Assembly (NCBI GenBank): GCA_002269645.1
Contig: NIVC01000126.1
Location: 1-64,000 of the forward strand
DNA length: 64,000 bases
Origin: Macrostomum lignano
Lineage: Eukaryota
Reading direction: 5' to 3'
In this document: piece after piece, positions 1 to 64,000 of the stretch
How positions within the stretch are numbered: the stretch's first letter is position 1
Layout: every line of letters starts with the position of its first letter
Notes under the pieces: generated by a model
What the model was told of the DNA's origin: nothing
The model's input: the letters and a program-made list of their open reading frames with translations, nothing else
The model's database searches: none
Program-made: the position numbers and the translations under genes

Positions 1-272
1 TCCAGACAGCTCATAGAGTGACTCACTCATTCCGACAGCTTCATAGAGTGACTCACTCATTACCAGACAGCTCATAGAGTGACTCACTCATTCTCAGACA
101 GCTCCATAGAGTGACTCACTCATTACCAGACAGCTCATAGAGTGACTCACTGCATTACCAGACAGCTCATAGAGTGACTCACTCATTCGCAGACAGCTCA
201 ATATGAGTGACTCACTCATTACCAGACAGCTCATAGTGACTCACTCATTACCAGACAGCTCAGAGAGTGACT
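1..272 (+). repeat. 31-bp minisatellite CATTACCAGACAGCTCATAGAGTGACTCACT
   Basis: About 9 tandem copies with scattered single-base indels. Confidence 0.95.
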
Positions 273-277
273 GACAC

Positions 278-831
278 GCAGGACATCCAGGAGCAGCAGC
301 TACCAGGCAAAGCGGCCTACGCACAGTCTGGAGCTCGCTAATTTCCTGCCATTGTCGCCGCCGCAGCTGCACCGCTGGGTGAGCTCGCTGCCTAGCAACA
401 GTCGGCGCATTCGTGACACCTGAGCGGCTGATCGGCGTGCAGGCGCAATCTCGCCGGCTCTGTTCTGGCGTCGCAGGCGTGGCTGTAGTGAACCAGCTTG
501 GCCTGACAGCCGCGACTGGCTCGGCAAGACCCACCAGCTGGACGGCAGTCGACAGGCGTTCCACTTGGCGGCTCGTAGGCGCAGCGCGGCCGAAAATGTC
601 GGACATCTGCTGACAATCGGAGTCGTCAGCCGGACAGCCGCAGGTGGCCGCGTCGTTGGCGAACCGATCCGCGTAGGCGTAGAAGGCTTCGAGCTGGCCG
701 AGGCAGAGGGCGCGGTCGCGACAGGACCCGGCGGCCGGACATCCACTCGCAGGCCTGGGCCAGGGCGATGAAGCGTTGGAGACAGTCGAAATGTCGAACG
801 CAGCTCTGGTAGACTTCGAAACAGTTGGCCG
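278..831 (-). CDS. GFRa-like exon carrying domains 5 and 6 (several frameshifts)
   Basis: ccctcgcag|CG GCC AAC TGT; segments ANCFEVYQSCVRHFDCLQRFIALAQACEW / SCRDRALCLGQLEAFYAYADRFANDAATCGCPADDSDCQQMSDI / FRPRCAYEPPSGTPVDCRPAGGSCRASRGCQAKLVHYSHACD / MRRLLLGSELTQRCSCGGD lie in alternating frames. Lower boundary approximate. Confidence 0.7.
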
Positions 832-3800
832 CTGCGAGGGTGTTTTTAATTGGGGGGGGGGTGATTCACTCATTCACAGATGAACTTATAGGGATTCACA
901 TATTCACAGATGCTGATGGAGTGATTCACTCATTCACAGATGCTGATGGAGTGATGCACTCATTCACAGATGAACTTATAGGGATTCACATATTCACAGA
1001 TTCTGATGGAGTGATTCACTCATTCACAGATGAACTTATAGGGATTCACATATTCACAAATCCTGATGGAGTGATTCACTCACTCACAGATGCTGATGGA
1101 GTGATTCACTCATTCACAGATGCTGATGGAGTGATTCACTCATTCACAGATGCTGATGGAGTGATTCACTCATTCACAGATGCTGATGGAGTGATTCACT
1201 CATTCACAGATGCTGATGGAGTGATTCACTCATTTAAAGATGCTGATGGAGTGATTCACTCATTTAAAGATGCTGATGGAGTGATTCACTCATTCACAGA
1301 TGCTGATGGAGTGATTCACTCATTCACAGATGCTGATGGAGTGATTCACTCATTCACAGATGCTGATGGACTGATTCACTTTTACAATTGATTCATTTTG
1401 CTCTACTCATAGTGCATTATTTAGTGTTTAAAACTTCATTCTTACATTTGATCAACTGAAATGCTGAAGGATGAATAACCGATGCGCCTACGCTAGACTT
1501 GACAACGGCTTCTGAATCTGGCGACTTTCTGTCATCGTCTGGACTGCCAGCACCGATTTGCTGCTGCGGATCCTTGGACGACTTCGGGTGCAACAGACCG
1601 ATATTGTAGGCGTCGTTGAAGAATCCTGGCGTCGGGTGGAGGGTTCAGACTTCAGACACATCCTGGCATGCACTTTAAGCCCTCAGGTGTGTCTATATCA
1701 GCCCTCAGGTGTGTCTATATCAGCCCTCAGGTGTGTTTATATTAGCCCTCAGGTGTCTCTATATTAGCCTCAGGTGTGTCTATATTAGCCCTCAGGTGTC
1801 TATATCAGCCCTCAGGTGTCTATATTAGCCCTCAGGTGTGTCTATATTAGCCCTCAGGTGTGTCTATATCAGCCCTCAGGTGTCTATATTAGCCCGCAGG
1901 TGTGTCTATATCAGCCCTCAGGTGTCTATATTAGCCCTCAGGTGTCTATATAAGCCCTCAGGTGTCTATATCAGCCCTCAGGTGTGTCTTTATCAGCCCT
2001 CAGGTGTGTCTATATCAGCCCTCAGGTGTCTATATCAGCCCTCAGGTGTGTCTATATTTGCCCTCAGGTGTCTATATCAGCCTTCAGGTGTCTATATAAG
2101 CCCTCAGGTGTGTCTATATAAGCCCTCAGGTGTGTCTATATTCGCCATCAGGTGTTATCTATATAAGCCCTCAGGTGTCTGTATCAGCCTTCAGGTGTTT
2201 ATATTACCCCTCAGGTGTGTCTATATCAGCCCTCAGGTGTGATTATTAGCCCTCAGGTGTGTTTATATTAGCCCTCAGGTGTGTCTATATTAGCCTCAGT
2301 TGTGTCTTCATTAGCCATCAGGTGTGTCTATTTAAGCCCTAAGGTGTGTCTATATTAGCCCTCAGGTGTGTCTATATTAGCCCTCAGGTGTGTCTATATT
2401 AGCCTTCAGGTGTGTCTATATTAGCCCTCAGGTGTCTCCATATCAGCCCTCAGGTGTCTATATTAGTCCTCAGGTGTGTCTATATTAGCCTTCAGGTGTG
2501 TCTATATTAGCCCTCAGGTGTCTCCATATCAGCCCTCAGGTGTCTATATTAGCCATCAGTAATATAGAATAGCCCTCGCTCACTTAAGCAAACATTTCCC
2601 GGATAAACGCGTCGAATCCTATCGCACTGCAATCTCTCAGCGCGAGTATAGTTCAGACAGGTGCAGGGTATCAAGCCGTGATTCCGCAGGGCTTCGTAAG
2701 ACTGCAGGCAGGCTGCCCGTTGGCCGGGCACTTGCTGATATCGTCGAAGCCGCACCTGTCCTGAAAGGCTCTGGCGTCCGCTGCGCAGGTCGGATTGTCG
2801 AAGCAGCGACTTCGCCTCTCCAAGCAGCTGCCGCCGCGGCCATCGTCTGGCAGAGGCTCCGACTCGAGCTGCCTGATTTTGGCCAGGTAAGCGGCAGCTG
2901 AGCTGGCTAAGCTGCTGTTGCTTTTTAGGTTGTTGCTGCTTTCGCTATTGCTGCTTTTACTTGTATCGGTAAGGACGTCCGTTGAAGGGGCAACTACAAA
3001 GAATTAGAGTAGTTCAAATCGAAATTTTACTGATAAAATAAAAAATTCTGTTTGATTGATCAACACTCTACTTATAGTAGCTTGAAGACGCTACTGTTTA
3101 GATAAAATGATCAGGCTTCGCTTCGGCCCATAGAGCTCACAAGCAGTTCGCGAACATAGATAAGTGGGGAATGATGTATTTACTACACTTGGACCGGTGC
3201 CATAAACTGCAGAAACGTATTTATTCCCAACTTGGGAATAAAGTAGTCGATGCCCGGGCATGGATGAATTCATTCATCCATGTGCCCGGGCCCAAGTAGA
3301 AAATAAAGAGACGGAAGAAGCAATTAAAGTTTCTCTGCCATTTCTCTTCTCATTCTAGCTGGTCATGCATGTTGAGTTAACGGACCCGAGCACAAAACGC
3401 AGAATGCATGATGTATAACAGTTTCTGCTGATCATAGCACCGCACACACACAGCGAGACTGCAACCTCTCAAAAGGCCCTCGCTCCTTGACAAACGTTCG
3501 AAGCCGTGGATAGAAGAGAAATTGGGGAAAACCTCGGCCCCAGAAAAGAAGAGACGATTGCTAGATTCAATTAGGTGTCCCCGGGAGCTAGGCTAGGGGT
3601 GAGAGAGTGGGGGCTTGAAGAGGGTGACGGAGGAATAGGAAAAAGGGGAAAAGTGGCGGCCCCTCTAACGACCCAAGATAACACTGGTGAGGGGGTTCGC
3701 TTCGTTCCTGTTTGGCTTTCACTAATGCGCCTGCTATTTCCTTATGCCAGCACGCTGCATAACAAATATACATGTTAACTATATATTCAGTTTAAAAGCA

Positions 3801-6800
3801 TGTGCAAGAGCTGAATTGAAAACAAAATAGGACGGCAGGCAAAGTAAAGGACAATAAAGGACAATTTGGAAGAAGTGGGTTGACCTCTTTAGACGAAATA
3901 CCGCCTGCTACGACATTTATTTGTGTCCGTCATGAAAATTTCTGATTTGCGAATATTTTTACGCAACATATCGCCAAACTTGTTCTATTTAATTTAGTAG
4001 CCTCGGTTAAACATCTGTGTAAGATCAGAAGCTAATGTATGGCGCCAATATATTATTGACTAATTCAAATAGCCTAATAGCTAATATATGGTGCCAATGA
4101 ATTATTGACTAATTCTAATAGCCTAATAGCTAATATATGGTGCCAATGAATTATTGACTAATTCTAATAGCCTAATAAGCTAATATTGCGCCAGTATAAC
4201 ATTGACCAATTCTAACTGCCTAAGAAGATAATATAAGAGCCTCTCAAACTACACATACGACTCAATTTGACACAATCTAGAATCTGTGCCTAAAGATCTT
4301 TAATGAGGCTTAAGGAGACCGTTGGCTGAATCATTGCGATAAAGCGTAAGCCCTTTCGATCCCAGCAAGTCTTCAACTATCTGAGCCTATAAGCTCAGGC
4401 TCCAATGGCCAGCCGTAAGCCACATTGCATGCAGTTATTATCAATTTGATTCATCAGCAATGTCAAAACCGCGCGCTGGCTTCGAGCTGCAATTTGACAG
4501 GTGAATTTTCGCTTCTGTGGATTCATCTGCGCCACGACGCGTGGTTTGGCCACGGCTCAGCGATTGTTAGATATGATTTATTATTCTCGGTGAGACATAT
4601 TCCTATTAAAACTCCAGTTATCTAAGAGAATATATCGATTTTACGAAACAGGCTGTCACGCGCACAGCTGCGAAAATTTTTAATTCTTGGAGAACAGAGA
4701 GGCGCCATGGAGAACAGAGAGGCGCCATGGAGAACAGAGAGAGGCGCCATGGGGAACAGAGAGAGGCGCCATGGGGAACAGAGAGAGGCGCCATGGGGAA
4801 CACAGAGAAGCGCCATGGGGAACACAGAGAAGCGCCATGGGGAACAGAGAGAGGCGCCATGGGGAACAGAGAGAGGCGCCATGGGGAACAGAGAGAGGCG
4901 CCATGGGGAACAGAGAGAAGCGCCATGGGGAACAGAGAGAGGCGCCATGGGGAACAGAGAGAGGCGCCATGGGGAACAGAGAGAGGCGCCATGGGGAACA
5001 GAGAGAAGCGCCATGGGGAACAGAGAGAGGCGCCATGGGGAACAGAGAGAGGCGCCATGGGGAACAGAGAGAGGCGCCATGGGGAACAGAGAGAAGCGCC
5101 ATGGGGAACAGAGAGAAGCGCCATGGGGAACAGAGAGAAGCGCCATGGGGAACAGAGAGAGGCGCCATGGGAAACAGAGAGAGGCGCCATGGGAAACAGA
5201 GAGAGGCGCCATGGGAAACAGAGAGAGGCGCCATGGGGAACAGAGAGAGGCGCCATGGGGAACAGAGAGAGGCGCCATGGGGAACAGAGAGAAGCGCCAT
5301 GGGGAACAGAGAGAGGCGCCATGGGGAACAGAGAGAGGCGCCATGGGGAACAGAGAGGCGCCATGGGGAACAGGGGAATGGGATCTGTCTGCATGAAGAA
5401 CAGGGGAATGGGATCTGTCTGCATGGGGAACAGGGGAATGGGATCTGTCTGCATGGGGAACAGGGGAATGGGATCTGTCTGCATGGGGAACAGGGGAATG
5501 GGATCTGTCTGCATGGGGAACAGGGGAATGGGATCTGTCTGCATGGGGAACAGGGGAATGGGATCTGTCTGCATGGGGAACAGGGGAATGGGATCTGTCT
5601 GCATGGGGAACAGGGGACAGGAGTACCATGGGAACAAAACTGGGCAAAAACTAAACATCGGCTTCAGTTCACATCAGGCCATCGAATTCCCGTCAACTAG
5701 CCTTCTCAAATCCTTGAGCGCATCAGGAACTGACCAATTTAAATCCATTTCCTCCCAGTGCCAAACTGAAGCAAAAAAGCAAATTTATACTTCCTGTTCT
5801 GCTGAGTAGCCAGCAAGATCTGTCATCTTTAAAGAGGCTGCCCGTGGCAAACCACGAGAGACATTTCTTGTGCTCAGAACTCTATTACGACCTGTCTTGA
5901 CATTTTCCCCTGCTCAAAACTCATTCTGCGCATAGACGGAATTCCTGATTGGCAGAGAGCTTTAGGAAGACTTCTTCGACAAAAAAGGGAGAGTGGAATG
6001 AATATTGAAGGGGATTTTTGTGAACCCCTCCTCCCGCTCTCCTACAAGCAGCGGATGACTCATGGTTGAAAGTTCCTGTGAGGCACCGCCAGAGAGTGAA
6101 AGCTCCAGCGAGATGGAGAAATATTTGGTAATGCGGCTGGCTGACATTCAGGAAGCATCTGGGCTCATATCTTTTGCTGTAAGGTGCGTGCCGTCCAGTC
6201 CAGTGGAGTGCTTGAATAATTATCTAATCCTACATTTTACCTCCTTGCTTTTCTTTGCATTCGTATCTCATTTCTTAATTTCTGTGTTTAGTTTTTTATT
6301 AGATTTTCAATAGTCTCTCAGACTCTCTTTTAGTCTATTCTAATGTGTCTAAAGATCTAATCTAGTCCAGCTTCTCAGAATCTACCCGAAGTCTCTCAGA
6401 TTCTACATTCTACATTCTACAGTCTCAGAATCTACCCGAAGGCTATCCAAGTCTATTCTCTCCAAATCTGCTCTAGTCTCTCAGAATCTACTCTAGTCTC
6501 TCAGAATCTACTCTAGTCTCTCAGAATCTACTCTAGTCTCTCAGAATCTACTCTAGTCTCTCAGAATCTACTCTAGTCTCTCACAATCTACTCTAATATC
6601 TCAGAATGTACTCTAGTCTCTCAGAGTCTACTCTAGTGTCTCCGAATCTACTCTAATCTCTCAGAATCTACTCTAGTCTCTCAGAAATTACTCAAGAGTT
6701 TAGAATATATTCTAATCTCTTAGAATCTACCCGAAGTGTATCCAAGTCTATTCTCTCAAAATCTGCTTTAGTCTCTCGAAGTCTACTCTAATCTCTCAAA

Positions 6801-9800
6801 ATCTACTGTAATCTCTCAGAATTTACTCTAGTCTCTCAGAATCTACTCTAGTGTCTCTCAGAATCTACTCTAATCTCTCAAAATCTACTCTAATCTCTCA
6901 GATTTACTCTAGTCTCTCAGAATCTACTCTAATGTCTCAGAATCTACACTAGTGTCTCAGAATCTACTCTAGTATCTCATAATCTACTTTAGTCTCTCGA
7001 AGTCTACTCTAATATCTCAGAATTTACTCTAGTCTCTCAGAATCTACTCTAGTGTCTCCGAATCCACTCTTATCTCTCAAAATCTACTCTAGTCTCTTAG
7101 AATCTACTCTAGTCTCTTAGAATCTACTTTAGTCTCTTAGAATCTTCTCTAGTCTCTCAGAATCTGCTCTAATCTCTCAAAATCTACTTTAATCTCTCAG
7201 AATTTACTCTAGTCGATCAGAATATACTCTAACGTCTCTCAGAATCTACTCTAATGTATCAGAATCTACTCTTAATGTCTCTCAGAATCTACTATGGTCT
7301 CTCAGAATCTACTCTCGAAATCTACACTCGTCTCTCACCTTTAAAACTCTCTACCTACATCCGTATCCGTGTAAATATAGAAGGTGCTCGGCACATTCAA
7401 CAGCTTGACAAAACAGCCTAGGCGAATGTGGGCAAGTATGGGCTGAAAGCTTCAAGCATTCCAGCCTTGGCATTCCAAACTGACCGGGCAGTCAGACAAG
7501 GCGTTTTTGACAAACTCGCAGTTTTTTCGGAATTTTCTCTCGCAGCTTTAGGCTTCTTGTACAAAGAGCTTATAATTGGCGTTTCTTTTTCGTTTGACTC
7601 GCTTGTCCCCCGCTGTCTAAGATGGGTAATATTATATTTTGTCTGTTGCCATGCATAGCACTCACTAGGGGATTGGCTTCCCAAGGAAGAATGCAGTCCG
7701 AATAGCCTCGTTTCGGGTCTAACAGAGGCGCCAAAACCGCGCACACACACACACACAAGACAAGTCGTAGCTGCCTTGAATCCACTTAACTTTCGATTGA
7801 GGATCGCCGACAAAAGAGAATAAAGCATTCGGCTATCCACTTGACTTTGAGTTGGAGTTGGGTTAAAATTCTACTATTAATTGAAAAAAATAGACTGCAA
7901 AACTCTCGAGCTCTCAGAAGACAGCCAATGCAGAAATTTTAGTTCAGATAAAAAAGATAACTAATCCCTCGTAGTTCTTGATCTAGTCACAGAATCTACT
8001 CTAGTCTCACCGATTTTGCCTAATCTATTCTAGTGTATCTCAAGATCTAATCTATTCTGGTCTCTGACTATCTACTTTAGTTTTTCGGAACCTATTCTAG
8101 TCTCTTAGTGTCTACTCTAATCTCTCATTATCTACTCTAGTCTCTCATTTCTACTTTAGTCTCTCATTATCTACTCTAATCTCTCATTATCTACTCTAAT
8201 CTCTCATTATCTACTCTAGTCTCTCATTATCTACTCTAGTCTCTCATTTCTACTTTAGTCTCTCATTATCTACTCTAGTCTCTCATTATCTACTCTAGTC
8301 TCTCATTATCTACTCTAGTCTCTCATTTCTACTTTAGTCTCTCATTATCTACTCTAGTCTCTCATTATCTACTCTAGTCTCTCATTATCTACTCTAGTCT
8401 CTCATTATCTACTCTAGTCTCTCATTATCTACTCTAGTCTCTCATTTCTACTTTAGTCTCTCATTATCTACTCTAGTCTCTCATTATCTACTCTAGTCTC
8501 TCATTTCTACTTTAGTCTCTCATTATCTACTCTAGTCTCTCATTATCTACTCTAGTCTCTCATTTCTACTTTAGTCTCTCATTATCTACTCTAGTCTCTC
8601 ATTATCTACTCTAGTCTCTCATTTCTACTTTAGTCTCTCATTATCTACTCTAGTCTCTCATTATCTACTCTAGTCTCTCATTATCTACTCTAGTCTCTCA
8701 TTATCTACTCTAGTCTCTCATTATCTATTCTAGTCTCTCATTTCTACTTTAGTCTCTCATTATCTACTTTAGTCTCTCATTATCTACTCTAGTCTCTCAT
8801 TATCTACTCTAGTCTCTCATTTCTACTTTAGTCTCTCATTATCTACTCTAGTCTCTCATTATCTACTCTAGTCTCTCATTTCTACTTTAGTCTCTCATTA
8901 TCTACTCTAGTCTCTCATTATCTACTCTAGTCTCTCATTTCTACTTTAGTCTCTCATTATCTACTCTAATCTCTCATTATCTACTCTAGTCTCTCATTTC
9001 TACTTTAGTCTCTCATTATCTACTCTAGTCTCTCATTATCTACTCTAGTCTCTCATTATCTACTCTAGTCTCTCATTATCTACTCTAGTCTCTCATTATC
9101 TATTCTAGTCTCTCATTTCTACTTTAGTCTCTCATTATCTACTCTAGTCTCTCATTTCTACTTTAGTCTCTCATTATCTACTCTAGTCTCTCATTATCTA
9201 CTCTAGTCTCTCATTATCTACTCTAGTCTCTCATTATCTACTCTAGTCTCTCATTATCTACTCTAGTCTCTCATTATCTATTCTAGTCTCTCATAATCTA
9301 TTCTAGTCTCCCAGACTCTAATCTAGTGTCTCAGAATCTACTCTGGTCTCTCAGTGCCTAATCTAGTCGCTTAGAGTTGAATCTAGTCTCTCAGAATCAT
9401 CATAATTTTACTGCTCATAATTTTAGACGAGAGCCTCATACTTATTTTCTATAAAGATTCGTTAGAAAGACAAAATTTATGAATACTTTAATTATGAGAA
9501 AAATTACAATATTATAAATATGCTAGTTTGTGCACACTGAGAATTTTTTTAGAGCTGTATACTAACTTCACGTGGTCGAGTTTCTATTCCAAATCTTCGT
9601 TTAAAGGTGTCCACGGCAGGAGGAGCCGATAGGAGAATAGCAAATTGTGGACGGAGTGCAAGCTGGAGTTTCTGCTTTTTTATTTCGTTTCAAATTTGAC
9701 TCTTGGCCAGGGTTGAACACTTTATAGCATAACATAGTTATTAATAGCTGCTGTAGCTATTGGGCTGGCACATTTTCACTTTCCTAATTAATCAATATAG

Positions 9801-12800
9801 TAGAATAGTCTGATCTGATCTAATCTAATCTAATCTCTATGAATCTATACATTTTTCATTTTATTAAATGATTTATTCATTATCTAGCTCTATCTACCAG
9901 CTCGTAGTATGACCTCATCCAATCTAGTGTGATCTTATCTCATCTCATCTAATCTAGTGTGATCTTATCTCATCTCATCTAATCTAGAATGATCTTATCT
10001 CATCTCATCCAATCTAGTGTGACCTTATCTCATCTCATCTAATCTAGTGTGACTTTATCTCATCTCATCCAATTTAGTGTGACCTTATCTCATCTAATCT
10101 TATCTTATCAACTTTTTTCATCCGATTACATATGATCTAATCTTATTATCTATTCTTTCAGAACACGCAGAGATCCGATGACATATAACTTTATAAGCCA
10201 TTCCAGTAGCAGAGTTTCATATTTAACAAGATAGATCAGTCAGTTGCGACATTCACAAGCTGCATAATTATCGAGGCCAAGCAATACCAACCAACTCTAC
10301 CAGCCCCCGCTGATCGGGCAGATCATTAAGGTACGGCGGCGTCTGCGACGATCCAGCCCCTCGCTATTACCGGTAGTAGCTATGCATCGATTTGCAATAC
10401 CTCGCAGACATACGGCAGAAGCGAAGAGGCAAAGGTTGTATGGAGATTATTCTAATAAAACTGAATATGGCGGGCTGCCACAAAGGACCCCCCTCATCCC
10501 AGGGAGGGATCTTGATCTATCAATCTATAGAGGCCCATCTGTTTGATCTGTCACTCTCTTTGATAAATGTATGCTTTGCTGTTAGAGAGGCTGCAGCGGT
10601 GTCATTAACCAATGTATATGATAGCTTGCCAGAGTTGTTAGCGATTGAGATGTGCTAGACTAGGCTGGACTAAATAGATGTCAGGTACATTTAGGCGGAT
10701 AGGTAGGTAGACAGGTAGGCAGGCAGTTAGGTGGGAAGTCAGGTAGGTAGGTATAGGTAGGCAGGTAGAGAGGTAGGTAGGCAGGTAGGTAGTTAGGCAG
10801 CCAGGCATGTAGATAGTCAGGTAGGTAGGTACATGTAGGTAGATAGGTAGATAGGCAAGTAGATAGGCAGGTAGGCAGGTAGGCAGGTAGATAGGTAGGT
10901 AGGCAGGTAGGTAGCTAGGCAGGTAGGCAGGTAGGCAGGTAGGCAGGTAGATAGGCAAGTAGGCAGGTAGGCAGGTAGGCAAGGTAGGTAGGCAGGTAGA
11001 TAGGCAGGTAGGCAGGTAGGCAGGTAGGCAAGGTAGTAGGCAGGTAGATAGGCAAGTAGGCAGGTAGGCAGGTAGGCAAGGTAGGTAGGCAGGTAGATAG
11101 GCAGGTAGGCAGGTAGGCAGGTAGATAGGCAAGTAGGCAGGTAGGCAAGGTAGGTAGGCAGGTAGATAGGCAAGTAGGCAGGTAGGCAGGTAGGCAAGGT
11201 AGGTAGGCAGGTAGATAGGCAGGTAGGCAGGTAGGTAGGCAGGTAGGCAGGTAGATAGGTAGGTAGGCAGGTAGGTAGGTAGGCAAGGTAGGTAGGCAGG
11301 TAGATAGGCAAGTAGGCAGGTAGGCAGGTAGGCAAGGTAGGTAGGTAGGCAGGTAGATAGGCAGGTAGGCAGGTAGGCAGGTTGGCAGGTAGATAGGTAG
11401 GTAGGCAGGTAGGTAGGTAGGTAGGTAGGTAGACAAGTAGGCAGGTAGGTAGGTAGGTAGGTAGGTAGACAATTAGGCAGGTAAGCAGGTAGGCAGGTAG
11501 GCAGGTAGGCAGGTAGGCAGGTAGGTAGGTAGGTAGGTAGACAAGTAGGCAGGTAGGCAGGTAGGCAGGTAGGTAGGTAGGTAGGTAGACAAGTAGGCAG
11601 ACAGGCAGGTAGGCAGGTAGGCAGGTAGGCAGGTAGGCAGGTAGGCAGGTAGGCAGGTAGGTAGGTAGGTAGGTAGACAAGTAGGCAGACAGGCAGGTAG
11701 GCAGGTAGGCAGGTAGGCAGGTAGGCAGGTAGGCAGGTAGGCAGGTAGGCAGGTAGGCAGGTAGGTAGGTAGGTAGGTAGACAAGTAGGCAGACAGGCAG
11801 GTAGGCAGGTAGGCAGGTAGGCAGGTAGGCAGGTAGGTAATAACAAGAGCAAACCTGGCAGTCGCACGCCGCCAGGAGCAGACCTGCCGGCCGCCAGCTT
11901 GCAGGGATGGTTGAACAGGTATTCCCAGACATTCATGCAGCGCGTTAGTTCGCTTGGCGGTTCGATGGACTTGGGGCAGAAGCACTCCAGGCCCGGTTCC
12001 ATCTTGTGCAAGTTGTTCAGGTGTTCCAAACAGATTTCCAACTCGTTCGGCAGCTCCAGCTGGCATTTTCCGACTGCGAATGGTATAAAAAAAACCTCAT
12101 CGTTTATTACAGGTTTCGGATTAGCCATCTTTATTGCCTGTATTTTTGCACTTTAGCAGCAGCACATCAAATCCCAGCCAAACTAACAGCTGATCTTCTC
12201 TCCCATGGGTTGAGAACTGCAAGAGGCCAGTGAGGCCAGTGAGCTCCATAATCCATAGGCTGGCTAAAAAGAAGCTGACACTTCGAGCTGCTGAATAATA
12301 ATCTCCTGAGATAGGAACTGCTGGTACTAACGTTCCTCTAGACATAACAGACAGACAGGATGTTAATTTGTTCTATTACTACATTCCATGATGTTGGCTA
12401 GATTAGCAATCCATTCTATTCATTTTTCTGTAATGCTGGCTAGATTAGCTATCCATTATATTCCTTCATCTGTGATGTTGGCTATAGATTAGCAATCCAT
12501 TCTATTCATTTATCTGTGATGTTGGCTATAGATTAGCAATCCATTCTATTCATTTATCTGTGATGTTGGCTATAGATTAGCAATCCATTCTATTCATTTA
12601 TCTGTGATGTTGGCTATAGATTAGCAATCCATTCTATTCATTCATCTGTGATGTTGGCTATAGATTAGCAATCCATTCTATTCCTTCATCTGTGATGTTG
12701 GCTATAGATTAGCAATCCATTCTATTCCTTCATCTGTGATGTTGGATAAACTAGTTTCTAGCAATCCACCCAGCTAAGCATGCCACGGAGGCCGAAGAGG

Positions 12801-15800
12801 CTAGCGGGAGCAGAACCGATAGATAATAAAGTTTCACAGCTGGCTAAAAAAGATCCTAAACAAAAATTTTGCTATCACGCTTGACCGATTGGTCACCTCG
12901 GCAGTGATTCCAATTTCCATGAGCCACTTTATCATTCCTCCCTCCCTCTCACCCTATTGCCTAATTTCTCACACCCCGCTCCCCGCTCCCCTTCCGTTCC
13001 GCTGATCTCTCTCCGCAGCAGCACTCTCGATTTCAATCCGTGTGGAATTGAGTTTCTCGTCGGGCCAATGAAATGATGAATGCGCCTGCCTGGTCTCAGG
13101 CCGCTCTGCAGCCAATTTCTTGAAGGAAAATCAAAGCCAATCAAATTTCTGCCGCTGTCCACCAATGTTGTTTTTTAGCTAGACTAGCTCAAGCGTCTGC
13201 GCATGTGTCCGACAGAAGCATTTAATCTTGGAATTCCTAGGAAAACAAATTCCTTTTCTGAGAAGGATTTTCTGTACAAGGGGCGAGGGAAGTTCTGAAG
13301 GCTTAACGCCAGGGCGACCCTGCCAATAGGTCTATAGCTAAATCCATCGGCTAGAAGGACTCAAACTAGGGACACTAAGGACAAAAAACTGTTTATGCAC
13401 TTCCAGGAAAGCCTTGGAAAATCCGAAAGCCCGGGTCTGAGCTTCGAGTCCAGGCACAAGTTTCCAGGATTCAATGATCTTCTAAGTGCTTTCGCAATCT
13501 TTATGAGTAAATTTCTAGAGCCTAGATTCTATATCCATGGATATCTAGATTCTGAGATCTCTAGACTCTCAAATGTTTAGATCCTTCTATCTCTACATAC
13601 TTAAACCTCTAGATTCTCAGATCTTTAATACGCTCGTAGATCCTTAGATCTCTGCATACATAGATATCTAGATCCTGAGATCTCTATACCCATAGATATC
13701 TAGATCCTGAGATCTCTACATCCATAGATATTTAGATCCTTAGATCTCTGCATCCATAGATATCTAGATCTTTAGATCTCTACGGAGATCTCTCTATGGA
13801 GATATTAAATCCATAGACCTCTGGATTCTGAGATGTCTAGTTCCTTAAAACTCTTCATCCATAAGCTTCTAGATTCTCAGATTTCTATTAGATCCTTAGA
13901 TCTCTACATCCATATACCTCTAGATTCTCAGATGTCTAGATCCTTAGATCTCTACTAGATCCTTAAATTTCTAAATCCCTAATTCCTTAGCTTTGTAGAT
14001 AAAACATTAATCTGTCAAAATATTAGAATGCGCAAATGCATTAAGTATTATATTTTTCAGTTCAGAATTTCCATATACAATAATTTTTCTTGGCCAAAGA
14101 AACTGTGTGTTTCTTTTGACAGATCCAGCAATTAAAAACAGCCACAAGCTTCGCAAGTTTCTTCTGCCAACTGTCAGTTGTAAATTTGAAGTGACCCTTT
14201 GCGCTTTTGTCGCGCTGTCATATTCTACAGGCAGCCAGGCTAGTGTAAAAAAGTTGAAAACTATAAAAAACCGAAAGTCTGACTGCAATCGAGAGGTCAC
14301 ACACACACAGGCCCGCGGTCACTGCAAGATTTGAAAAGAATGTTTAGTGAAATTGAAATCGAAGAAAATGGTGCTTGGCTATACCACACAAACCCAGCTT
14401 AACTTAGGTTTAATGAGAATTTAGCTGTATTTAAATTTCTTTCCCATAATAATATTTGATTACACCTGCCCTAATGGGCAGATGTGCAACCGACAGCTCA
14501 GCCGCAGCTATTGCGCGGCGCATCTGAAGGCTGCGTATGGCTGTTCAGTCCAAGGACTGGGGGGTCGCCACACAAGTGTCTTGGTCAAGAACACAAATTG
14601 TTCTCAGTGGGTCGAGAATCGAACCCCGACCGACTCAGTCGTGAGTCGCTAGACTAGACTACACTAGACTACAACCTTTTTCACATATTTACAATAAATC
14701 CTATATATTTTAACTAAATACATCTTCGAATTTTATGTCTATAGTTAGACTTCAGCTGTCAAAGTCGCAACGAACCCGATGTTTAAGGAAAGGAGTTTTT
14801 AAGTGAGCAAATACATGATATTTGAGTCATACGTGGCCATAGAGTTTTGTCACAGACTGAGAGCCAGCATAATTCAAAGAAAGCGATTTGACTTAGCACG
14901 GATACAGTGAACCTTTAGCTGACTGCAGCAGCAGACCTTGGAATTACCGGTAGTAACAGAAGTCGGTGTTTAGTTATCACTTTTCAGACTGATGTTAAAC
15001 AACTACGAGTAGTTTTATTTATTGCAAGTCTGGATGTCCAATTGATCTAGGCTTGCTTGAATTTCAAGGCGAATTTTTTTTCATCTAGGAGTTTGCGTGT
15101 TGTCTATGGCCCAACCTGTAGGGGGGGGGAGGGAGGGACGTAGCCTAGTGGTCTGGCGCGGCGCTCTTAAATTTATGTTCCAGAGGTCCAGGCTCGATTC
15201 CAAGTGCAGTCACATTAGTCCGGAGCTATATAGTAATCTCGGCATAAGTCTACTTGTGCAATTAACTGCCTTGAAGTTGAAGGCCAACCCCCAAGGCACA
15301 GTGAAGTGTACATGCCTAACGATAAATAAAGTCAAGGCCGCTGTACACTCCTGTGTGAGTGTGTGCCTGTGCGTATGACGTATCTGCGCGCTTGTGTGCC
15401 TGCTCAGGGGAGTCGGTGGAATGGGCAGTAATGCCTCTCGTCGGTTGTGCGACAATTTCGCTTAAAGTGCGCCAGGGTGCACACAGCCCCTGCCTCTAGT
15501 AAAAAATAGTCTAACTCGTACACTTTCAACTTTAAATGACCGTTTAAGCTTAAATTCTAGCTAACATTTTTCTACTCTCGACCTAGTGCTAAATATTTCT
15601 CTTTTCTAGAATATTTTTGTTGAAAGTTCAAATCGTATTGTAATATCAGAGTGTAGGATCTATTTTTGCGCGAATGCATAGGCAAGGAACATGGGTAGGC
15701 ATATATAGACTCTTCGCCAGGTAGGGGCACTCGCTACATGCTTGAAGTTTTCGAAATCCTTGCGGCTAGCTACCCGACCAGCAACCGAAGTGTCCGATTT

Positions 15801-18800
15801 CAAGAGCTTGGGCCCTCATTAAGGGCTAAGCGGAGCAAACCAGAATGAAAGTGAAAGTTCGAGTATTTACCTGCGCAGTTAGTTGCTGGGGCAAACAATT
15901 TAGCAACAAAAATAAGCGCTTGATTCTTCTCCTGATGCTTTTTGTGTACATTCTGGATACGTGATCTGAGTAGATATTGTGGGAGTAATGAAGTATGCTT
16001 GTAAAATTTAGTTTAGATTTAGATTTAGAAATTTAGATTCTGTATTCTAATTAATATCCGTAATCTATTCTGCCTGTGTAATTTAAGTACATGCAATTCA
16101 TGTAATCAAGTCAGTTCGTATAATCGACAAGTACTCTGTGTGTGTAATCTGATCCAATTTGTGTAATCTAATAAGCTTGTGTAATTTGATCAGTTTGTGT
16201 AATCCAAATGGTTTGTGTAATCTAGTCAGTTTGTGTAATCCAATTAGTTTGTGTAATCCAATTAGTTTGTGTAATCTAGTCAGTTTGTGTAATCCAATTA
16301 GTTTGTGTAATCCAATTAGTTTGTGTAATCTAGTCAGTTTGTGTAATCCAATCGGTTTGTGTAATCCAGTTAGTTTGTGTAATCCAATTATTTTGTGTAA
16401 TCCAATTATTTTGTGTAATCTAGTCAGTCTGTGTAATGCAATTAGTTTGTGTAATCTAGTCAGTTTGTGTAATCCAAATAGTTTGTGTAATCCAGTCTTC
16501 GTGTTAACTGAAAACTTTCTAGCAGCAGTGAAAAACCGGCTTCTAGTACAGAGACTCATTTTTTTCTGTGGCTTCCAATGAAATTTGTGCAATTCTACTT
16601 AGATTTTCCATGCGCGTTGTGTGTAACGAACTGACAGCAATACTCGAGCGCATCAGAAATAGCATCTACTAGCCAATTGACCAACGCGTGAGAAATGAAA
16701 CTAAATTCGCGGCGCGCAGATGCGTGCGTGCTCTGTGCTAGATTAATTATGTGCCAGGCACAATAGAGTCCATCAAACTGTATTAAAATAATTTACGAAT
16801 TCAACAACAATATCGGCTGCGAAATGCATGCTATATTAAACTTGAGTATGGCTATCTATAATAAATGGATTCTCTGCGGGGTGCTGTTACTAAAAATAAA
16901 CTCATCACTAATGTGAGTGCAAGAAAATATTCTCTTTTAAAAATATAGATGCCTTAATATGTACGTGTCATTTTGACAAGTCTCGCGGTGCCAATAAAGT
17001 GCCCTTTTTATGGGTCTCGAGTGTCATCAAAGTGCCATTTAGACAGGTCTCGCTGTGCCATCAAAGCGTCATTTTTAAAGGTCTTGAGTGTCATAAAGTG
17101 CCATTTTTAAAGGTCTCGCGGTGCCATCAAAGTGCCATTTTTAACGGTCTCGTGGTGCCATCAAAATGTCATTTTAACAAGTTTTGCGTTGCCATCAAAG
17201 TGCCATTTTGAAAATATAAGTGTCAGAAAAAGAACGTTTTTTAATATTTGTCTCCAAAACATAATTTCGATGCCGAAATTTTAACTTACAATTGGAATAT
17301 TTTTAATTAATTAAGTCAGCCATAGTTGCTTGGTTCAGGTAGTTTTCATTTTAAGTTATACTAGAACATGGATTCTACCTTCTTTGCATGAACAGTTCAC
17401 AGATAAATGCAGAAATAAAACTGTCAGATCCGCAAGAAGCTGACACCAATACCAAATTTGATGGATTGTATTTTTCCACTAGCCATGTCTCCCAGACTTT
17501 CTCACTCGGGAGGAACAAAAAATAACCGTTTTTTTAATTAAACTTTCTCATCAATCACAAGAGCTCTCACTCTCTCTCTCTCCTCAGCCCCCCCCCTCCC
17601 GATCGAGCAACTCGAGCAGCTCTCCATATCCGTTTCGTTTAGTCTTCCGCCTCGCTGAGCACCGACTGTGAGGTGTCGCTTTTTAGAACAAAAAACGGAG
17701 TGGGAGTTGAGAAATCAGCGTAGCATGAGACTGAGTCTGAACAGACTCCGAACTTTAAGCTTGTCGAGCTAAGTTTAACAAAATCCCATTAAAATCTTGC
17801 ACCGTATTAAATTTGTTTAAGTCACAGACAGACTGGCTGATTAAAAAAATCCTTTCATGCTTACAATAAAAACCCAGGAACATAATTCGCTCGCCTCACT
17901 GAATTGTAAAGGAGTAAGAAAATTGGACTCACTTATTTTACAGAGGAAATGGAGACTTCAGTTTACAAATTCAAGGTGCCACTTTTGATCTGTATGTGCC
18001 ACTTTCAATCTGGAGGTGCCACTTTCAAACCGAGGATGCCGCTTTCAACCCGGAGATGCCACTTTCAACCCGGGATGCCACTTTCAATACGGGGATGCCA
18101 CTTTCAATCCGGAGATGCCACTTTCAATCCGGAGATGCCACTTTCAATCCAAAGATGCCACTTTCAATCCGGAGATGCTACTTTCAATCCGGAGATGCCA
18201 CTTTCAATCCGGAGATGCCACTTTCAATCCGGGGATGCCACTTTCAATCCGGAGATGCCACTTTCAATCCGGAGATGCCACTTTCAATCCGGAGGTGCCA
18301 CTTTCAATCCAGAGATGCCACTTTCAATCCGGGGATGCCACTTTCAATCTGGAGATGCCACTTTCAATCCGGAGATGCCACTTTCAACCCGGGGATGTCA
18401 CTTTCAATCCGGAGATGCCACTTTCAATCCGGAGATGCCACTTTCATTCCGGGGATGCCACTTTCAACCCGGAGATGCCACTTTCAATCCGGGGATGCCA
18501 CTTTCAACCCGGAGATGCCACTTTGAATCCGGAGATGCCACTTTCAATCCGGGGATGTCACTTTCAATCCGGAGATGCCACTTTCAATCCGGATGTGCCA
18601 CTTTCAACCCGGGGATGTCACTTTCAATCCGGAGATGCCACTTTCAATCCGGAGATGCCACTTTCAATCCGGATGTGCCACTTTCAATCCGGGGATGCCA
18701 CTTTTAATCCGGAGATGCCACTTTCAATCCGGAGATGCCACTTTCAATCCGGGGATGTCACTTTCAATCCGGAGATGCCACTTTCGATCCGGATGTGCCA

Positions 18801-21800
18801 CTTTCAATCCGGGGATGCCACTTTTAATCCGGAGATGCCACTTTCAATCCGGAGATGCCACTTTCAATCCGGGGATGTCACTTTCAATCCGGAGATGCCA
18901 CTTTCAATCCGGATGTGCCACTTTCAATCCGGGGATGCCACTTTTAATCCGGAGATGCCACTTTCAATCCGGAGATGCCACTTTCAATCCGGGGATGTCA
19001 CTTTCAATCCGGAGATGCCACTTTCAATCCGGATGTGCCACTTTCAATCCGGGGATGCCACTTTTAATCCGGAGATGCCACTTTCAATCCGGAGATGCCA
19101 CTTTCAATCCGGGGATGTCACTTTCAATCCGGAGATGCCACTTTCAATCCGGATGTGCCACTTTCAATCCGGGGATGCCACTTTTAATCCGGAGATGCCA
19201 CTTTCAATCCGGAATGCCACTTTCAATCCGGGGATGTCACTTTCAATCCGGAGATGCCACTTTCAATCCGGAGGTGCCACTTTCAACCCGGGGATGTCAC
19301 TTTCAATCCGGAGATGCCACTTTCAATCCGGAGGTGCCACTTCAATCCGGAGATGCCACTTTCAATCCGGAGATGCCACTTTCAATCCGGAGGTGCCACT
19401 TTCAATCCGGAGATGCCACTTTCAATCCGGAGGTGCCACTTTCAAAATCAAAGGCGCCATTATCAGAATCTGTTAGGATGCCAAACTCAATTCAGATGTT
19501 TAAATCAGAGGACTTAGTTTGAGAAGTTAAATCTAAAGGCCTGTTTAATTTAGGACTACTTACTCAGTTGATTAAATATATCCCTATATCGTGTCAAAAA
19601 TGTCACTTACAAAGCGGAACTCCACCAAAACTGCGATAGATACAAAAAACGTTTTTGGCGTATTTGACATTTGCATAGGTTAATACAGTTGCTAAGGAGA
19701 AGCCGGTTTAGCAAGTAGCTATAATAGAGCTTTGTGCATTCAATTCAGAAAATTGCTGAGTGTATAGGAACTATAGGAAGCCATCTAAAGCCGGTAACCG
19801 GATGAGGGGCAAATATAGACTCCCAATTTGAAATTCTGCCTGATGAAACCTTACCAGTTGCATTTTCAGTGGTGGCAAGCTGTTTATATTGACAGACTTA
19901 CAATATAGTATAAGGCAATTTTTTATAACGCGCGAATGACGCAATATGCGAGACGCATCGCCGACAAAGCTTTTCAGAGCCCGCATACGAACTGATTAGT
20001 TGATAGGTATTAGAAAAGCTTTTATCAGATTGCTATCCATTGCAAACCCTGTTCAATGTGAGGGCTACCATGATAGTGTCATTCACAAAAGCACCCCACG
20101 TGTGCGAGGTTTCAACGACCAACTGATATTTGTCTGTCACGTGCGTCTATCTATGAGACTTTTGAGAAGCATATAGATATAAGAGAAGCGGCCTGGAAAG
20201 TAGAAAGTGTTTCCAAGAATATGAGCTCAGGGGTTTTTCTGGGTCCTGGTATCACTTCTTTACATGTATAAACCAACTTATCCTCACTTCAATAGAATGG
20301 ATTGCTAATCTAGCCAATATCACGGATGAAGGAATAGAATGGATTGCTAATCTAGCCAATATCACGGATGAAGGAATAAAATGGATTGCTAATCTAGCCA
20401 ATATCACGGATGAAGGAATAGAATGGATTGCTGATCTAGCCAATATCACGGATGAAGAAATAGAACGGATTGCTAATCTAGCCAATATCACGGATGAAGG
20501 AATAGAACGGATTGCTAATCTCGCCAATATCACGGATGAAGGAATAGAACGGATTGCTAATCTAGCCAATATCACGGATGAAGGAATAGAATGGATTGCT
20601 AATCTAGCCAAACTAAATGAAGTCAGAAAATTCAAGTATCAGCACCCCAAGCCAAGGTCAGAAAATTTAGCGAATCGCGAGCTCACAGCATGCGGACCGA
20701 ATGTCGGTCTTAGCCGAGCCAGTTTAAAGAAATCGGGGACAATTTCCCTCCCCGCTATTTAGCTTTAATGGAATGATGTCGTTATAAAGCGCCCAGGAAG
20801 CCCCTCAGAGTCAAGGAGAATATTTTTGAGTAGCTTAGGGATGCTCCTCGAGAAAGGAAATTACTCTAAACTAATGCTTCCCTCGCTTTTAGCAGATGGG
20901 ATTTCAAATTTAAGCCGCTACTTCGCGTGTACTTACTAATGCTTCTAGGAGGGGGGAGTGGGCAATACAGGACTTGAAGAAGTGCGCCATCTTAGCAAAT
21001 CACTCTCGACTCAAACTGAGGCCTCTAGTCTCAGGCATGCTATACGTATTAAACAAGTATCCAGGCAAAAGAGCAAGTAACACTCGAGAGTAGCTCTTAG
21101 TTGTAGGATAAATGCCTGGATTGGATTATAACGCAGCCTCCCTATACGACTCTAACAAGGACTCTTCCTAAGCTGCAGTATTGATTTGTACAGCTTCAAA
21201 GCGAGACTAAATTTATAACCAATGAATTACCTGTGGATTAGGTTGACCAAACTGATAACTGCCCCCACTCCCCCCTATAGAGTGACCCCTACCCCCTGCA
21301 GCTAGACGAATAACGAAGGAACTCAACTTTTGTCACTTAATGGATGTGCCATCCACTGGCCTAGAAGACGGGGGTAGGAGCGACAACCAATGAGACAGGG
21401 GCGCCTACCTAGGAGACAGGGGCGCCCACCCAAGAGACAGGGGCACCTAGCTAGGAGACAGGGGCGCCCACCTAGGAGACAGGGGCGCCCACCCAAGAGA
21501 CAGGGGCGCCCACCCAAGAGACAGGGGCGCCCACCCAAGAGACAGGGGTGCCCACTCAAGAGACAGGGGCGCCCACCCAAGAGACAGGGGCGCCCACCCA
21601 AGAGACAGAGACGCTCACCCAAGAGACAGGGGCGCCCACCCAAGAGACAGGGACGCTCACCCAAGAGACAGGGGCGCCCACCCAAGAGACAGGGGTGCCC
21701 ACCCAAGAGACAGGGGCGCCCACACAAGAGACAGGGGCGCCCACCCAAGAGACAGGGGCGCCCACCCAAGAGACAGGGACGCTCACCCAAGAGACAGGGG

Positions 21801-24800
21801 TGCCCACCCAAGAGACAGGGTGCCCACCCAAGAGACGGGGCGCCCACCCAAGAGACAGGGGCGCCCACACAAGAGACAGGGGCGCCCACCCAAGAGACAG
21901 GGGCGCCCACACAAGAGACAGGGGCGCCCACCCAAGAGGCAGGGGCGCCCACTCAAGAGACAGGGGCGCCCACTCAAGAGACAGGGGCGCCCACCCAAGA
22001 GACAGGGGCGCCCACTCAAGAGACAGGGGCGCCCACTCAAGAGACAGGGGCGCCCACCAAGAGACAGGGGCGCCCACCCAAGAGACAGGGACGCCCACCC
22101 AAGAGACAGGGGCGCCCACTCAAGAGACAGGGGCGCCCACCCAAGAGACAGGGGCGCCCACCCAAGAGACAGGGGCGCCCGCCCAAGAGACAGGGACGCT
22201 CACCCAAGAGACAGGGGTGCCCACCCAACAGACAGGGTGCCCACCCAAGAGACGGGGCGCCCACACAAGAGACAGGGGCGCCCACCCAAGAGACAGGGGC
22301 GCCCACACAAGAGACAGGGGCGCCCACCCAAGAGACAGGGGCGCCCACTCAAGAGACAGGGGCGCCCACTCAAGAGACAGGGGCGCCCACCCAAGAGACA
22401 GGGGCGCCCACCCAAGAGACAGGGGCGCCCACTCAAGAGACAGGGGCGCCCACTCAAGAGACAGGGGCGCCCACCCAAGAGACAGGGGCGCCCACCCAAG
22501 AGACAGGGACGCCCACCCAAGAGACAGGGGCGCCCACTCAAGAGACAGGGGCGCCCACCCAAGAGACAGGGGCGCCCACCCAAGAGACAGGGGCGCCCAC
22601 CCAAGAGACAGGGGCGCCTAGCTAGGAGACAGGGGCGCCCACCCAAGAGACAGGGGCGCCCACTCAAGAGACAGGGGCACCTAGCTAGGAGACAGGGGCG
22701 CCCACCTAGGAGACAGGGGCGCCCACCTAGGAGACAGGGACGCCCACACAAGAGACAGGGCGCCCGCTAAGAGACAGGGGCGCCCACCCAAGAGACAGGG
22801 GTGCCCACTCAAGAGACAGGGGCGCCCACCCAAGAGACAGGGACGCCCGCTCAAGAGACAGGGACGCCCGCCCAAGAGACAGGGGCGCCCACCCAAGAGA
22901 CAGGGACGCCCGCCCAAGAGACAGGGACGCTCACCCAAGAGACAGGGGCGCCCACCCAAGAGACAGGGGTGCCCACTCAAGAGACAGGGGCGCCCACCCA
23001 ATAGACAGGGACGCCCGCCCAAGAGACAGGGACGCCCGCCCAAGAGACAGGGGCGCCCACCCAAGAGACAGGGACGCCCGCCCAAGAGACAGGGACGCTC
23101 ACCCAAGAGACAGGGGCGCCCACCCAAGAGACAGGGGCGCCCACTCAAGAGACAGGGGCGCCCACCCAAGAGACAGGGACGCCCGCCCAAGAGACAGGGA
23201 CGCCCGCCCAAGAGACAGGGGCGCCCACCCAAGAGACAGGGGTGCCCACCCAAGAGACAGGGGTGCCCAATCAAGAGACAGGGGCGCCCACCCAAGAGAC
23301 AGGGACGCCCGCCCAAGAGACAGGGGCGCCCACCCAAGAGACAGGGGTGCCCACTCAAGAGACAGGGGCGCCCACCCAAGAGACAGGGACGCCCGCCCAA
23401 GAGACAGGGGCGCCCACTCAAGAGACAGGGGCGCCCACTCAAGAGACAGGGGCACCTAGCTAGGAGACAGGGGCGCCCACCTAGGAGACAGGGGCGCCCA
23501 CCTAGGAGACAGGGGCGCCCACCTAGGAGACAGGGACGCCCACCCAAGAGACAGGGCGCCCGCTAAGAGACAGGGGCGCCCACCCAAGAGACAGGGGTGC
23601 CCACTCAAGAGACAGGGGCGCCCACCCAAGAGACAGGGACGCCCGCTCAAGAGACAGGGACGCCCGCCCAAGAGACAGGGGCGCCCACCCAAGAGACAGG
23701 GACGCCCACTCAAGAGACAGGGGCACCTAGCTAGGAGACAGGGGCGCCCACCTAGGAGACAGGGGCGCCCACCTAGGAGACAGGGACGCCCACCCAAGAG
23801 ACAGGGCGCCCGCTAAGAGACAGGGGCGCCCACCCAAGAGACAGGGGTGCCCACTCAAGAGACAGGGGCGCCCACCCAAGAGACAGGGACGCCCGCCCAA
23901 GAGACAGGGACGCCCGCCCAAGAGACAGGGGCGCCCACCCAAGAGACAGGGGTGCCCACTCAAGAGACAGGGGCGCCCACCCAAGAGACAGGGACGCCCG
24001 CCCAAGAGACAGGGGCGCCCACCCAAGAGACAGGGGCGCCCACCCAAGAGACAGGGGTGCCCAATCAAGAGACAGGGGCGCCCACCCAAGAGACAGGGAC
24101 GCCCGCCCAAGAGACAGGGGCGCCCACCCAAGAGACAGGGGCGCCCACCCAAGAGACAGGGGTGCCCACTCAAGAGACAGGGGCGCCCACCCAAGAGACA
24201 GGGGCGCCCACCCAAGCGACAGGGGCTCCCACCAAGACAGCAAACATTGGCGCCCCACAGGGCTGCGGCCCCTTAAATTAAAACTCCTGCTTGCAGCTGT
24301 GCTCCTTAGAGGAGAGCAGTGATCAGAGTAGTGAGCCTACAGTTGTCTGAAAGTGGCTGGCGGCTGCTGGAAGTGAGTTCTTACTGACTCCAGGATCTGT
24401 TTCTATAAGGTCTCCTTGGAGTTGGGATCAAACCCGAGGAGGGGAGCAGAGATGATAAAAAGTGAGGAAAATTCCATGAGATATCGTCCTGGGAAATCAG
24501 TTGGCTAAGCAGGGTCCCAATAAGGAAAGCTATCCACTTTTTTATATACATGTATTGTAAACTATAGGCACAGATGCGCCCGCCATTGTGCAGTTGCAGG
24601 AAGTTCCTCAGCCTTACTCAAATCACCCCCTCAAGGGGGGGGGGTGGTTCACAGTCGGGGTGAGAAGGAGTCTCGACACATACTCGTACTAGTCATAGTT
24701 TTATTGCGCTTTGGGGGAAAATCCTAAACTGAAAAAAGTGCGTCCCGGACTGCACAACAGAAAACGCAGACCACGAAGGATACGAATAGAAACAGAAAAA

Positions 24801-27800
24801 GGATGCCTGTTACTGAGGAAGCAGACAACGCGTTCAGCATCAATTCTCCCCAAATGTCCAGTGAGTAATATGAGAATAGGAAGGAAGATCAAGATTTTTT
24901 TCAATCGGGTCAGTAAAAATGAAAATTTATTTTTTTCCTACCTCACACCACAATTGACAAAGGGATGGTAAAGACAGGCAATTCATTGATGATATTAAAA
25001 TACATGGAAGACGTCATGCATCAATAACAATAGCTCTGTGTATATGATGGCATCCACTATAACTCATAGATTAGATTTTGAAACTCACGGTCCCTGCAGA
25101 GGGTGCGAACCAGGCTGAGCTTCGAGCCGCATTCCGAGCGCTGGTAGCAACTGTCGTTAACCATGTGACAGAATTTGACCTGTCTGGCTGAGACTTCGGC
25201 TGAGCACAGTGGCAAGATGAGCAGCAGGATACCTGCAGCTGGAGAGGGGGGTTGGGATGGATTGCTAGTCTAGCCAGCATTGATGAAGGAATAGAATGGA
25301 TTGTAGCCTATAGACGGGGATTGTAGCCTAGTGGTCAGAGCGTCGGACTCACGACTGAGTCGGTGGGGGTTCGATTCTCGATTCACTCGGAACAATTTGT
25401 GTCCTTGAGCGAGACACTTAACTCTGCATTGCTTCAGTTCACCCAGCTGTAAAATGGATGCCAACACTAGCTGAGGTAATTGAGGCTGTGTGTGGCGACC
25501 CCCCAGTCCTTGGACTGAACAGCCGTACGCAGCCTTCAGATGCGCCGCGCAATAGCTGCGGCTGAGCTGTCGGGTGCACATCTGCCCATTGGGGCAGGTG
25601 TAAGTCAATTATTTTTATTATTAGAATAGATTTCTAATCTAGCCAATCATCCAACCTAGACAGTGTCTCCAAAAGACGAGATTTTCGTAGATTCGAAATT
25701 GGAGAAACGCGGTAGGAATGATACACAGGATTGCAGAGTCAGAATGCTTGGTTGGCGCTTGTAGCCGAGAGAACTCATCATCATCATCATCATCATCATC
25801 AGTCAAATTATCGCGGCACCCTAGAGGGAGAGACGGATCGAGAGAAAGGGGCGCAGAGATGAACGAGGCGGCCTCGCCCCAACTGTGTCAAAAATAGAGC
25901 CGACACTGATAAGATAATCACTAAGCCGCGACGAGAGTTGCTGACTGACTGATTATCAAATTTGCGCTTCGGATATCATTCTAGTTATCTCCAAAATAGT
26001 CGCTCTCGGACTCAAAAAATTAATAATTACGCGAGTTTGGGAAAAGCGAGGATAACAGCGGACTGGCTGACAGTTAATCCGTTTGCGTCATTGGACAGAA
26101 GAATCTCTCCCTATGCGGGTGAGTTGATGAGGCAACGGAAGTTGCCATCCAACGGAAGCTGGGACGATGACGCGCTGATGCGCTCAAGTCTCTGGGGACT
26201 CAACAGTCGTGACCCTCACTCCCAGCCCCCGAGGGTCGAAGTTATCAAGGAACTGCCCGGATATACAATTTGACTCTTGGAAGAAGCAAACTAATCAACA
26301 GTAAAAACTTTTGATGAGGCAATCTTGATGAATCTAATAGAGATTTCTGGATCCTAAAGTCCCAATCGCTACATTGGGTTTTTGGAGACATGGGAGATAG
26401 CGACAAGAGACACATCAGACATGGAAGATAGCAACAAGAGACACATCGGGCATGGGAGATAGCGACAAGAGACACATCAGACATGGGAGATAGCGACAAG
26501 AGACACATCAGACATGGGAGATAGCGACAAGAGACACATCAGACATGGGAGATAGCTACAATAGACACATCAGACATGGGAGATAGCTACAATAGACACA
26601 TCAGACATGGGAGATAGCTACAATAGACACACCAGACATGAGAGATAGCGACAAGAGACACATCGGGCATGGGAGATAGCGACCAGAGACACATCGGTCA
26701 TGAGAGATAGCGATAAGAGACACATCGGGTATGGAAGATAGCGATAAGAGACACATCGGGTATGGGAGATAGCGACAAGAGACACATCAGACATGAGAGA
26801 TAGCGACAAGAGACACATCGGGCATGGGAGATAGCGACAAGAGACACACCAGACATGGGAGATAGCAACAAGAGACACATTGGGCATGGAAGATAGCGAC
26901 AAGAGACACATCGGGCATGGGAGATAGCGACAAGAGACACATCAGACATGAGAGATAGCGACAAGAGACACATCGGGCATGGGAGATAGCGACAAGAGAC
27001 ACTGTAAAAGTATTCTTCAAAGCATTGATGTAAAGGGTTTTTAACGGCAACAGAAGTCAGTTTTTTGTCAATAAGAGGACTTGATGTCTTCTTAAAGCTT
27101 TTTTTACCTCGCTTCCCCAACCTACCTGCGAAAGAGGGGGGGGGGGGTAAGTAAAAAATTGCAAGCTAACGTTTTCATTTTCGTTCGCTTTCTCGGGCGA
27201 TTTTTTCCCGGTAATAAAAATGATAATATATATTAACTAACATAGCTATAGACAAATGATACATACTGAGCGCAAGGTATCTGCAGATGCTTGTACTAGT
27301 AATTAGATAACAATAGCTTGATCCTTTATCTATCTAGCCTAACGTTGCTCATAATGCTATATCTCTGTTTAGGCATCTCAGCCGGCATATATGTTTTGAT
27401 GCTTCTTCTGAAACGAGAATCTAAGCAATGATTTGATTTAGTTTAGATCCAAATACACGAAATGCAGTGCATTAATGACGGGTTTTTATTTCGATGTTCG
27501 AACAGCAAACTGTTCAACTGTTTTTCTCCTTAGTCTATAATACTCTCATTGAATACCAGTTTGCAGCTCCCATCTAGTCTATGGAATTGTATATCTAGTA
27601 TATAGGATTCCCCATCTAGTCTATAGGTTTCCCCCATCTAGTCTATAGGATTCACCATATAGTCTATAGGATTCCCCATCCACTCTATAGGATTCACCAT
27701 CTAGTCTATAGGATTCACCATATAGTCTATAGGATTCACCATCTAGTCTATAGGATTCCCCATCTAGTCTATAGGATTCACCATCTAGTCTATAGAGTTC

Positions 27801-28998
27801 CCCATCTATAGTCTATAGGGTTCCTCATCTAGTCTATAGGATTCCTCATCTAGTCTATAAGATTCCCCATCTAGTCTATAGGATTCCCCATCTAGTCTAT
27901 AGGACTCCTCATCTAGTCTATAAGATTCCCCATCTAGTCTATAGGATTCCTCATCTAGTCTATAAGATTCCCCATCTAGTCTATAGGATTCCTCATCTAG
28001 TCTATAGGATTCCTCATCTAGTCTATAGGATTTTATATCTAGCATATAGGATTCACCATCTAGTCTATAGGATTCCCCATCTAGTCTATAGGATTCACCA
28101 TCTAGTCTATAGAGTTCCCCATCTATAGTCTATAGGGTTCCTCAGCTAGTCTATAGGATTCCTCATCTAGTCTATAGGATTCCCCATCTTGACTTCCCAT
28201 CCAATTTGACAATTCCCCGATCTATTTTATAGGATTCCCCATCTAGTTTATAGGATTCCCCGATTTAGTCTATAGGATTCTCCGATCTAGTTTATAGGAT
28301 TCCCCATCTAGTCTATAGGACTCCCCGATCTAGTCTATAGGATTCGTATGACTTGTAGTAGTTCCTACATCTTTTTTACTTCTCTCAGCTCAGCAATACG
28401 ATCCCCAATTCTCATCTTCTACCTTGGACAGTAATTTTTCCTTTCCTAATTAAAGAAATTGATTATAACTAGGAATTATGATGTTGCGGAAGAGAAAGGT
28501 GACATCGACTTGACAAAAGCAGCGGCGCTAAAAAATATTGTTAAGACAAAAGACTTAACAAACCTATTGTCAATTGTCACCAATTCTGCAACAAAGAAGG
28601 AAGAGGAAGAAGAGGTAAAGCTGAAAAAGCATTTCTTGGCAATTCTTTTGTTCCACAAATGCATTGCGGTACGATGGGCCGCCATTTCTGTTTGATTTTG
28701 TTGCTATAGCCATAAACAAGTCGCTTTTAAACACTTCTTCCACCACTTGATTTAGTTTTGCAATTCTAACTTTTATAATTGTAATATTATATATAATTTA
28801 ACAAAAAGAATCTTGTGAAAGAAATTAGTTCGTTTTTTAAACGCGACTATTTCTTATTTAGATAGGCTGATAGACGGATAGAAACGCACAATGGACATGG
28901 CACTCTCGCTCATCACGCCCGCCCCTTTGCCTCCGTCTCTCTCTCTCTCTCTCTCCTGCCTCATCCCAACCAAGGCATTGACAGCCCGTCAAAACGAG

Positions 28999-29044
<46 letters not shown>

Positions 29045-29514
29045 ATGCAACAACAAAACAATTCTTTATTCCTTTTGAGCCGCGGTCGGCAAATGTGTAT
29101 AGCTATATAGCCATTGAGTTTGAGTGTGCGGCGCCGCGGAGAGGTGGGAAGTGTGTGTGTCTTGAGGAGAAGGGATTTAGCGCTCTCCGTAGGATTTCAA
29201 GCGATTAGCTATGGTTGTATTATTAGGGGAAGATTTTGTCACCCCCCTCTTTCCTTTGGCTCCTCCTGTGCATATTGACTACTTTAGCTTCGTTAGGGCT
29301 CAAGCGACGGATGCTTGCAGCCAGGCCTGAGTCTGAGAGTCAGAAGCGCGGCCAAGCATTACTCATCATCTGCACTGATGTGGCCTTCAGTTTCAGAGAC
29401 TGCATGCGGTTTGTCTCGGCAATGCAGCGTGGCGAATAAGCCGGCTCGCTCTTTGAATACTAAATGCGCTGATGATGTGATGGAAGCGGCGGTGGACTGC
29501 ATGATGAGTGAAGA
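278..29514 (-). CDS. GDNF family receptor alpha / GAS1-like multi-domain secreted protein gene (whole-locus model; 3' end runs off the left edge)
   Basis: Manual splicing of minus-strand exons with GT-AG boundaries and compatible phase-1 junctions gives a signal peptide MQSLKLKATSVQMMTAGILLLILPLCSA. This is followed by repeated 10-Cys domains with C-x6-C-x5-C-x10-C...C-x-C...C...N/H-x-C spacing, characteristic of the GDNF/GAS1 domain. Confidence 0.8.
860..1385 (+). repeat. 30-bp minisatellite GATGCTGATGGAGTGATTCACTCATTCACA
   Basis: About 17 copies, with a variant unit GATGAACTTATAGGGATTCACATATTCACA occurring three times. Confidence 0.95.
1446..1662 (-). CDS. GFRa-like linker exon (5' end disturbed)
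   Basis: Open frame TLHPTPGFFNDAYNIGLLHPKSSKDPQQQIGAGSPDDDRKSPDSEAVVKSSVGASVIHPSAFQLIK T|gtaaga (phase 1, matches next exon). The acceptor ccag at 1663-1664 leaves 217 nt, so an indel or a different acceptor is required. Confidence 0.5.
1675..2560 (+). repeat. 20/22-bp minisatellite TCTATATTAGCCCTCAGGTG(TG)
   Basis: About 40 copies filling nearly the whole intron 1663-2583. Confidence 0.95.
2584..2993 (-). CDS. GFRa-like exon: Ser-rich linker + complete domain 4 (one frameshift near 2720)
   Basis: tttgtag|TT GCC CCT...TTA A|gtgagc; 410 nt (411 expected for phase 1-1). SCLERRSRCFDNPTCAADARAFQDRCGFDDISKCPAN / RAACLQSYEALRNHGLIPCTCLNYTRAERLQCDRIRRVYPGNVCL has 10 Cys. Confidence 0.8.
4030..4230 (+). 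repeat. ~50-bp tandem repeat GCTAATATATGGTGCCAATGAATTATTGACTAATTCTAATAGCCTAATA
   Basis: About 4 copies. Confidence 0.85.
4425..4667 (-). pseudogene. Broken exon completing putative domain 3
   Basis: ttttcgcag|C TGT GCG CGT GAC supplies S-C of the C-x-C motif when joined to exon 7355. The frame then breaks (stops), and the lower boundary is uncertain. Confidence 0.35.
4690..5625 (+). repeat. Compound minisatellite: 22-bp GGCGCCATGGGGAACAGAGAGA then 30-bp GGGGAACAGGGGAATGGGATCTGTCTGCAT
   Basis: The two arrays abut at ~5370 and share CATGGGGAACAG. Confidence 0.95.
6360..7320 (+). repeat. 20-bp minisatellite CTCTAGTCTCTCAGAATCTA
   Basis: About 45 variably degenerate copies. Confidence 0.95.
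7355..7616 (-). pseudogene. Broken GDNF-domain exon (putative domain 3, C1-C7)
   Basis: ...KTPCLTARSVW(NAKAG), then after a frameshift CPHSPRLFCQAVECAEHLLYLHGYGC-AG|gtagag. ECAEHLLYLH resembles domain 1 ICLEHLNNLH. The phase-2 donor matches the acceptor at 4667. Confidence 0.5.
8000..9380 (+). repeat. 20-bp minisatellite CTCTAGTCTCTCATTATCTA (19-bp variant CTTTAGTCTCTCATTTCTA)
   Basis: About 60 highly homogeneous copies; sister of the 6360-7320 unit. Confidence 0.95.
9910..10110 (+). repeat. 30-bp repeat TTATCTCATCTCATCTAATCTAGTGTGATC
   Basis: About 6 copies. Confidence 0.85.
10200..10450 (-). pseudogene. Decayed GDNF-domain-like exon remnant (putative domain 2)
   Basis: Cys motifs spread across frames: CLFASAVC (C-x6-C), YCKSMHSYYR, YCLAS, YAACECRN (C-x-C). 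Multiple stops and frameshifts; boundaries approximate. Confidence 0.35.
10680..11838 (+). repeat. Compound (AGGT/AGGC)n microsatellite
   Basis: Over 1.1 kb of tetranucleotide units starting 17 bp from the donor of exon 11855; source of the PTCLPAYL ORFs. Confidence 0.97.
11855..12073 (-). CDS. GFRa-like exon: second half of domain 1
   Basis: ttttataccattcgcag|TC GGA AAA TGC...CCA G|gtttgc; 219 nt, phase 1-1; GKCQLELPNELEICLEHLNNLHKMEPGLECFCPKSIEPPSELTRCMNVWEYLFNHPCK completes the 10-Cys domain begun in exon 25089-25238. Confidence 0.85.
12385..12750 (-). repeat. 42/44-bp dispersed minisatellite family, copy 1
   Basis: Reverse complement of GAAGGAATAGAATGGATTGCTAATCT(AT)AGCCAACATCAC; about 8 units. 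Confidence 0.9.
13540..13980 (+). repeat. Degenerate ~38-bp repeat CATCCATAGATATCTAGATCCTTAGATCTCT
   Basis: Recurrent CTAGATCC/AGATCTCT units. Confidence 0.75.
14446..14676 (-). mobile_element. tRNA-derived SINE, family A, internally deleted copy
   Basis: Near-identical to 25316-25622 in the head (B box GGTTCGATTC) and 3' part, but lacks ~70 bp between GACACTT and GTGTGGCGACC. Confidence 0.8.
15135..15506 (+). mobile_element. tRNA-derived SINE, family B
   Basis: A box TAGCCTAGTGG (15141-51), B box GGCTCGATTCC (15191-15201), unrelated body and an A-rich end (TGCCTCTAGTAAAAAA). Confidence 0.65.
16140..16495 (+). repeat. 18-bp minisatellite AGTTTGTGTAATC(CAATT/TAGTC)
   Basis: About 19 copies of two alternating variants. 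Confidence 0.95.
16975..17212 (+). repeat. ~34-bp repeat GGTCTCGCGGTGCCATCAAAGTGCCATTTTTAA
   Basis: About 7 degenerate copies. Confidence 0.85.
17985..19445 (+). repeat. 20-bp minisatellite GCCACTTTCAATCCGGAGAT with 120-bp higher-order repeat
   Basis: About 70 copies; a 6-unit block is repeated almost exactly from 18661 to ~19200. Confidence 0.97.
20288..20612 (+). repeat. 42-bp dispersed minisatellite family, copy 2
   Basis: AATAGAATGGATTGCTAATCTAGCCAATATCACGGATGAAGG, about 7.5 units. Confidence 0.92.
21390..24238 (+). repeat. 21-bp GC-rich minisatellite CAAGAGACAGGGGCGCCCACC
   Basis: About 135 copies over 2.85 kb with internally duplicated variant blocks. Confidence 0.97.
25089..25238 (-). 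CDS. GFRa-like exon: signal peptide H-region + first half of domain 1
   Basis: ctctccag|CT GCA GGT...GAC C|gtgagt; 150 nt, phase 1-1; encodes AGILLLILPLCSAEVSARQVKFCHMVNDSCYQRSECGSKLSLVRTLCRD. Not shown in this frame in the ORF track. Confidence 0.85.
25316..25622 (+). mobile_element. tRNA-derived SINE, family A (full length, CORE/Meta-like central domain)
   Basis: A box TAGCCTAGTGG (25324-34) and B box GGTTCGATTC (25358-67). Central GTGTCCTTGAGCGAGACACTTAACTCT...CAGTTCACCCAGCTGTAAAATGG resembles the CORE/Meta SINE domain. (TTA)-rich tail; a second copy lies at 14446-14676. Confidence 0.8.
26385..27005 (+). repeat. 31-bp minisatellite CATGGGAGATAGCGACAAGAGACACATCAGA
   Basis: About 20 copies. 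Confidence 0.95.
27585..28345 (+). repeat. 21-bp minisatellite CATCTAGTCTATAGGATTCCC
   Basis: About 35 copies. Confidence 0.95.
29363..29405 (-). CDS. GFRa-like first coding exon (N-region of signal peptide); full exon probably 29363-29514
   Basis: ATG CAG TCT CTG AAA CTG AAG GCC ACA TCA GTG CAG ATG ATG A|gtaatg. The phase-1 donor matches the phase-1 acceptor of exon 25238. A strong polypyrimidine tract + cacag acceptor lies at 29515-29516. Confidence 0.6.
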
Positions 29515-29619
29515 CTGTGTACGAGAGAGTGAGAGTGAGAGTAAAAACAGAGGAGACTGATTGGATAGAGGAGAGATGGTGGGAGAGAGAGAGAGGAGAT
29601 ACAGGTGAGGGTAGGAGAC

Positions 29620-30002
29620 AGTGGTGGCTGGGATAGAGGTGAGAGTGGGAGACACAGTGGGGGCTGAGATAGAGGTGAGAGTGGGAGACACAGTAGGGGC
29701 TGGGATAGAGGTGAGAGTGGGAGACACAGTGGGGGCTGAGATAGAGGTGAGAGTGGGAGACACAGTGGGGGCTGAGATAGAGGTGAGAATAGGAGACGGC
29801 GGGGGCTGAGATAGAGGTGAGAGTGGGAGACACAGTGGGGAATGAGATAGAGGTGAGAGTGGGAGACACAGTGGGGGCTGGGATAGAGGTGAGAGTGAGA
29901 GACACAGTGGTGGCTGAGATAGAGGTGAGAGTGGGAGACACAGTCGGGGCTGAGATAGAGGTGAGAATAGGAGACAGCGGGGGCTGAGATAGAGGTGAGA
30001 GT
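29620..30002 (+). repeat. 36-bp purine-rich minisatellite GTGGGAGACACAGTGGGGGCTGAGATAGAGGTGAGA
   Basis: About 10.5 copies, just upstream of the 29515 acceptor. Confidence 0.95.
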
Positions 30003-30924
30003 AGGAAAGAGACAGAGCGAGGGGGGAGGATGGAGACAGGTGAGAGAAAGATAAAAGGTGGAAGCAGAGAGAAATAAGTATCTGAAGGTAGAGGATGCGA
30101 TGCGAAGAAAACGAGCATAACGAATCTATGCTGGTGGGACAAAAGTGGTTACAGGATCCAGACACAGAATTAGCAGATGATGACTATGACCGTAAGACTG
30201 ATTTAAATTCAAATAAACAGCACCTTGCACACTCCTGTACACTCGAAGGAATTTATGCATAGAATATACCGATACGTATAAATATAAAATACATTCATTA
30301 AGTAGCTAGATCGCGCTGAAAAAAACTCTATCTTCAGCTAAGCAGCTACATACCAAGGACGACTCAAGTAGAAGGACGGGAAACATCGTTTCTTAGAAAA
30401 TTTTAGAAGGCAGGCTTTCCCGAAAAAATACACTACGGAGATAGGAAGTTTTCATTTTTTCAGCACAAAAATTGCTATTGCTTTTGATAGGAGGCAGATC
30501 CAGTGTTCATCTCTTGATATGCTGTGCTATATATGTGCTATATATGTATGTTAATTTTTTATTCTACCTAAATTTCCTGTACCTAAAAATCATTAAAATG
30601 CATGACACAGCTCGAATATTTGGTTTTATGAATCTATTTTATCATCTCTGCTACAAGTATTTGTTACACAGTCAGCTTAGAATGATAAAATAGACTCATA
30701 AAACCAAAGAGCCGAGCCGTGCCATTTCAATGGTTTTTAGGCACAAGACACGTGCAAATGTAGGTAGAATAAAAAATTAACATAGAATCCTAATTTTCTG
30801 AACGAAAAGCTTTATGAATATCGATAGAGCAATAAGAAAGGCTTCTAAAATTTTCTAAGAAACGAGCTTTCCCGGCCTTCTACTTAAGTCGTCCTTGCTA
30901 CATACATGTAAAAACTGATTAAAC

Positions 30925-31190
30925 ATTTGCAGGGCTGCTGGCACTCTGGCGCGATACACCTGCGGCGACATCGTCCCACAACCAGTGCTGACGCAATTCT
31001 GCCCGCAGGGTGCTGAACACAATGTGTACAGCGGCCCTGACTTTCTAGTCGTCACGCACGTGCACTCTCTGAGAGCCCTCGTCAATTTTCGAGCACAACA
31101 AGCCCCAAATGAATGTGGCCCGCATATACGGAATCGAACCAGGGGTCGTTTGGCGCGACAGTCTGACGATTTTACCTCTGAGTTGCTCTG
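30925..31190 (-). mobile_element. tRNA-derived SINE, family C (degenerate head)
   Basis: B box GGTTCGATTCC (31130-40, minus) and degenerate A box GCAACTCAGAGG. Shares AAAGTCA(A/G)GGCCGCTGTACAC with family B. 3' boundary uncertain. Confidence 0.55.
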
Positions 31191-31614
31191 CTTCACTGCT
31201 CCTGTTATGCACTTGTACTATACTATAATGTTCATGCCTAAATCAGCATAATGGGACTCATGTATATGTATAGGGTCTTCACAAAAGCGACTCATTGCGC
31301 AGTTGAAAAAAAAAGGTTTTGAACCAACTCGTCAGTGAGGCAGCACTGCACATGCCCGTCCGTAAACGGGTACTTATTGCATTCATCTGCCTGCCAGTCT
31401 GCAAAAAAGTACCATCTCTGCAGCATGTGCATATGGCGTGCAGCTCATTCTACTTTTTGCAATGTAAATATAAACCAGAATGCTTTGCTGCTATGTGGTT
31501 TGTTGTTGCACTAAAAAAATGGAACAGAACAAGTCAACTGCAAAATTCATGCAGTGAATTTGAAAAGTCGCAGGCATATTCAGAGAGGAATCAAGGAATC
31601 TTGACAGACTGCAG

Positions 31615-32765
31615 ACGAACTGGGGAGGCGATCCACAGTAGAAAAAACTGGGGAGGGGAACCACAGAAGAAGAAACTGCCCGGAGGCGATCCACAGAGGA
31701 ACTGGGGAGGCGATCCACAGAGGAACTGGGGAGGCGATCCACAGAGGAACTGGGGAGGCGATCCACAGAGGAACTGGGGAGGCGATCCACAGAGGAACTG
31801 GGGAGGCGATCCACAGAGGAACTGGGGAGGCGATCCACAGAGGAACTGGGGAGGCGATCCACAGAGGAACTGGGGAGGCGATCCACAGAGGAACTGGGGA
31901 GGCGATCTACAGAAGAAACTGTGGAGGCGATCCACAAAGGAACTGGGGAGACGATCCACAGAGGAACTGGGGAGGCGATCCACAGAGGAACTGGGGAGGC
32001 GATCCACAGAGGAACTGGGGAGGCGATCTACAGAAGAAACTGTGGAGGCGATCCACAAAGGAACTGGGGAGACGATCCACAGAGGAACTGGGGAGGCGAT
32101 CCACAGAGGAACTGGGGAGGCGATCCACAAAGGAACTGGGGAGGCGATCCACAAAGGAACTGGGGAGGCGATCCACAGAGGAACTGGGGAGGCGATCTAC
32201 AGAGGAACTGGGGAGGCGATCCACAGAGGAACTGGGGAGGCGATCCACAGAGGAACTGGGGAGGCGATCTACAGAAGAAACTGGGGAGACGATCCACAGA
32301 GGAACTGGGGAGGCGATCCACAGAGGAACTGGGGAGGTGATCTACAGAAGAAACTGTGGAGGCGATCCACAAAGGAACTGGGGAGACGATCCACAGAGGA
32401 ACTGGGGAGGCGATCCACAGAGGAACTGGGGAGGCGATCCACAGAGGAACTGGGGAGGCGATCCACAAAGGAACTGGGGAGGCGATCCACAGAGGAACTG
32501 GGGAGGTGATCTACAGAAGAAACTGTGGAGGCGATCCACAAAGGAACTGGGGAGGCGATCTACAGAAGAAACTGGGGAGGCGATCCACAGAGGAACTGGG
32601 GAGGCGATCCACAGAGGAACTGGGGAGGCGATCCACAGAGGAACTGGGGAGGCGATCTACAGAAGAAACTGGGGAGACGATCCACAGAGGAACTGGGGAG
32701 GCGATCCACAGAGGAACTGGGGAGGCGATCCACAGAGGAACTGGGGAGGCGATCCACAGAGGAAG
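31615..32765 (+). repeat. 24-bp minisatellite GAGGAACTGGGGAGGCGATCCACA
   Basis: About 47 copies with a recurrent 25-bp variant. Confidence 0.97.
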
Positions 32766-33106
32766 AATAGCTGGACACAACAGGTGTATGACTGGAGGTT
32801 AATGAAAATCGCAATGATTAATGAATTTTTAGTACACAGGTAACACAGCAGGTGCAAATGATCCTTCGCTATCATCATTACCATGTAAGCATAGTTGAAA
32901 TTGTAAGCCATTTTAATACATATAATCGGGGAAGGTGCGCAATCAGTCAATCTTGCTCATTTTCCTTCTAAGCCTTCTAAACTATTTTGAGTCTATATTG
33001 TGTGGCTTGTATAGTGAGCCTCATGCTATTGCACCCAACATAGATCACGCGATTTGTGCGACGTGTGCGAGTCGTGAAAAAAATTGTGTAAGTACGAGTA
33101 CATGGG

Positions 33107-34341
33107 CAGGGGCGGATCCAGGATTAGGATTTTTCCCGTGGAAAAAAGGTCAGTTGACCCCCCCCCCTTGACCTTCCTAAAAATACCGGACGCTTCGGTG
33201 TCAGACAGACACTTCGCGGTGACTGATGGCGATGCTTTTTGTTTTGAGTGGCATTGATGATGTGGATTAAAAATTATGAAATATCCTGCTTTCAAATTCA
33301 AGTTTAGCAAATGCTTTTATCTACGAAACAATTGTTTCTATAAACCTTCATTAAATACAAAATCGCACACACTTCTAGTTTGAAGTGCTTTCTTAGTTGC
33401 TCATATAAAAGCACGTGGAAATCATCAATATCAATTTCAGTACAACACGCCTCATAAACTATAATTATTTAACATTAAAAGGAAAAACACTTTTATGCAA
33501 CTCTCCCTTCTCCGCAAAGCTTCCACGTGCTCTGGCACTGAAATGTCAGGCACCAAAGTGTCCGGCACCGAAATGTCTTGGCATCAAACTGTCTTGGCAC
33601 CGAACTGTCTTGGCACCGTAGTGTCCGGCACCAAAGTGCCCGGCACCGAAATGTCTTGGCATCAAACTGTCTTGGCACCGAACTGTCTTGGCACCGTAGT
33701 GTCCGGCACCAAAGTGCCCGGCACCGAAATGTCTTGGCATCAAAATGTCTTGGCACCGTAGTGTCCGGCACCAAAGTGTCCGGCACCAAAGTGTCCGGCA
33801 CCAAAGTGTCCGGCACCGTAGTGTCCGGCACCAAAGTGCCCGGCACCAAAGTGCCCGGCACCGAAATGTCTTGGCATCAAACTGTCTTGGCACCGAACTG
33901 TCTTGGCACCGTAGTGTCCGGCACCAAAGTTTCCGGCACTGTAGTGTCCGGCACCAAAGTGTACGGCACCGTAGTGTCCGGCACCAAAGTGTCCGGCACC
34001 AAAGTGTCCAGCACCGAAGTGTCCGGCACCGAAGTGTCCGGCACCGAAGACGTGTACAGCACTGAAATGTCCGGCAGCGAAGAGTCAGCACTAAAGTGCC
34101 TGACACCGAAGTGTCCGACTCCGGCACCAGTGTCCGGCTCTGACACCGAAGTGTCCGGCTCTGACACCGAAGTGTCCGGCACCGAAGATACCGCAGTATT
34201 TGATGAAAAAATACAGCCTCGTGTGGGTCACTATTACGCGATGATTCGACACTATGAAACTATGTATGGAGTTTTTCGGTTTCCTAGGAGGGGGCTCGAG
34301 GGAGGGTCAGGTGACCCCCTTGACCTCTCGATCCGCCACTG
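33107..34341. mobile_element. Non-autonomous hAT-type element carrying an internal minisatellite
   Basis: TIRs CAGGGGCGGATCCAG vs CAGTGGCGGATCGAG (13/15). 8-bp TSD TACATGGG / TATATGGG (one mismatch). Confidence 0.75.
33540..34195 (+). repeat. 15/16-bp minisatellite GGCACC(A/G)AAGTGTCC / GGCACCGAAATGTCTT inside the hAT element
   Basis: About 40 variant units; an ~62-bp four-unit block is repeated several times. Confidence 0.9.
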
Positions 34342-37300
34342 TATATGGGTAATATATATTAGCCAGAGGCCAACATGCAAACTGGCTGAGCAGATTAAGT
34401 TTTTGGTAATGCGCAATTTATTCAACTTGCTTGCATAAATTGGTTGGTTGATAAATTTTATGCGAATAAAAAAGTTTATATTTGAACAAAAATTCTCACC
34501 AAGCAACAAGCAACCAAGGTTCCCTCTGCATTGTATCGCTAGCGGCTGCTGCGTGCCGACCATGCTCGATTTGTTGTCAGCGGATGAGGGCATTATTTCG
34601 CGTTTATTTCCTTATTGACTGACTCTCCGTTGAAGACGAATATTGGAACTTATTGCGAATTGGAACGATCAATCTAGCTTTAAATTATGTTGGTGCAGCT
34701 GTTCTTACAAGAAAACATTTCCTCTTATTTTTTAGTTAGCAGAAGAAGTCTTCTCTCGGGGCAATGTTGACGGTAGCTGACAAGTTGGCGAAATTATAAT
34801 TATGTTTTGCCTCGAATAAGTCCAACCAGTGCTGGTCAGCGCTTCGGAAAGTTTTCCGGGTTACGGGATGAAAGGACAAATAATTGATATGCAAATAAGA
34901 CCTCTTAGGGCCAGAATGCTCAGACTGGACTTGAGGAGAAAAGTCAACTACTACTTCTTTGATATTGAACGAGAAAGAAACGGCCCAGGCTGTATGTAGT
35001 TGGTTCTGGCCTTTCTGGAGGGAGTTTGATTTGAACTCACGGGACAAGTTGTTGTCGGAAGGGCGGTAGAGGTTGTGGCTGGACTCGTGGACCAAATCAC
35101 TCTTTAGCTTTCTCTGTGGGGCCCGCGAAGAGCGCAATTCCTTCTTATTATATTCTGGAGTGAGTGGTGGACAGCCAAGTTCTTAAACCCCCACGCTGTG
35201 GAGGTCGAGGAGGGGTTGTGGCCTCCCGACTGTTCATTAGTTGAGGTCCCTTGTAGCCAATGAGAGGAGGTGGAACAAGCCAGGGCAGGGCGTACGAAAC
35301 CCTCCTAATTTCAAAAGGAAGCGCGAAGCGTGGGGGGCTCTAATTCCAGCGCTAAAGAGAGGTGATAATCTATTTTTAAATCGCTGCTTTAATTACCAGA
35401 GTGGCTCCCAGTTCTCTAGACCACTTATTTAATTTTAAGGTTTAAGCGACAAGCGAGATAAGATAAGATTAACTTGGGTGTCATTATGCAGTACTCAGTA
35501 CATGCATAATAAAACTTTCATATTGTTTATCGTTTGAATATCTAAAAGGTACGAATACCATAGTAGCATTCTTAATAGATAATTGGTCTAATTTAACGTG
35601 TACGACAATTAAATGCAGCGATTCGACACGGCCACGATTCCCACGAATCGACTTATGTAGGAACTCTACGAACGATATATCTGAATCCCGTTGCACTCAA
35701 TGCTGGGATGGATCTTTTAACACTGTAGTTTAAATCGATTTGTTCGGGTTTCAAACCCAAACCCTGCTGGCGCAAGCCTAAACCAATACGAGCTAAATAC
35801 AAAACCCAGACCTACTAGAGGGGGTGAACATAAGGCGGCACCACAGGCTAAGCCGCGTAAAACTGCACAACAGCAAGCCAATCAAAACTAAGCAATGAGC
35901 GGGGCAACGCAAGTGCGGCAGTTCCTGGGCCTCTCGCCTCTGCAATCAGTGCAGGAAGTACGTGCCGAACTTCTACGACATGGCCTGGTGCAGCTGTTCG
36001 TTTCTTTTTGGGCTACCGTTTCACTTATAATTGATGTCATTACATGTCGCTTTTAATGTGTGAATGTACATCGTGTAGCTCGTGTTTTATTAACACATAT
36101 TAGGACGTGTTACACTTTGCAGGCTCGAAAGGGCATAAAATTTATCCCGGAAGTAGGAAAATACTCTTGGATGCTGAGTCACGTGAGTCGACTAGGTATA
36201 CTTAAGATCTAAATGTTCGCTAAAAAACAACTTGAATTCGCGCGCAAACTCCTTTGAACGCCTAAAAAAGCAAAAGTCTACGCGAAAGTGTTTAAAACTT
36301 TGCTTAACACAGCTTACCGATTGTTGAAAAACGTCCTTTTTGGCGCTAATTTGAATTGTGTTTCATTTAATCAAGGAGGTCTACTTATTGCCGTAGTATT
36401 TCATGAATTTAACAAGATACGAGTAATTATGAAGTGAGTAAAAGCAAAGACAGCAAATATATGTACATGTACTTGTACAGGTGAGACAGAAGCAGTTAAT
36501 CCAGCAGCAAAATGTTCTGAACTAATCTAATATTTTTAGGATTTAATAATTGTAACAATCGTCGGCTTTACGACACTTTCCGCGAGTGGAAGTATTCGAT
36601 TTAATGATGTAAAACGAGCCAATCCTATATACGTTTCAAGTTATTTTCTTTGCTTCTGGTTCTGTTCTGGCGCGTAATCACCGGAACGGAACTGGGTGGA
36701 TGAACATGGCGTGAGGGAAACGCTGCAGTTGTATGAAAAGCTAAACAAAAAACCAACTGTGTGGATTGGGGGCTTTAGATGTCTTGACTGTAAGAAACTA
36801 AAATAGAGAAGTCCCCGTGAGCTGTGTTCTTTGTGCAGTCATGTGCAGTCAAACAAAATCATTTTCATATCCTTTTACAATAAATGCGTGATTCATAGAA
36901 GCGATTTTGTGCATATTTTGGGCAAAGCGTCTTCTAATATAACTATCCTTATAATCTTGATTTCTCAAGCATATTATAGTAGAAGTGCTTTTCGCTCAAT
37001 TACCGGTAAGTCTAAAAGTGCATCGGTTAGTTAATATGTACATGAGCTCATGCAACGTACGTGCTATTCCTGACTCTACGTGCAATACGTGCAATTCCTG
37101 ACTCTTATTGCTGGCAACTTCATAAAAAATCGCCCCTATGTATCGTGCGTCATTCCTATTGCCGAAATCGCCCTCAGAATATCGCCAATATCAAGTCAAT
37201 ATTATTGGTGAAATCGCCTTCGGAAAATCGCCAATGCTTAATGAATATTATTAATTCAAAGAGCTTTTTTACAAGTTTTCTTTCTCTTTCTGCTGGCGCA

Positions 37301-37849
37301 CTTTTTCAGGCGCTGGCCTGCGGTTTAGGGACGGCATGTTATTGCTGCGATGTATAGTGTACAGATAGATGTACGCCATTGGTGCAGCTTAAGTCAATAA
37401 ACTTGCCCTGGAAACCTACCGGGTACACGAAAGGAGGCATGTTCTGCTAATCTTTAAAAGACTAAATCCACCCACTTCACTTAATATTCGCATTTCAGTA
37501 GTTCTAGATTTGTCCTAAGTTTTGTCCTAAATTCGCTTAAAAAAGCAAACATGCACGAGCGTAATGTGTGTGCATATCGTTTACGTGAAACACTTGACTT
37601 TGCATTGCTGTTTTGCATTAGCTTAGCGAGCGATATGACTTTAGAATCCTATTACAGGAATTATTCGAATTATTACTTATTCAGCTACATAGCTCGTAAA
37701 CTTTGGTACGCATGAACGATAGTGCATGGTCAAGCTTTTTAAGCTCGAACTTCATATCGTTGAAAAGTTTTGGACAATATGAAGTTTACTATAGAAAAAG
37801 AAAAGGTAGAAAAGGGCAGTAAATGAAGACGATTCATTCACTCTCAGTC

Positions 37850-38413
37850 CCACAGCCAGGAAGACGGTAGAATCCTCGGAATTTTCCGGCGCAAATCAGC
37901 AATTTGCCGGCGCACGGCGCACACTTCACTGCGCCGCGCGCATGGGCTCGGCGCATCGGCGCATGGCTCGGTGCATCGGTGCATGGCTCGGCGCATGGCG
38001 CACAAGGTACGTCAGTGTACGTGACAATATAATAATGAATAATAAAAAAACGTATATTAAATGTCAATCAATCAATAAAATAAACGATAGTCGATACGAT
38101 AGTCGTTATTTCCAATGTTGTTTCTATTTCAAATTTCATTAATCGACTTAACAAACTTAACAAATTTGCGCCTTTCGCGGCTTTTGTTGCATCTTTTTGC
38201 TTATATTTTGCAAATAAAAGCCATGATTGAACTGCTTGAACTTCCATTGGTATTGATTCAATTTAGATACTTAATACTTGATGGTGCTTTTTCAAGTGTA
38301 TTTTTCTCGGCGCATGGCGCACAAGTAATTTTTTTTTCTCGGCGCACGCGGCGCACAACAAAAATTTTGATGGATGTTATTCCGGCGCACACGCTGCACC
38401 TTCCTGACCATGG
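37850..38413. mobile_element. hAT-type MITE
   Basis: Perfect 8-bp TSD TCTCAGTC (37842-37849, 38414-38421). Imperfect TIRs CCACAGCCAGGAAG / CCATGGTCAGGAAG. Dense subterminal GGCGCA motifs at both ends. Confidence 0.85.
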
Positions 38414-40284
38414 TCTCAGTCAAGGCAGCAAGAAAGCATAGAAGAGATTCCGGTGTCAGTAATAGTCCATGAGGTGAGAGACGTCATCGTCCTTCAAGAC
38501 ATTAACTGGAGTTTTATGGAAAAATCTGGAGCAACCCTGGTGCCGTTCCTGCAGGCTAGTGACCTCTTTCTACCACAGGCAACGAATGCGGACTTCTAGT
38601 TGCGGCATCTTAACAAACTGAATGTCTGATTGCTCAACAAGTGAAAAATGCTACTTCTGTCTAGTGCTAGGTGAAGACATCAATGATCAATAATTTAGGC
38701 GATGTTGAGACTGTCATGATTGATGCTGTTTCAAGATGGGCGACGACTGAGTCACGGAACCTAATCGCCGCGTCGGTACGACAGGTCCAAGTGATTCTTA
38801 ATCTTTACACAAAATGCCTTGAACTCGATGGCTTGTGGCTGACACCGCTTCGTTGTTGTTCTTGTTCCTGTTCCAGTTGGTGGTTGAGACCTTATAACGC
38901 CAAGACTTAAGACGCTGTCGAAATCGCTCGAACAGCAGATTGACGCGGGCGCATGCTGGATCAGCGACGAGCGAGTCACCAATGCAGCATTTCACTCTAT
39001 CGTCTAGCTATACTGTTGCCAGGCCAAATCATCCGCGCAGAGTTGCACTCTCTGCGACTCTATCGATTGACGCGGTCGCAGGCACCCTACCACCGCTGAG
39101 TGTTCAAAACATAGCAAGCAACAAAGACTAATCTAAATTGTATACAGAGAAATAACACTGTCTGATTCACGCGATCCTTGATAACTTTCAGTTCAGTTGC
39201 TCTTAATAGCCCACTGATATTCGGTACTGCATGCATCAGTGGTTTTCGCTACGTTTCTAAGTTTATTTATAGTAGCAACAAAGGCAAAGAACAATTAGCA
39301 CCGAAACTGCAACTTACTCGTGTGTATATCGTATCGGCTCGATTCAATACTCGTAGCTTGAAAACGAATAGTCTGCCTTAGTCGCAAAGGTGCAGTAAGA
39401 AGTGTACCAAAAATAAAGAAAGGAACATCATGATATGGACAGCTATACTATTGGCATTTAGTAAAGGGCAGCAACAGGGGTTGAGGCTTACACAAATAAA
39501 GAGAAGACTGGAAAGACGCATCACTGCGATCTGCAAGAGTGAGAAACAGAGAGGGGTATAGTGCAGTATTGATACAATAAAGAGGCTACAAGGAGGCAAA
39601 TAAGTGCTTCATTTACAATGGCCTCTATGGCTAGGGAAATTAGAGGCAGAAGAGATTTATTCTGTTGCTTTCGCAGCTATTTACATTCGTAGACTCCTTG
39701 CTGCATGCAGAAAATGCAGTGCCGCAAGTCCAGCATTGAAGGTACTTCTGACCAAGTCTGAAGAATAAATTTGATTGATGGCTTTCGTCAACACGCGTCC
39801 ACGAAGACGCCTTCAACTATGCAGTCAGTCATGCTGTATGTACTGCAAAATAGACATGCACTGTGGCATCCACTGTCTGCCCTGTTTACCTGCCGGGTGA
39901 AGAAGTAGAACGGATGACATTAAGATCAGCAGGAAGGATTCAGTTCCAATCTGGTACAAGTAGGATAAATAGAAGCATCAATGGGAAATCGAGATGCAAT
40001 CTACCTGCTGGATAGGAACCTTTCAAGTATCAGCAGTGCAAATCGGACATCAAATCTTCAGGACTCGGATTGTCAGTTGACCTATTGGTTCCCTCAGCAA
40101 ATCGCTGTCATCTTCGACTGCGGTTTCTTCTCTGGGTCATCGCAATGCCCTACAGGTTCCCTCAATCCTTATTTCCTCACAGATATTGAAGTGATCTGTC
40201 GTTGCCACCCTAAAGATTCTTCAGGAGTCCTTCGCTTACCATCTCAAAGATCATTCAGTTCAGTAGTTCGGCGGTACCACTCAG

Positions 40285-40512
40285 CAGACCTTTCAGTGAT
40301 CAGTTGCTGCCACCTTAGCAGACTCTTTAGTGATCAGTTGCTACCACCTTAGACTCTTCAGTGATCAGTTGCTACCACCTTAGACTCTTCAGTGATCAGT
40401 TGCTACCACCTTATCAGACTCTTCAGTGATCAGTTGCTACCACCTTAGCAGACTCTTTAGTGATCAGTTGCTACCACCTTAACAGACTCTTCAGTGATCA
40501 GTTGCTACCACC
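40285..40512 (+). repeat. 31-34-bp repeat GATCAGTTGCTACCACCTTA(GC)AGACTCTTCAGT
   Basis: About 7 copies. Confidence 0.9.
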
Positions 40513-41344
40513 TAAGCGGATCCTTCAGTGGTCCGTGATTGGTCCTGGATTCTATCCTCTGCAGTCTGCAGTGCATGGCACACCGTATAACAGTGACTTG
40601 ACAGTTAGCAGTGAAAAAACGTCACTAGCAACTGTAGTGAATTAGGGTGTCTGCCAACGGTCGGGGAATTAGCGGCAACACTCTTTTCCCCTTTATATTT
40701 TCTATTTTGCTGGCTTGTTACTTCGGGCGTGAAAAATCCCATATACTAGCCCCACAGCTCTGACTAACAGCCCATCAACTGTTTGTGGAAAAATTTGGCC
40801 AGCGACTAAAGCAGAGAAGGGAATAAACAAACTATAAAGAGGAGCCAACTATTTTACCGGAACGAACGCTGCTGGCGCTAATCGCTTGAAGAAGAAATGA
40901 ATTAGCTTGCCAATGCCACGTCAGAAGCGGAATCAGTGGGACAAACTTTGTTTTACTTTTGGTGTCGCTAAAATGGAAACCTCCTGTATAGTTGCTTGAG
41001 TTTCTGAAAAAATTGCACAGACAACTTTTCAGAAGATCGAAGACAGATATTTCGACCACACGTATCTACGAGCGTACAAGCTTGAAGTGAAAATCATTCA
41101 AGATTGTTGAGATGAGATGGAACACAATTCCGAGGGGATCTAAGATTCTTTCATATTATTAAAAGAGAACTTCATACTCTAGGTGTTTGGTCCTCAATTA
41201 AAACAAGCGATTTCCAGATGTTTTCCTGAGACAAATACGTGCAAGTCAAGTAAAATTAGTTCAAAACCAGTACGCTCATACCTCCCTGGGATGAATCAAA
41301 CAAAACAGGAACTTGGGCTCTTGAATGGTGTCTGATGTCTTCAC

Positions 41345-41430
41345 AGGATCGAACAGGATCGAACAAGATCGAACAGGATCGAACAGAATCGCACAGGGTC
41401 GAACAGAATCGCACAGGGTCGAACAGATAA
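41345..41430 (+). repeat. 10-bp repeat GATCGAACAG
   Basis: About 8 copies. Confidence 0.85.
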
Positions 41431-42444
41431 GACCACTGAAGGACCCCAAGAGAGGGACAATATTCATTAGGATGGTCGGTCTGGTTGTGCATGACGTCGC
41501 GGCTCCAATCCAGTGCTCAATTTGACACAGCATTTATTTCAAACGAGAGTACAGCATTATTACGAGCGCATCTCAAACGGTTTTAAAATAATGGATGATC
41601 AAGACTCGATAGATGACAAACCAATAGATAAATTCAGTTAAACACGCGAGAATTAAGTTACTGCAGTAGTTAGAAACTGAAAGCCGAGACTCGAACTCGG
41701 GTTGGGGCAGCTCCAAATGAAATCGTTCGGAATCCAAGAGGCACTCACTGGCAAATAAATGTAGGCGATGATTATTTCTATCCTTAGCAGCGCGATGCCA
41801 CAAATTGCTTTTCGTTTTCTCAAGCACGAACTGAGACGGACTGGAGCTTGAAGCGGAGGAGACGAGGAGAAAAGAATCCCAAATGAAGAAGAATCGAGGA
41901 AACCAGCGATGGATTTGTGTAGGTGGGTGTCGAATTATTTACGCTAAACTGGGCAGGCTTGTGTGTCAGGTGGGCTCCGATCTATATATACTTGCTTGCC
42001 TAAGCCAAAGCAAAAAGTTGTTTGCCGCGGCAAAAGCAGAAGAAGTGAGACAATTCCAATAGCTCAGGAAGAAGACAAAAAATCTCCCCCCTCCCCAATT
42101 CCATTCTTCCTCATCGCTCAGCCGATGGGAGAAATTAATGCTCAGCGGATTCATGCCGGCTGAGAGAAATCAAACGGAAGAAAATCGTTGGAAAAGAAAG
42201 ACGGAGATGGACGCGAAGCACGAAGGCCAGGAGGATGAACTGCTTGGTCCGTGCAGCCAGCCAGGTCTGCTTCTTTAGGAAGATGCTCAGAAACTGAGCA
42301 CTGCTGGCTGTATGCTCTAAGCCAATTTAATCTGTCGTTTTCGTTTACACTTTCCAGGTCGCTTTTTTAATTTCTAAAAAAAACACGCCTGTCTGTATGA
42401 GTCTGCATCAATGTATACAGACATTGAAGATCTATGTGTGAATA

Positions 42445-43470
42445 CTAATCGGTACCTAATCTAGTGACGTGATACTAATCAGTACCTAATCTAGTGACAT
42501 GATACTAATCGGTACCTAATCTAGTGACATGATACTTATCAATACCTAATCTAGTGACGTGATACTAATCGATACCTAATCTAGTGACACGATACTAATC
42601 GGTACCTAATCTAGTGACATGATACTAATCGGTACCTAATCTAGTGACATGATACTTATCAATACCTAATCTAGTGACGTGATACTAATCAGTACCTAAT
42701 CTAGTGACATGATGCTAATCGGTACCTAATCTAGTGACATGATGCTAATCGGTACCTAATCTAGTGACATGATGCTAATCGGTACCTAATCTAGTGACGT
42801 GATACTTATCGATACCTAATCTAGTGACACGATACTAATCGGTACCTAATCTAGTGACATGATACTAATCGGTACCTAATCTAGTGACATGATACTTATC
42901 AATACCTAATCTAGTGACGTGATACTAATCAGTACCTAATCTAGTGACATGATGCTAATCGGTACCTAATCTAGTGACGTGATACTTATCGATACCTAAT
43001 CTAGTGACACGATACTAATCGGTACCTAATCTAGTAACATGATACTAATCGGTACCTAATCTAGTGACGTGATACTAATCGGTACCTAATCTAGTGACGT
43101 GATACTAATCAGTACCTAATCTAGTGACATGATACTAATCGATACTTAATCTAGTGACATGATTCTAATCGATAACTAATCTATCGGCATGATTACTAAT
43201 CGATACCTAATCTAGTGACATGATACTAGTCGATACTTAATCTAGTGACATGATTCTAATCGATAACTAATCTATCAGCATGATTACTAATCGATACCTA
43301 ATCTAGTGACATGATACTAATCGATACCTAATCTAGTGACATGATACTAATCGATACCTAATCTAGTGACATGATACTAATCGATAACTAATCTATCGGC
43401 ATGATACTAATTGATACCTAATCTAGTGACAATGAAATTCTAATCGATACCTAATTTAGCGACAAATCGA
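42445..43470 (+). repeat. 30-bp minisatellite GATACTAATCGGTACCTAATCTAGTGACAT
   Basis: About 34 copies; a 240-bp period is visible (42601-42720 equals 42841-42960). Confidence 0.97.
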
Positions 43471-43707
43471 TAACTAAGCGCAGGATTGATATATTGGTAG
43501 CAGTCAGTGGCAGTCATTGATCTAATACTAACACGAAGAACTACTTACAAGTAGTACAGAAGTGATTTTCAGCCCATATTTTCATGATAAAACAAATTAA
43601 GCCAAACGGGAGTACTGCAGCTTCCATTTTCAGATTTGAATGCAGTTTTAAGTAAATTCCAACTGACCTTTGCTGCCAGAAAAGCCAGAACAAGAGTGAA
43701 TGTAAAT

Positions 43708-43738
<31 letters not shown>

Positions 43739-46699
43739 TAATATATATGTATGCATATATATTCAAAATGACTCAGCAATATATTATATTAGCGAAACAC
43801 GATTCCAGCTTATACTCCAGATAAAATAACATAATTAGTAGTAATTGCGCAAAAAAAACGAACAGGGGAAAAACTAATAAACAACAGACAGAACGAGAGA
43901 AACAAACAAACTGCCGAACAAACTCAAATATTGCCTGCTTGCAAAAGCAAAAACAAGAACTTGCGACGCAGTGGATGACGCCAAAAATATTTAACATATA
44001 TTTATATGTATATATACGTATTTGAAAAACACAGAATTGAAAAGCAGACGCATGCAACCATTTTTGCAGCACGTACACCAAGATCCATTGTGCAAAAAAG
44101 CATTTGCATCCGAATTGAATTGCATCAAAATTATTGACAAAGAATTCATTTGAAATTTTAACAACAATATATATATTATAATAGTAGAAAAAAATTAGTG
44201 CGTTTATAATTTATTACAAAATTTTATGATTCGTTACTACACACGATTGCAAAGGAATATAAACAGCATTAACTAATCTAAGACTAAAGTTGGACAGAGG
44301 AAACGTTAATAATAATAATAATATATTAAGATTAATGATCACGATAAACTTCAGGTGGATTATAGCCTACAAAGCGGATTGAATTAGTTTCAAGTTTGAA
44401 TATAAGCACGAGCTAAAATGTTGCTAAAATCCACCTGAGCTTGTTATATTATTCTATAAGCATCCACGGCGGCTACTCGCAGTAGAAACAAAGGCAAATG
44501 TTCGAAAAAGTTGTTTAAATTGCAAATTTCACCCCAGAAATGTCATTTTATGTACAAATCACAAAGTTAAACTGCGGGAGGCCTAAGCGTAAGCAAACAA
44601 ACAAAACACAAATACTGCCATTAGAAGAAAATAAAAACAGACCGAACAAAAGGAAAGGCAACAACACGAAATGACGTAGGGAGGGTACGTGAACATGAAA
44701 ATAATTTAAAATATTTTACCTCAAAAAATTTAAAATATTACATTTCTTAAGCATATAGAAGTGCATTCTGTAATATTCAATTCCAATAACAAAGTAGGTG
44801 ATTGCATCATCAATTTTTACCATACAACAAGCGACAAAATTTTATGTAACAAAAATTGTAATATTTTCAAGTTAGCATTATTTATAGGCACTTTCATTAC
44901 AGTCAGTTCCGCAGGCAGACCGAGGTGGGGTTGCAGAGCGAGAAGCGGCATCAAGTTTAGGATTGTGCAGAATTTAGCTATTTTTCCAGCATTTATGATC
45001 AATAATGTAATAAGTACGCATTAATTTGCACAATTGAAGTCTTTGCACTTAAAAAAACACAGAGTGAATAATTTATAATAATAATATGTAAGGCGTTTAA
45101 AAAGAAAATAATAATAAATAGTGCAAAACAAGCGCAATTGCACAATATGAGCAGCATTATGTAGGCAGATGAGAAATATTATAATATTCAGGGAATCAGG
45201 GAATTTGTTGGACAGGGGATCGCCGAAGTCTAAAATGCAGTCTCTATTCCATTCTCAGGGATTTCGGAGGCCACTTCAGTAACAACTGTGAACATCCAAT
45301 CAGGGCGCCGACTTCACAGACACAGCAGAAGAAAAAATAACTTTTTAAATAACATAATAAAATCATGAACTGCCATTTGTAATTATCCACTCAAGATACA
45401 ACTTTGAGGTATTTATTGAGCATTTGCTAAGGTATAAACTTCAATATATATCTATAGTAACGAATTGCAAATCTTAATAAAAAACAGATAAATTAATTAC
45501 ACAAATCGGTTAGCTAAGCACACACGGCAGCAATGTCCCGGAATGACCTACACAATGGCTATCAATTTAACTTCAGACTCAGTCAGTCTTTAAATGTGTA
45601 ATAAGTAGCTTAGCCATTTTCTATAGGAAAACCATATTCTTAGAATTAGAAGTACATGCGCATGCGCGCTTTCTACTACTGACGAGTACAAGTAGTGGAA
45701 TTCTAATTTTATATCAAAATCGTTTGAAAATCTACTAGAAATATTGACGATATGTAACGTAAATTATTTTATAAAGTGTGAGATTTCTAATTGAATCCCA
45801 ATGATTTTCTATTATCTATAATATTAGAAATCAATAATAATATGTATCATATGAGTAATAAGACCGCCAAAAACAGACCTTCAGATCACAGCAATAAGAA
45901 AAGAATTACAGAGAGAATAAAATTCGGCAAAACAATGTTGGAGCCACCTGATCTCGAAAAACAATGTCTCTGTCTTTAATCTATCTATCTATTCTCATCT
46001 TCAAGCAGACAAAAGGCAAAAGCAACAGAAGAGAAAGGAAAACATTTTGCCAAAATATAAATTATCAGCAAGTAAAGATGTGTGTCTGTATGTAGGCGGT
46101 GAACGCGTCTACCGAACAGCCTACAAAATTGTAGAACTTTAGTATCTCTATACTACGATAGTTTTATTGTCAAGAGTTAGCAACCAGTGGTGGCTGCTCG
46201 GTTGGGAAAGCTCAGAAATATGTATTCTCATATGTATATATGTATACTCGTATATATATGAGAAGTATTGCCAGCAAAAATCCAGCTAAACTGAAAATCA
46301 ACCAAGCAGAGCCAGTCAACGGCTGCTGGGCCCATTGAATGTTACAGAGTCCTAGGATATTTTTCTCCATTGTGAATTCCAATTCCAGAGCTGCTCTCAG
46401 TCTCTCTCGCCTTATTCTACCGTGACTAACCTGCCTGCCTACTAACCGCTCTCCACTATCTCTCCTCTCTCCACTCCTCCCTTCACTTGAGTTCCAATTT
46501 TTCTACAAAAAAACCCAAATGCGGGTTCAACGGCACTTGACTATTATATATACGCAGAGAGGCGCGCCAACAAGTGAGGGGTGTTGATGCCTTTTCTATC
46601 CCTAGCTACTCCAGAATTTCATATAATTGGAAATGATGAAAATTTAATAGAAATATAAGAAATCTATACATACATTACGCATATCTATATCTATATTGT

Positions 46700-47154
46700 T
46701 TAAAACTGATGATGGTACATTGGCTGCTGATGCTGCAGATGCTGCAGATGCTGATGATGTTGCTGCTGCTGCTGATGCTGATGATGCTGTTGGCCCATCA
46801 TTAAACCGTAGGGATTCCCAATTTGGGATGGATGCCTGCCGGGATAATTCTGCTGCTGCTGCTGCTGCTGGCCATAGACAGATTGTGGCAGGTGATGAGG
46901 CGGAGGCGGCGGCTGAGCAAAGTAGGACGGAGATGCATAGTGCTGCCGCTGCTGCTGCTGGGGCGGCTGCTGCGGCTGCTTACCGTACGGATGCAGCTGC
47001 TGAGCGAACTGTGCTGATTGGTAGAGCGGCTGGTCTCTTGGTGGCAGGCCGCAGTTGTAAGCCGGGTGATAATTCCCCGGGTGGGGGAACTGCTGCTGCT
47101 GCTGCTGCTGCTGCCAGTAGGTGCTGGCTGGTTCTGCCGACCCGGCCTTCATAC
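46700..47154 (-). CDS. C2H2 zinc-finger protein, terminal exon (Q/P/H/Y-rich tail)
   Basis: ctctttttt gttccggcag|GT ATG AAG GCC is phase 1 and joins in frame to the donor at 52226 (...SYAG-MKAGSAEPASTYWQQQ...PMYHHQF*). CAG-rich codon style matches the main exon. Spliced total is 1290 aa. Confidence 0.8.
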
Positions 47155-47189
47155 CTGCCGGAACAAAAAAGAGCTTACTGAGAATCTGG

Positions 47190-47700
47190 GAAGCAACTGA
47201 AGATCTGGGAGGCTGGACCAGCAACTGATGATCTGAGAGGTTGGCCCAGCAACTGATGATCTGGGAGGCTGGGCCAGCAACTGATGATCTGGGAGGTTGG
47301 CCCAGCAACTGATGATCTGGGAGGCTGGGCCAGCAACTGAGCATCTTGGAGGCTGGCCCAGCAACTAACACTTTAAGAGGCTGGGCCAGCAACTGAGCAT
47401 CTTGGAGGCTGGCCCAGCAACTAACACTTTAAGAGGCTGGGCCAGCAACTGAGCATCTTGGAGGCTGGCCCAGCAACTAACACTTTAAGAGGCTGGCCCA
47501 GCAACTGAGCATCTTGGAGGCTGGCCCAGCAACTAACACTTTAAGAGGCTGGGCCAGCAACTGAGCATCTTGGAGGCTGGCCCAGCAACTAACACTTTAA
47601 GAGGCTGGGCCAGCAACTGAGCATCTTGGAGGCTGGCCCAGCAACTAACACTTTAAGAGGCTGGCCCAGCAACTGAGCATCTTGGAGGCTGGCCCAGCAA
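47190..47700 (+). repeat. 28-bp repeat evolving into a 56-bp dimer (CTGAGCATCTTGGAGGCTGGCCCAGCAA / CTAACACTTTAAGAGGCTGGGCCAGCAA)
   Basis: About 18 units beginning ~35 bp from the zinc-finger terminal-exon acceptor. Confidence 0.93.
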
Positions 47701-48449
47701 ATATAAGCCTAGCCCGATGTGATAAACATAGTTTATATTCTTTATAAGTAATATATCAATAGAAAAAAGATCGATTTCAAGGCAGTTATTCCGCAAATGC
47801 TCTTCCGATGCTCCTAGACTGACCCAGACTAAAAAAAGTATAAATAGCGTGCTAATAATTTGCTTAAAGCTGCTGATTGACAACAATAAAAGAATGCATT
47901 TGACAAGACGGAGGATACAAAGGAAAAAATAGACATATACAAAGAGGACATTGCCGCAAGATCGCGTGTGCAAGGTATTAACGGAGTTGGCAAATTCCCC
48001 CCCCCCCTGCAAAGCCACAGCCGCCGCCGTCCCGAGATCCGATCAACGCGACGGAAAGAAGACAGCAGCCAACCCAGCACAGTCTGCACAGAAAGCTTGG
48101 GAAAGGCCCCCTATATATACATATACACACATATATATAGGAGATTAGTACTGTATATATGCGCGCGTGTGATTGGGAGCGTGAGTGTGCAAGAATGAAT
48201 GGCACTGCCAGTAGCAGTAAGTCTACAGTACAGAGGCACTGTGAGAGAAAGAGAGGGGAGAGAGAGGAGAGGACACGCCACGGTAAGGGACCATGAGGGG
48301 TTGGCGGCCGGTTGCCAGCATAAAGGAGGAAGAGTGTGGGCGAAGCTAGAGTGAGCGAGTGAGAGAGAAATTAAGGGAGAGAGAGTGGGAGGATAGAAAG
48401 GAATTATATATATATACGTATGCATACTATACATACATGCATATGCTAG

Positions 48450-50100
48450 GAGAATATGGTGCCACCGCCACCCAGCGGGGCAGAAGTAACGGGAACCGTT
48501 TCTCTCCCCCTCCCCCTACCTCGTCAACCGCGGCGTCAGCGACAGCGGCGGCGGCGGAAGGGGCGGGGGTACCGCCGCCAATAGCTTCTTCCTTTTGCCG
48601 CACGGTCTCCCAACCAAATTAGTTAGCTCATTTTGGACCGGCCGACCGACCCACCCGCCGCCCCCTTCTTCAAAGCGCAAAAGCCCAATCCGCAGGCTAA
48701 AGCGCCGCAACCCCCCACCCACACCAACCCACTCTCCACACCCCTCGATGCCGCTGCTGCCCAACGGAGCCGAGGTCGAGAACGGAGCAAAATAAAAAAT
48801 TAACGGCCGGGTGGCGGGAGAGGAAAGGAGGCTTATAGGCCAAGCTTCCCTTATAAGCTAGCTCCAAGCGAAAGCGTCGGCAACCCCCACCCCCCAAATG
48901 CCCTTCACTGCACACCCCACATGAGTCCCAATAGACTGCTGACTGGCAGGGACTTAGGGGACTTTCAACCAACTACTCTCTCTTTCGCCACACACCCCCC
49001 CGCTGTGCGCCGCAGAGACCACCCAACCAACTGGCACCGCACACACACACACAGTTAAAACCCTCGAAGTCCCTCGAGCGCCACCCCACCCCCTATTCCA
49101 CACAGTGTGCGCGCACTTAACACTCGGTGCCTGTCTGCCCCTACCCGCCGCAGCCGCCTCAGATCCCTAGCGGCAAAATTCTCCGCTCCTCCCCTTTCCT
49201 GCCAACCTCCATCCCTTTCCTCCCATTGCTCGCTCCCCTCCCCCTCCCGAAAAAAATCGCCACTTCTCGCTTCCTCGCCCCCCCCCCAGCCCCGGGCCCA
49301 AATCCTCATTCTAATAACCTCCGCATCCTCATTCCCAAATTCCCAGTCCCCAATCCCAAATCCCACGCGGCCGCGGCGCCGCCCCCGCTCCCCACGCCTC
49401 CCTTCCAAGGCCCTGGGGAAGCGCAGGCAGGCAGAAATCTCTCTCTCTCTCTCTCTCTCTCTCAGTAAGCGAAAGGAAGGGGAAGTAAAAAAAGCAGCAA
49501 CCGAGGCGGCAGCGGCGGCGGCTAAGCAAGGAAGTAAAGGGAAGCAGAAGGACCCAGTAGGGCCTGGGGGCAGTCAACGACCCCGCCTTGCCCCCCCCCC
49601 CTATCCCGCCCACCTCAGCCCTCTTGGTTCGCCTCGCCTCGTTCGTGTCCCCCCGCCCCATCTCCTGACCCCTCTCGCTCCCCTGCCCTCCCTCAACTCT
49701 TGTCCTCGCGGTCCAGCCAGCCAGCCAGTCGGGGCTCAAAGGCTCACAGGGAGAACAGAGGATAAAACTGGTAAAAGCGAGAGAAGCTGGGGACTTTGGG
49801 AGGCAAGGCAGGGCAGGCAAGAGGCACAGCAGGCGCTGCTGGGTCCTCTCGTGTGTTTTTTCTCTCTACCTACCTACCGAAATCCTTTCCCAAGCCCTCC
49901 AAAACTCCGCTTTTCGGCCTTCGCCCCAGTGTCGGACACCAAACACGCGCACACATACTGTGTATATATATATAGGGAGAAGGCAAGGGAGGAGCAGTGG
50001 CTTGGCTTTTCTTCCCACTCCACTCTCCTCCCCTTCTCCCATCGCCCAATTCCTCTCTTTCTAACGCCTAAAGCTAGCCAACCCACCCCAGTGCCCACAG
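48450..50100. promoter_or_regulatory. GC/CpG-rich, strongly C-skewed promoter- or enhancer-like island inside the zinc-finger last intron
   Basis: Non-repetitive GC-rich block with C-runs, GCG/GGC triplets, CA and CT tracts, in AT-rich surroundings. No convincing coding signature. Confidence 0.4.
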
Positions 50101-50289
50101 CATATGACGACTGACTTCACTTAATATATACTTCTATATACTCGTACATATGCATGTTTGAGGGCCGGTATGGTTAACGAATATTGAAGAACTAAGCTTA
50201 ATGTTTAAGAATATATATTAGCAAGCGAAGTATTATATAGGCTGATAGATATTGTTGCTAAAAAAGGTGGTTGTCGTTGCTAAGGCTAT

Positions 50290-51050
50290 TTGTAGGAAAC
50301 TAAAATCCCTAGCTTCCGAAAGTGGTTGCTAAGGCTATTTATAAGAAACTGAAATCTCTGGCTTCTGAAACTGGTTGCTAAGGCATTTCTAAGAAACTGA
50401 AATCTCTGGCTTCTGAAACTGGTTACTAGAGCTATTTCTAGGAAACTGAAATCTCTGGCTTCCCAAACTGGTTACCAAGGCAATTTCTAGGAAACTAAAA
50501 TCCCTAGCTTCCGAAACTGGTTGCCAAGGCAATTTCTAGGAAACTGAAATCCCTAGCTTCCGAAACTGGTTGCCAAGGCAATTTCTAGGAAACTGAAATC
50601 CCTAGCTTCCGAAACTGGTTGCCAAGGCAATTTCTAGGAAACTAAAATCCCTAGCTTCCGAAAGTGGTTGCCAAGGCAATTTCTAGGAAACTGAAATCCC
50701 TAGCTTCCGAAACTGGTTGCCAAGGCAATTTCTAGGAAACTAAAATCCCTAGCTTCCGAAACTGGTTGCCAAGGCAATTTCTAGGAAACTAAAATCCCTA
50801 GCTTCCGAAACTGGTTGCCAAGGCAATTTCTAGGAAACTAAAATCCCTAGCTTCCGAAACTGGTTGCCAAGGCTATTTCTAGGAAACTGAAATCTCTGGC
50901 TTCCGAAACTGGTTGCCAAGGCTATTTCTAGGAAACTGAAATCTCTAGCTTCCCAAACTGGTTGCCAAGGCAATTTCTAGGAAACTGAAATCCCTAGCTT
51001 CCGAAACTGGTTGCCAAGGCAATTTCTAGGAAACTGAAATCTCTGGCTCG
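50290..51050 (+). repeat. 49-bp minisatellite GGAAACTAAAATCCCTAGCTTCCGAAACTGGTTGCCAAGGCAATTTCTA
   Basis: About 15 copies. Confidence 0.95.
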
Positions 51051-51634
51051 CGCAAGTCGTTGCTAAGTACTTAAATACACGCATGTTATACACATGTATA
51101 CACAATCGCAGAACGATGTACAGAATAATACAAATCTAAGGGTAGTTTAGTACTTGTAGAGGCCTAGACTAAGCTGGTGTATAATAATTATTAAATAATA
51201 AAATTATACAAAAGTGCGTAGTTGCCCAACTCGGTTGGTGGTCTGGCAGCAGTAGAAGGAAGCAAAACATCGGCCTTGAAGAAGAAGAAAAGTCAAGCAA
51301 GCTAAGTAGAATCCATGGCGCGATAGACTCGGGCTATTCGCAGTATAATATGCATTGGCAATTTTTTTGATACTGCCGGAGTTGCGTTGCCGGAGAGGAG
51401 GGGCCAAGGGAGCAGCGAAATCTAATTAAAAATTTGCCTTATTTTGCGCGTCGGTCGCCCCCCCCCTAGCCACCAAAACTGGCGCTCAAGTGTGCGCGGA
51501 CTCGGGCGGAGAGGGGTTGAATGTAGCAAATTTATACATGCCTATATATACACAGATACTCGCATACATGCGGTATAATGCATGCAAGGTGAGAGTATTG
51601 TACTTGTAAAACGGGAGGTCATTGCGCTATGGAA

Positions 51635-52178
51635 GGGAAGAGAATAGAAGGGATTGCCAATCTAGCCAACATCACCAATAAAGGAATAGAATGGATTGCT
51701 AATCCAGCCAACATCACCAATAAAGGAATAGAATGGATTGCCAATCTAGCCAACATCACCAATAAAGGAATAGAATGGATTGCCAATCTAGCCAACATCA
51801 CCAATAAAGGAATAGAATGGATTGCTAATCCAGCCAACATCACCAATAAAGGAATAGAATGGATTTCCAATCTAGCCAACATCACCAATAAAGGAATAGA
51901 ATGGATTGCTAATCTAGCCAACATCACCAATGAAGGAATAGAATGGATTGCTAATCCAGCCAACATCTCAGAATGAAGGAACAGAGTGGATTGCTAATCC
52001 AGCCAACATCTCAGATTGAAGGAATAGAATGGATTGCTAATCCAGCCAACATCACCAATGAAGGAATGGAATGGATTGTTAATCTAGCCAGCATCACCAA
52101 TGAAGGAATGGAATGGATTGCTAATCTAGCCAACATCACCAATGAAGGAATAGAATGGATTGCTAATCTAGCCAACTT
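51635..52178 (+). repeat. 42-bp dispersed minisatellite family, copy 4
   Basis: AAGGAATAGAATGGATTGCTAATCTAGCCAACATCACCAATA, about 13 units, ~50 bp from the zinc-finger donor. Confidence 0.93.
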
Positions 52179-52226
52179 AGACTCGCACAGCTCACTAAAA
52201 CAGCTTTAAATTTGAACTCAGCTTAC

Positions 52227-55200
52227 CAGCATAAGAATCGTAAGCCGGCGCGTTGCTAGGCGAGGCAAACGAATCGTTGCCGCCTCCGCACCACATGCCG
52301 CCAGACGGCCTATAGGGTGAGTAGCCCTGCTGCTGCTGTTGCTGAGGCTGCTGAGGCCCGTAGGCGTAGCCGCCAGCGGTATTAGCGCCGGAATCCTTGC
52401 CAACCTGAGCCTGCTGTGGTGGGCCGCTGTCGTGACCGCTTGAATAGCCGGACGAATCGCTCCACACAGATGCGTCCAGATGCGATCGACCGCCAGGTGT
52501 CAGTTGACGCTGCTGTTGTTGCTGCTGTTGCTGCTGAACCGGCTGCTGCTGCTGCTGACCCTGGCCAAGCTGAACTCCGGCTGATTCTATGCTGCGAATA
52601 TCTTCTAGCACTTCGTCAAGAAAGTCTTTACTACTACCGCAGCCAGCGTCTGGAGTGGAGGCTTGACGCAACGGCAACAGCTGCTGAGTTACGCTGCTAA
52701 TTAAGTCGGGTACGTCAGGCGAACGCTGTTTCACCTCTAATTTGACGCAGTCGGACTGCGGCTGTAGAAAATCGATTAGATTCGATTCGCGCTCTAAATT
52801 GCTGATTATACCATCGATTTGAGTGTCCAGCTTCGGTTCAACCTCTGATTCGGTCGCGGCGGCTGCTGCTGCTGCCGCGGCGGCAGCCACTGCGGCAGCT
52901 TCTGCTCCGTCCAGCATTCCAGAGTCCTCTTCATCCTCCTCTTCCTCGTCTTCCATATCCTCCTCGGCAAAGTCTTCGTCGCCGTTAACTGGGAAACCAG
53001 ACGCTGTGGACATTGTTCTACGCCTGTTGGAATCGACACTGGCTTCCTCCATCACTGAGGCTGCAGCGGCCGCAGCCTCCAATTCTTCGCTATCTGGCAA
53101 TCTTTTCGACTTCAATCTTAGGCTATTATTATCGCAGTCGTCAAACCCGATGCCCATACCGTTGGCCAGTTGTTGCACTCGCTGCTGCATATGATGCAGC
53201 GGATGCTGAGATATTGGCAGCGGCAATGGCGGCTGCGGCTGCAACTGATGATGAAGTCCAATTGCCGGGGAAGGTTGCTGCTGCTGCTGCTGAGCAGGAT
53301 TGATGCAGCTAGCGGAGGCTGGACCGGGATAGCGCCCGCGCTTTCGTCTACCGTTCAGCATCGACGGCTGCTCCTGGCCAGGATGCAGCCTGGCGTGATG
53401 CTTCATCAGGCACACCTTCTGCCTGCACCTGTAGTTGCACAGGTCGCAGGCAAGCGGCTTTTCACCGGTGTGCTTGTACCGGTGAGTCTGCAGAGCGCCC
53501 TGACTCCGGAAAGCTTTCTCGCAGCCTGGCCACTGACAATGGAAAGTTGGCGGTTGCTGCTGCTGTTGTTGTTGTTGCGGCGACATCTGCACCGGACCCT
53601 GGCCGCTAACGCTGGCATCGCTGGTTCCAGCGCCCATGCCGTAAGCGTCGGAAAAGCTTGCGCCAGAATAGCCAACGTGCGACTCCATGTGACGCTTCAA
53701 ATGCGTTCGTTTGTGAAAGATATTGCCGCAGTCTGGCACTGGACAGTCGTATTTGCGCGGCTGCAATTTGTGAAATTCGTCTTTGTGATTTTTCAAATAT
53801 TTCGCCGTCCGAAAAGCTCGTTCGCAGTTGGGCATGTCACAAATGTACGGCTTGTTAGGATTGTGCGTGTCCAGGTGCTGCCGCATGCGGAGCTTCGTAT
53901 TGAATCGTTTGCCGCAGTGCTCGCAACGGTGGTTGCCCTCAGATGAGCGGGTGTACTCGCGCACGTGATGATGCTGAGTTGCCGGCTGCTGCTGCTGCTG
54001 CTGCTGCTGCTGAAAGAGACGCCCGCCACTGCCGCCTCCGTGCAATGAAGTCACGTGACGCTCCAAGTTAGATTTGAACGGGCTGGCAAAGTCGCAGTGA
54101 GGACAACGGTGCATCACGGGTCCTGGCAGTACTGAGCCAGATTGATGATTCTGCAACTGTTGCTGCATCAGATGATGCTGTCGTTGCCGGGGTGTTTCGA
54201 TGCCGTGCGCCGTTTTAGCGTGGGTTCGAAGCGAACTTTTATTAGCGTAAGTTTTTCCGCATATTTGACACAGAAACTTCATGGGCGGCTGCGGCGGCTG
54301 CTGCTGTTGTGGATGGTGCTGATGCGGAGGCTGCTGATGATGATGCTGCTGCATCTGCATCTGATGAGGCTGGGAAGCTGCAGGATGATGCGCATAGCCG
54401 AACATATGCTGCTGATGATGCGGATGCTGCTGCATTTGGCTAAAAGTGACGTTCGGTGGCGGAGTGGGCCGGTAGCCCTGAGCAGGATGGTGCAGATGGT
54501 GCTGATGATGCTGCTGCTGAGGGAGTGGAACTCCGTGAGGCAAATGTCCAAGCTGCTGTTGATGCTGGGAATCAGCTAACAGCAGGTGCCGACGCTGAAA
54601 GTACCTGGACGGATACTGTGGCTGGTATTGTTCAAGGTTGATGCTGTCAGTATTGGCCAGAATCGTGTCAAGGCCGCTCATCCCGTCATCGTCATCCAAT
54701 TCATCTTCTTCGACTTCTTCAGCGTCAAGCCGACCAGCAGCTGCATCTCCCTCATCATCTTCTTCGTCATTTTCGGCATCTTCTGCGTCATCGTCTTCTT
54801 CTTCATCGGCGTCTTCCTCATCGCTTGCTTGACGAATCGCTTCAGAGCCCAATGAAGTCTGCTCAGCAATTTTGCCAGCTTCATCATCGTCATCATCGGC
54901 GGCTTGCTCATCTTCATCATCTTGTTCAGCTTCATCAGCTTCTTTATTAGCATCATAATCAAGTTTAAGTCGCTCCTGTTTTACTGGCAACTCGATTGGT
55001 TGGACAGCTGCACTGTCTGCATTATTGTTAGGCTTGCTACTAACATCATCAAGCTGCTGGCTTCGTAATGCTTCATCTTCGATTTCGAAATCGTTAGCAG
55101 TTTTAACTAATTCAGTAGACGATTCCAATTTAACTACAACTTGATCGACGTCATTTGCTGCCGGAGCTCCATCGGATTCCTCCTTAACTACAGGCGGCGG

Positions 55201-55644
55201 CGCTGCCGCAGACTCCGTTGAGTCTTTCGGCGGTTGAGCTTGAGCCGCTAGCCTGGGACTAGCCGCTAGGGCAACAGTTTCCACGACAACGGCTAATGCA
55301 GTAGCTGCTTGCTTAGTAACGGAGGCTTTTGTTGAATCATCATCGGCCGACTGAGCTGGCTCGACATCCGAATCCAATTCGCCATCCTCTTTGTCGTCTT
55401 GATAATCATCTTCTACCGCTTCGAACTCAGGCTCAGACAGGGGTGCATCATCATAGTCGTCTGTTTTGAGCACTTTAGCCTCACTAGGCGAGCAAGTTCG
55501 GTCGTTAAAATTGTTTAACTCGGTTGCTTTAGCAAGAATTTCTTCGCAATTAGTTGGGGGCGAATCGCTGGTAAGCTTAGCGGGTTGTTTCATTGTAGTT
55601 TCAAGGCGTCGCCCAAGGGCCTCCAAGGGCTGCTTGCTCGACAT
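52227..55644 (-). CDS. C2H2 zinc-finger protein, main exon (acidic N-terminus, poly-Q, 7 fingers)
   Basis: 1149-aa ORF with seven C2H2 fingers (CQIC, CPHC, CEHC, CDMPNC, CPVPDC, CQWPGC, CDLC) and a TGEKP linker. HTGEKPLACDLCNYRCRQK resembles the ZFP91/ZNF692/ZNF653/ZNF276-type finger, by recollection only. Strong donor TAT GCT G|gtaagc at 52225-52226. Confidence 0.92.
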
Positions 55645-56449
55645 AAGCCGGTCATGAATATTGTAACCGGCCTATTATTAAACAAAACGACTCTGAGTGC
55701 GGCGCACACTGGATCGGGGGATTAAAAATCGATACAAGCCTAGAGCTGAGCATGCCTACCGACTCCGAGTTCGAGCTTCGAACCAGAAACGGGTAAAAAG
55801 AAATAGCAAGGAAAAGAAATGAGCGAAACTCTAAATAGAAATTTGTTTGAATTCTTTTAGCGTCAGGAAGACCAATTAAAAGCATTCTTAAATGGCGCCC
55901 GCCATTGAGGGAAAAATAACCTTTTCGAAACACCTCGAAACTCCTATTCATTCTGAATAGAAATTAAATTATTGATTGATTTTTAACACAAGATATCGCG
56001 CCACAAACAGTTTCTAATTGGTTCATATTCTAGTCTTTAAATGGTCTTGTCCTCTACTAATATACATTATATACATACATTACTAATGCTATTATAAATG
56101 CTCTTTGACCAACACATCGAGTTACTGGCAGACAAAACAAAAATGATTAAAAATCAAAAATAACCACAATATCAGGTTTTTTAGCTTTGAGACTTTGCTT
56201 TAAATGAGCTATTAATAAAACAGTTGTTTGGATAGTTTCTGGCTAATTAGTTATACCACATAGTATGGGGTCAAGGGGTTTGGAGTACCCACTCCAAGAA
56301 ATATTAGATATTAAACTATATATAGATCATTCATATCACTCATACAGATTAGATTGGTATAAAAACTTTTAAATTTTTACTTTTAATTAGAGAATGAAAA
56401 CTATATATATATTTCAAAACAAACATTTTAAATGTTTTCAGATCAAAAC

Positions 56450-56506
<57 letters not shown>
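56450..56506. repeat. (TA)n microsatellite
   Basis: About 27 TA units. Smaller microsatellites: (CAT)n ~25776-25800, (GA)n ~29003-29041, (TA)n ~43706-43733, (CT)n ~49439-49464. Confidence 0.95.
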
Positions 56507-56509
<3 letters not shown>

Positions 56510-56819
56510 ATTCAATTGAATGATATTATTTCTTAATTATTCAATTTATTATATTTCTGAATTTGAATTGTTTCATAGTTAGAGTTATAAGATTTATAGA
56601 TAGTATATCAATTTCCATAGCCTATTTGAACCTAGAAGTGTATTTATAACTGTTATATTTATAAATTCCAACAAAAAATATACCTTTGATTTACCAAATG
56701 GCCAATTTTTAGGATTCTAATGTTGCTTTGCATAGATTTTATTGAGTTGATATTGTATTTTAGCAATTCTTGCAATATCCTTTGGACTTATTTTAGCCAG
56801 TTTTATACCTGGTATTACA

Positions 56820-57400
56820 TGAGGAGTGTTGCAAAATTTTCAAGACTGTGTTTGCTATAGTAAATTTTTACTTACCTTTTCTGTCATGTTACATTTTATT
56901 CTGTCAGTTTTATCAAAAGTTACAACTACATATGTAGTAAAAGAGTCACTTGTAGACTTATAAGAAATCTATAAAAATCTGTAAACTGGGAAAACAGAGA
57001 TGCGTGGTTATTAGCAGCAATTTTTTTCTTGGTCACTCATCCTTAGATGGTGCAAAAACCTTCAAATAATTTCCACTCAATTTGACACACAAAACATCTG
57101 TTGGGGATGCTGTTGATGGCATCTGCATACAGCTGTTGAGGGATACATAGAGCAGAATTTGCCTATGGACTTAAGCAGATCAGCAACATTGGTCTTTCCT
57201 GCCTCAAACTGCTCAGCCCAGTTGTAAACTGTCAGGTTGCAACCATTAGTTGCTTATTGTGCTAGCTCCATGAATGTTGCATAAATTGGAAAAGATCTCA
57301 AAGCACTTCTTTCAAAGCTTCCAAAGTGTGAAAATTGCAGCACATTTTCCTTCTTTTGAGTTCAAATCCATGGTGATGCAGCCAAGATGGGCAATGTGCT
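56820..57400 (-). mobile_element. Degenerate mariner remnant (N-terminal part)
   Basis: Broken minus-strand translation MDLNSKEGKCAAIFTLWK...TVYNWAEQFEAGKTNVADL...LHHLRM...VVTFDKT, echoing the mariner HTH and the first catalytic Asp motif. TIR-like GAGGAGTGTTGCAAAATTTTCAAGACTG at ~56821. Confidence 0.5.
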
Positions 57401-58019
57401 CTTCAAACAGCAAGAAAAAGCAGTGAAATTTTCTTAAGAAGTCAAATATTGACATTAATAGTTGAACTTTTCAGCTAAGCTAAAGCCAGAGTTTTCCATA
57501 GACATATAATGGGATATTGTTTTATTTTATAAAAGATTAAATAAATTGCCTGCAAGAAGTAATATAAATAATTATGGTATGACATACAATATAGGAATTA
57601 TAAGTTCCTATAGTATGCTATGCTAGTACTAATATGCCATGAAATATTATTATGCCATTTCAAATCATTATGCTATGTCATGCTAACTGCTTCGCTAAAT
57701 GCATAACAAAGGGACATAGTTTATTTTGGAAAAAGACCATTATTGGCAAAGACTATTTTAGAAAAGTCATTATAGCTCAAATTATTTTTAATGGCTAATA
57801 TATACATCTTTATTGGAGCATTTGGAGCACTATATCCAGTTTAGTTTATATAGTTTTATTAATCAAAGTGATATTTTATAGCATTTTATTTTATAGCAAG
57901 GTCAAGTTTTGTCTTACGATCTCCAATAAAGAGTCAAAAAACACTCTAATATATCAAAAAATTATGTTTAACAATTATTGTACATTGTAATCACTTTTCA
58001 AATTATTTCAAATCATCAT

Positions 58020-58790
58020 TGCAATTTTTATTGAAATGTAGCATAGTCATAGAAACTTACGGAAGTATAGCTTATATTCACTTTTGTTCTATGATCATTT
58101 AAATGGTAAAATTAGGGGCCTATATTATATGTAGTTGATTATAAGACAAAATTAAAAGAGCTTGTAGGTTTTGAATTACAACCAATAGAAAAATTGTATT
58201 AAAAGGATCATATCACAAAATTGAATAGATGGTTCCAATTATTTTTATTTTACTAACATGAAGTCTAGTCTATATAAAATAGTCAAACGAGATATTTCTA
58301 TCAATTATTGACGTGCAGTTAAGAACAAAATTATGTGTTTTGATAGTAATTGCTTCTGCACCCCCTTAAGGCCTACTTTTGTCTTACAATCCTGCTCAAT
58401 ATAAAACATATATCTATTTTACTATAGGATTGTAAAACAAAAGTGAAAGGGGGCCGAAAGCAAGTGCATTAGTTAGGCCTATAAATGTCCAATTCTTGCT
58501 TCTATGGAATGTCCAAGATTTAGCCAAGACAAAATAGCAGGATTTCTATCAATTGATTAATAGGCCTATACTGATAATTTTCTAAAATTTTGAAATAGAA
58601 CCTACAATCCCTCTAATATAATTTTGTTGTTTGTGATTGTAATTCAAATCCAATAAGCTCTTTTGGTTCTGTCTTATCATCACCTATATATAAATTGACC
58701 ATTTAAATGATTTTATGAGAAAAGTGAATATAAGCTATATTCCTAACAAAACACAAGAGACAAGTTGAGTTGATGCTACAATGTCAATGA
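58020..58790. mobile_element. Degenerate fold-back / long inverted repeat element
   Basis: Arms ~58061-58220 and ~58590-58743 are reverse complements (GGAAGTATAGCTTATATTCACTTTT...ATCATTTAAATGGT...AAAAGAGCTT...TTTGAATTACAA). An inner pair CCCCCTT..ACTTTTGTCTTACAATCCT / AGGATTGTAAAACAAAAGTGAAAGGGGG is centred near 58400. Confidence 0.7.
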
Positions 58791-59190
58791 CAATAGGCCT
58801 ACTAAGCTTAGAAGTGGTCCTATTTTGAAGTTAGATTTTAAGAGTAATTTTAACTTATAATTTTGCTGTCTTCTAAGGGGGAATGTATATTGAAAGTCCT
58901 GACTCCCAAATGGATAGTGCTATGTAATTGCAAAATGAAAGAATGCTGTGGCATCTGCAATGTTGTGACATCTAGTTCATGGAACAGACTTTTGAGAGTG
59001 CAAGCTCAATCATGTATTTGTTTAGCGTGGTATTCCAAGCAAACAAGAATAAAAAGAGAGTCCATTCCCTGAAATAGCTGTCACAATCCCAACTCATATA
59101 TTCAGCGTGCAGCGAATAATTAGGCCTAACTTTTGCCACTGCTTTGTCTGGCGCAATTTGATAATGATGATATAGTGATTATGATAATTA

Positions 59191-61004
59191 TTAGGGTGAG
59201 CCAAAAGTTTCCGGAATTTTTTAGAATCAAACTTTTAGTTAATTTTTGTCTATGGAAAAGCTTAAAAGCAGCAACCATCTACTATGCTGTTGGCCAGCCT
59301 TATCATCACTCTTTAGCTTAACATCTCTCAGTTCCCAGACCCTGCCTACTTAAGCCAGCAAACGCATCCAATGGAACTGCCAAGACTGAATGGCGAGCAA
59401 TTCTGCTCAATCACTTTCATGCGGGACGCAATGCAGCAGAGGCACATCGCGAGTTGTTGCAGCTGATGGGCCCACATGCACCCTCCAAGTCGTCAGTGTA
59501 CGACTAGTTCTCTCGCTTTGCTGAGGAGAACTATGAGCTGAAGGACAAGCTGAGTTCAGGCCGACCCCCTGCTGCTGATGGCAATGCCGTTCTCCAAGCC
59601 CTTGGGGACAATCTGGACTACAGCGTGTGCAAGCTGCCAGCTGCTACTGGGGTGTCCTATGGCACAGTCCAGTGGAGCCTGCATGCTGCGGACAAGGTGC
59701 CGAAGAAGCCAACTCTGGTGCCCCATGAGCTGACACCTCAGCAGCTAAGAGCCAGGGGGATGTGGCGACTTCAAATCTTCACTAGGCCGGTTCGCCAAAC
59801 TTTCTCAAGTTGATAATCACTCAAGATAAGAAGTGGGTCTACTGTGAGAACCCAAGCACATCAGCCATCTGGGTTGATGCTTCTGAAGAACCACCCAGCT
59901 GCCATAGTCAGGAAGGTGTCCTATATGCTGGAAAATTCCAGCGTGCATTTACATTAGATAAATTTTGGCGTACATTATTGGCATGCAAATTTTGGTATGC
60001 CAAAATGATTGGCATACCTATTGGATAGCATCCTTGTACGCCGTACAAAGGGTTATTGTTCAAATTGCTTTGTTGTGTCGTGATAATACAATACTGAAAT
60101 ATGTGAAGTCAAAAAAATTGATATTAAAAATCTTTTTTAGTTATCTTACTTTTTTAAAATTTTATGCTCAAGGGGAAATTTATTTATAAAGTAAATTTGC
60201 AAATATAATCTAAAATCCCCGCGCTTTTAATTAGTACAATTTTTACTTTGTTTATTAACACTCATTATCCGCTACAGTTTAAAAAAAAATTAATCGTAAT
60301 TTTTTGGCGTACAATTTGGCGTACCTGTAGAGTTTGGAAAATTGAGTTCTGAAAGATCGGCATACATCAGCCTACACATGAAACCTTTCCTCGGCGTACA
60401 TTCCAGGGTATATGGGACACCTTCCTAACTATGGCCCAGCTGCCCAATGCGGAACCCCCACTGCAGCAAGGAGCTGCTCTCTTTCTGGTTTTGCTCGTCT
60501 GGCCCTGTTTTTTGGGAGGTCATCCCGCATGGCATGGCTGTGAACGCAGAGGTGATCTGCAGCAAACTGGAGCAGGTCGCCCATTTGCTGCAATTCGTGT
60601 GCCCGGGGCACCGCAACAAGATGCTCCTCTTCGACAATGTGCGGCCTCACAAAGCAAGACTCACCCAGGCCAAGCTGGCAAGCCTGGGCTTCAGTGTTTT
60701 GCCCCACCCACCATACTTGCTAGACCTCTTGCCATGCGACTACCATGTGTTCAGGTCTCTCCAGAGCTTTTGTGATGGACAGCGGTTTGCCAACAAGCAA
60801 CATGTGGAGCAGGCAGTGCAGAAATGGATTGATTCAAAGACTGCGAGCTTCTGGAGGGAGGGGATTGAGGCATTGCCAGCAAGATGGGAGAGGGTCAGGG
60901 CTTTGAATGGCAACTACATCACATCGCTGTAAACTGTTTGTTCTTGACACTATTTGTTATAGTTTTAAATTGTTCAAATTCTGGAAACTTTTGGCTCACC
61001 CTAA
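59191..61004 (+). mobile_element. Mariner (DD34D) DNA transposon, inactive, interrupted by a MITE
   Basis: 29-bp TIRs TTAGGGTGAGCCAAAAGTTTCC(G/A)GAATTT with TA TSDs (59189-90, 61005-06). Transposase remnants 59371-60932: HTH EWRAILLNHFHAGRNAAEAHREL...SSGRP with W->TAG at 59505, IITQDKKWVY, FDNVRPH...PCDYHVFRSL with 34 residues between the two Asp. Length is 1273 bp once the insert is removed. Confidence 0.95.
59902..60434. mobile_element. hAT-type MITE inserted in the mariner transposase
   Basis: Perfect 8-bp TSD CCCAGCTG (59894-59901, 60435-60442). TIRs CCATAGT(C/T)AGGAAGGTGTCC. Subterminal GGCGTAC/GGCATAC motifs; no coding capacity. Confidence 0.9.
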
Positions 61005-62419
61005 TACATCATATCATGCCAAAATCTAATAGCATTATTGTAACCTGAAGATTAAATCTAAAATGCAACTTGATTAGGCATAGTCATAAACTAAAATTTA
61101 ACCTCATCTAGTAGATTCTAGCCTACTACTAAATCCAAGCCCAAGGCGATAGACATATCTAATAATAATTATTGTAATAATTTAAATCAAAGGCTCGAAT
61201 TAAGTTTAAAATTAAAAATAACTAAGGCTAAAATCAAAGCGAGAACATATGGCAAGGACAAATATTTAAAATGTCAAGTAGTAGTACTAGTAGAGCCAGA
61301 GGCACACATCCACGGCTGATGGCCCGGGCCAAAGAGACTCGCGCAGGCGCGAAATTTTTATTTAATTATCGCTTTGAAGGAAGTTAAAAAAATATTCATT
61401 TTCATGACGAATGCTATAGCTAAACTTCAAAATGTAATAAAAACTATACTGTTACAGATTTTGTGTGTGTAAGTTATGTGTCAATTCTTAAAATTAACAA
61501 AATGTTGTGACTTTTGTTTTACCAATTCAAACGAATAAATTTACTGTTTCGAGGGAATCGGTAATTCACGGCCCGGCCCGTCCTGGGCGATCCCCCTAAT
61601 AGTATTTAGCCAATGTAAATCTATTTTAGTAAATAAGTAAAACAAAAAATACTGACCAGAATGCCGCATATTTTTAGAGTCAATTGTGAGTTTACTACGT
61701 TGTAAAATATTGATTGTCAATTTAATGAACTTCTGATGCTCTATTTTTTAAATTAAGTTAAAAACTAAAGTAACAACGCCGCGGCCCTGGGCCGGGCCAG
61801 GCCGCGAAACACCAACACCCGTTCTGAGGCTGCTTCTACGTTAATCTGAAGAAATCACCCTTTAAAATACTGAAATCAAATTTAATCTTTTGGTTTGTAG
61901 AGTAAAGAGCCATTGAAGTAGTAGAAACTGCTCCGTAGTCTGGTAGCTTTCTCGTATCTCACACTGAATTTTAAAAAGATAAGGCAAGTAGCCATTATTG
62001 CAAAGTGCGCTCTTGTTTTGATGCGCACAAAATCGAGTTGTTTCGGTTGAAGACATGGCTTAACTTATTGTGAAATTTGAGAACATTTATTGTAAAAGCA
62101 ACAGACAAAAAATCCAATTTTCCGTGCGCCAATGCTGTAGACTATAAATCGGTCTACGTTGAGAAAGAGAACTTAATGTACAATTGCAAAAACTTAATAT
62201 AATAGTAATGTACTTTTTAGCCATTACTGACTTTTGTGGAGCTCTGTCTTTGTGTAATTATTATTTCGTACTATTGATTGTATTGATCGTTTTTAGAATA
62301 TATTGTTGCTTGCAGTGAAATACATGTATATGAAGCTAGCTGTAACGGTCGTACTTATGCATGGAGAACAAATCTGGCCCTGTGAGTAAAATGTTACAGT
62401 TCCAGTACAGTTGTAATGT

Positions 62420-63200
62420 TACTCCCTACCTCCCTCCGCTCCCTACCTCCCTCCGCTCCCTACCTCCCTCCGCTCCCTACCTCCCTCCGCTCCCTACCTT
62501 CCTCCGCTCCCTACCTCCCTCCGCTCCCTACCTTCCTCCGCTCCCTACCTCCCTCCGCTCCCTACCTCCCTCCGCTCCCTACCTCCCTCCGCTCCCTACC
62601 TCCCTCCGCTCCCTACCTCCCTCCATTCCCTACCTCCCTCAGCTCCCTACCACTCCGCTCCCTACCACCCTTTGTTCCCTACCTCCCTCAGCTCCCTACC
62701 ACTCCGCTCCCTACCACCCTTTGTTCCCTACCTCCCTTTGTTCCCTACCTCCCTCCGCTCCCTCCATTCCCTACCTCCCTCAGCTCCCTACCACTCCGCT
62801 CCCTACCTCCCTTTGTTCCCTACCTCCCTTTGTTCCCTACCTCCCTCCGCTCCCTACCTCCCTCCGCTCCCTACCTCCCTCCGCTCCCTACCTCCCTCCG
62901 CTCCCTACCACTCCGCTCCCTACCTCCCTCCGCTCCCTACCTCCCTCCGCTCCCTACCTCCCTCCGCTCCCTACCACTCCGCTCCCTACCTCCCTCCGCT
63001 CCCTACCTCCCTCCGCTCCCTACCTCCCTCCGCTCCCAACCTCTCTCAGCTCCCAAACCTCCCTCCGCTCCCTACCTCCCTCCGCTCCCTCCATTCCCTA
63101 CCTCCCTCTGCTCCCTACCTCTCTCAGCTCCCAAACCTCCCTCAGCTCTCATACCTCCCTCAAGATCCCATACCTTCCTCACCTCCCATACCTCCCTCCA
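62420..63200 (+). repeat. 17-bp pyrimidine-rich minisatellite CTCCCTCCGCTCCCTAC
   Basis: About 45 units with variants. Confidence 0.95.
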
Positions 63201-63689
63201 GTTCCATTATTCCCGATAACAGAATGCGCAGATTGATACTAAGACGTCAGACTTTGTTTTGAATAGTTTTAAATCGCAATTTCCCTCCTATTGGTCATCC
63301 AGCCCGTTAGCCAATGGATTTGCAAGCGCTTGACTATATGACAGTTTCTGGGAAGTCTGCCCGTGGTTTGTTGAAGCTCTTCCAGAGGTAGAATGGCATA
63401 GCCAATAGTTGATGGGACTGATTGTGATAAACGTTTGAAATTGTAGTCCTATATAGAAACAGTTAAAACTTGAATCCCCAGGCTTACTGTACTGTATTGA
63501 AGTTAAACGAACTGACTTTCCAAACGATTTAACAACAGTTCTTTTTCGCATGAATTCATTTGACACATAAAAAGCCATGGACGGGCCGGATTCTTACGAT
63601 GGATGCACTTTCTGCGGCGACTTTGAAGATGGCATCAACTGGGTGAGTGTGCCGGCGCATGGCACGCAGCGACTCTTCTGCCGACTTTT

Positions 63690-64000
63690 CGCTACCGACT
63701 CTTTTCTACCGACTCTTTTCTGCCGACTCTTTTCTACCGACTCTTATCTACCGACTCTTATCTACTGCCTCTTATCTACTGCTTCTTATCTACTGACTCT
63801 TATCTACCGACTCTTTTCTACTGCCTCTTATCTACTGCCTCTTATCTACTGCCTCTTATCTACCGACTCTTATCTACTGCCTCTTATCTACTGACTCTTA
63901 TCTACCGACTCTTTTCTACCGACTCTTATCTACTGCCTCTTATCTACTGCTTCTTATCTACTGACTCTTATCTACCGACTCTTTTCTACTGCCTCTTATC
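63690..64000 (+). repeat. 14-bp minisatellite TATCTAC(CGA/TGC)CTCT
   Basis: About 22 copies running off the right edge. Confidence 0.93.

Follow-up and report, generated by a model that had tools for sequence, protein, structure and literature searches.

Mlig008712 of the flatworm Macrostomum lignano: a probable four-domain GFRα-like gene with exon frame breaks that most likely are consensus errors

Positions 278-34593 (minus strand) of the window, the whole 64,000-nt stretch of DNA analysed here, very probably comprise exons 1-6 of the Macrostomum lignano (flatworm) gene Mlig008712, which is probably functional and belongs to the GFRα-like (Gfr-like) family of invertebrates, with reading-frame breaks that most likely represent consensus errors. 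A preliminary description of this DNA had proposed a gene of the GFRα/GAS1 superfamily with small exons scattered among minisatellite introns, and matches to PF02351 and, through a family profile, to GFRα structures support this assignment, with the gene on the minus strand. The same description considered almost all of the gene missed by the ORF track; from annotation it is not hidden, since public records exist in GenBank (PAA63459.1/PAA75274.1) and UniProt (A0A267ERK2, named "GDNF/GAS1 domain-containing protein"). The hand-assembled window peptide is 98% identical to PAA75274.1 (E 2e-191), and the assembly Mlig_3_7 carries two Mlig008712 loci, here L001 and L002. These databases already cover both the gene and the domains it encodes, and the architecture is that of the Gfr-like family described in 2012; within that known invertebrate family Mlig008712 is unremarkable and, as a discovery, the locus matters little.

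Mlig008712 consists of seven coding exons separated by GT-AG introns, all in phase 1, and six of the exons lie inside the window. The public model is transcript-based, and only one seven-exon GT-AG model on L002 yields the public Mlig008712 protein exactly. The features are as follows.

34500..34593, minus strand: coding exon 1, with the ATG and residues 1-31 (MPSSADNK...GCLLL), ending in phase 1
29363..29514, minus strand: first exon of the preliminary description, MQSLKLKATSVQMM, donor GTAATG, phase 1, outside the annotated model
25089..25238, minus strand: coding exon 2, with AAGILLLILPLCSAEVSA, the hydrophobic core of the predicted signal peptide, and D1 Cys1-Cys4
12074..25088, minus strand: intron 2 (13,015 nt, phase 1), largely minisatellites, interrupting D1 between Cys4 and Cys5
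11855..12073, minus strand: coding exon 3, with D1 Cys5-Cys10 and the start of the linker, donor GTTTGC, phase 1
3001..11854, minus strand: intron 3, spanning both "broken modules" of the preliminary description (4425-7616 and 10200-10450)
2584..2993, minus strand: coding exon 4, with a Ser/Asn-rich linker and the whole of D2
1446..1625, minus strand: coding exon 5, the D2-D3 linker with no Cys domain, identical to L002
278..831, minus strand: coding exon 6, with domains D3 and D4
beyond the left end of the window (42755-43593 in L002): coding exon 7, with the C-terminal region and the hydrophobic tail

Exon 1 matches residues 1-31 of the public protein with 100% identity in tblastn and shows no difference from its L002 counterpart, where the donor is GTGAGA. 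Exons 2 and 3 (25238..25089 and 12073..11855), both with good splice sites, differ from L002 at two and five positions, respectively; all these differences are synonymous, and the five in exon 3 all match L001. Together, the two exons encode a complete D1, so that the 10-Cys domain split by a 13-kb intron, as originally described, stands; the copy of this intron in L002 spans ~10.1 kb and that in L001 12.4 kb. Tandem repeats account for ~46% of positions 278-29514. The three further domains that had been placed in 278-2993 are present as well, D2 in exon 4 and D3 and D4 in exon 6, and the phase 1 junction 11855->2993, initially offered as an alternative that would give a four-domain isoform, is the annotated one.

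The 5' end of the gene differs from the initial assembly, in which the first exon, supplying the signal peptide, was located at 29514..29363, whereas the public model begins at 34593..34500. The 29514..29363 segment is missing from both public proteins, its splice context is plausible, and the 211 nt around it do not differ among the three copies, which is uninformative; it could serve as an alternative first exon, although this lacks support. The exon originally chosen for the signal peptide is unsupported; by hydropathy, the N-terminus of the public protein has a putative signal sequence with a hydrophobic core, LLLAAGILLLIL (Kyte-Doolittle 3.2), and CSAEVSA after it.

The public protein, of 820 residues, consists of the putative N-terminal hydrophobic signal sequence, four 10-Cys GFRα-type domains (D1-D4), a C-terminal region of ~280 residues and a short hydrophobic tail. 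Each domain includes a CxC pair (Cys7-x-Cys8), and 40 of the 40 domain cysteines are invariant in six spiralian proteins. The HMMER search that had been suggested as a check gave a significant match of PF02351 to the full protein (49.1 bits, E 1e-12, in 3 stretches; gathering score 22 bits). Once the frame shifts in the window are bridged, D2 and D3 reach 28.4 and 24.2 bits, respectively; D1 alone, at 15-18 bits, falls under the threshold. In a six-frame search of the window with a profile built without Macrostomum sequences, exactly the exon pieces of this gene came out on top (E 3e-7 to 0.06). The AF2 model, of moderate quality and derived from a shallow alignment of 12 sequences, shows D1-D4 as all-helical (pLDDT 70-85). 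Following D4 Cys10, there are 280 residues in Mlig008712 and 293-368 in its relatives, and in Foldseek this C-terminal region yielded no significant fold match. The extreme C-terminus carries a small-residue run, GGGTVNG, and then the hydrophobic tail, identified by hydropathy and found in every relative, which looks like a GPI-anchor signal.

Among proteins of known structure, the vertebrate GFRα1-4 and GFRAL (PDB 4ux8, 7aml, 5mr4, 6q2s, 5vz4) resemble Mlig008712 in domain fold and Cys pattern and in a tail that in Mlig008712 is putatively of the GPI type. The family profile matched the GFRα1/2/3 and GFRAL structures among the PDB sequences with E 1e-26 to 1e-16, and it was the only query to do so, as phmmer with the spliced window peptide gave no match to PDB sequences. 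In Foldseek with the AF2 model, the top 26 matches were all GFRα or GFRAL (E 2e-7 to 1e-4, target-normalised TM 0.50-0.76). D3-D4 correspond to the D2-D3 ligand-binding unit of vertebrate GFRα (profile E 1e-26), and chains with this unit only gave target-normalised TM values of 0.66-0.76 and rmsd of 3.5-5.3 Å over ~205 columns; D2 of Mlig008712 aligns weakly with GFRα D1. However, sequence identity is only about 16-22%, and the vertebrate layout, with at most three domains followed directly by stalk and anchor, is not that of Mlig008712, which has an additional N-terminal domain, four in total, and a conserved ~280-residue C-terminal region that the vertebrate proteins do not have.

GAS1 is a two-domain protein. 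The generic UniProt name of Mlig008712, the scope of PF02351, which covers both GDNF-receptor and GAS1 domains, and the appearance of GAS1 (PDB 7rhq chain G) in the Foldseek list at E 0.016 could be taken to favour a GAS1 orthologue (Hedgehog co-receptor type) over a GFRα-like protein. The similarity that extends beyond membership in the Pfam family is, however, marginal: GAS1 aligned with a TM of 0.38 in Foldseek, where it ranked behind the 26 GFRα and GFRAL matches, and the family profile reached it only at E 0.26, as against 1e-26 for GFRα. With four domains, a long C-terminal region and GFRα rather than GAS1 as its closest match, Mlig008712 is most improbable as a GAS1 orthologue.

Equally improbable is a protein with five or six GDNF domains, the additional ones being contributed by cassette exons within intron 3. 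The preliminary description had counted up to six domains, including two Cys-patterned but broken modules at 4425-7616 and 10200-10450; peptides containing Cys are indeed visible in these stretches, and with all introns in phase 1, any phase 1-1 cassette would keep the frame. Nevertheless, the domain profile scores both stretches at no more than 3.5 bits (E at least 16), no better than the plus-strand noise, the full-length family profile detects no GDNF-like coding signal in intron 3 (E at least 16), and a Pfam scan of the candidate peptides from the two modules found no match; in Pfam scans of single-frame half-domains, most did not pass the HMMER filters. The transcript-based models of both copies omit such cassettes, all relatives have exactly four domains, and profile searches across the whole window revealed no module beyond D1-D4. 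Thus, the broken modules score as noise, nothing GDNF-like resides in the introns, and the domain count comes down to four.

Within the window, the reading frames of D2, D3 and D4 are interrupted, a feature absent from the preliminary description. Exons 4 and 6 contain 13 small frame-breaking indel events, one in exon 4, where a G is missing at ~2726 (CCC-GG) and the frame shifts inside D2, and 12 in exon 6, at ~734, 593, 545, 531, 466, 449, 446, 434, 414, 323, 302 and 294. The final 45 nt of exon 6 are garbled, and the donor GTGAGT appears as GTGTCA. In both Mlig_3_7 copies, exons 4 and 6 are intact, exon 6 being one open frame; a comparison of the three copies leaves 11 indels in exon 6 and one in exon 4 that are unique to the window. 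Candidate short introns bridging the breaks in D2 and D3 were rejected because, on inspection, the frame is not restored by any GT...AG pair and the 30-nt candidate in exon 4 keeps the wrong one; at these breaks, the Mlig_3_7 copies differ from the window simply by one base more or fewer. We also discarded CDS 'backstep' joins as the source of the public protein, given that the residue E of VQLVES requires a base that is missing from the window.

The distribution of the indels suggests that the frame breaks most likely are uncorrected long-read consensus errors in GC-rich sequence rather than real mutations. Most events add or remove one base, several fall in short runs of G or C, and exon 6 is the most GC-rich part (65%). 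Across ~2.6 kb of aligned intron 3, the window has zero unique indels and zero unique substitutions, and the introns flanking the broken exons are identical to one Mlig_3_7 copy. Illumina and RNA-seq reads were used to polish Mlig_3_7, and intact ORFs are fewer in the older ML2 assembly, which rests on the same PacBio data (PMC5730564). A 3.4-kb zinc-finger ORF (1149 aa) in the same window, with a GC content of 54%, below that of exon 6, is intact, and therefore base quality is not poor throughout the window. In the domain exons, the two Mlig_3_7 copies are separated by 11 synonymous changes and one non-synonymous change, to which the window adds two unique ones, both synonymous; because the differences between copies are so overwhelmingly synonymous, the gene is probably functional.

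If the indels were real, the window could contain a third copy of Mlig008712, a homeologue or an allele, decaying to a pseudogene. The 13 events and the damaged exon-6 donor would be compatible with such decay, M. lignano is known to have a recently polyploid genome in which loci are duplicated (PMC5730564), window-only substitutions, found in neither L001 nor L002, occur in 13974-29595, and the neighbouring 1149-aa ORF is intact; moreover, RNA-seq polishing could, in principle, have mended a truly broken copy in Mlig_3_7. Real decay, however, would be expected to produce substitutions far in excess of indels and not to spare introns, whereas across 278-10100 the window agrees with L002 at every substitution site and has no intronic indels, against 12 events, mostly of one base, within ~1 kb of exon. 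Such a pattern is what one would expect when unpolished exons are compared with RNA-seq-polished ones (PMC5730564), and we regard a decaying copy as unlikely. Still less likely is a third, recently silenced Gfr-like homeologue with a burst of real single-base indels confined to the GC-rich exons, the introns being untouched; if true, this would be a sign of an unusual mutational or transcription-associated process early after genome duplication. Under the preferred interpretation, consensus error, the case illustrates how a working gene can be mistaken for a pseudogene when the indels of one assembly are confined to its exons.

Among described proteins, Drosophila melanogaster Gfrl ('munin') is close in architecture: its four GFRα-like domains of the 10-Cys type (D0-D3) are followed by a long spacer and a GPI anchor (Kallijärvi et al. 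2012, PMC3527400). As far as the published description goes, Gfrl and Mlig008712 have in common four domains, a long stretch ahead of the C-terminal tail, and a large gene with long introns; the signal peptide and the short hydrophobic GPI signal of Gfrl have putative counterparts in the flatworm protein (PMC3527400). In contrast, the flatworm protein is smaller (820 residues, compared with a predicted GPI site at G1008 in the fly), its post-D4 region is not threonine/mucin-rich, and alternative first exons, shown in the fly, are conjectural in the flatworm (PMC3527400). By analogy with its family, the Mlig008712 protein would be a GPI-anchored cell-surface co-receptor or adhesion partner, which, like Drosophila Gfrl, might act with NCAM/FasII-type or RET-type partners; a TGF-β-superfamily ligand is possible. 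Maverick, Ret and Gfrl reportedly work together, according to the title of a study by Myers et al. in Development in 2018. Going by this title, the premise of the preliminary description that invertebrate GFRα-like receptors have no clearly established GDNF-type ligand appears dated, and overstated or unsupported.

Uncharacterised four-domain relatives were found in Owenia fusiformis (CAH1785397.1), Tubulanus polymorphus (XP_074660378.1), Schistosoma (CAH8566628.1) and Calicophoron (CAL8070990.1), along with an M. lignano paralogue (PAA94097.1); no insect or nematode Gfr-like sequence was among the matches listed in the protein sequence searches. In word-index searches, the hand-spliced peptide gave no match, and the matches listed for the public protein and for the family alignment comprised PAA75274.1 alone, perhaps because low-complexity stretches supplied most candidates. 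The relatives are collinear with Mlig008712 over the full length and share with it, in addition to the invariant cysteines and the tail, a C-terminal region with the motif LYLGLG(Y/F)S. The lineage-specific domain expansion that had been proposed does not survive this comparison, the four domains being common to Owenia, Tubulanus, Schistosoma, Calicophoron and Drosophila Gfrl; the domain counts in the relatives, put forward as a check, are exactly four throughout. Flatworms, annelids and nemerteans all have the four-domain Gfr-like plan along with a conserved C-terminal module, which supports an ancient proto-GFRα. Identity to Mlig008712 is 20-24% (43% for the paralogue), linker lengths vary, and the trematode proteins are ~170-180 residues longer.

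When the hand-assembled peptide was used as query in an exhaustive HMMER search, it retrieved an 811-residue protein of Macrostomum lignano at 98% identity (E 2e-191), PAA75274.1, annotated as "hypothetical protein BOX15_Mlig008712g2". Its cluster mate, PAA63459.1 (g1, 820 residues), is UniProt A0A267ERK2, "GDNF/GAS1 domain-containing protein". The gene outlined in the preliminary description is real and correctly placed, but it is already annotated and is an ordinary member of a known family.

This eukaryotic window abounds in minisatellites, and tandem repeats account for about 46% of the 278-29514 segment. Cys-rich peptides occur in stop-to-stop frames of the minus strand where they were initially located, and the proposed splice sites are good, with acceptors before 25238, 12073 and 2993 and donors after 25089 (GTGAGT) and 11855, all in phase 1. 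Joining 25238..25089 to 12073..11855 yields a hydrophobic leader followed by a complete 10-Cys domain (D1), which is interrupted between Cys4 and Cys5 by a 13,015-nt intron. Two loci of Mlig008712, L001 and L002, were taken from the GCA_002269645.1 (Mlig_3_7) assembly. At L002, a single seven-exon GT-AG model (94, 150, 219, 411, 180, 570 and 839 nt) encodes exactly the 820-residue protein.

Exons of the L002 model (window coordinates) and copies of the exon-7 repeat (locus coordinates)
34593..34500, minus strand, exon 1
25238..25089, minus strand, exon 2
12073..11855, minus strand, exon 3
2993..2584, minus strand, exon 4
1625..1446, minus strand, exon 5
831..278, minus strand, exon 6
L002 47659-47964, L002 52657-52962 and L001 48756-49061, exon-7 repeat copies, partial tandem duplications

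The boundaries proposed from the sequence (25238/25089, 12073/11855, 2993 and 278) all match this model. The public model, built on transcripts (PMC5730564), lacks the proposed first exon, 29514..29363; this stretch is identical across the three copies, which speaks neither for nor against an alternative first exon. Exon 7, off the window's left edge, encodes residues 542-820, which comprise the last part of D4, the C-terminal region and a hydrophobic tail. In both Mlig_3_7 copies, the last ~100 codons of this exon (residues 719-820) are repeated ~3-9 kb downstream of the gene, at 95-96% amino-acid identity. All six coding introns (L002 10001-43593, window 278-34593) are in phase 1, so every internal exon is symmetric, and skipping or shuffling any of them preserves the frame.

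Of the protein's four 10-Cys domains, D1 spans exons 2 and 3, D2 falls within exon 4, and exon 6 encodes both D3 and D4. The preliminary description allowed for up to six, counting "broken modules" at 4425-7616 and 10200-10450. The entire window was searched in six frames with a full-length family profile, a generic domain profile and Macrostomum-free versions of both. Only pieces of the annotated exons scored, mostly collinearly in the full-length profiles, and with the non-circular, Macrostomum-free profiles, they were recovered at E 3e-7 to 0.06. The two additional regions reached at most 3.5 bits (E >= 16) in this search, the same as the plus-strand background, and a Pfam scan of their peptides produced no match. 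The six-domain count is therefore unsupported.

The full protein matches Pfam GDNF (PF02351) at 49.1 bits (E 1e-12). A profile derived from the spiralian alignment retrieved the solved chains of GFRα1, GFRα2, GFRα3 and GFRAL (E 1e-26 to 1e-16), with D3-D4 aligned onto GFRα D2-D3 and D2, weakly, onto GFRα D1; GAS1 appeared only at E 0.26. In the AlphaFold2 model (mean pLDDT 58), the four domains are each helical (70-85) and the linkers are disordered. In a Foldseek search of the PDB, the 26 best matches are without exception GFRα or GFRAL, with target-normalised TM-scores of 0.50-0.76 (0.66-0.76 where the chain is the two-domain unit alone). Taken together, these results place the protein with the GFRα-like proteins, as one of the invertebrate Gfr-like type, and both a GAS1 and a vertebrate-type GFRα identity are rejected.

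Nor is there a lineage-specific domain expansion, as had been suggested: the protein aligns collinearly with relatives from Owenia (annelid), Tubulanus (nemertean), Schistosoma and Calicophoron (trematodes) and with an M. lignano paralogue, and 40 of 40 domain cysteines are invariant across these spiralian proteins, which also share the C-terminal region and the hydrophobic tail. Pfam detects 3-4 GDNF stretches in most relatives and two in the M. lignano paralogue. DUF7921 (PF25537) falls just short of its threshold (24-26 bits vs 27) in the Owenia (residues 640-681) and Tubulanus (residues 564-602) proteins, where the conserved C-terminal region opens with a Cys-rich stretch; the Pfam scan found no match to it in the Macrostomum protein.

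In the window, the reading frames of D2, D3 and D4 are interrupted. Compared to L002, exon 4 carries one single-base deletion at ~2726, and exon 6 shows 12 indel events, with the last 45 nt, including the donor, garbled. Most probably, these frameshifts are an assembly artefact. In a three-way count of the window, L001 and L002, the window agrees with L002 at all substitution sites in 278-10100, and unique window indels number 0 in ~2.6 kb of aligned intron 3 vs 12 in exons 4 and 6. Such a pattern is unlike biological decay; a genuine third, pseudogenised copy is improbable. Exon 6 is the GC-richest part (65%), and 78% of its 100-nt windows have at least 65% GC, compared to 5% in an intact 3.4-kb zinc-finger ORF nearby. 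Mlig_3_7 was assembled from published PacBio reads with Illumina and RNA-seq polishing, and is reported by its authors to contain more intact ORFs than ML2, an earlier assembly of the same reads (PMC5730564). That polishing overwrote a truly broken copy is argued against by exon 6, where g1 and g2 each retain their own distinguishing substitutions. On the simplest reading, we infer that the assembly behind the window retains long-read consensus errors in these GC-rich exons. The window is also a mosaic, L002-like at 278-10100 and 30007-40270, L001-like in exon 3, and with its own substitutions (~1%) relative to both at 13974-29595, consistent with differing assemblies of a polyploid genome.

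Comparison of g1 with g2 shows 11 synonymous differences and a single non-synonymous one in the domain exons, and the two differences unique to the window in exon 2 are both synonymous. This predominance of synonymous differences points to the domains being under purifying selection. Constraint is looser in the linker exon, with 3 synonymous and 3 non-synonymous differences, and in exon 7, with 10 and 7, respectively.

From its architecture, in which a leader precedes four GFRα-type domains and a hydrophobic tail follows the conserved C-terminal region, the protein is predicted to be extracellular and GPI-anchored. Judging from Drosophila Gfrl (PMC3527400), it would work together with NCAM/FasII-type molecules, either as a co-receptor or in adhesion. 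It might also partner RET and a TGF-β-family ligand (for example, Maverick), as the title of Myers et al. 2018 suggests. C. elegans has a protein similar to that described for the fly (PMC3527400).

Elsewhere in the window, 52195-55644 (minus strand) is an intact single-exon ORF for a polyglutamine-rich C2H2 zinc-finger protein of 1149 residues (Pfam zf-C2H2, 64 bits), the exact product of which has no record in the assemblies index. Mariner-type transposase pieces at 59508-60932 (plus strand; 60447-60929 matches Pfam Transposase_1, 28 bits) lie in several frames, indicating a degenerate copy. A 230-residue Gln/Pro/His-rich ORF at 46700-47392 (minus strand), which adjoins a 28/56-nt minisatellite (47192-47700), may be an exon of another low-complexity protein. 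Three arrays (12389-12745, 20291-20611 and 51642-52176) belong to a single minisatellite family of 42-44-nt units, the first inverted relative to the other two, so that intron 2 contains an inverted pair ~7.5 kb apart.
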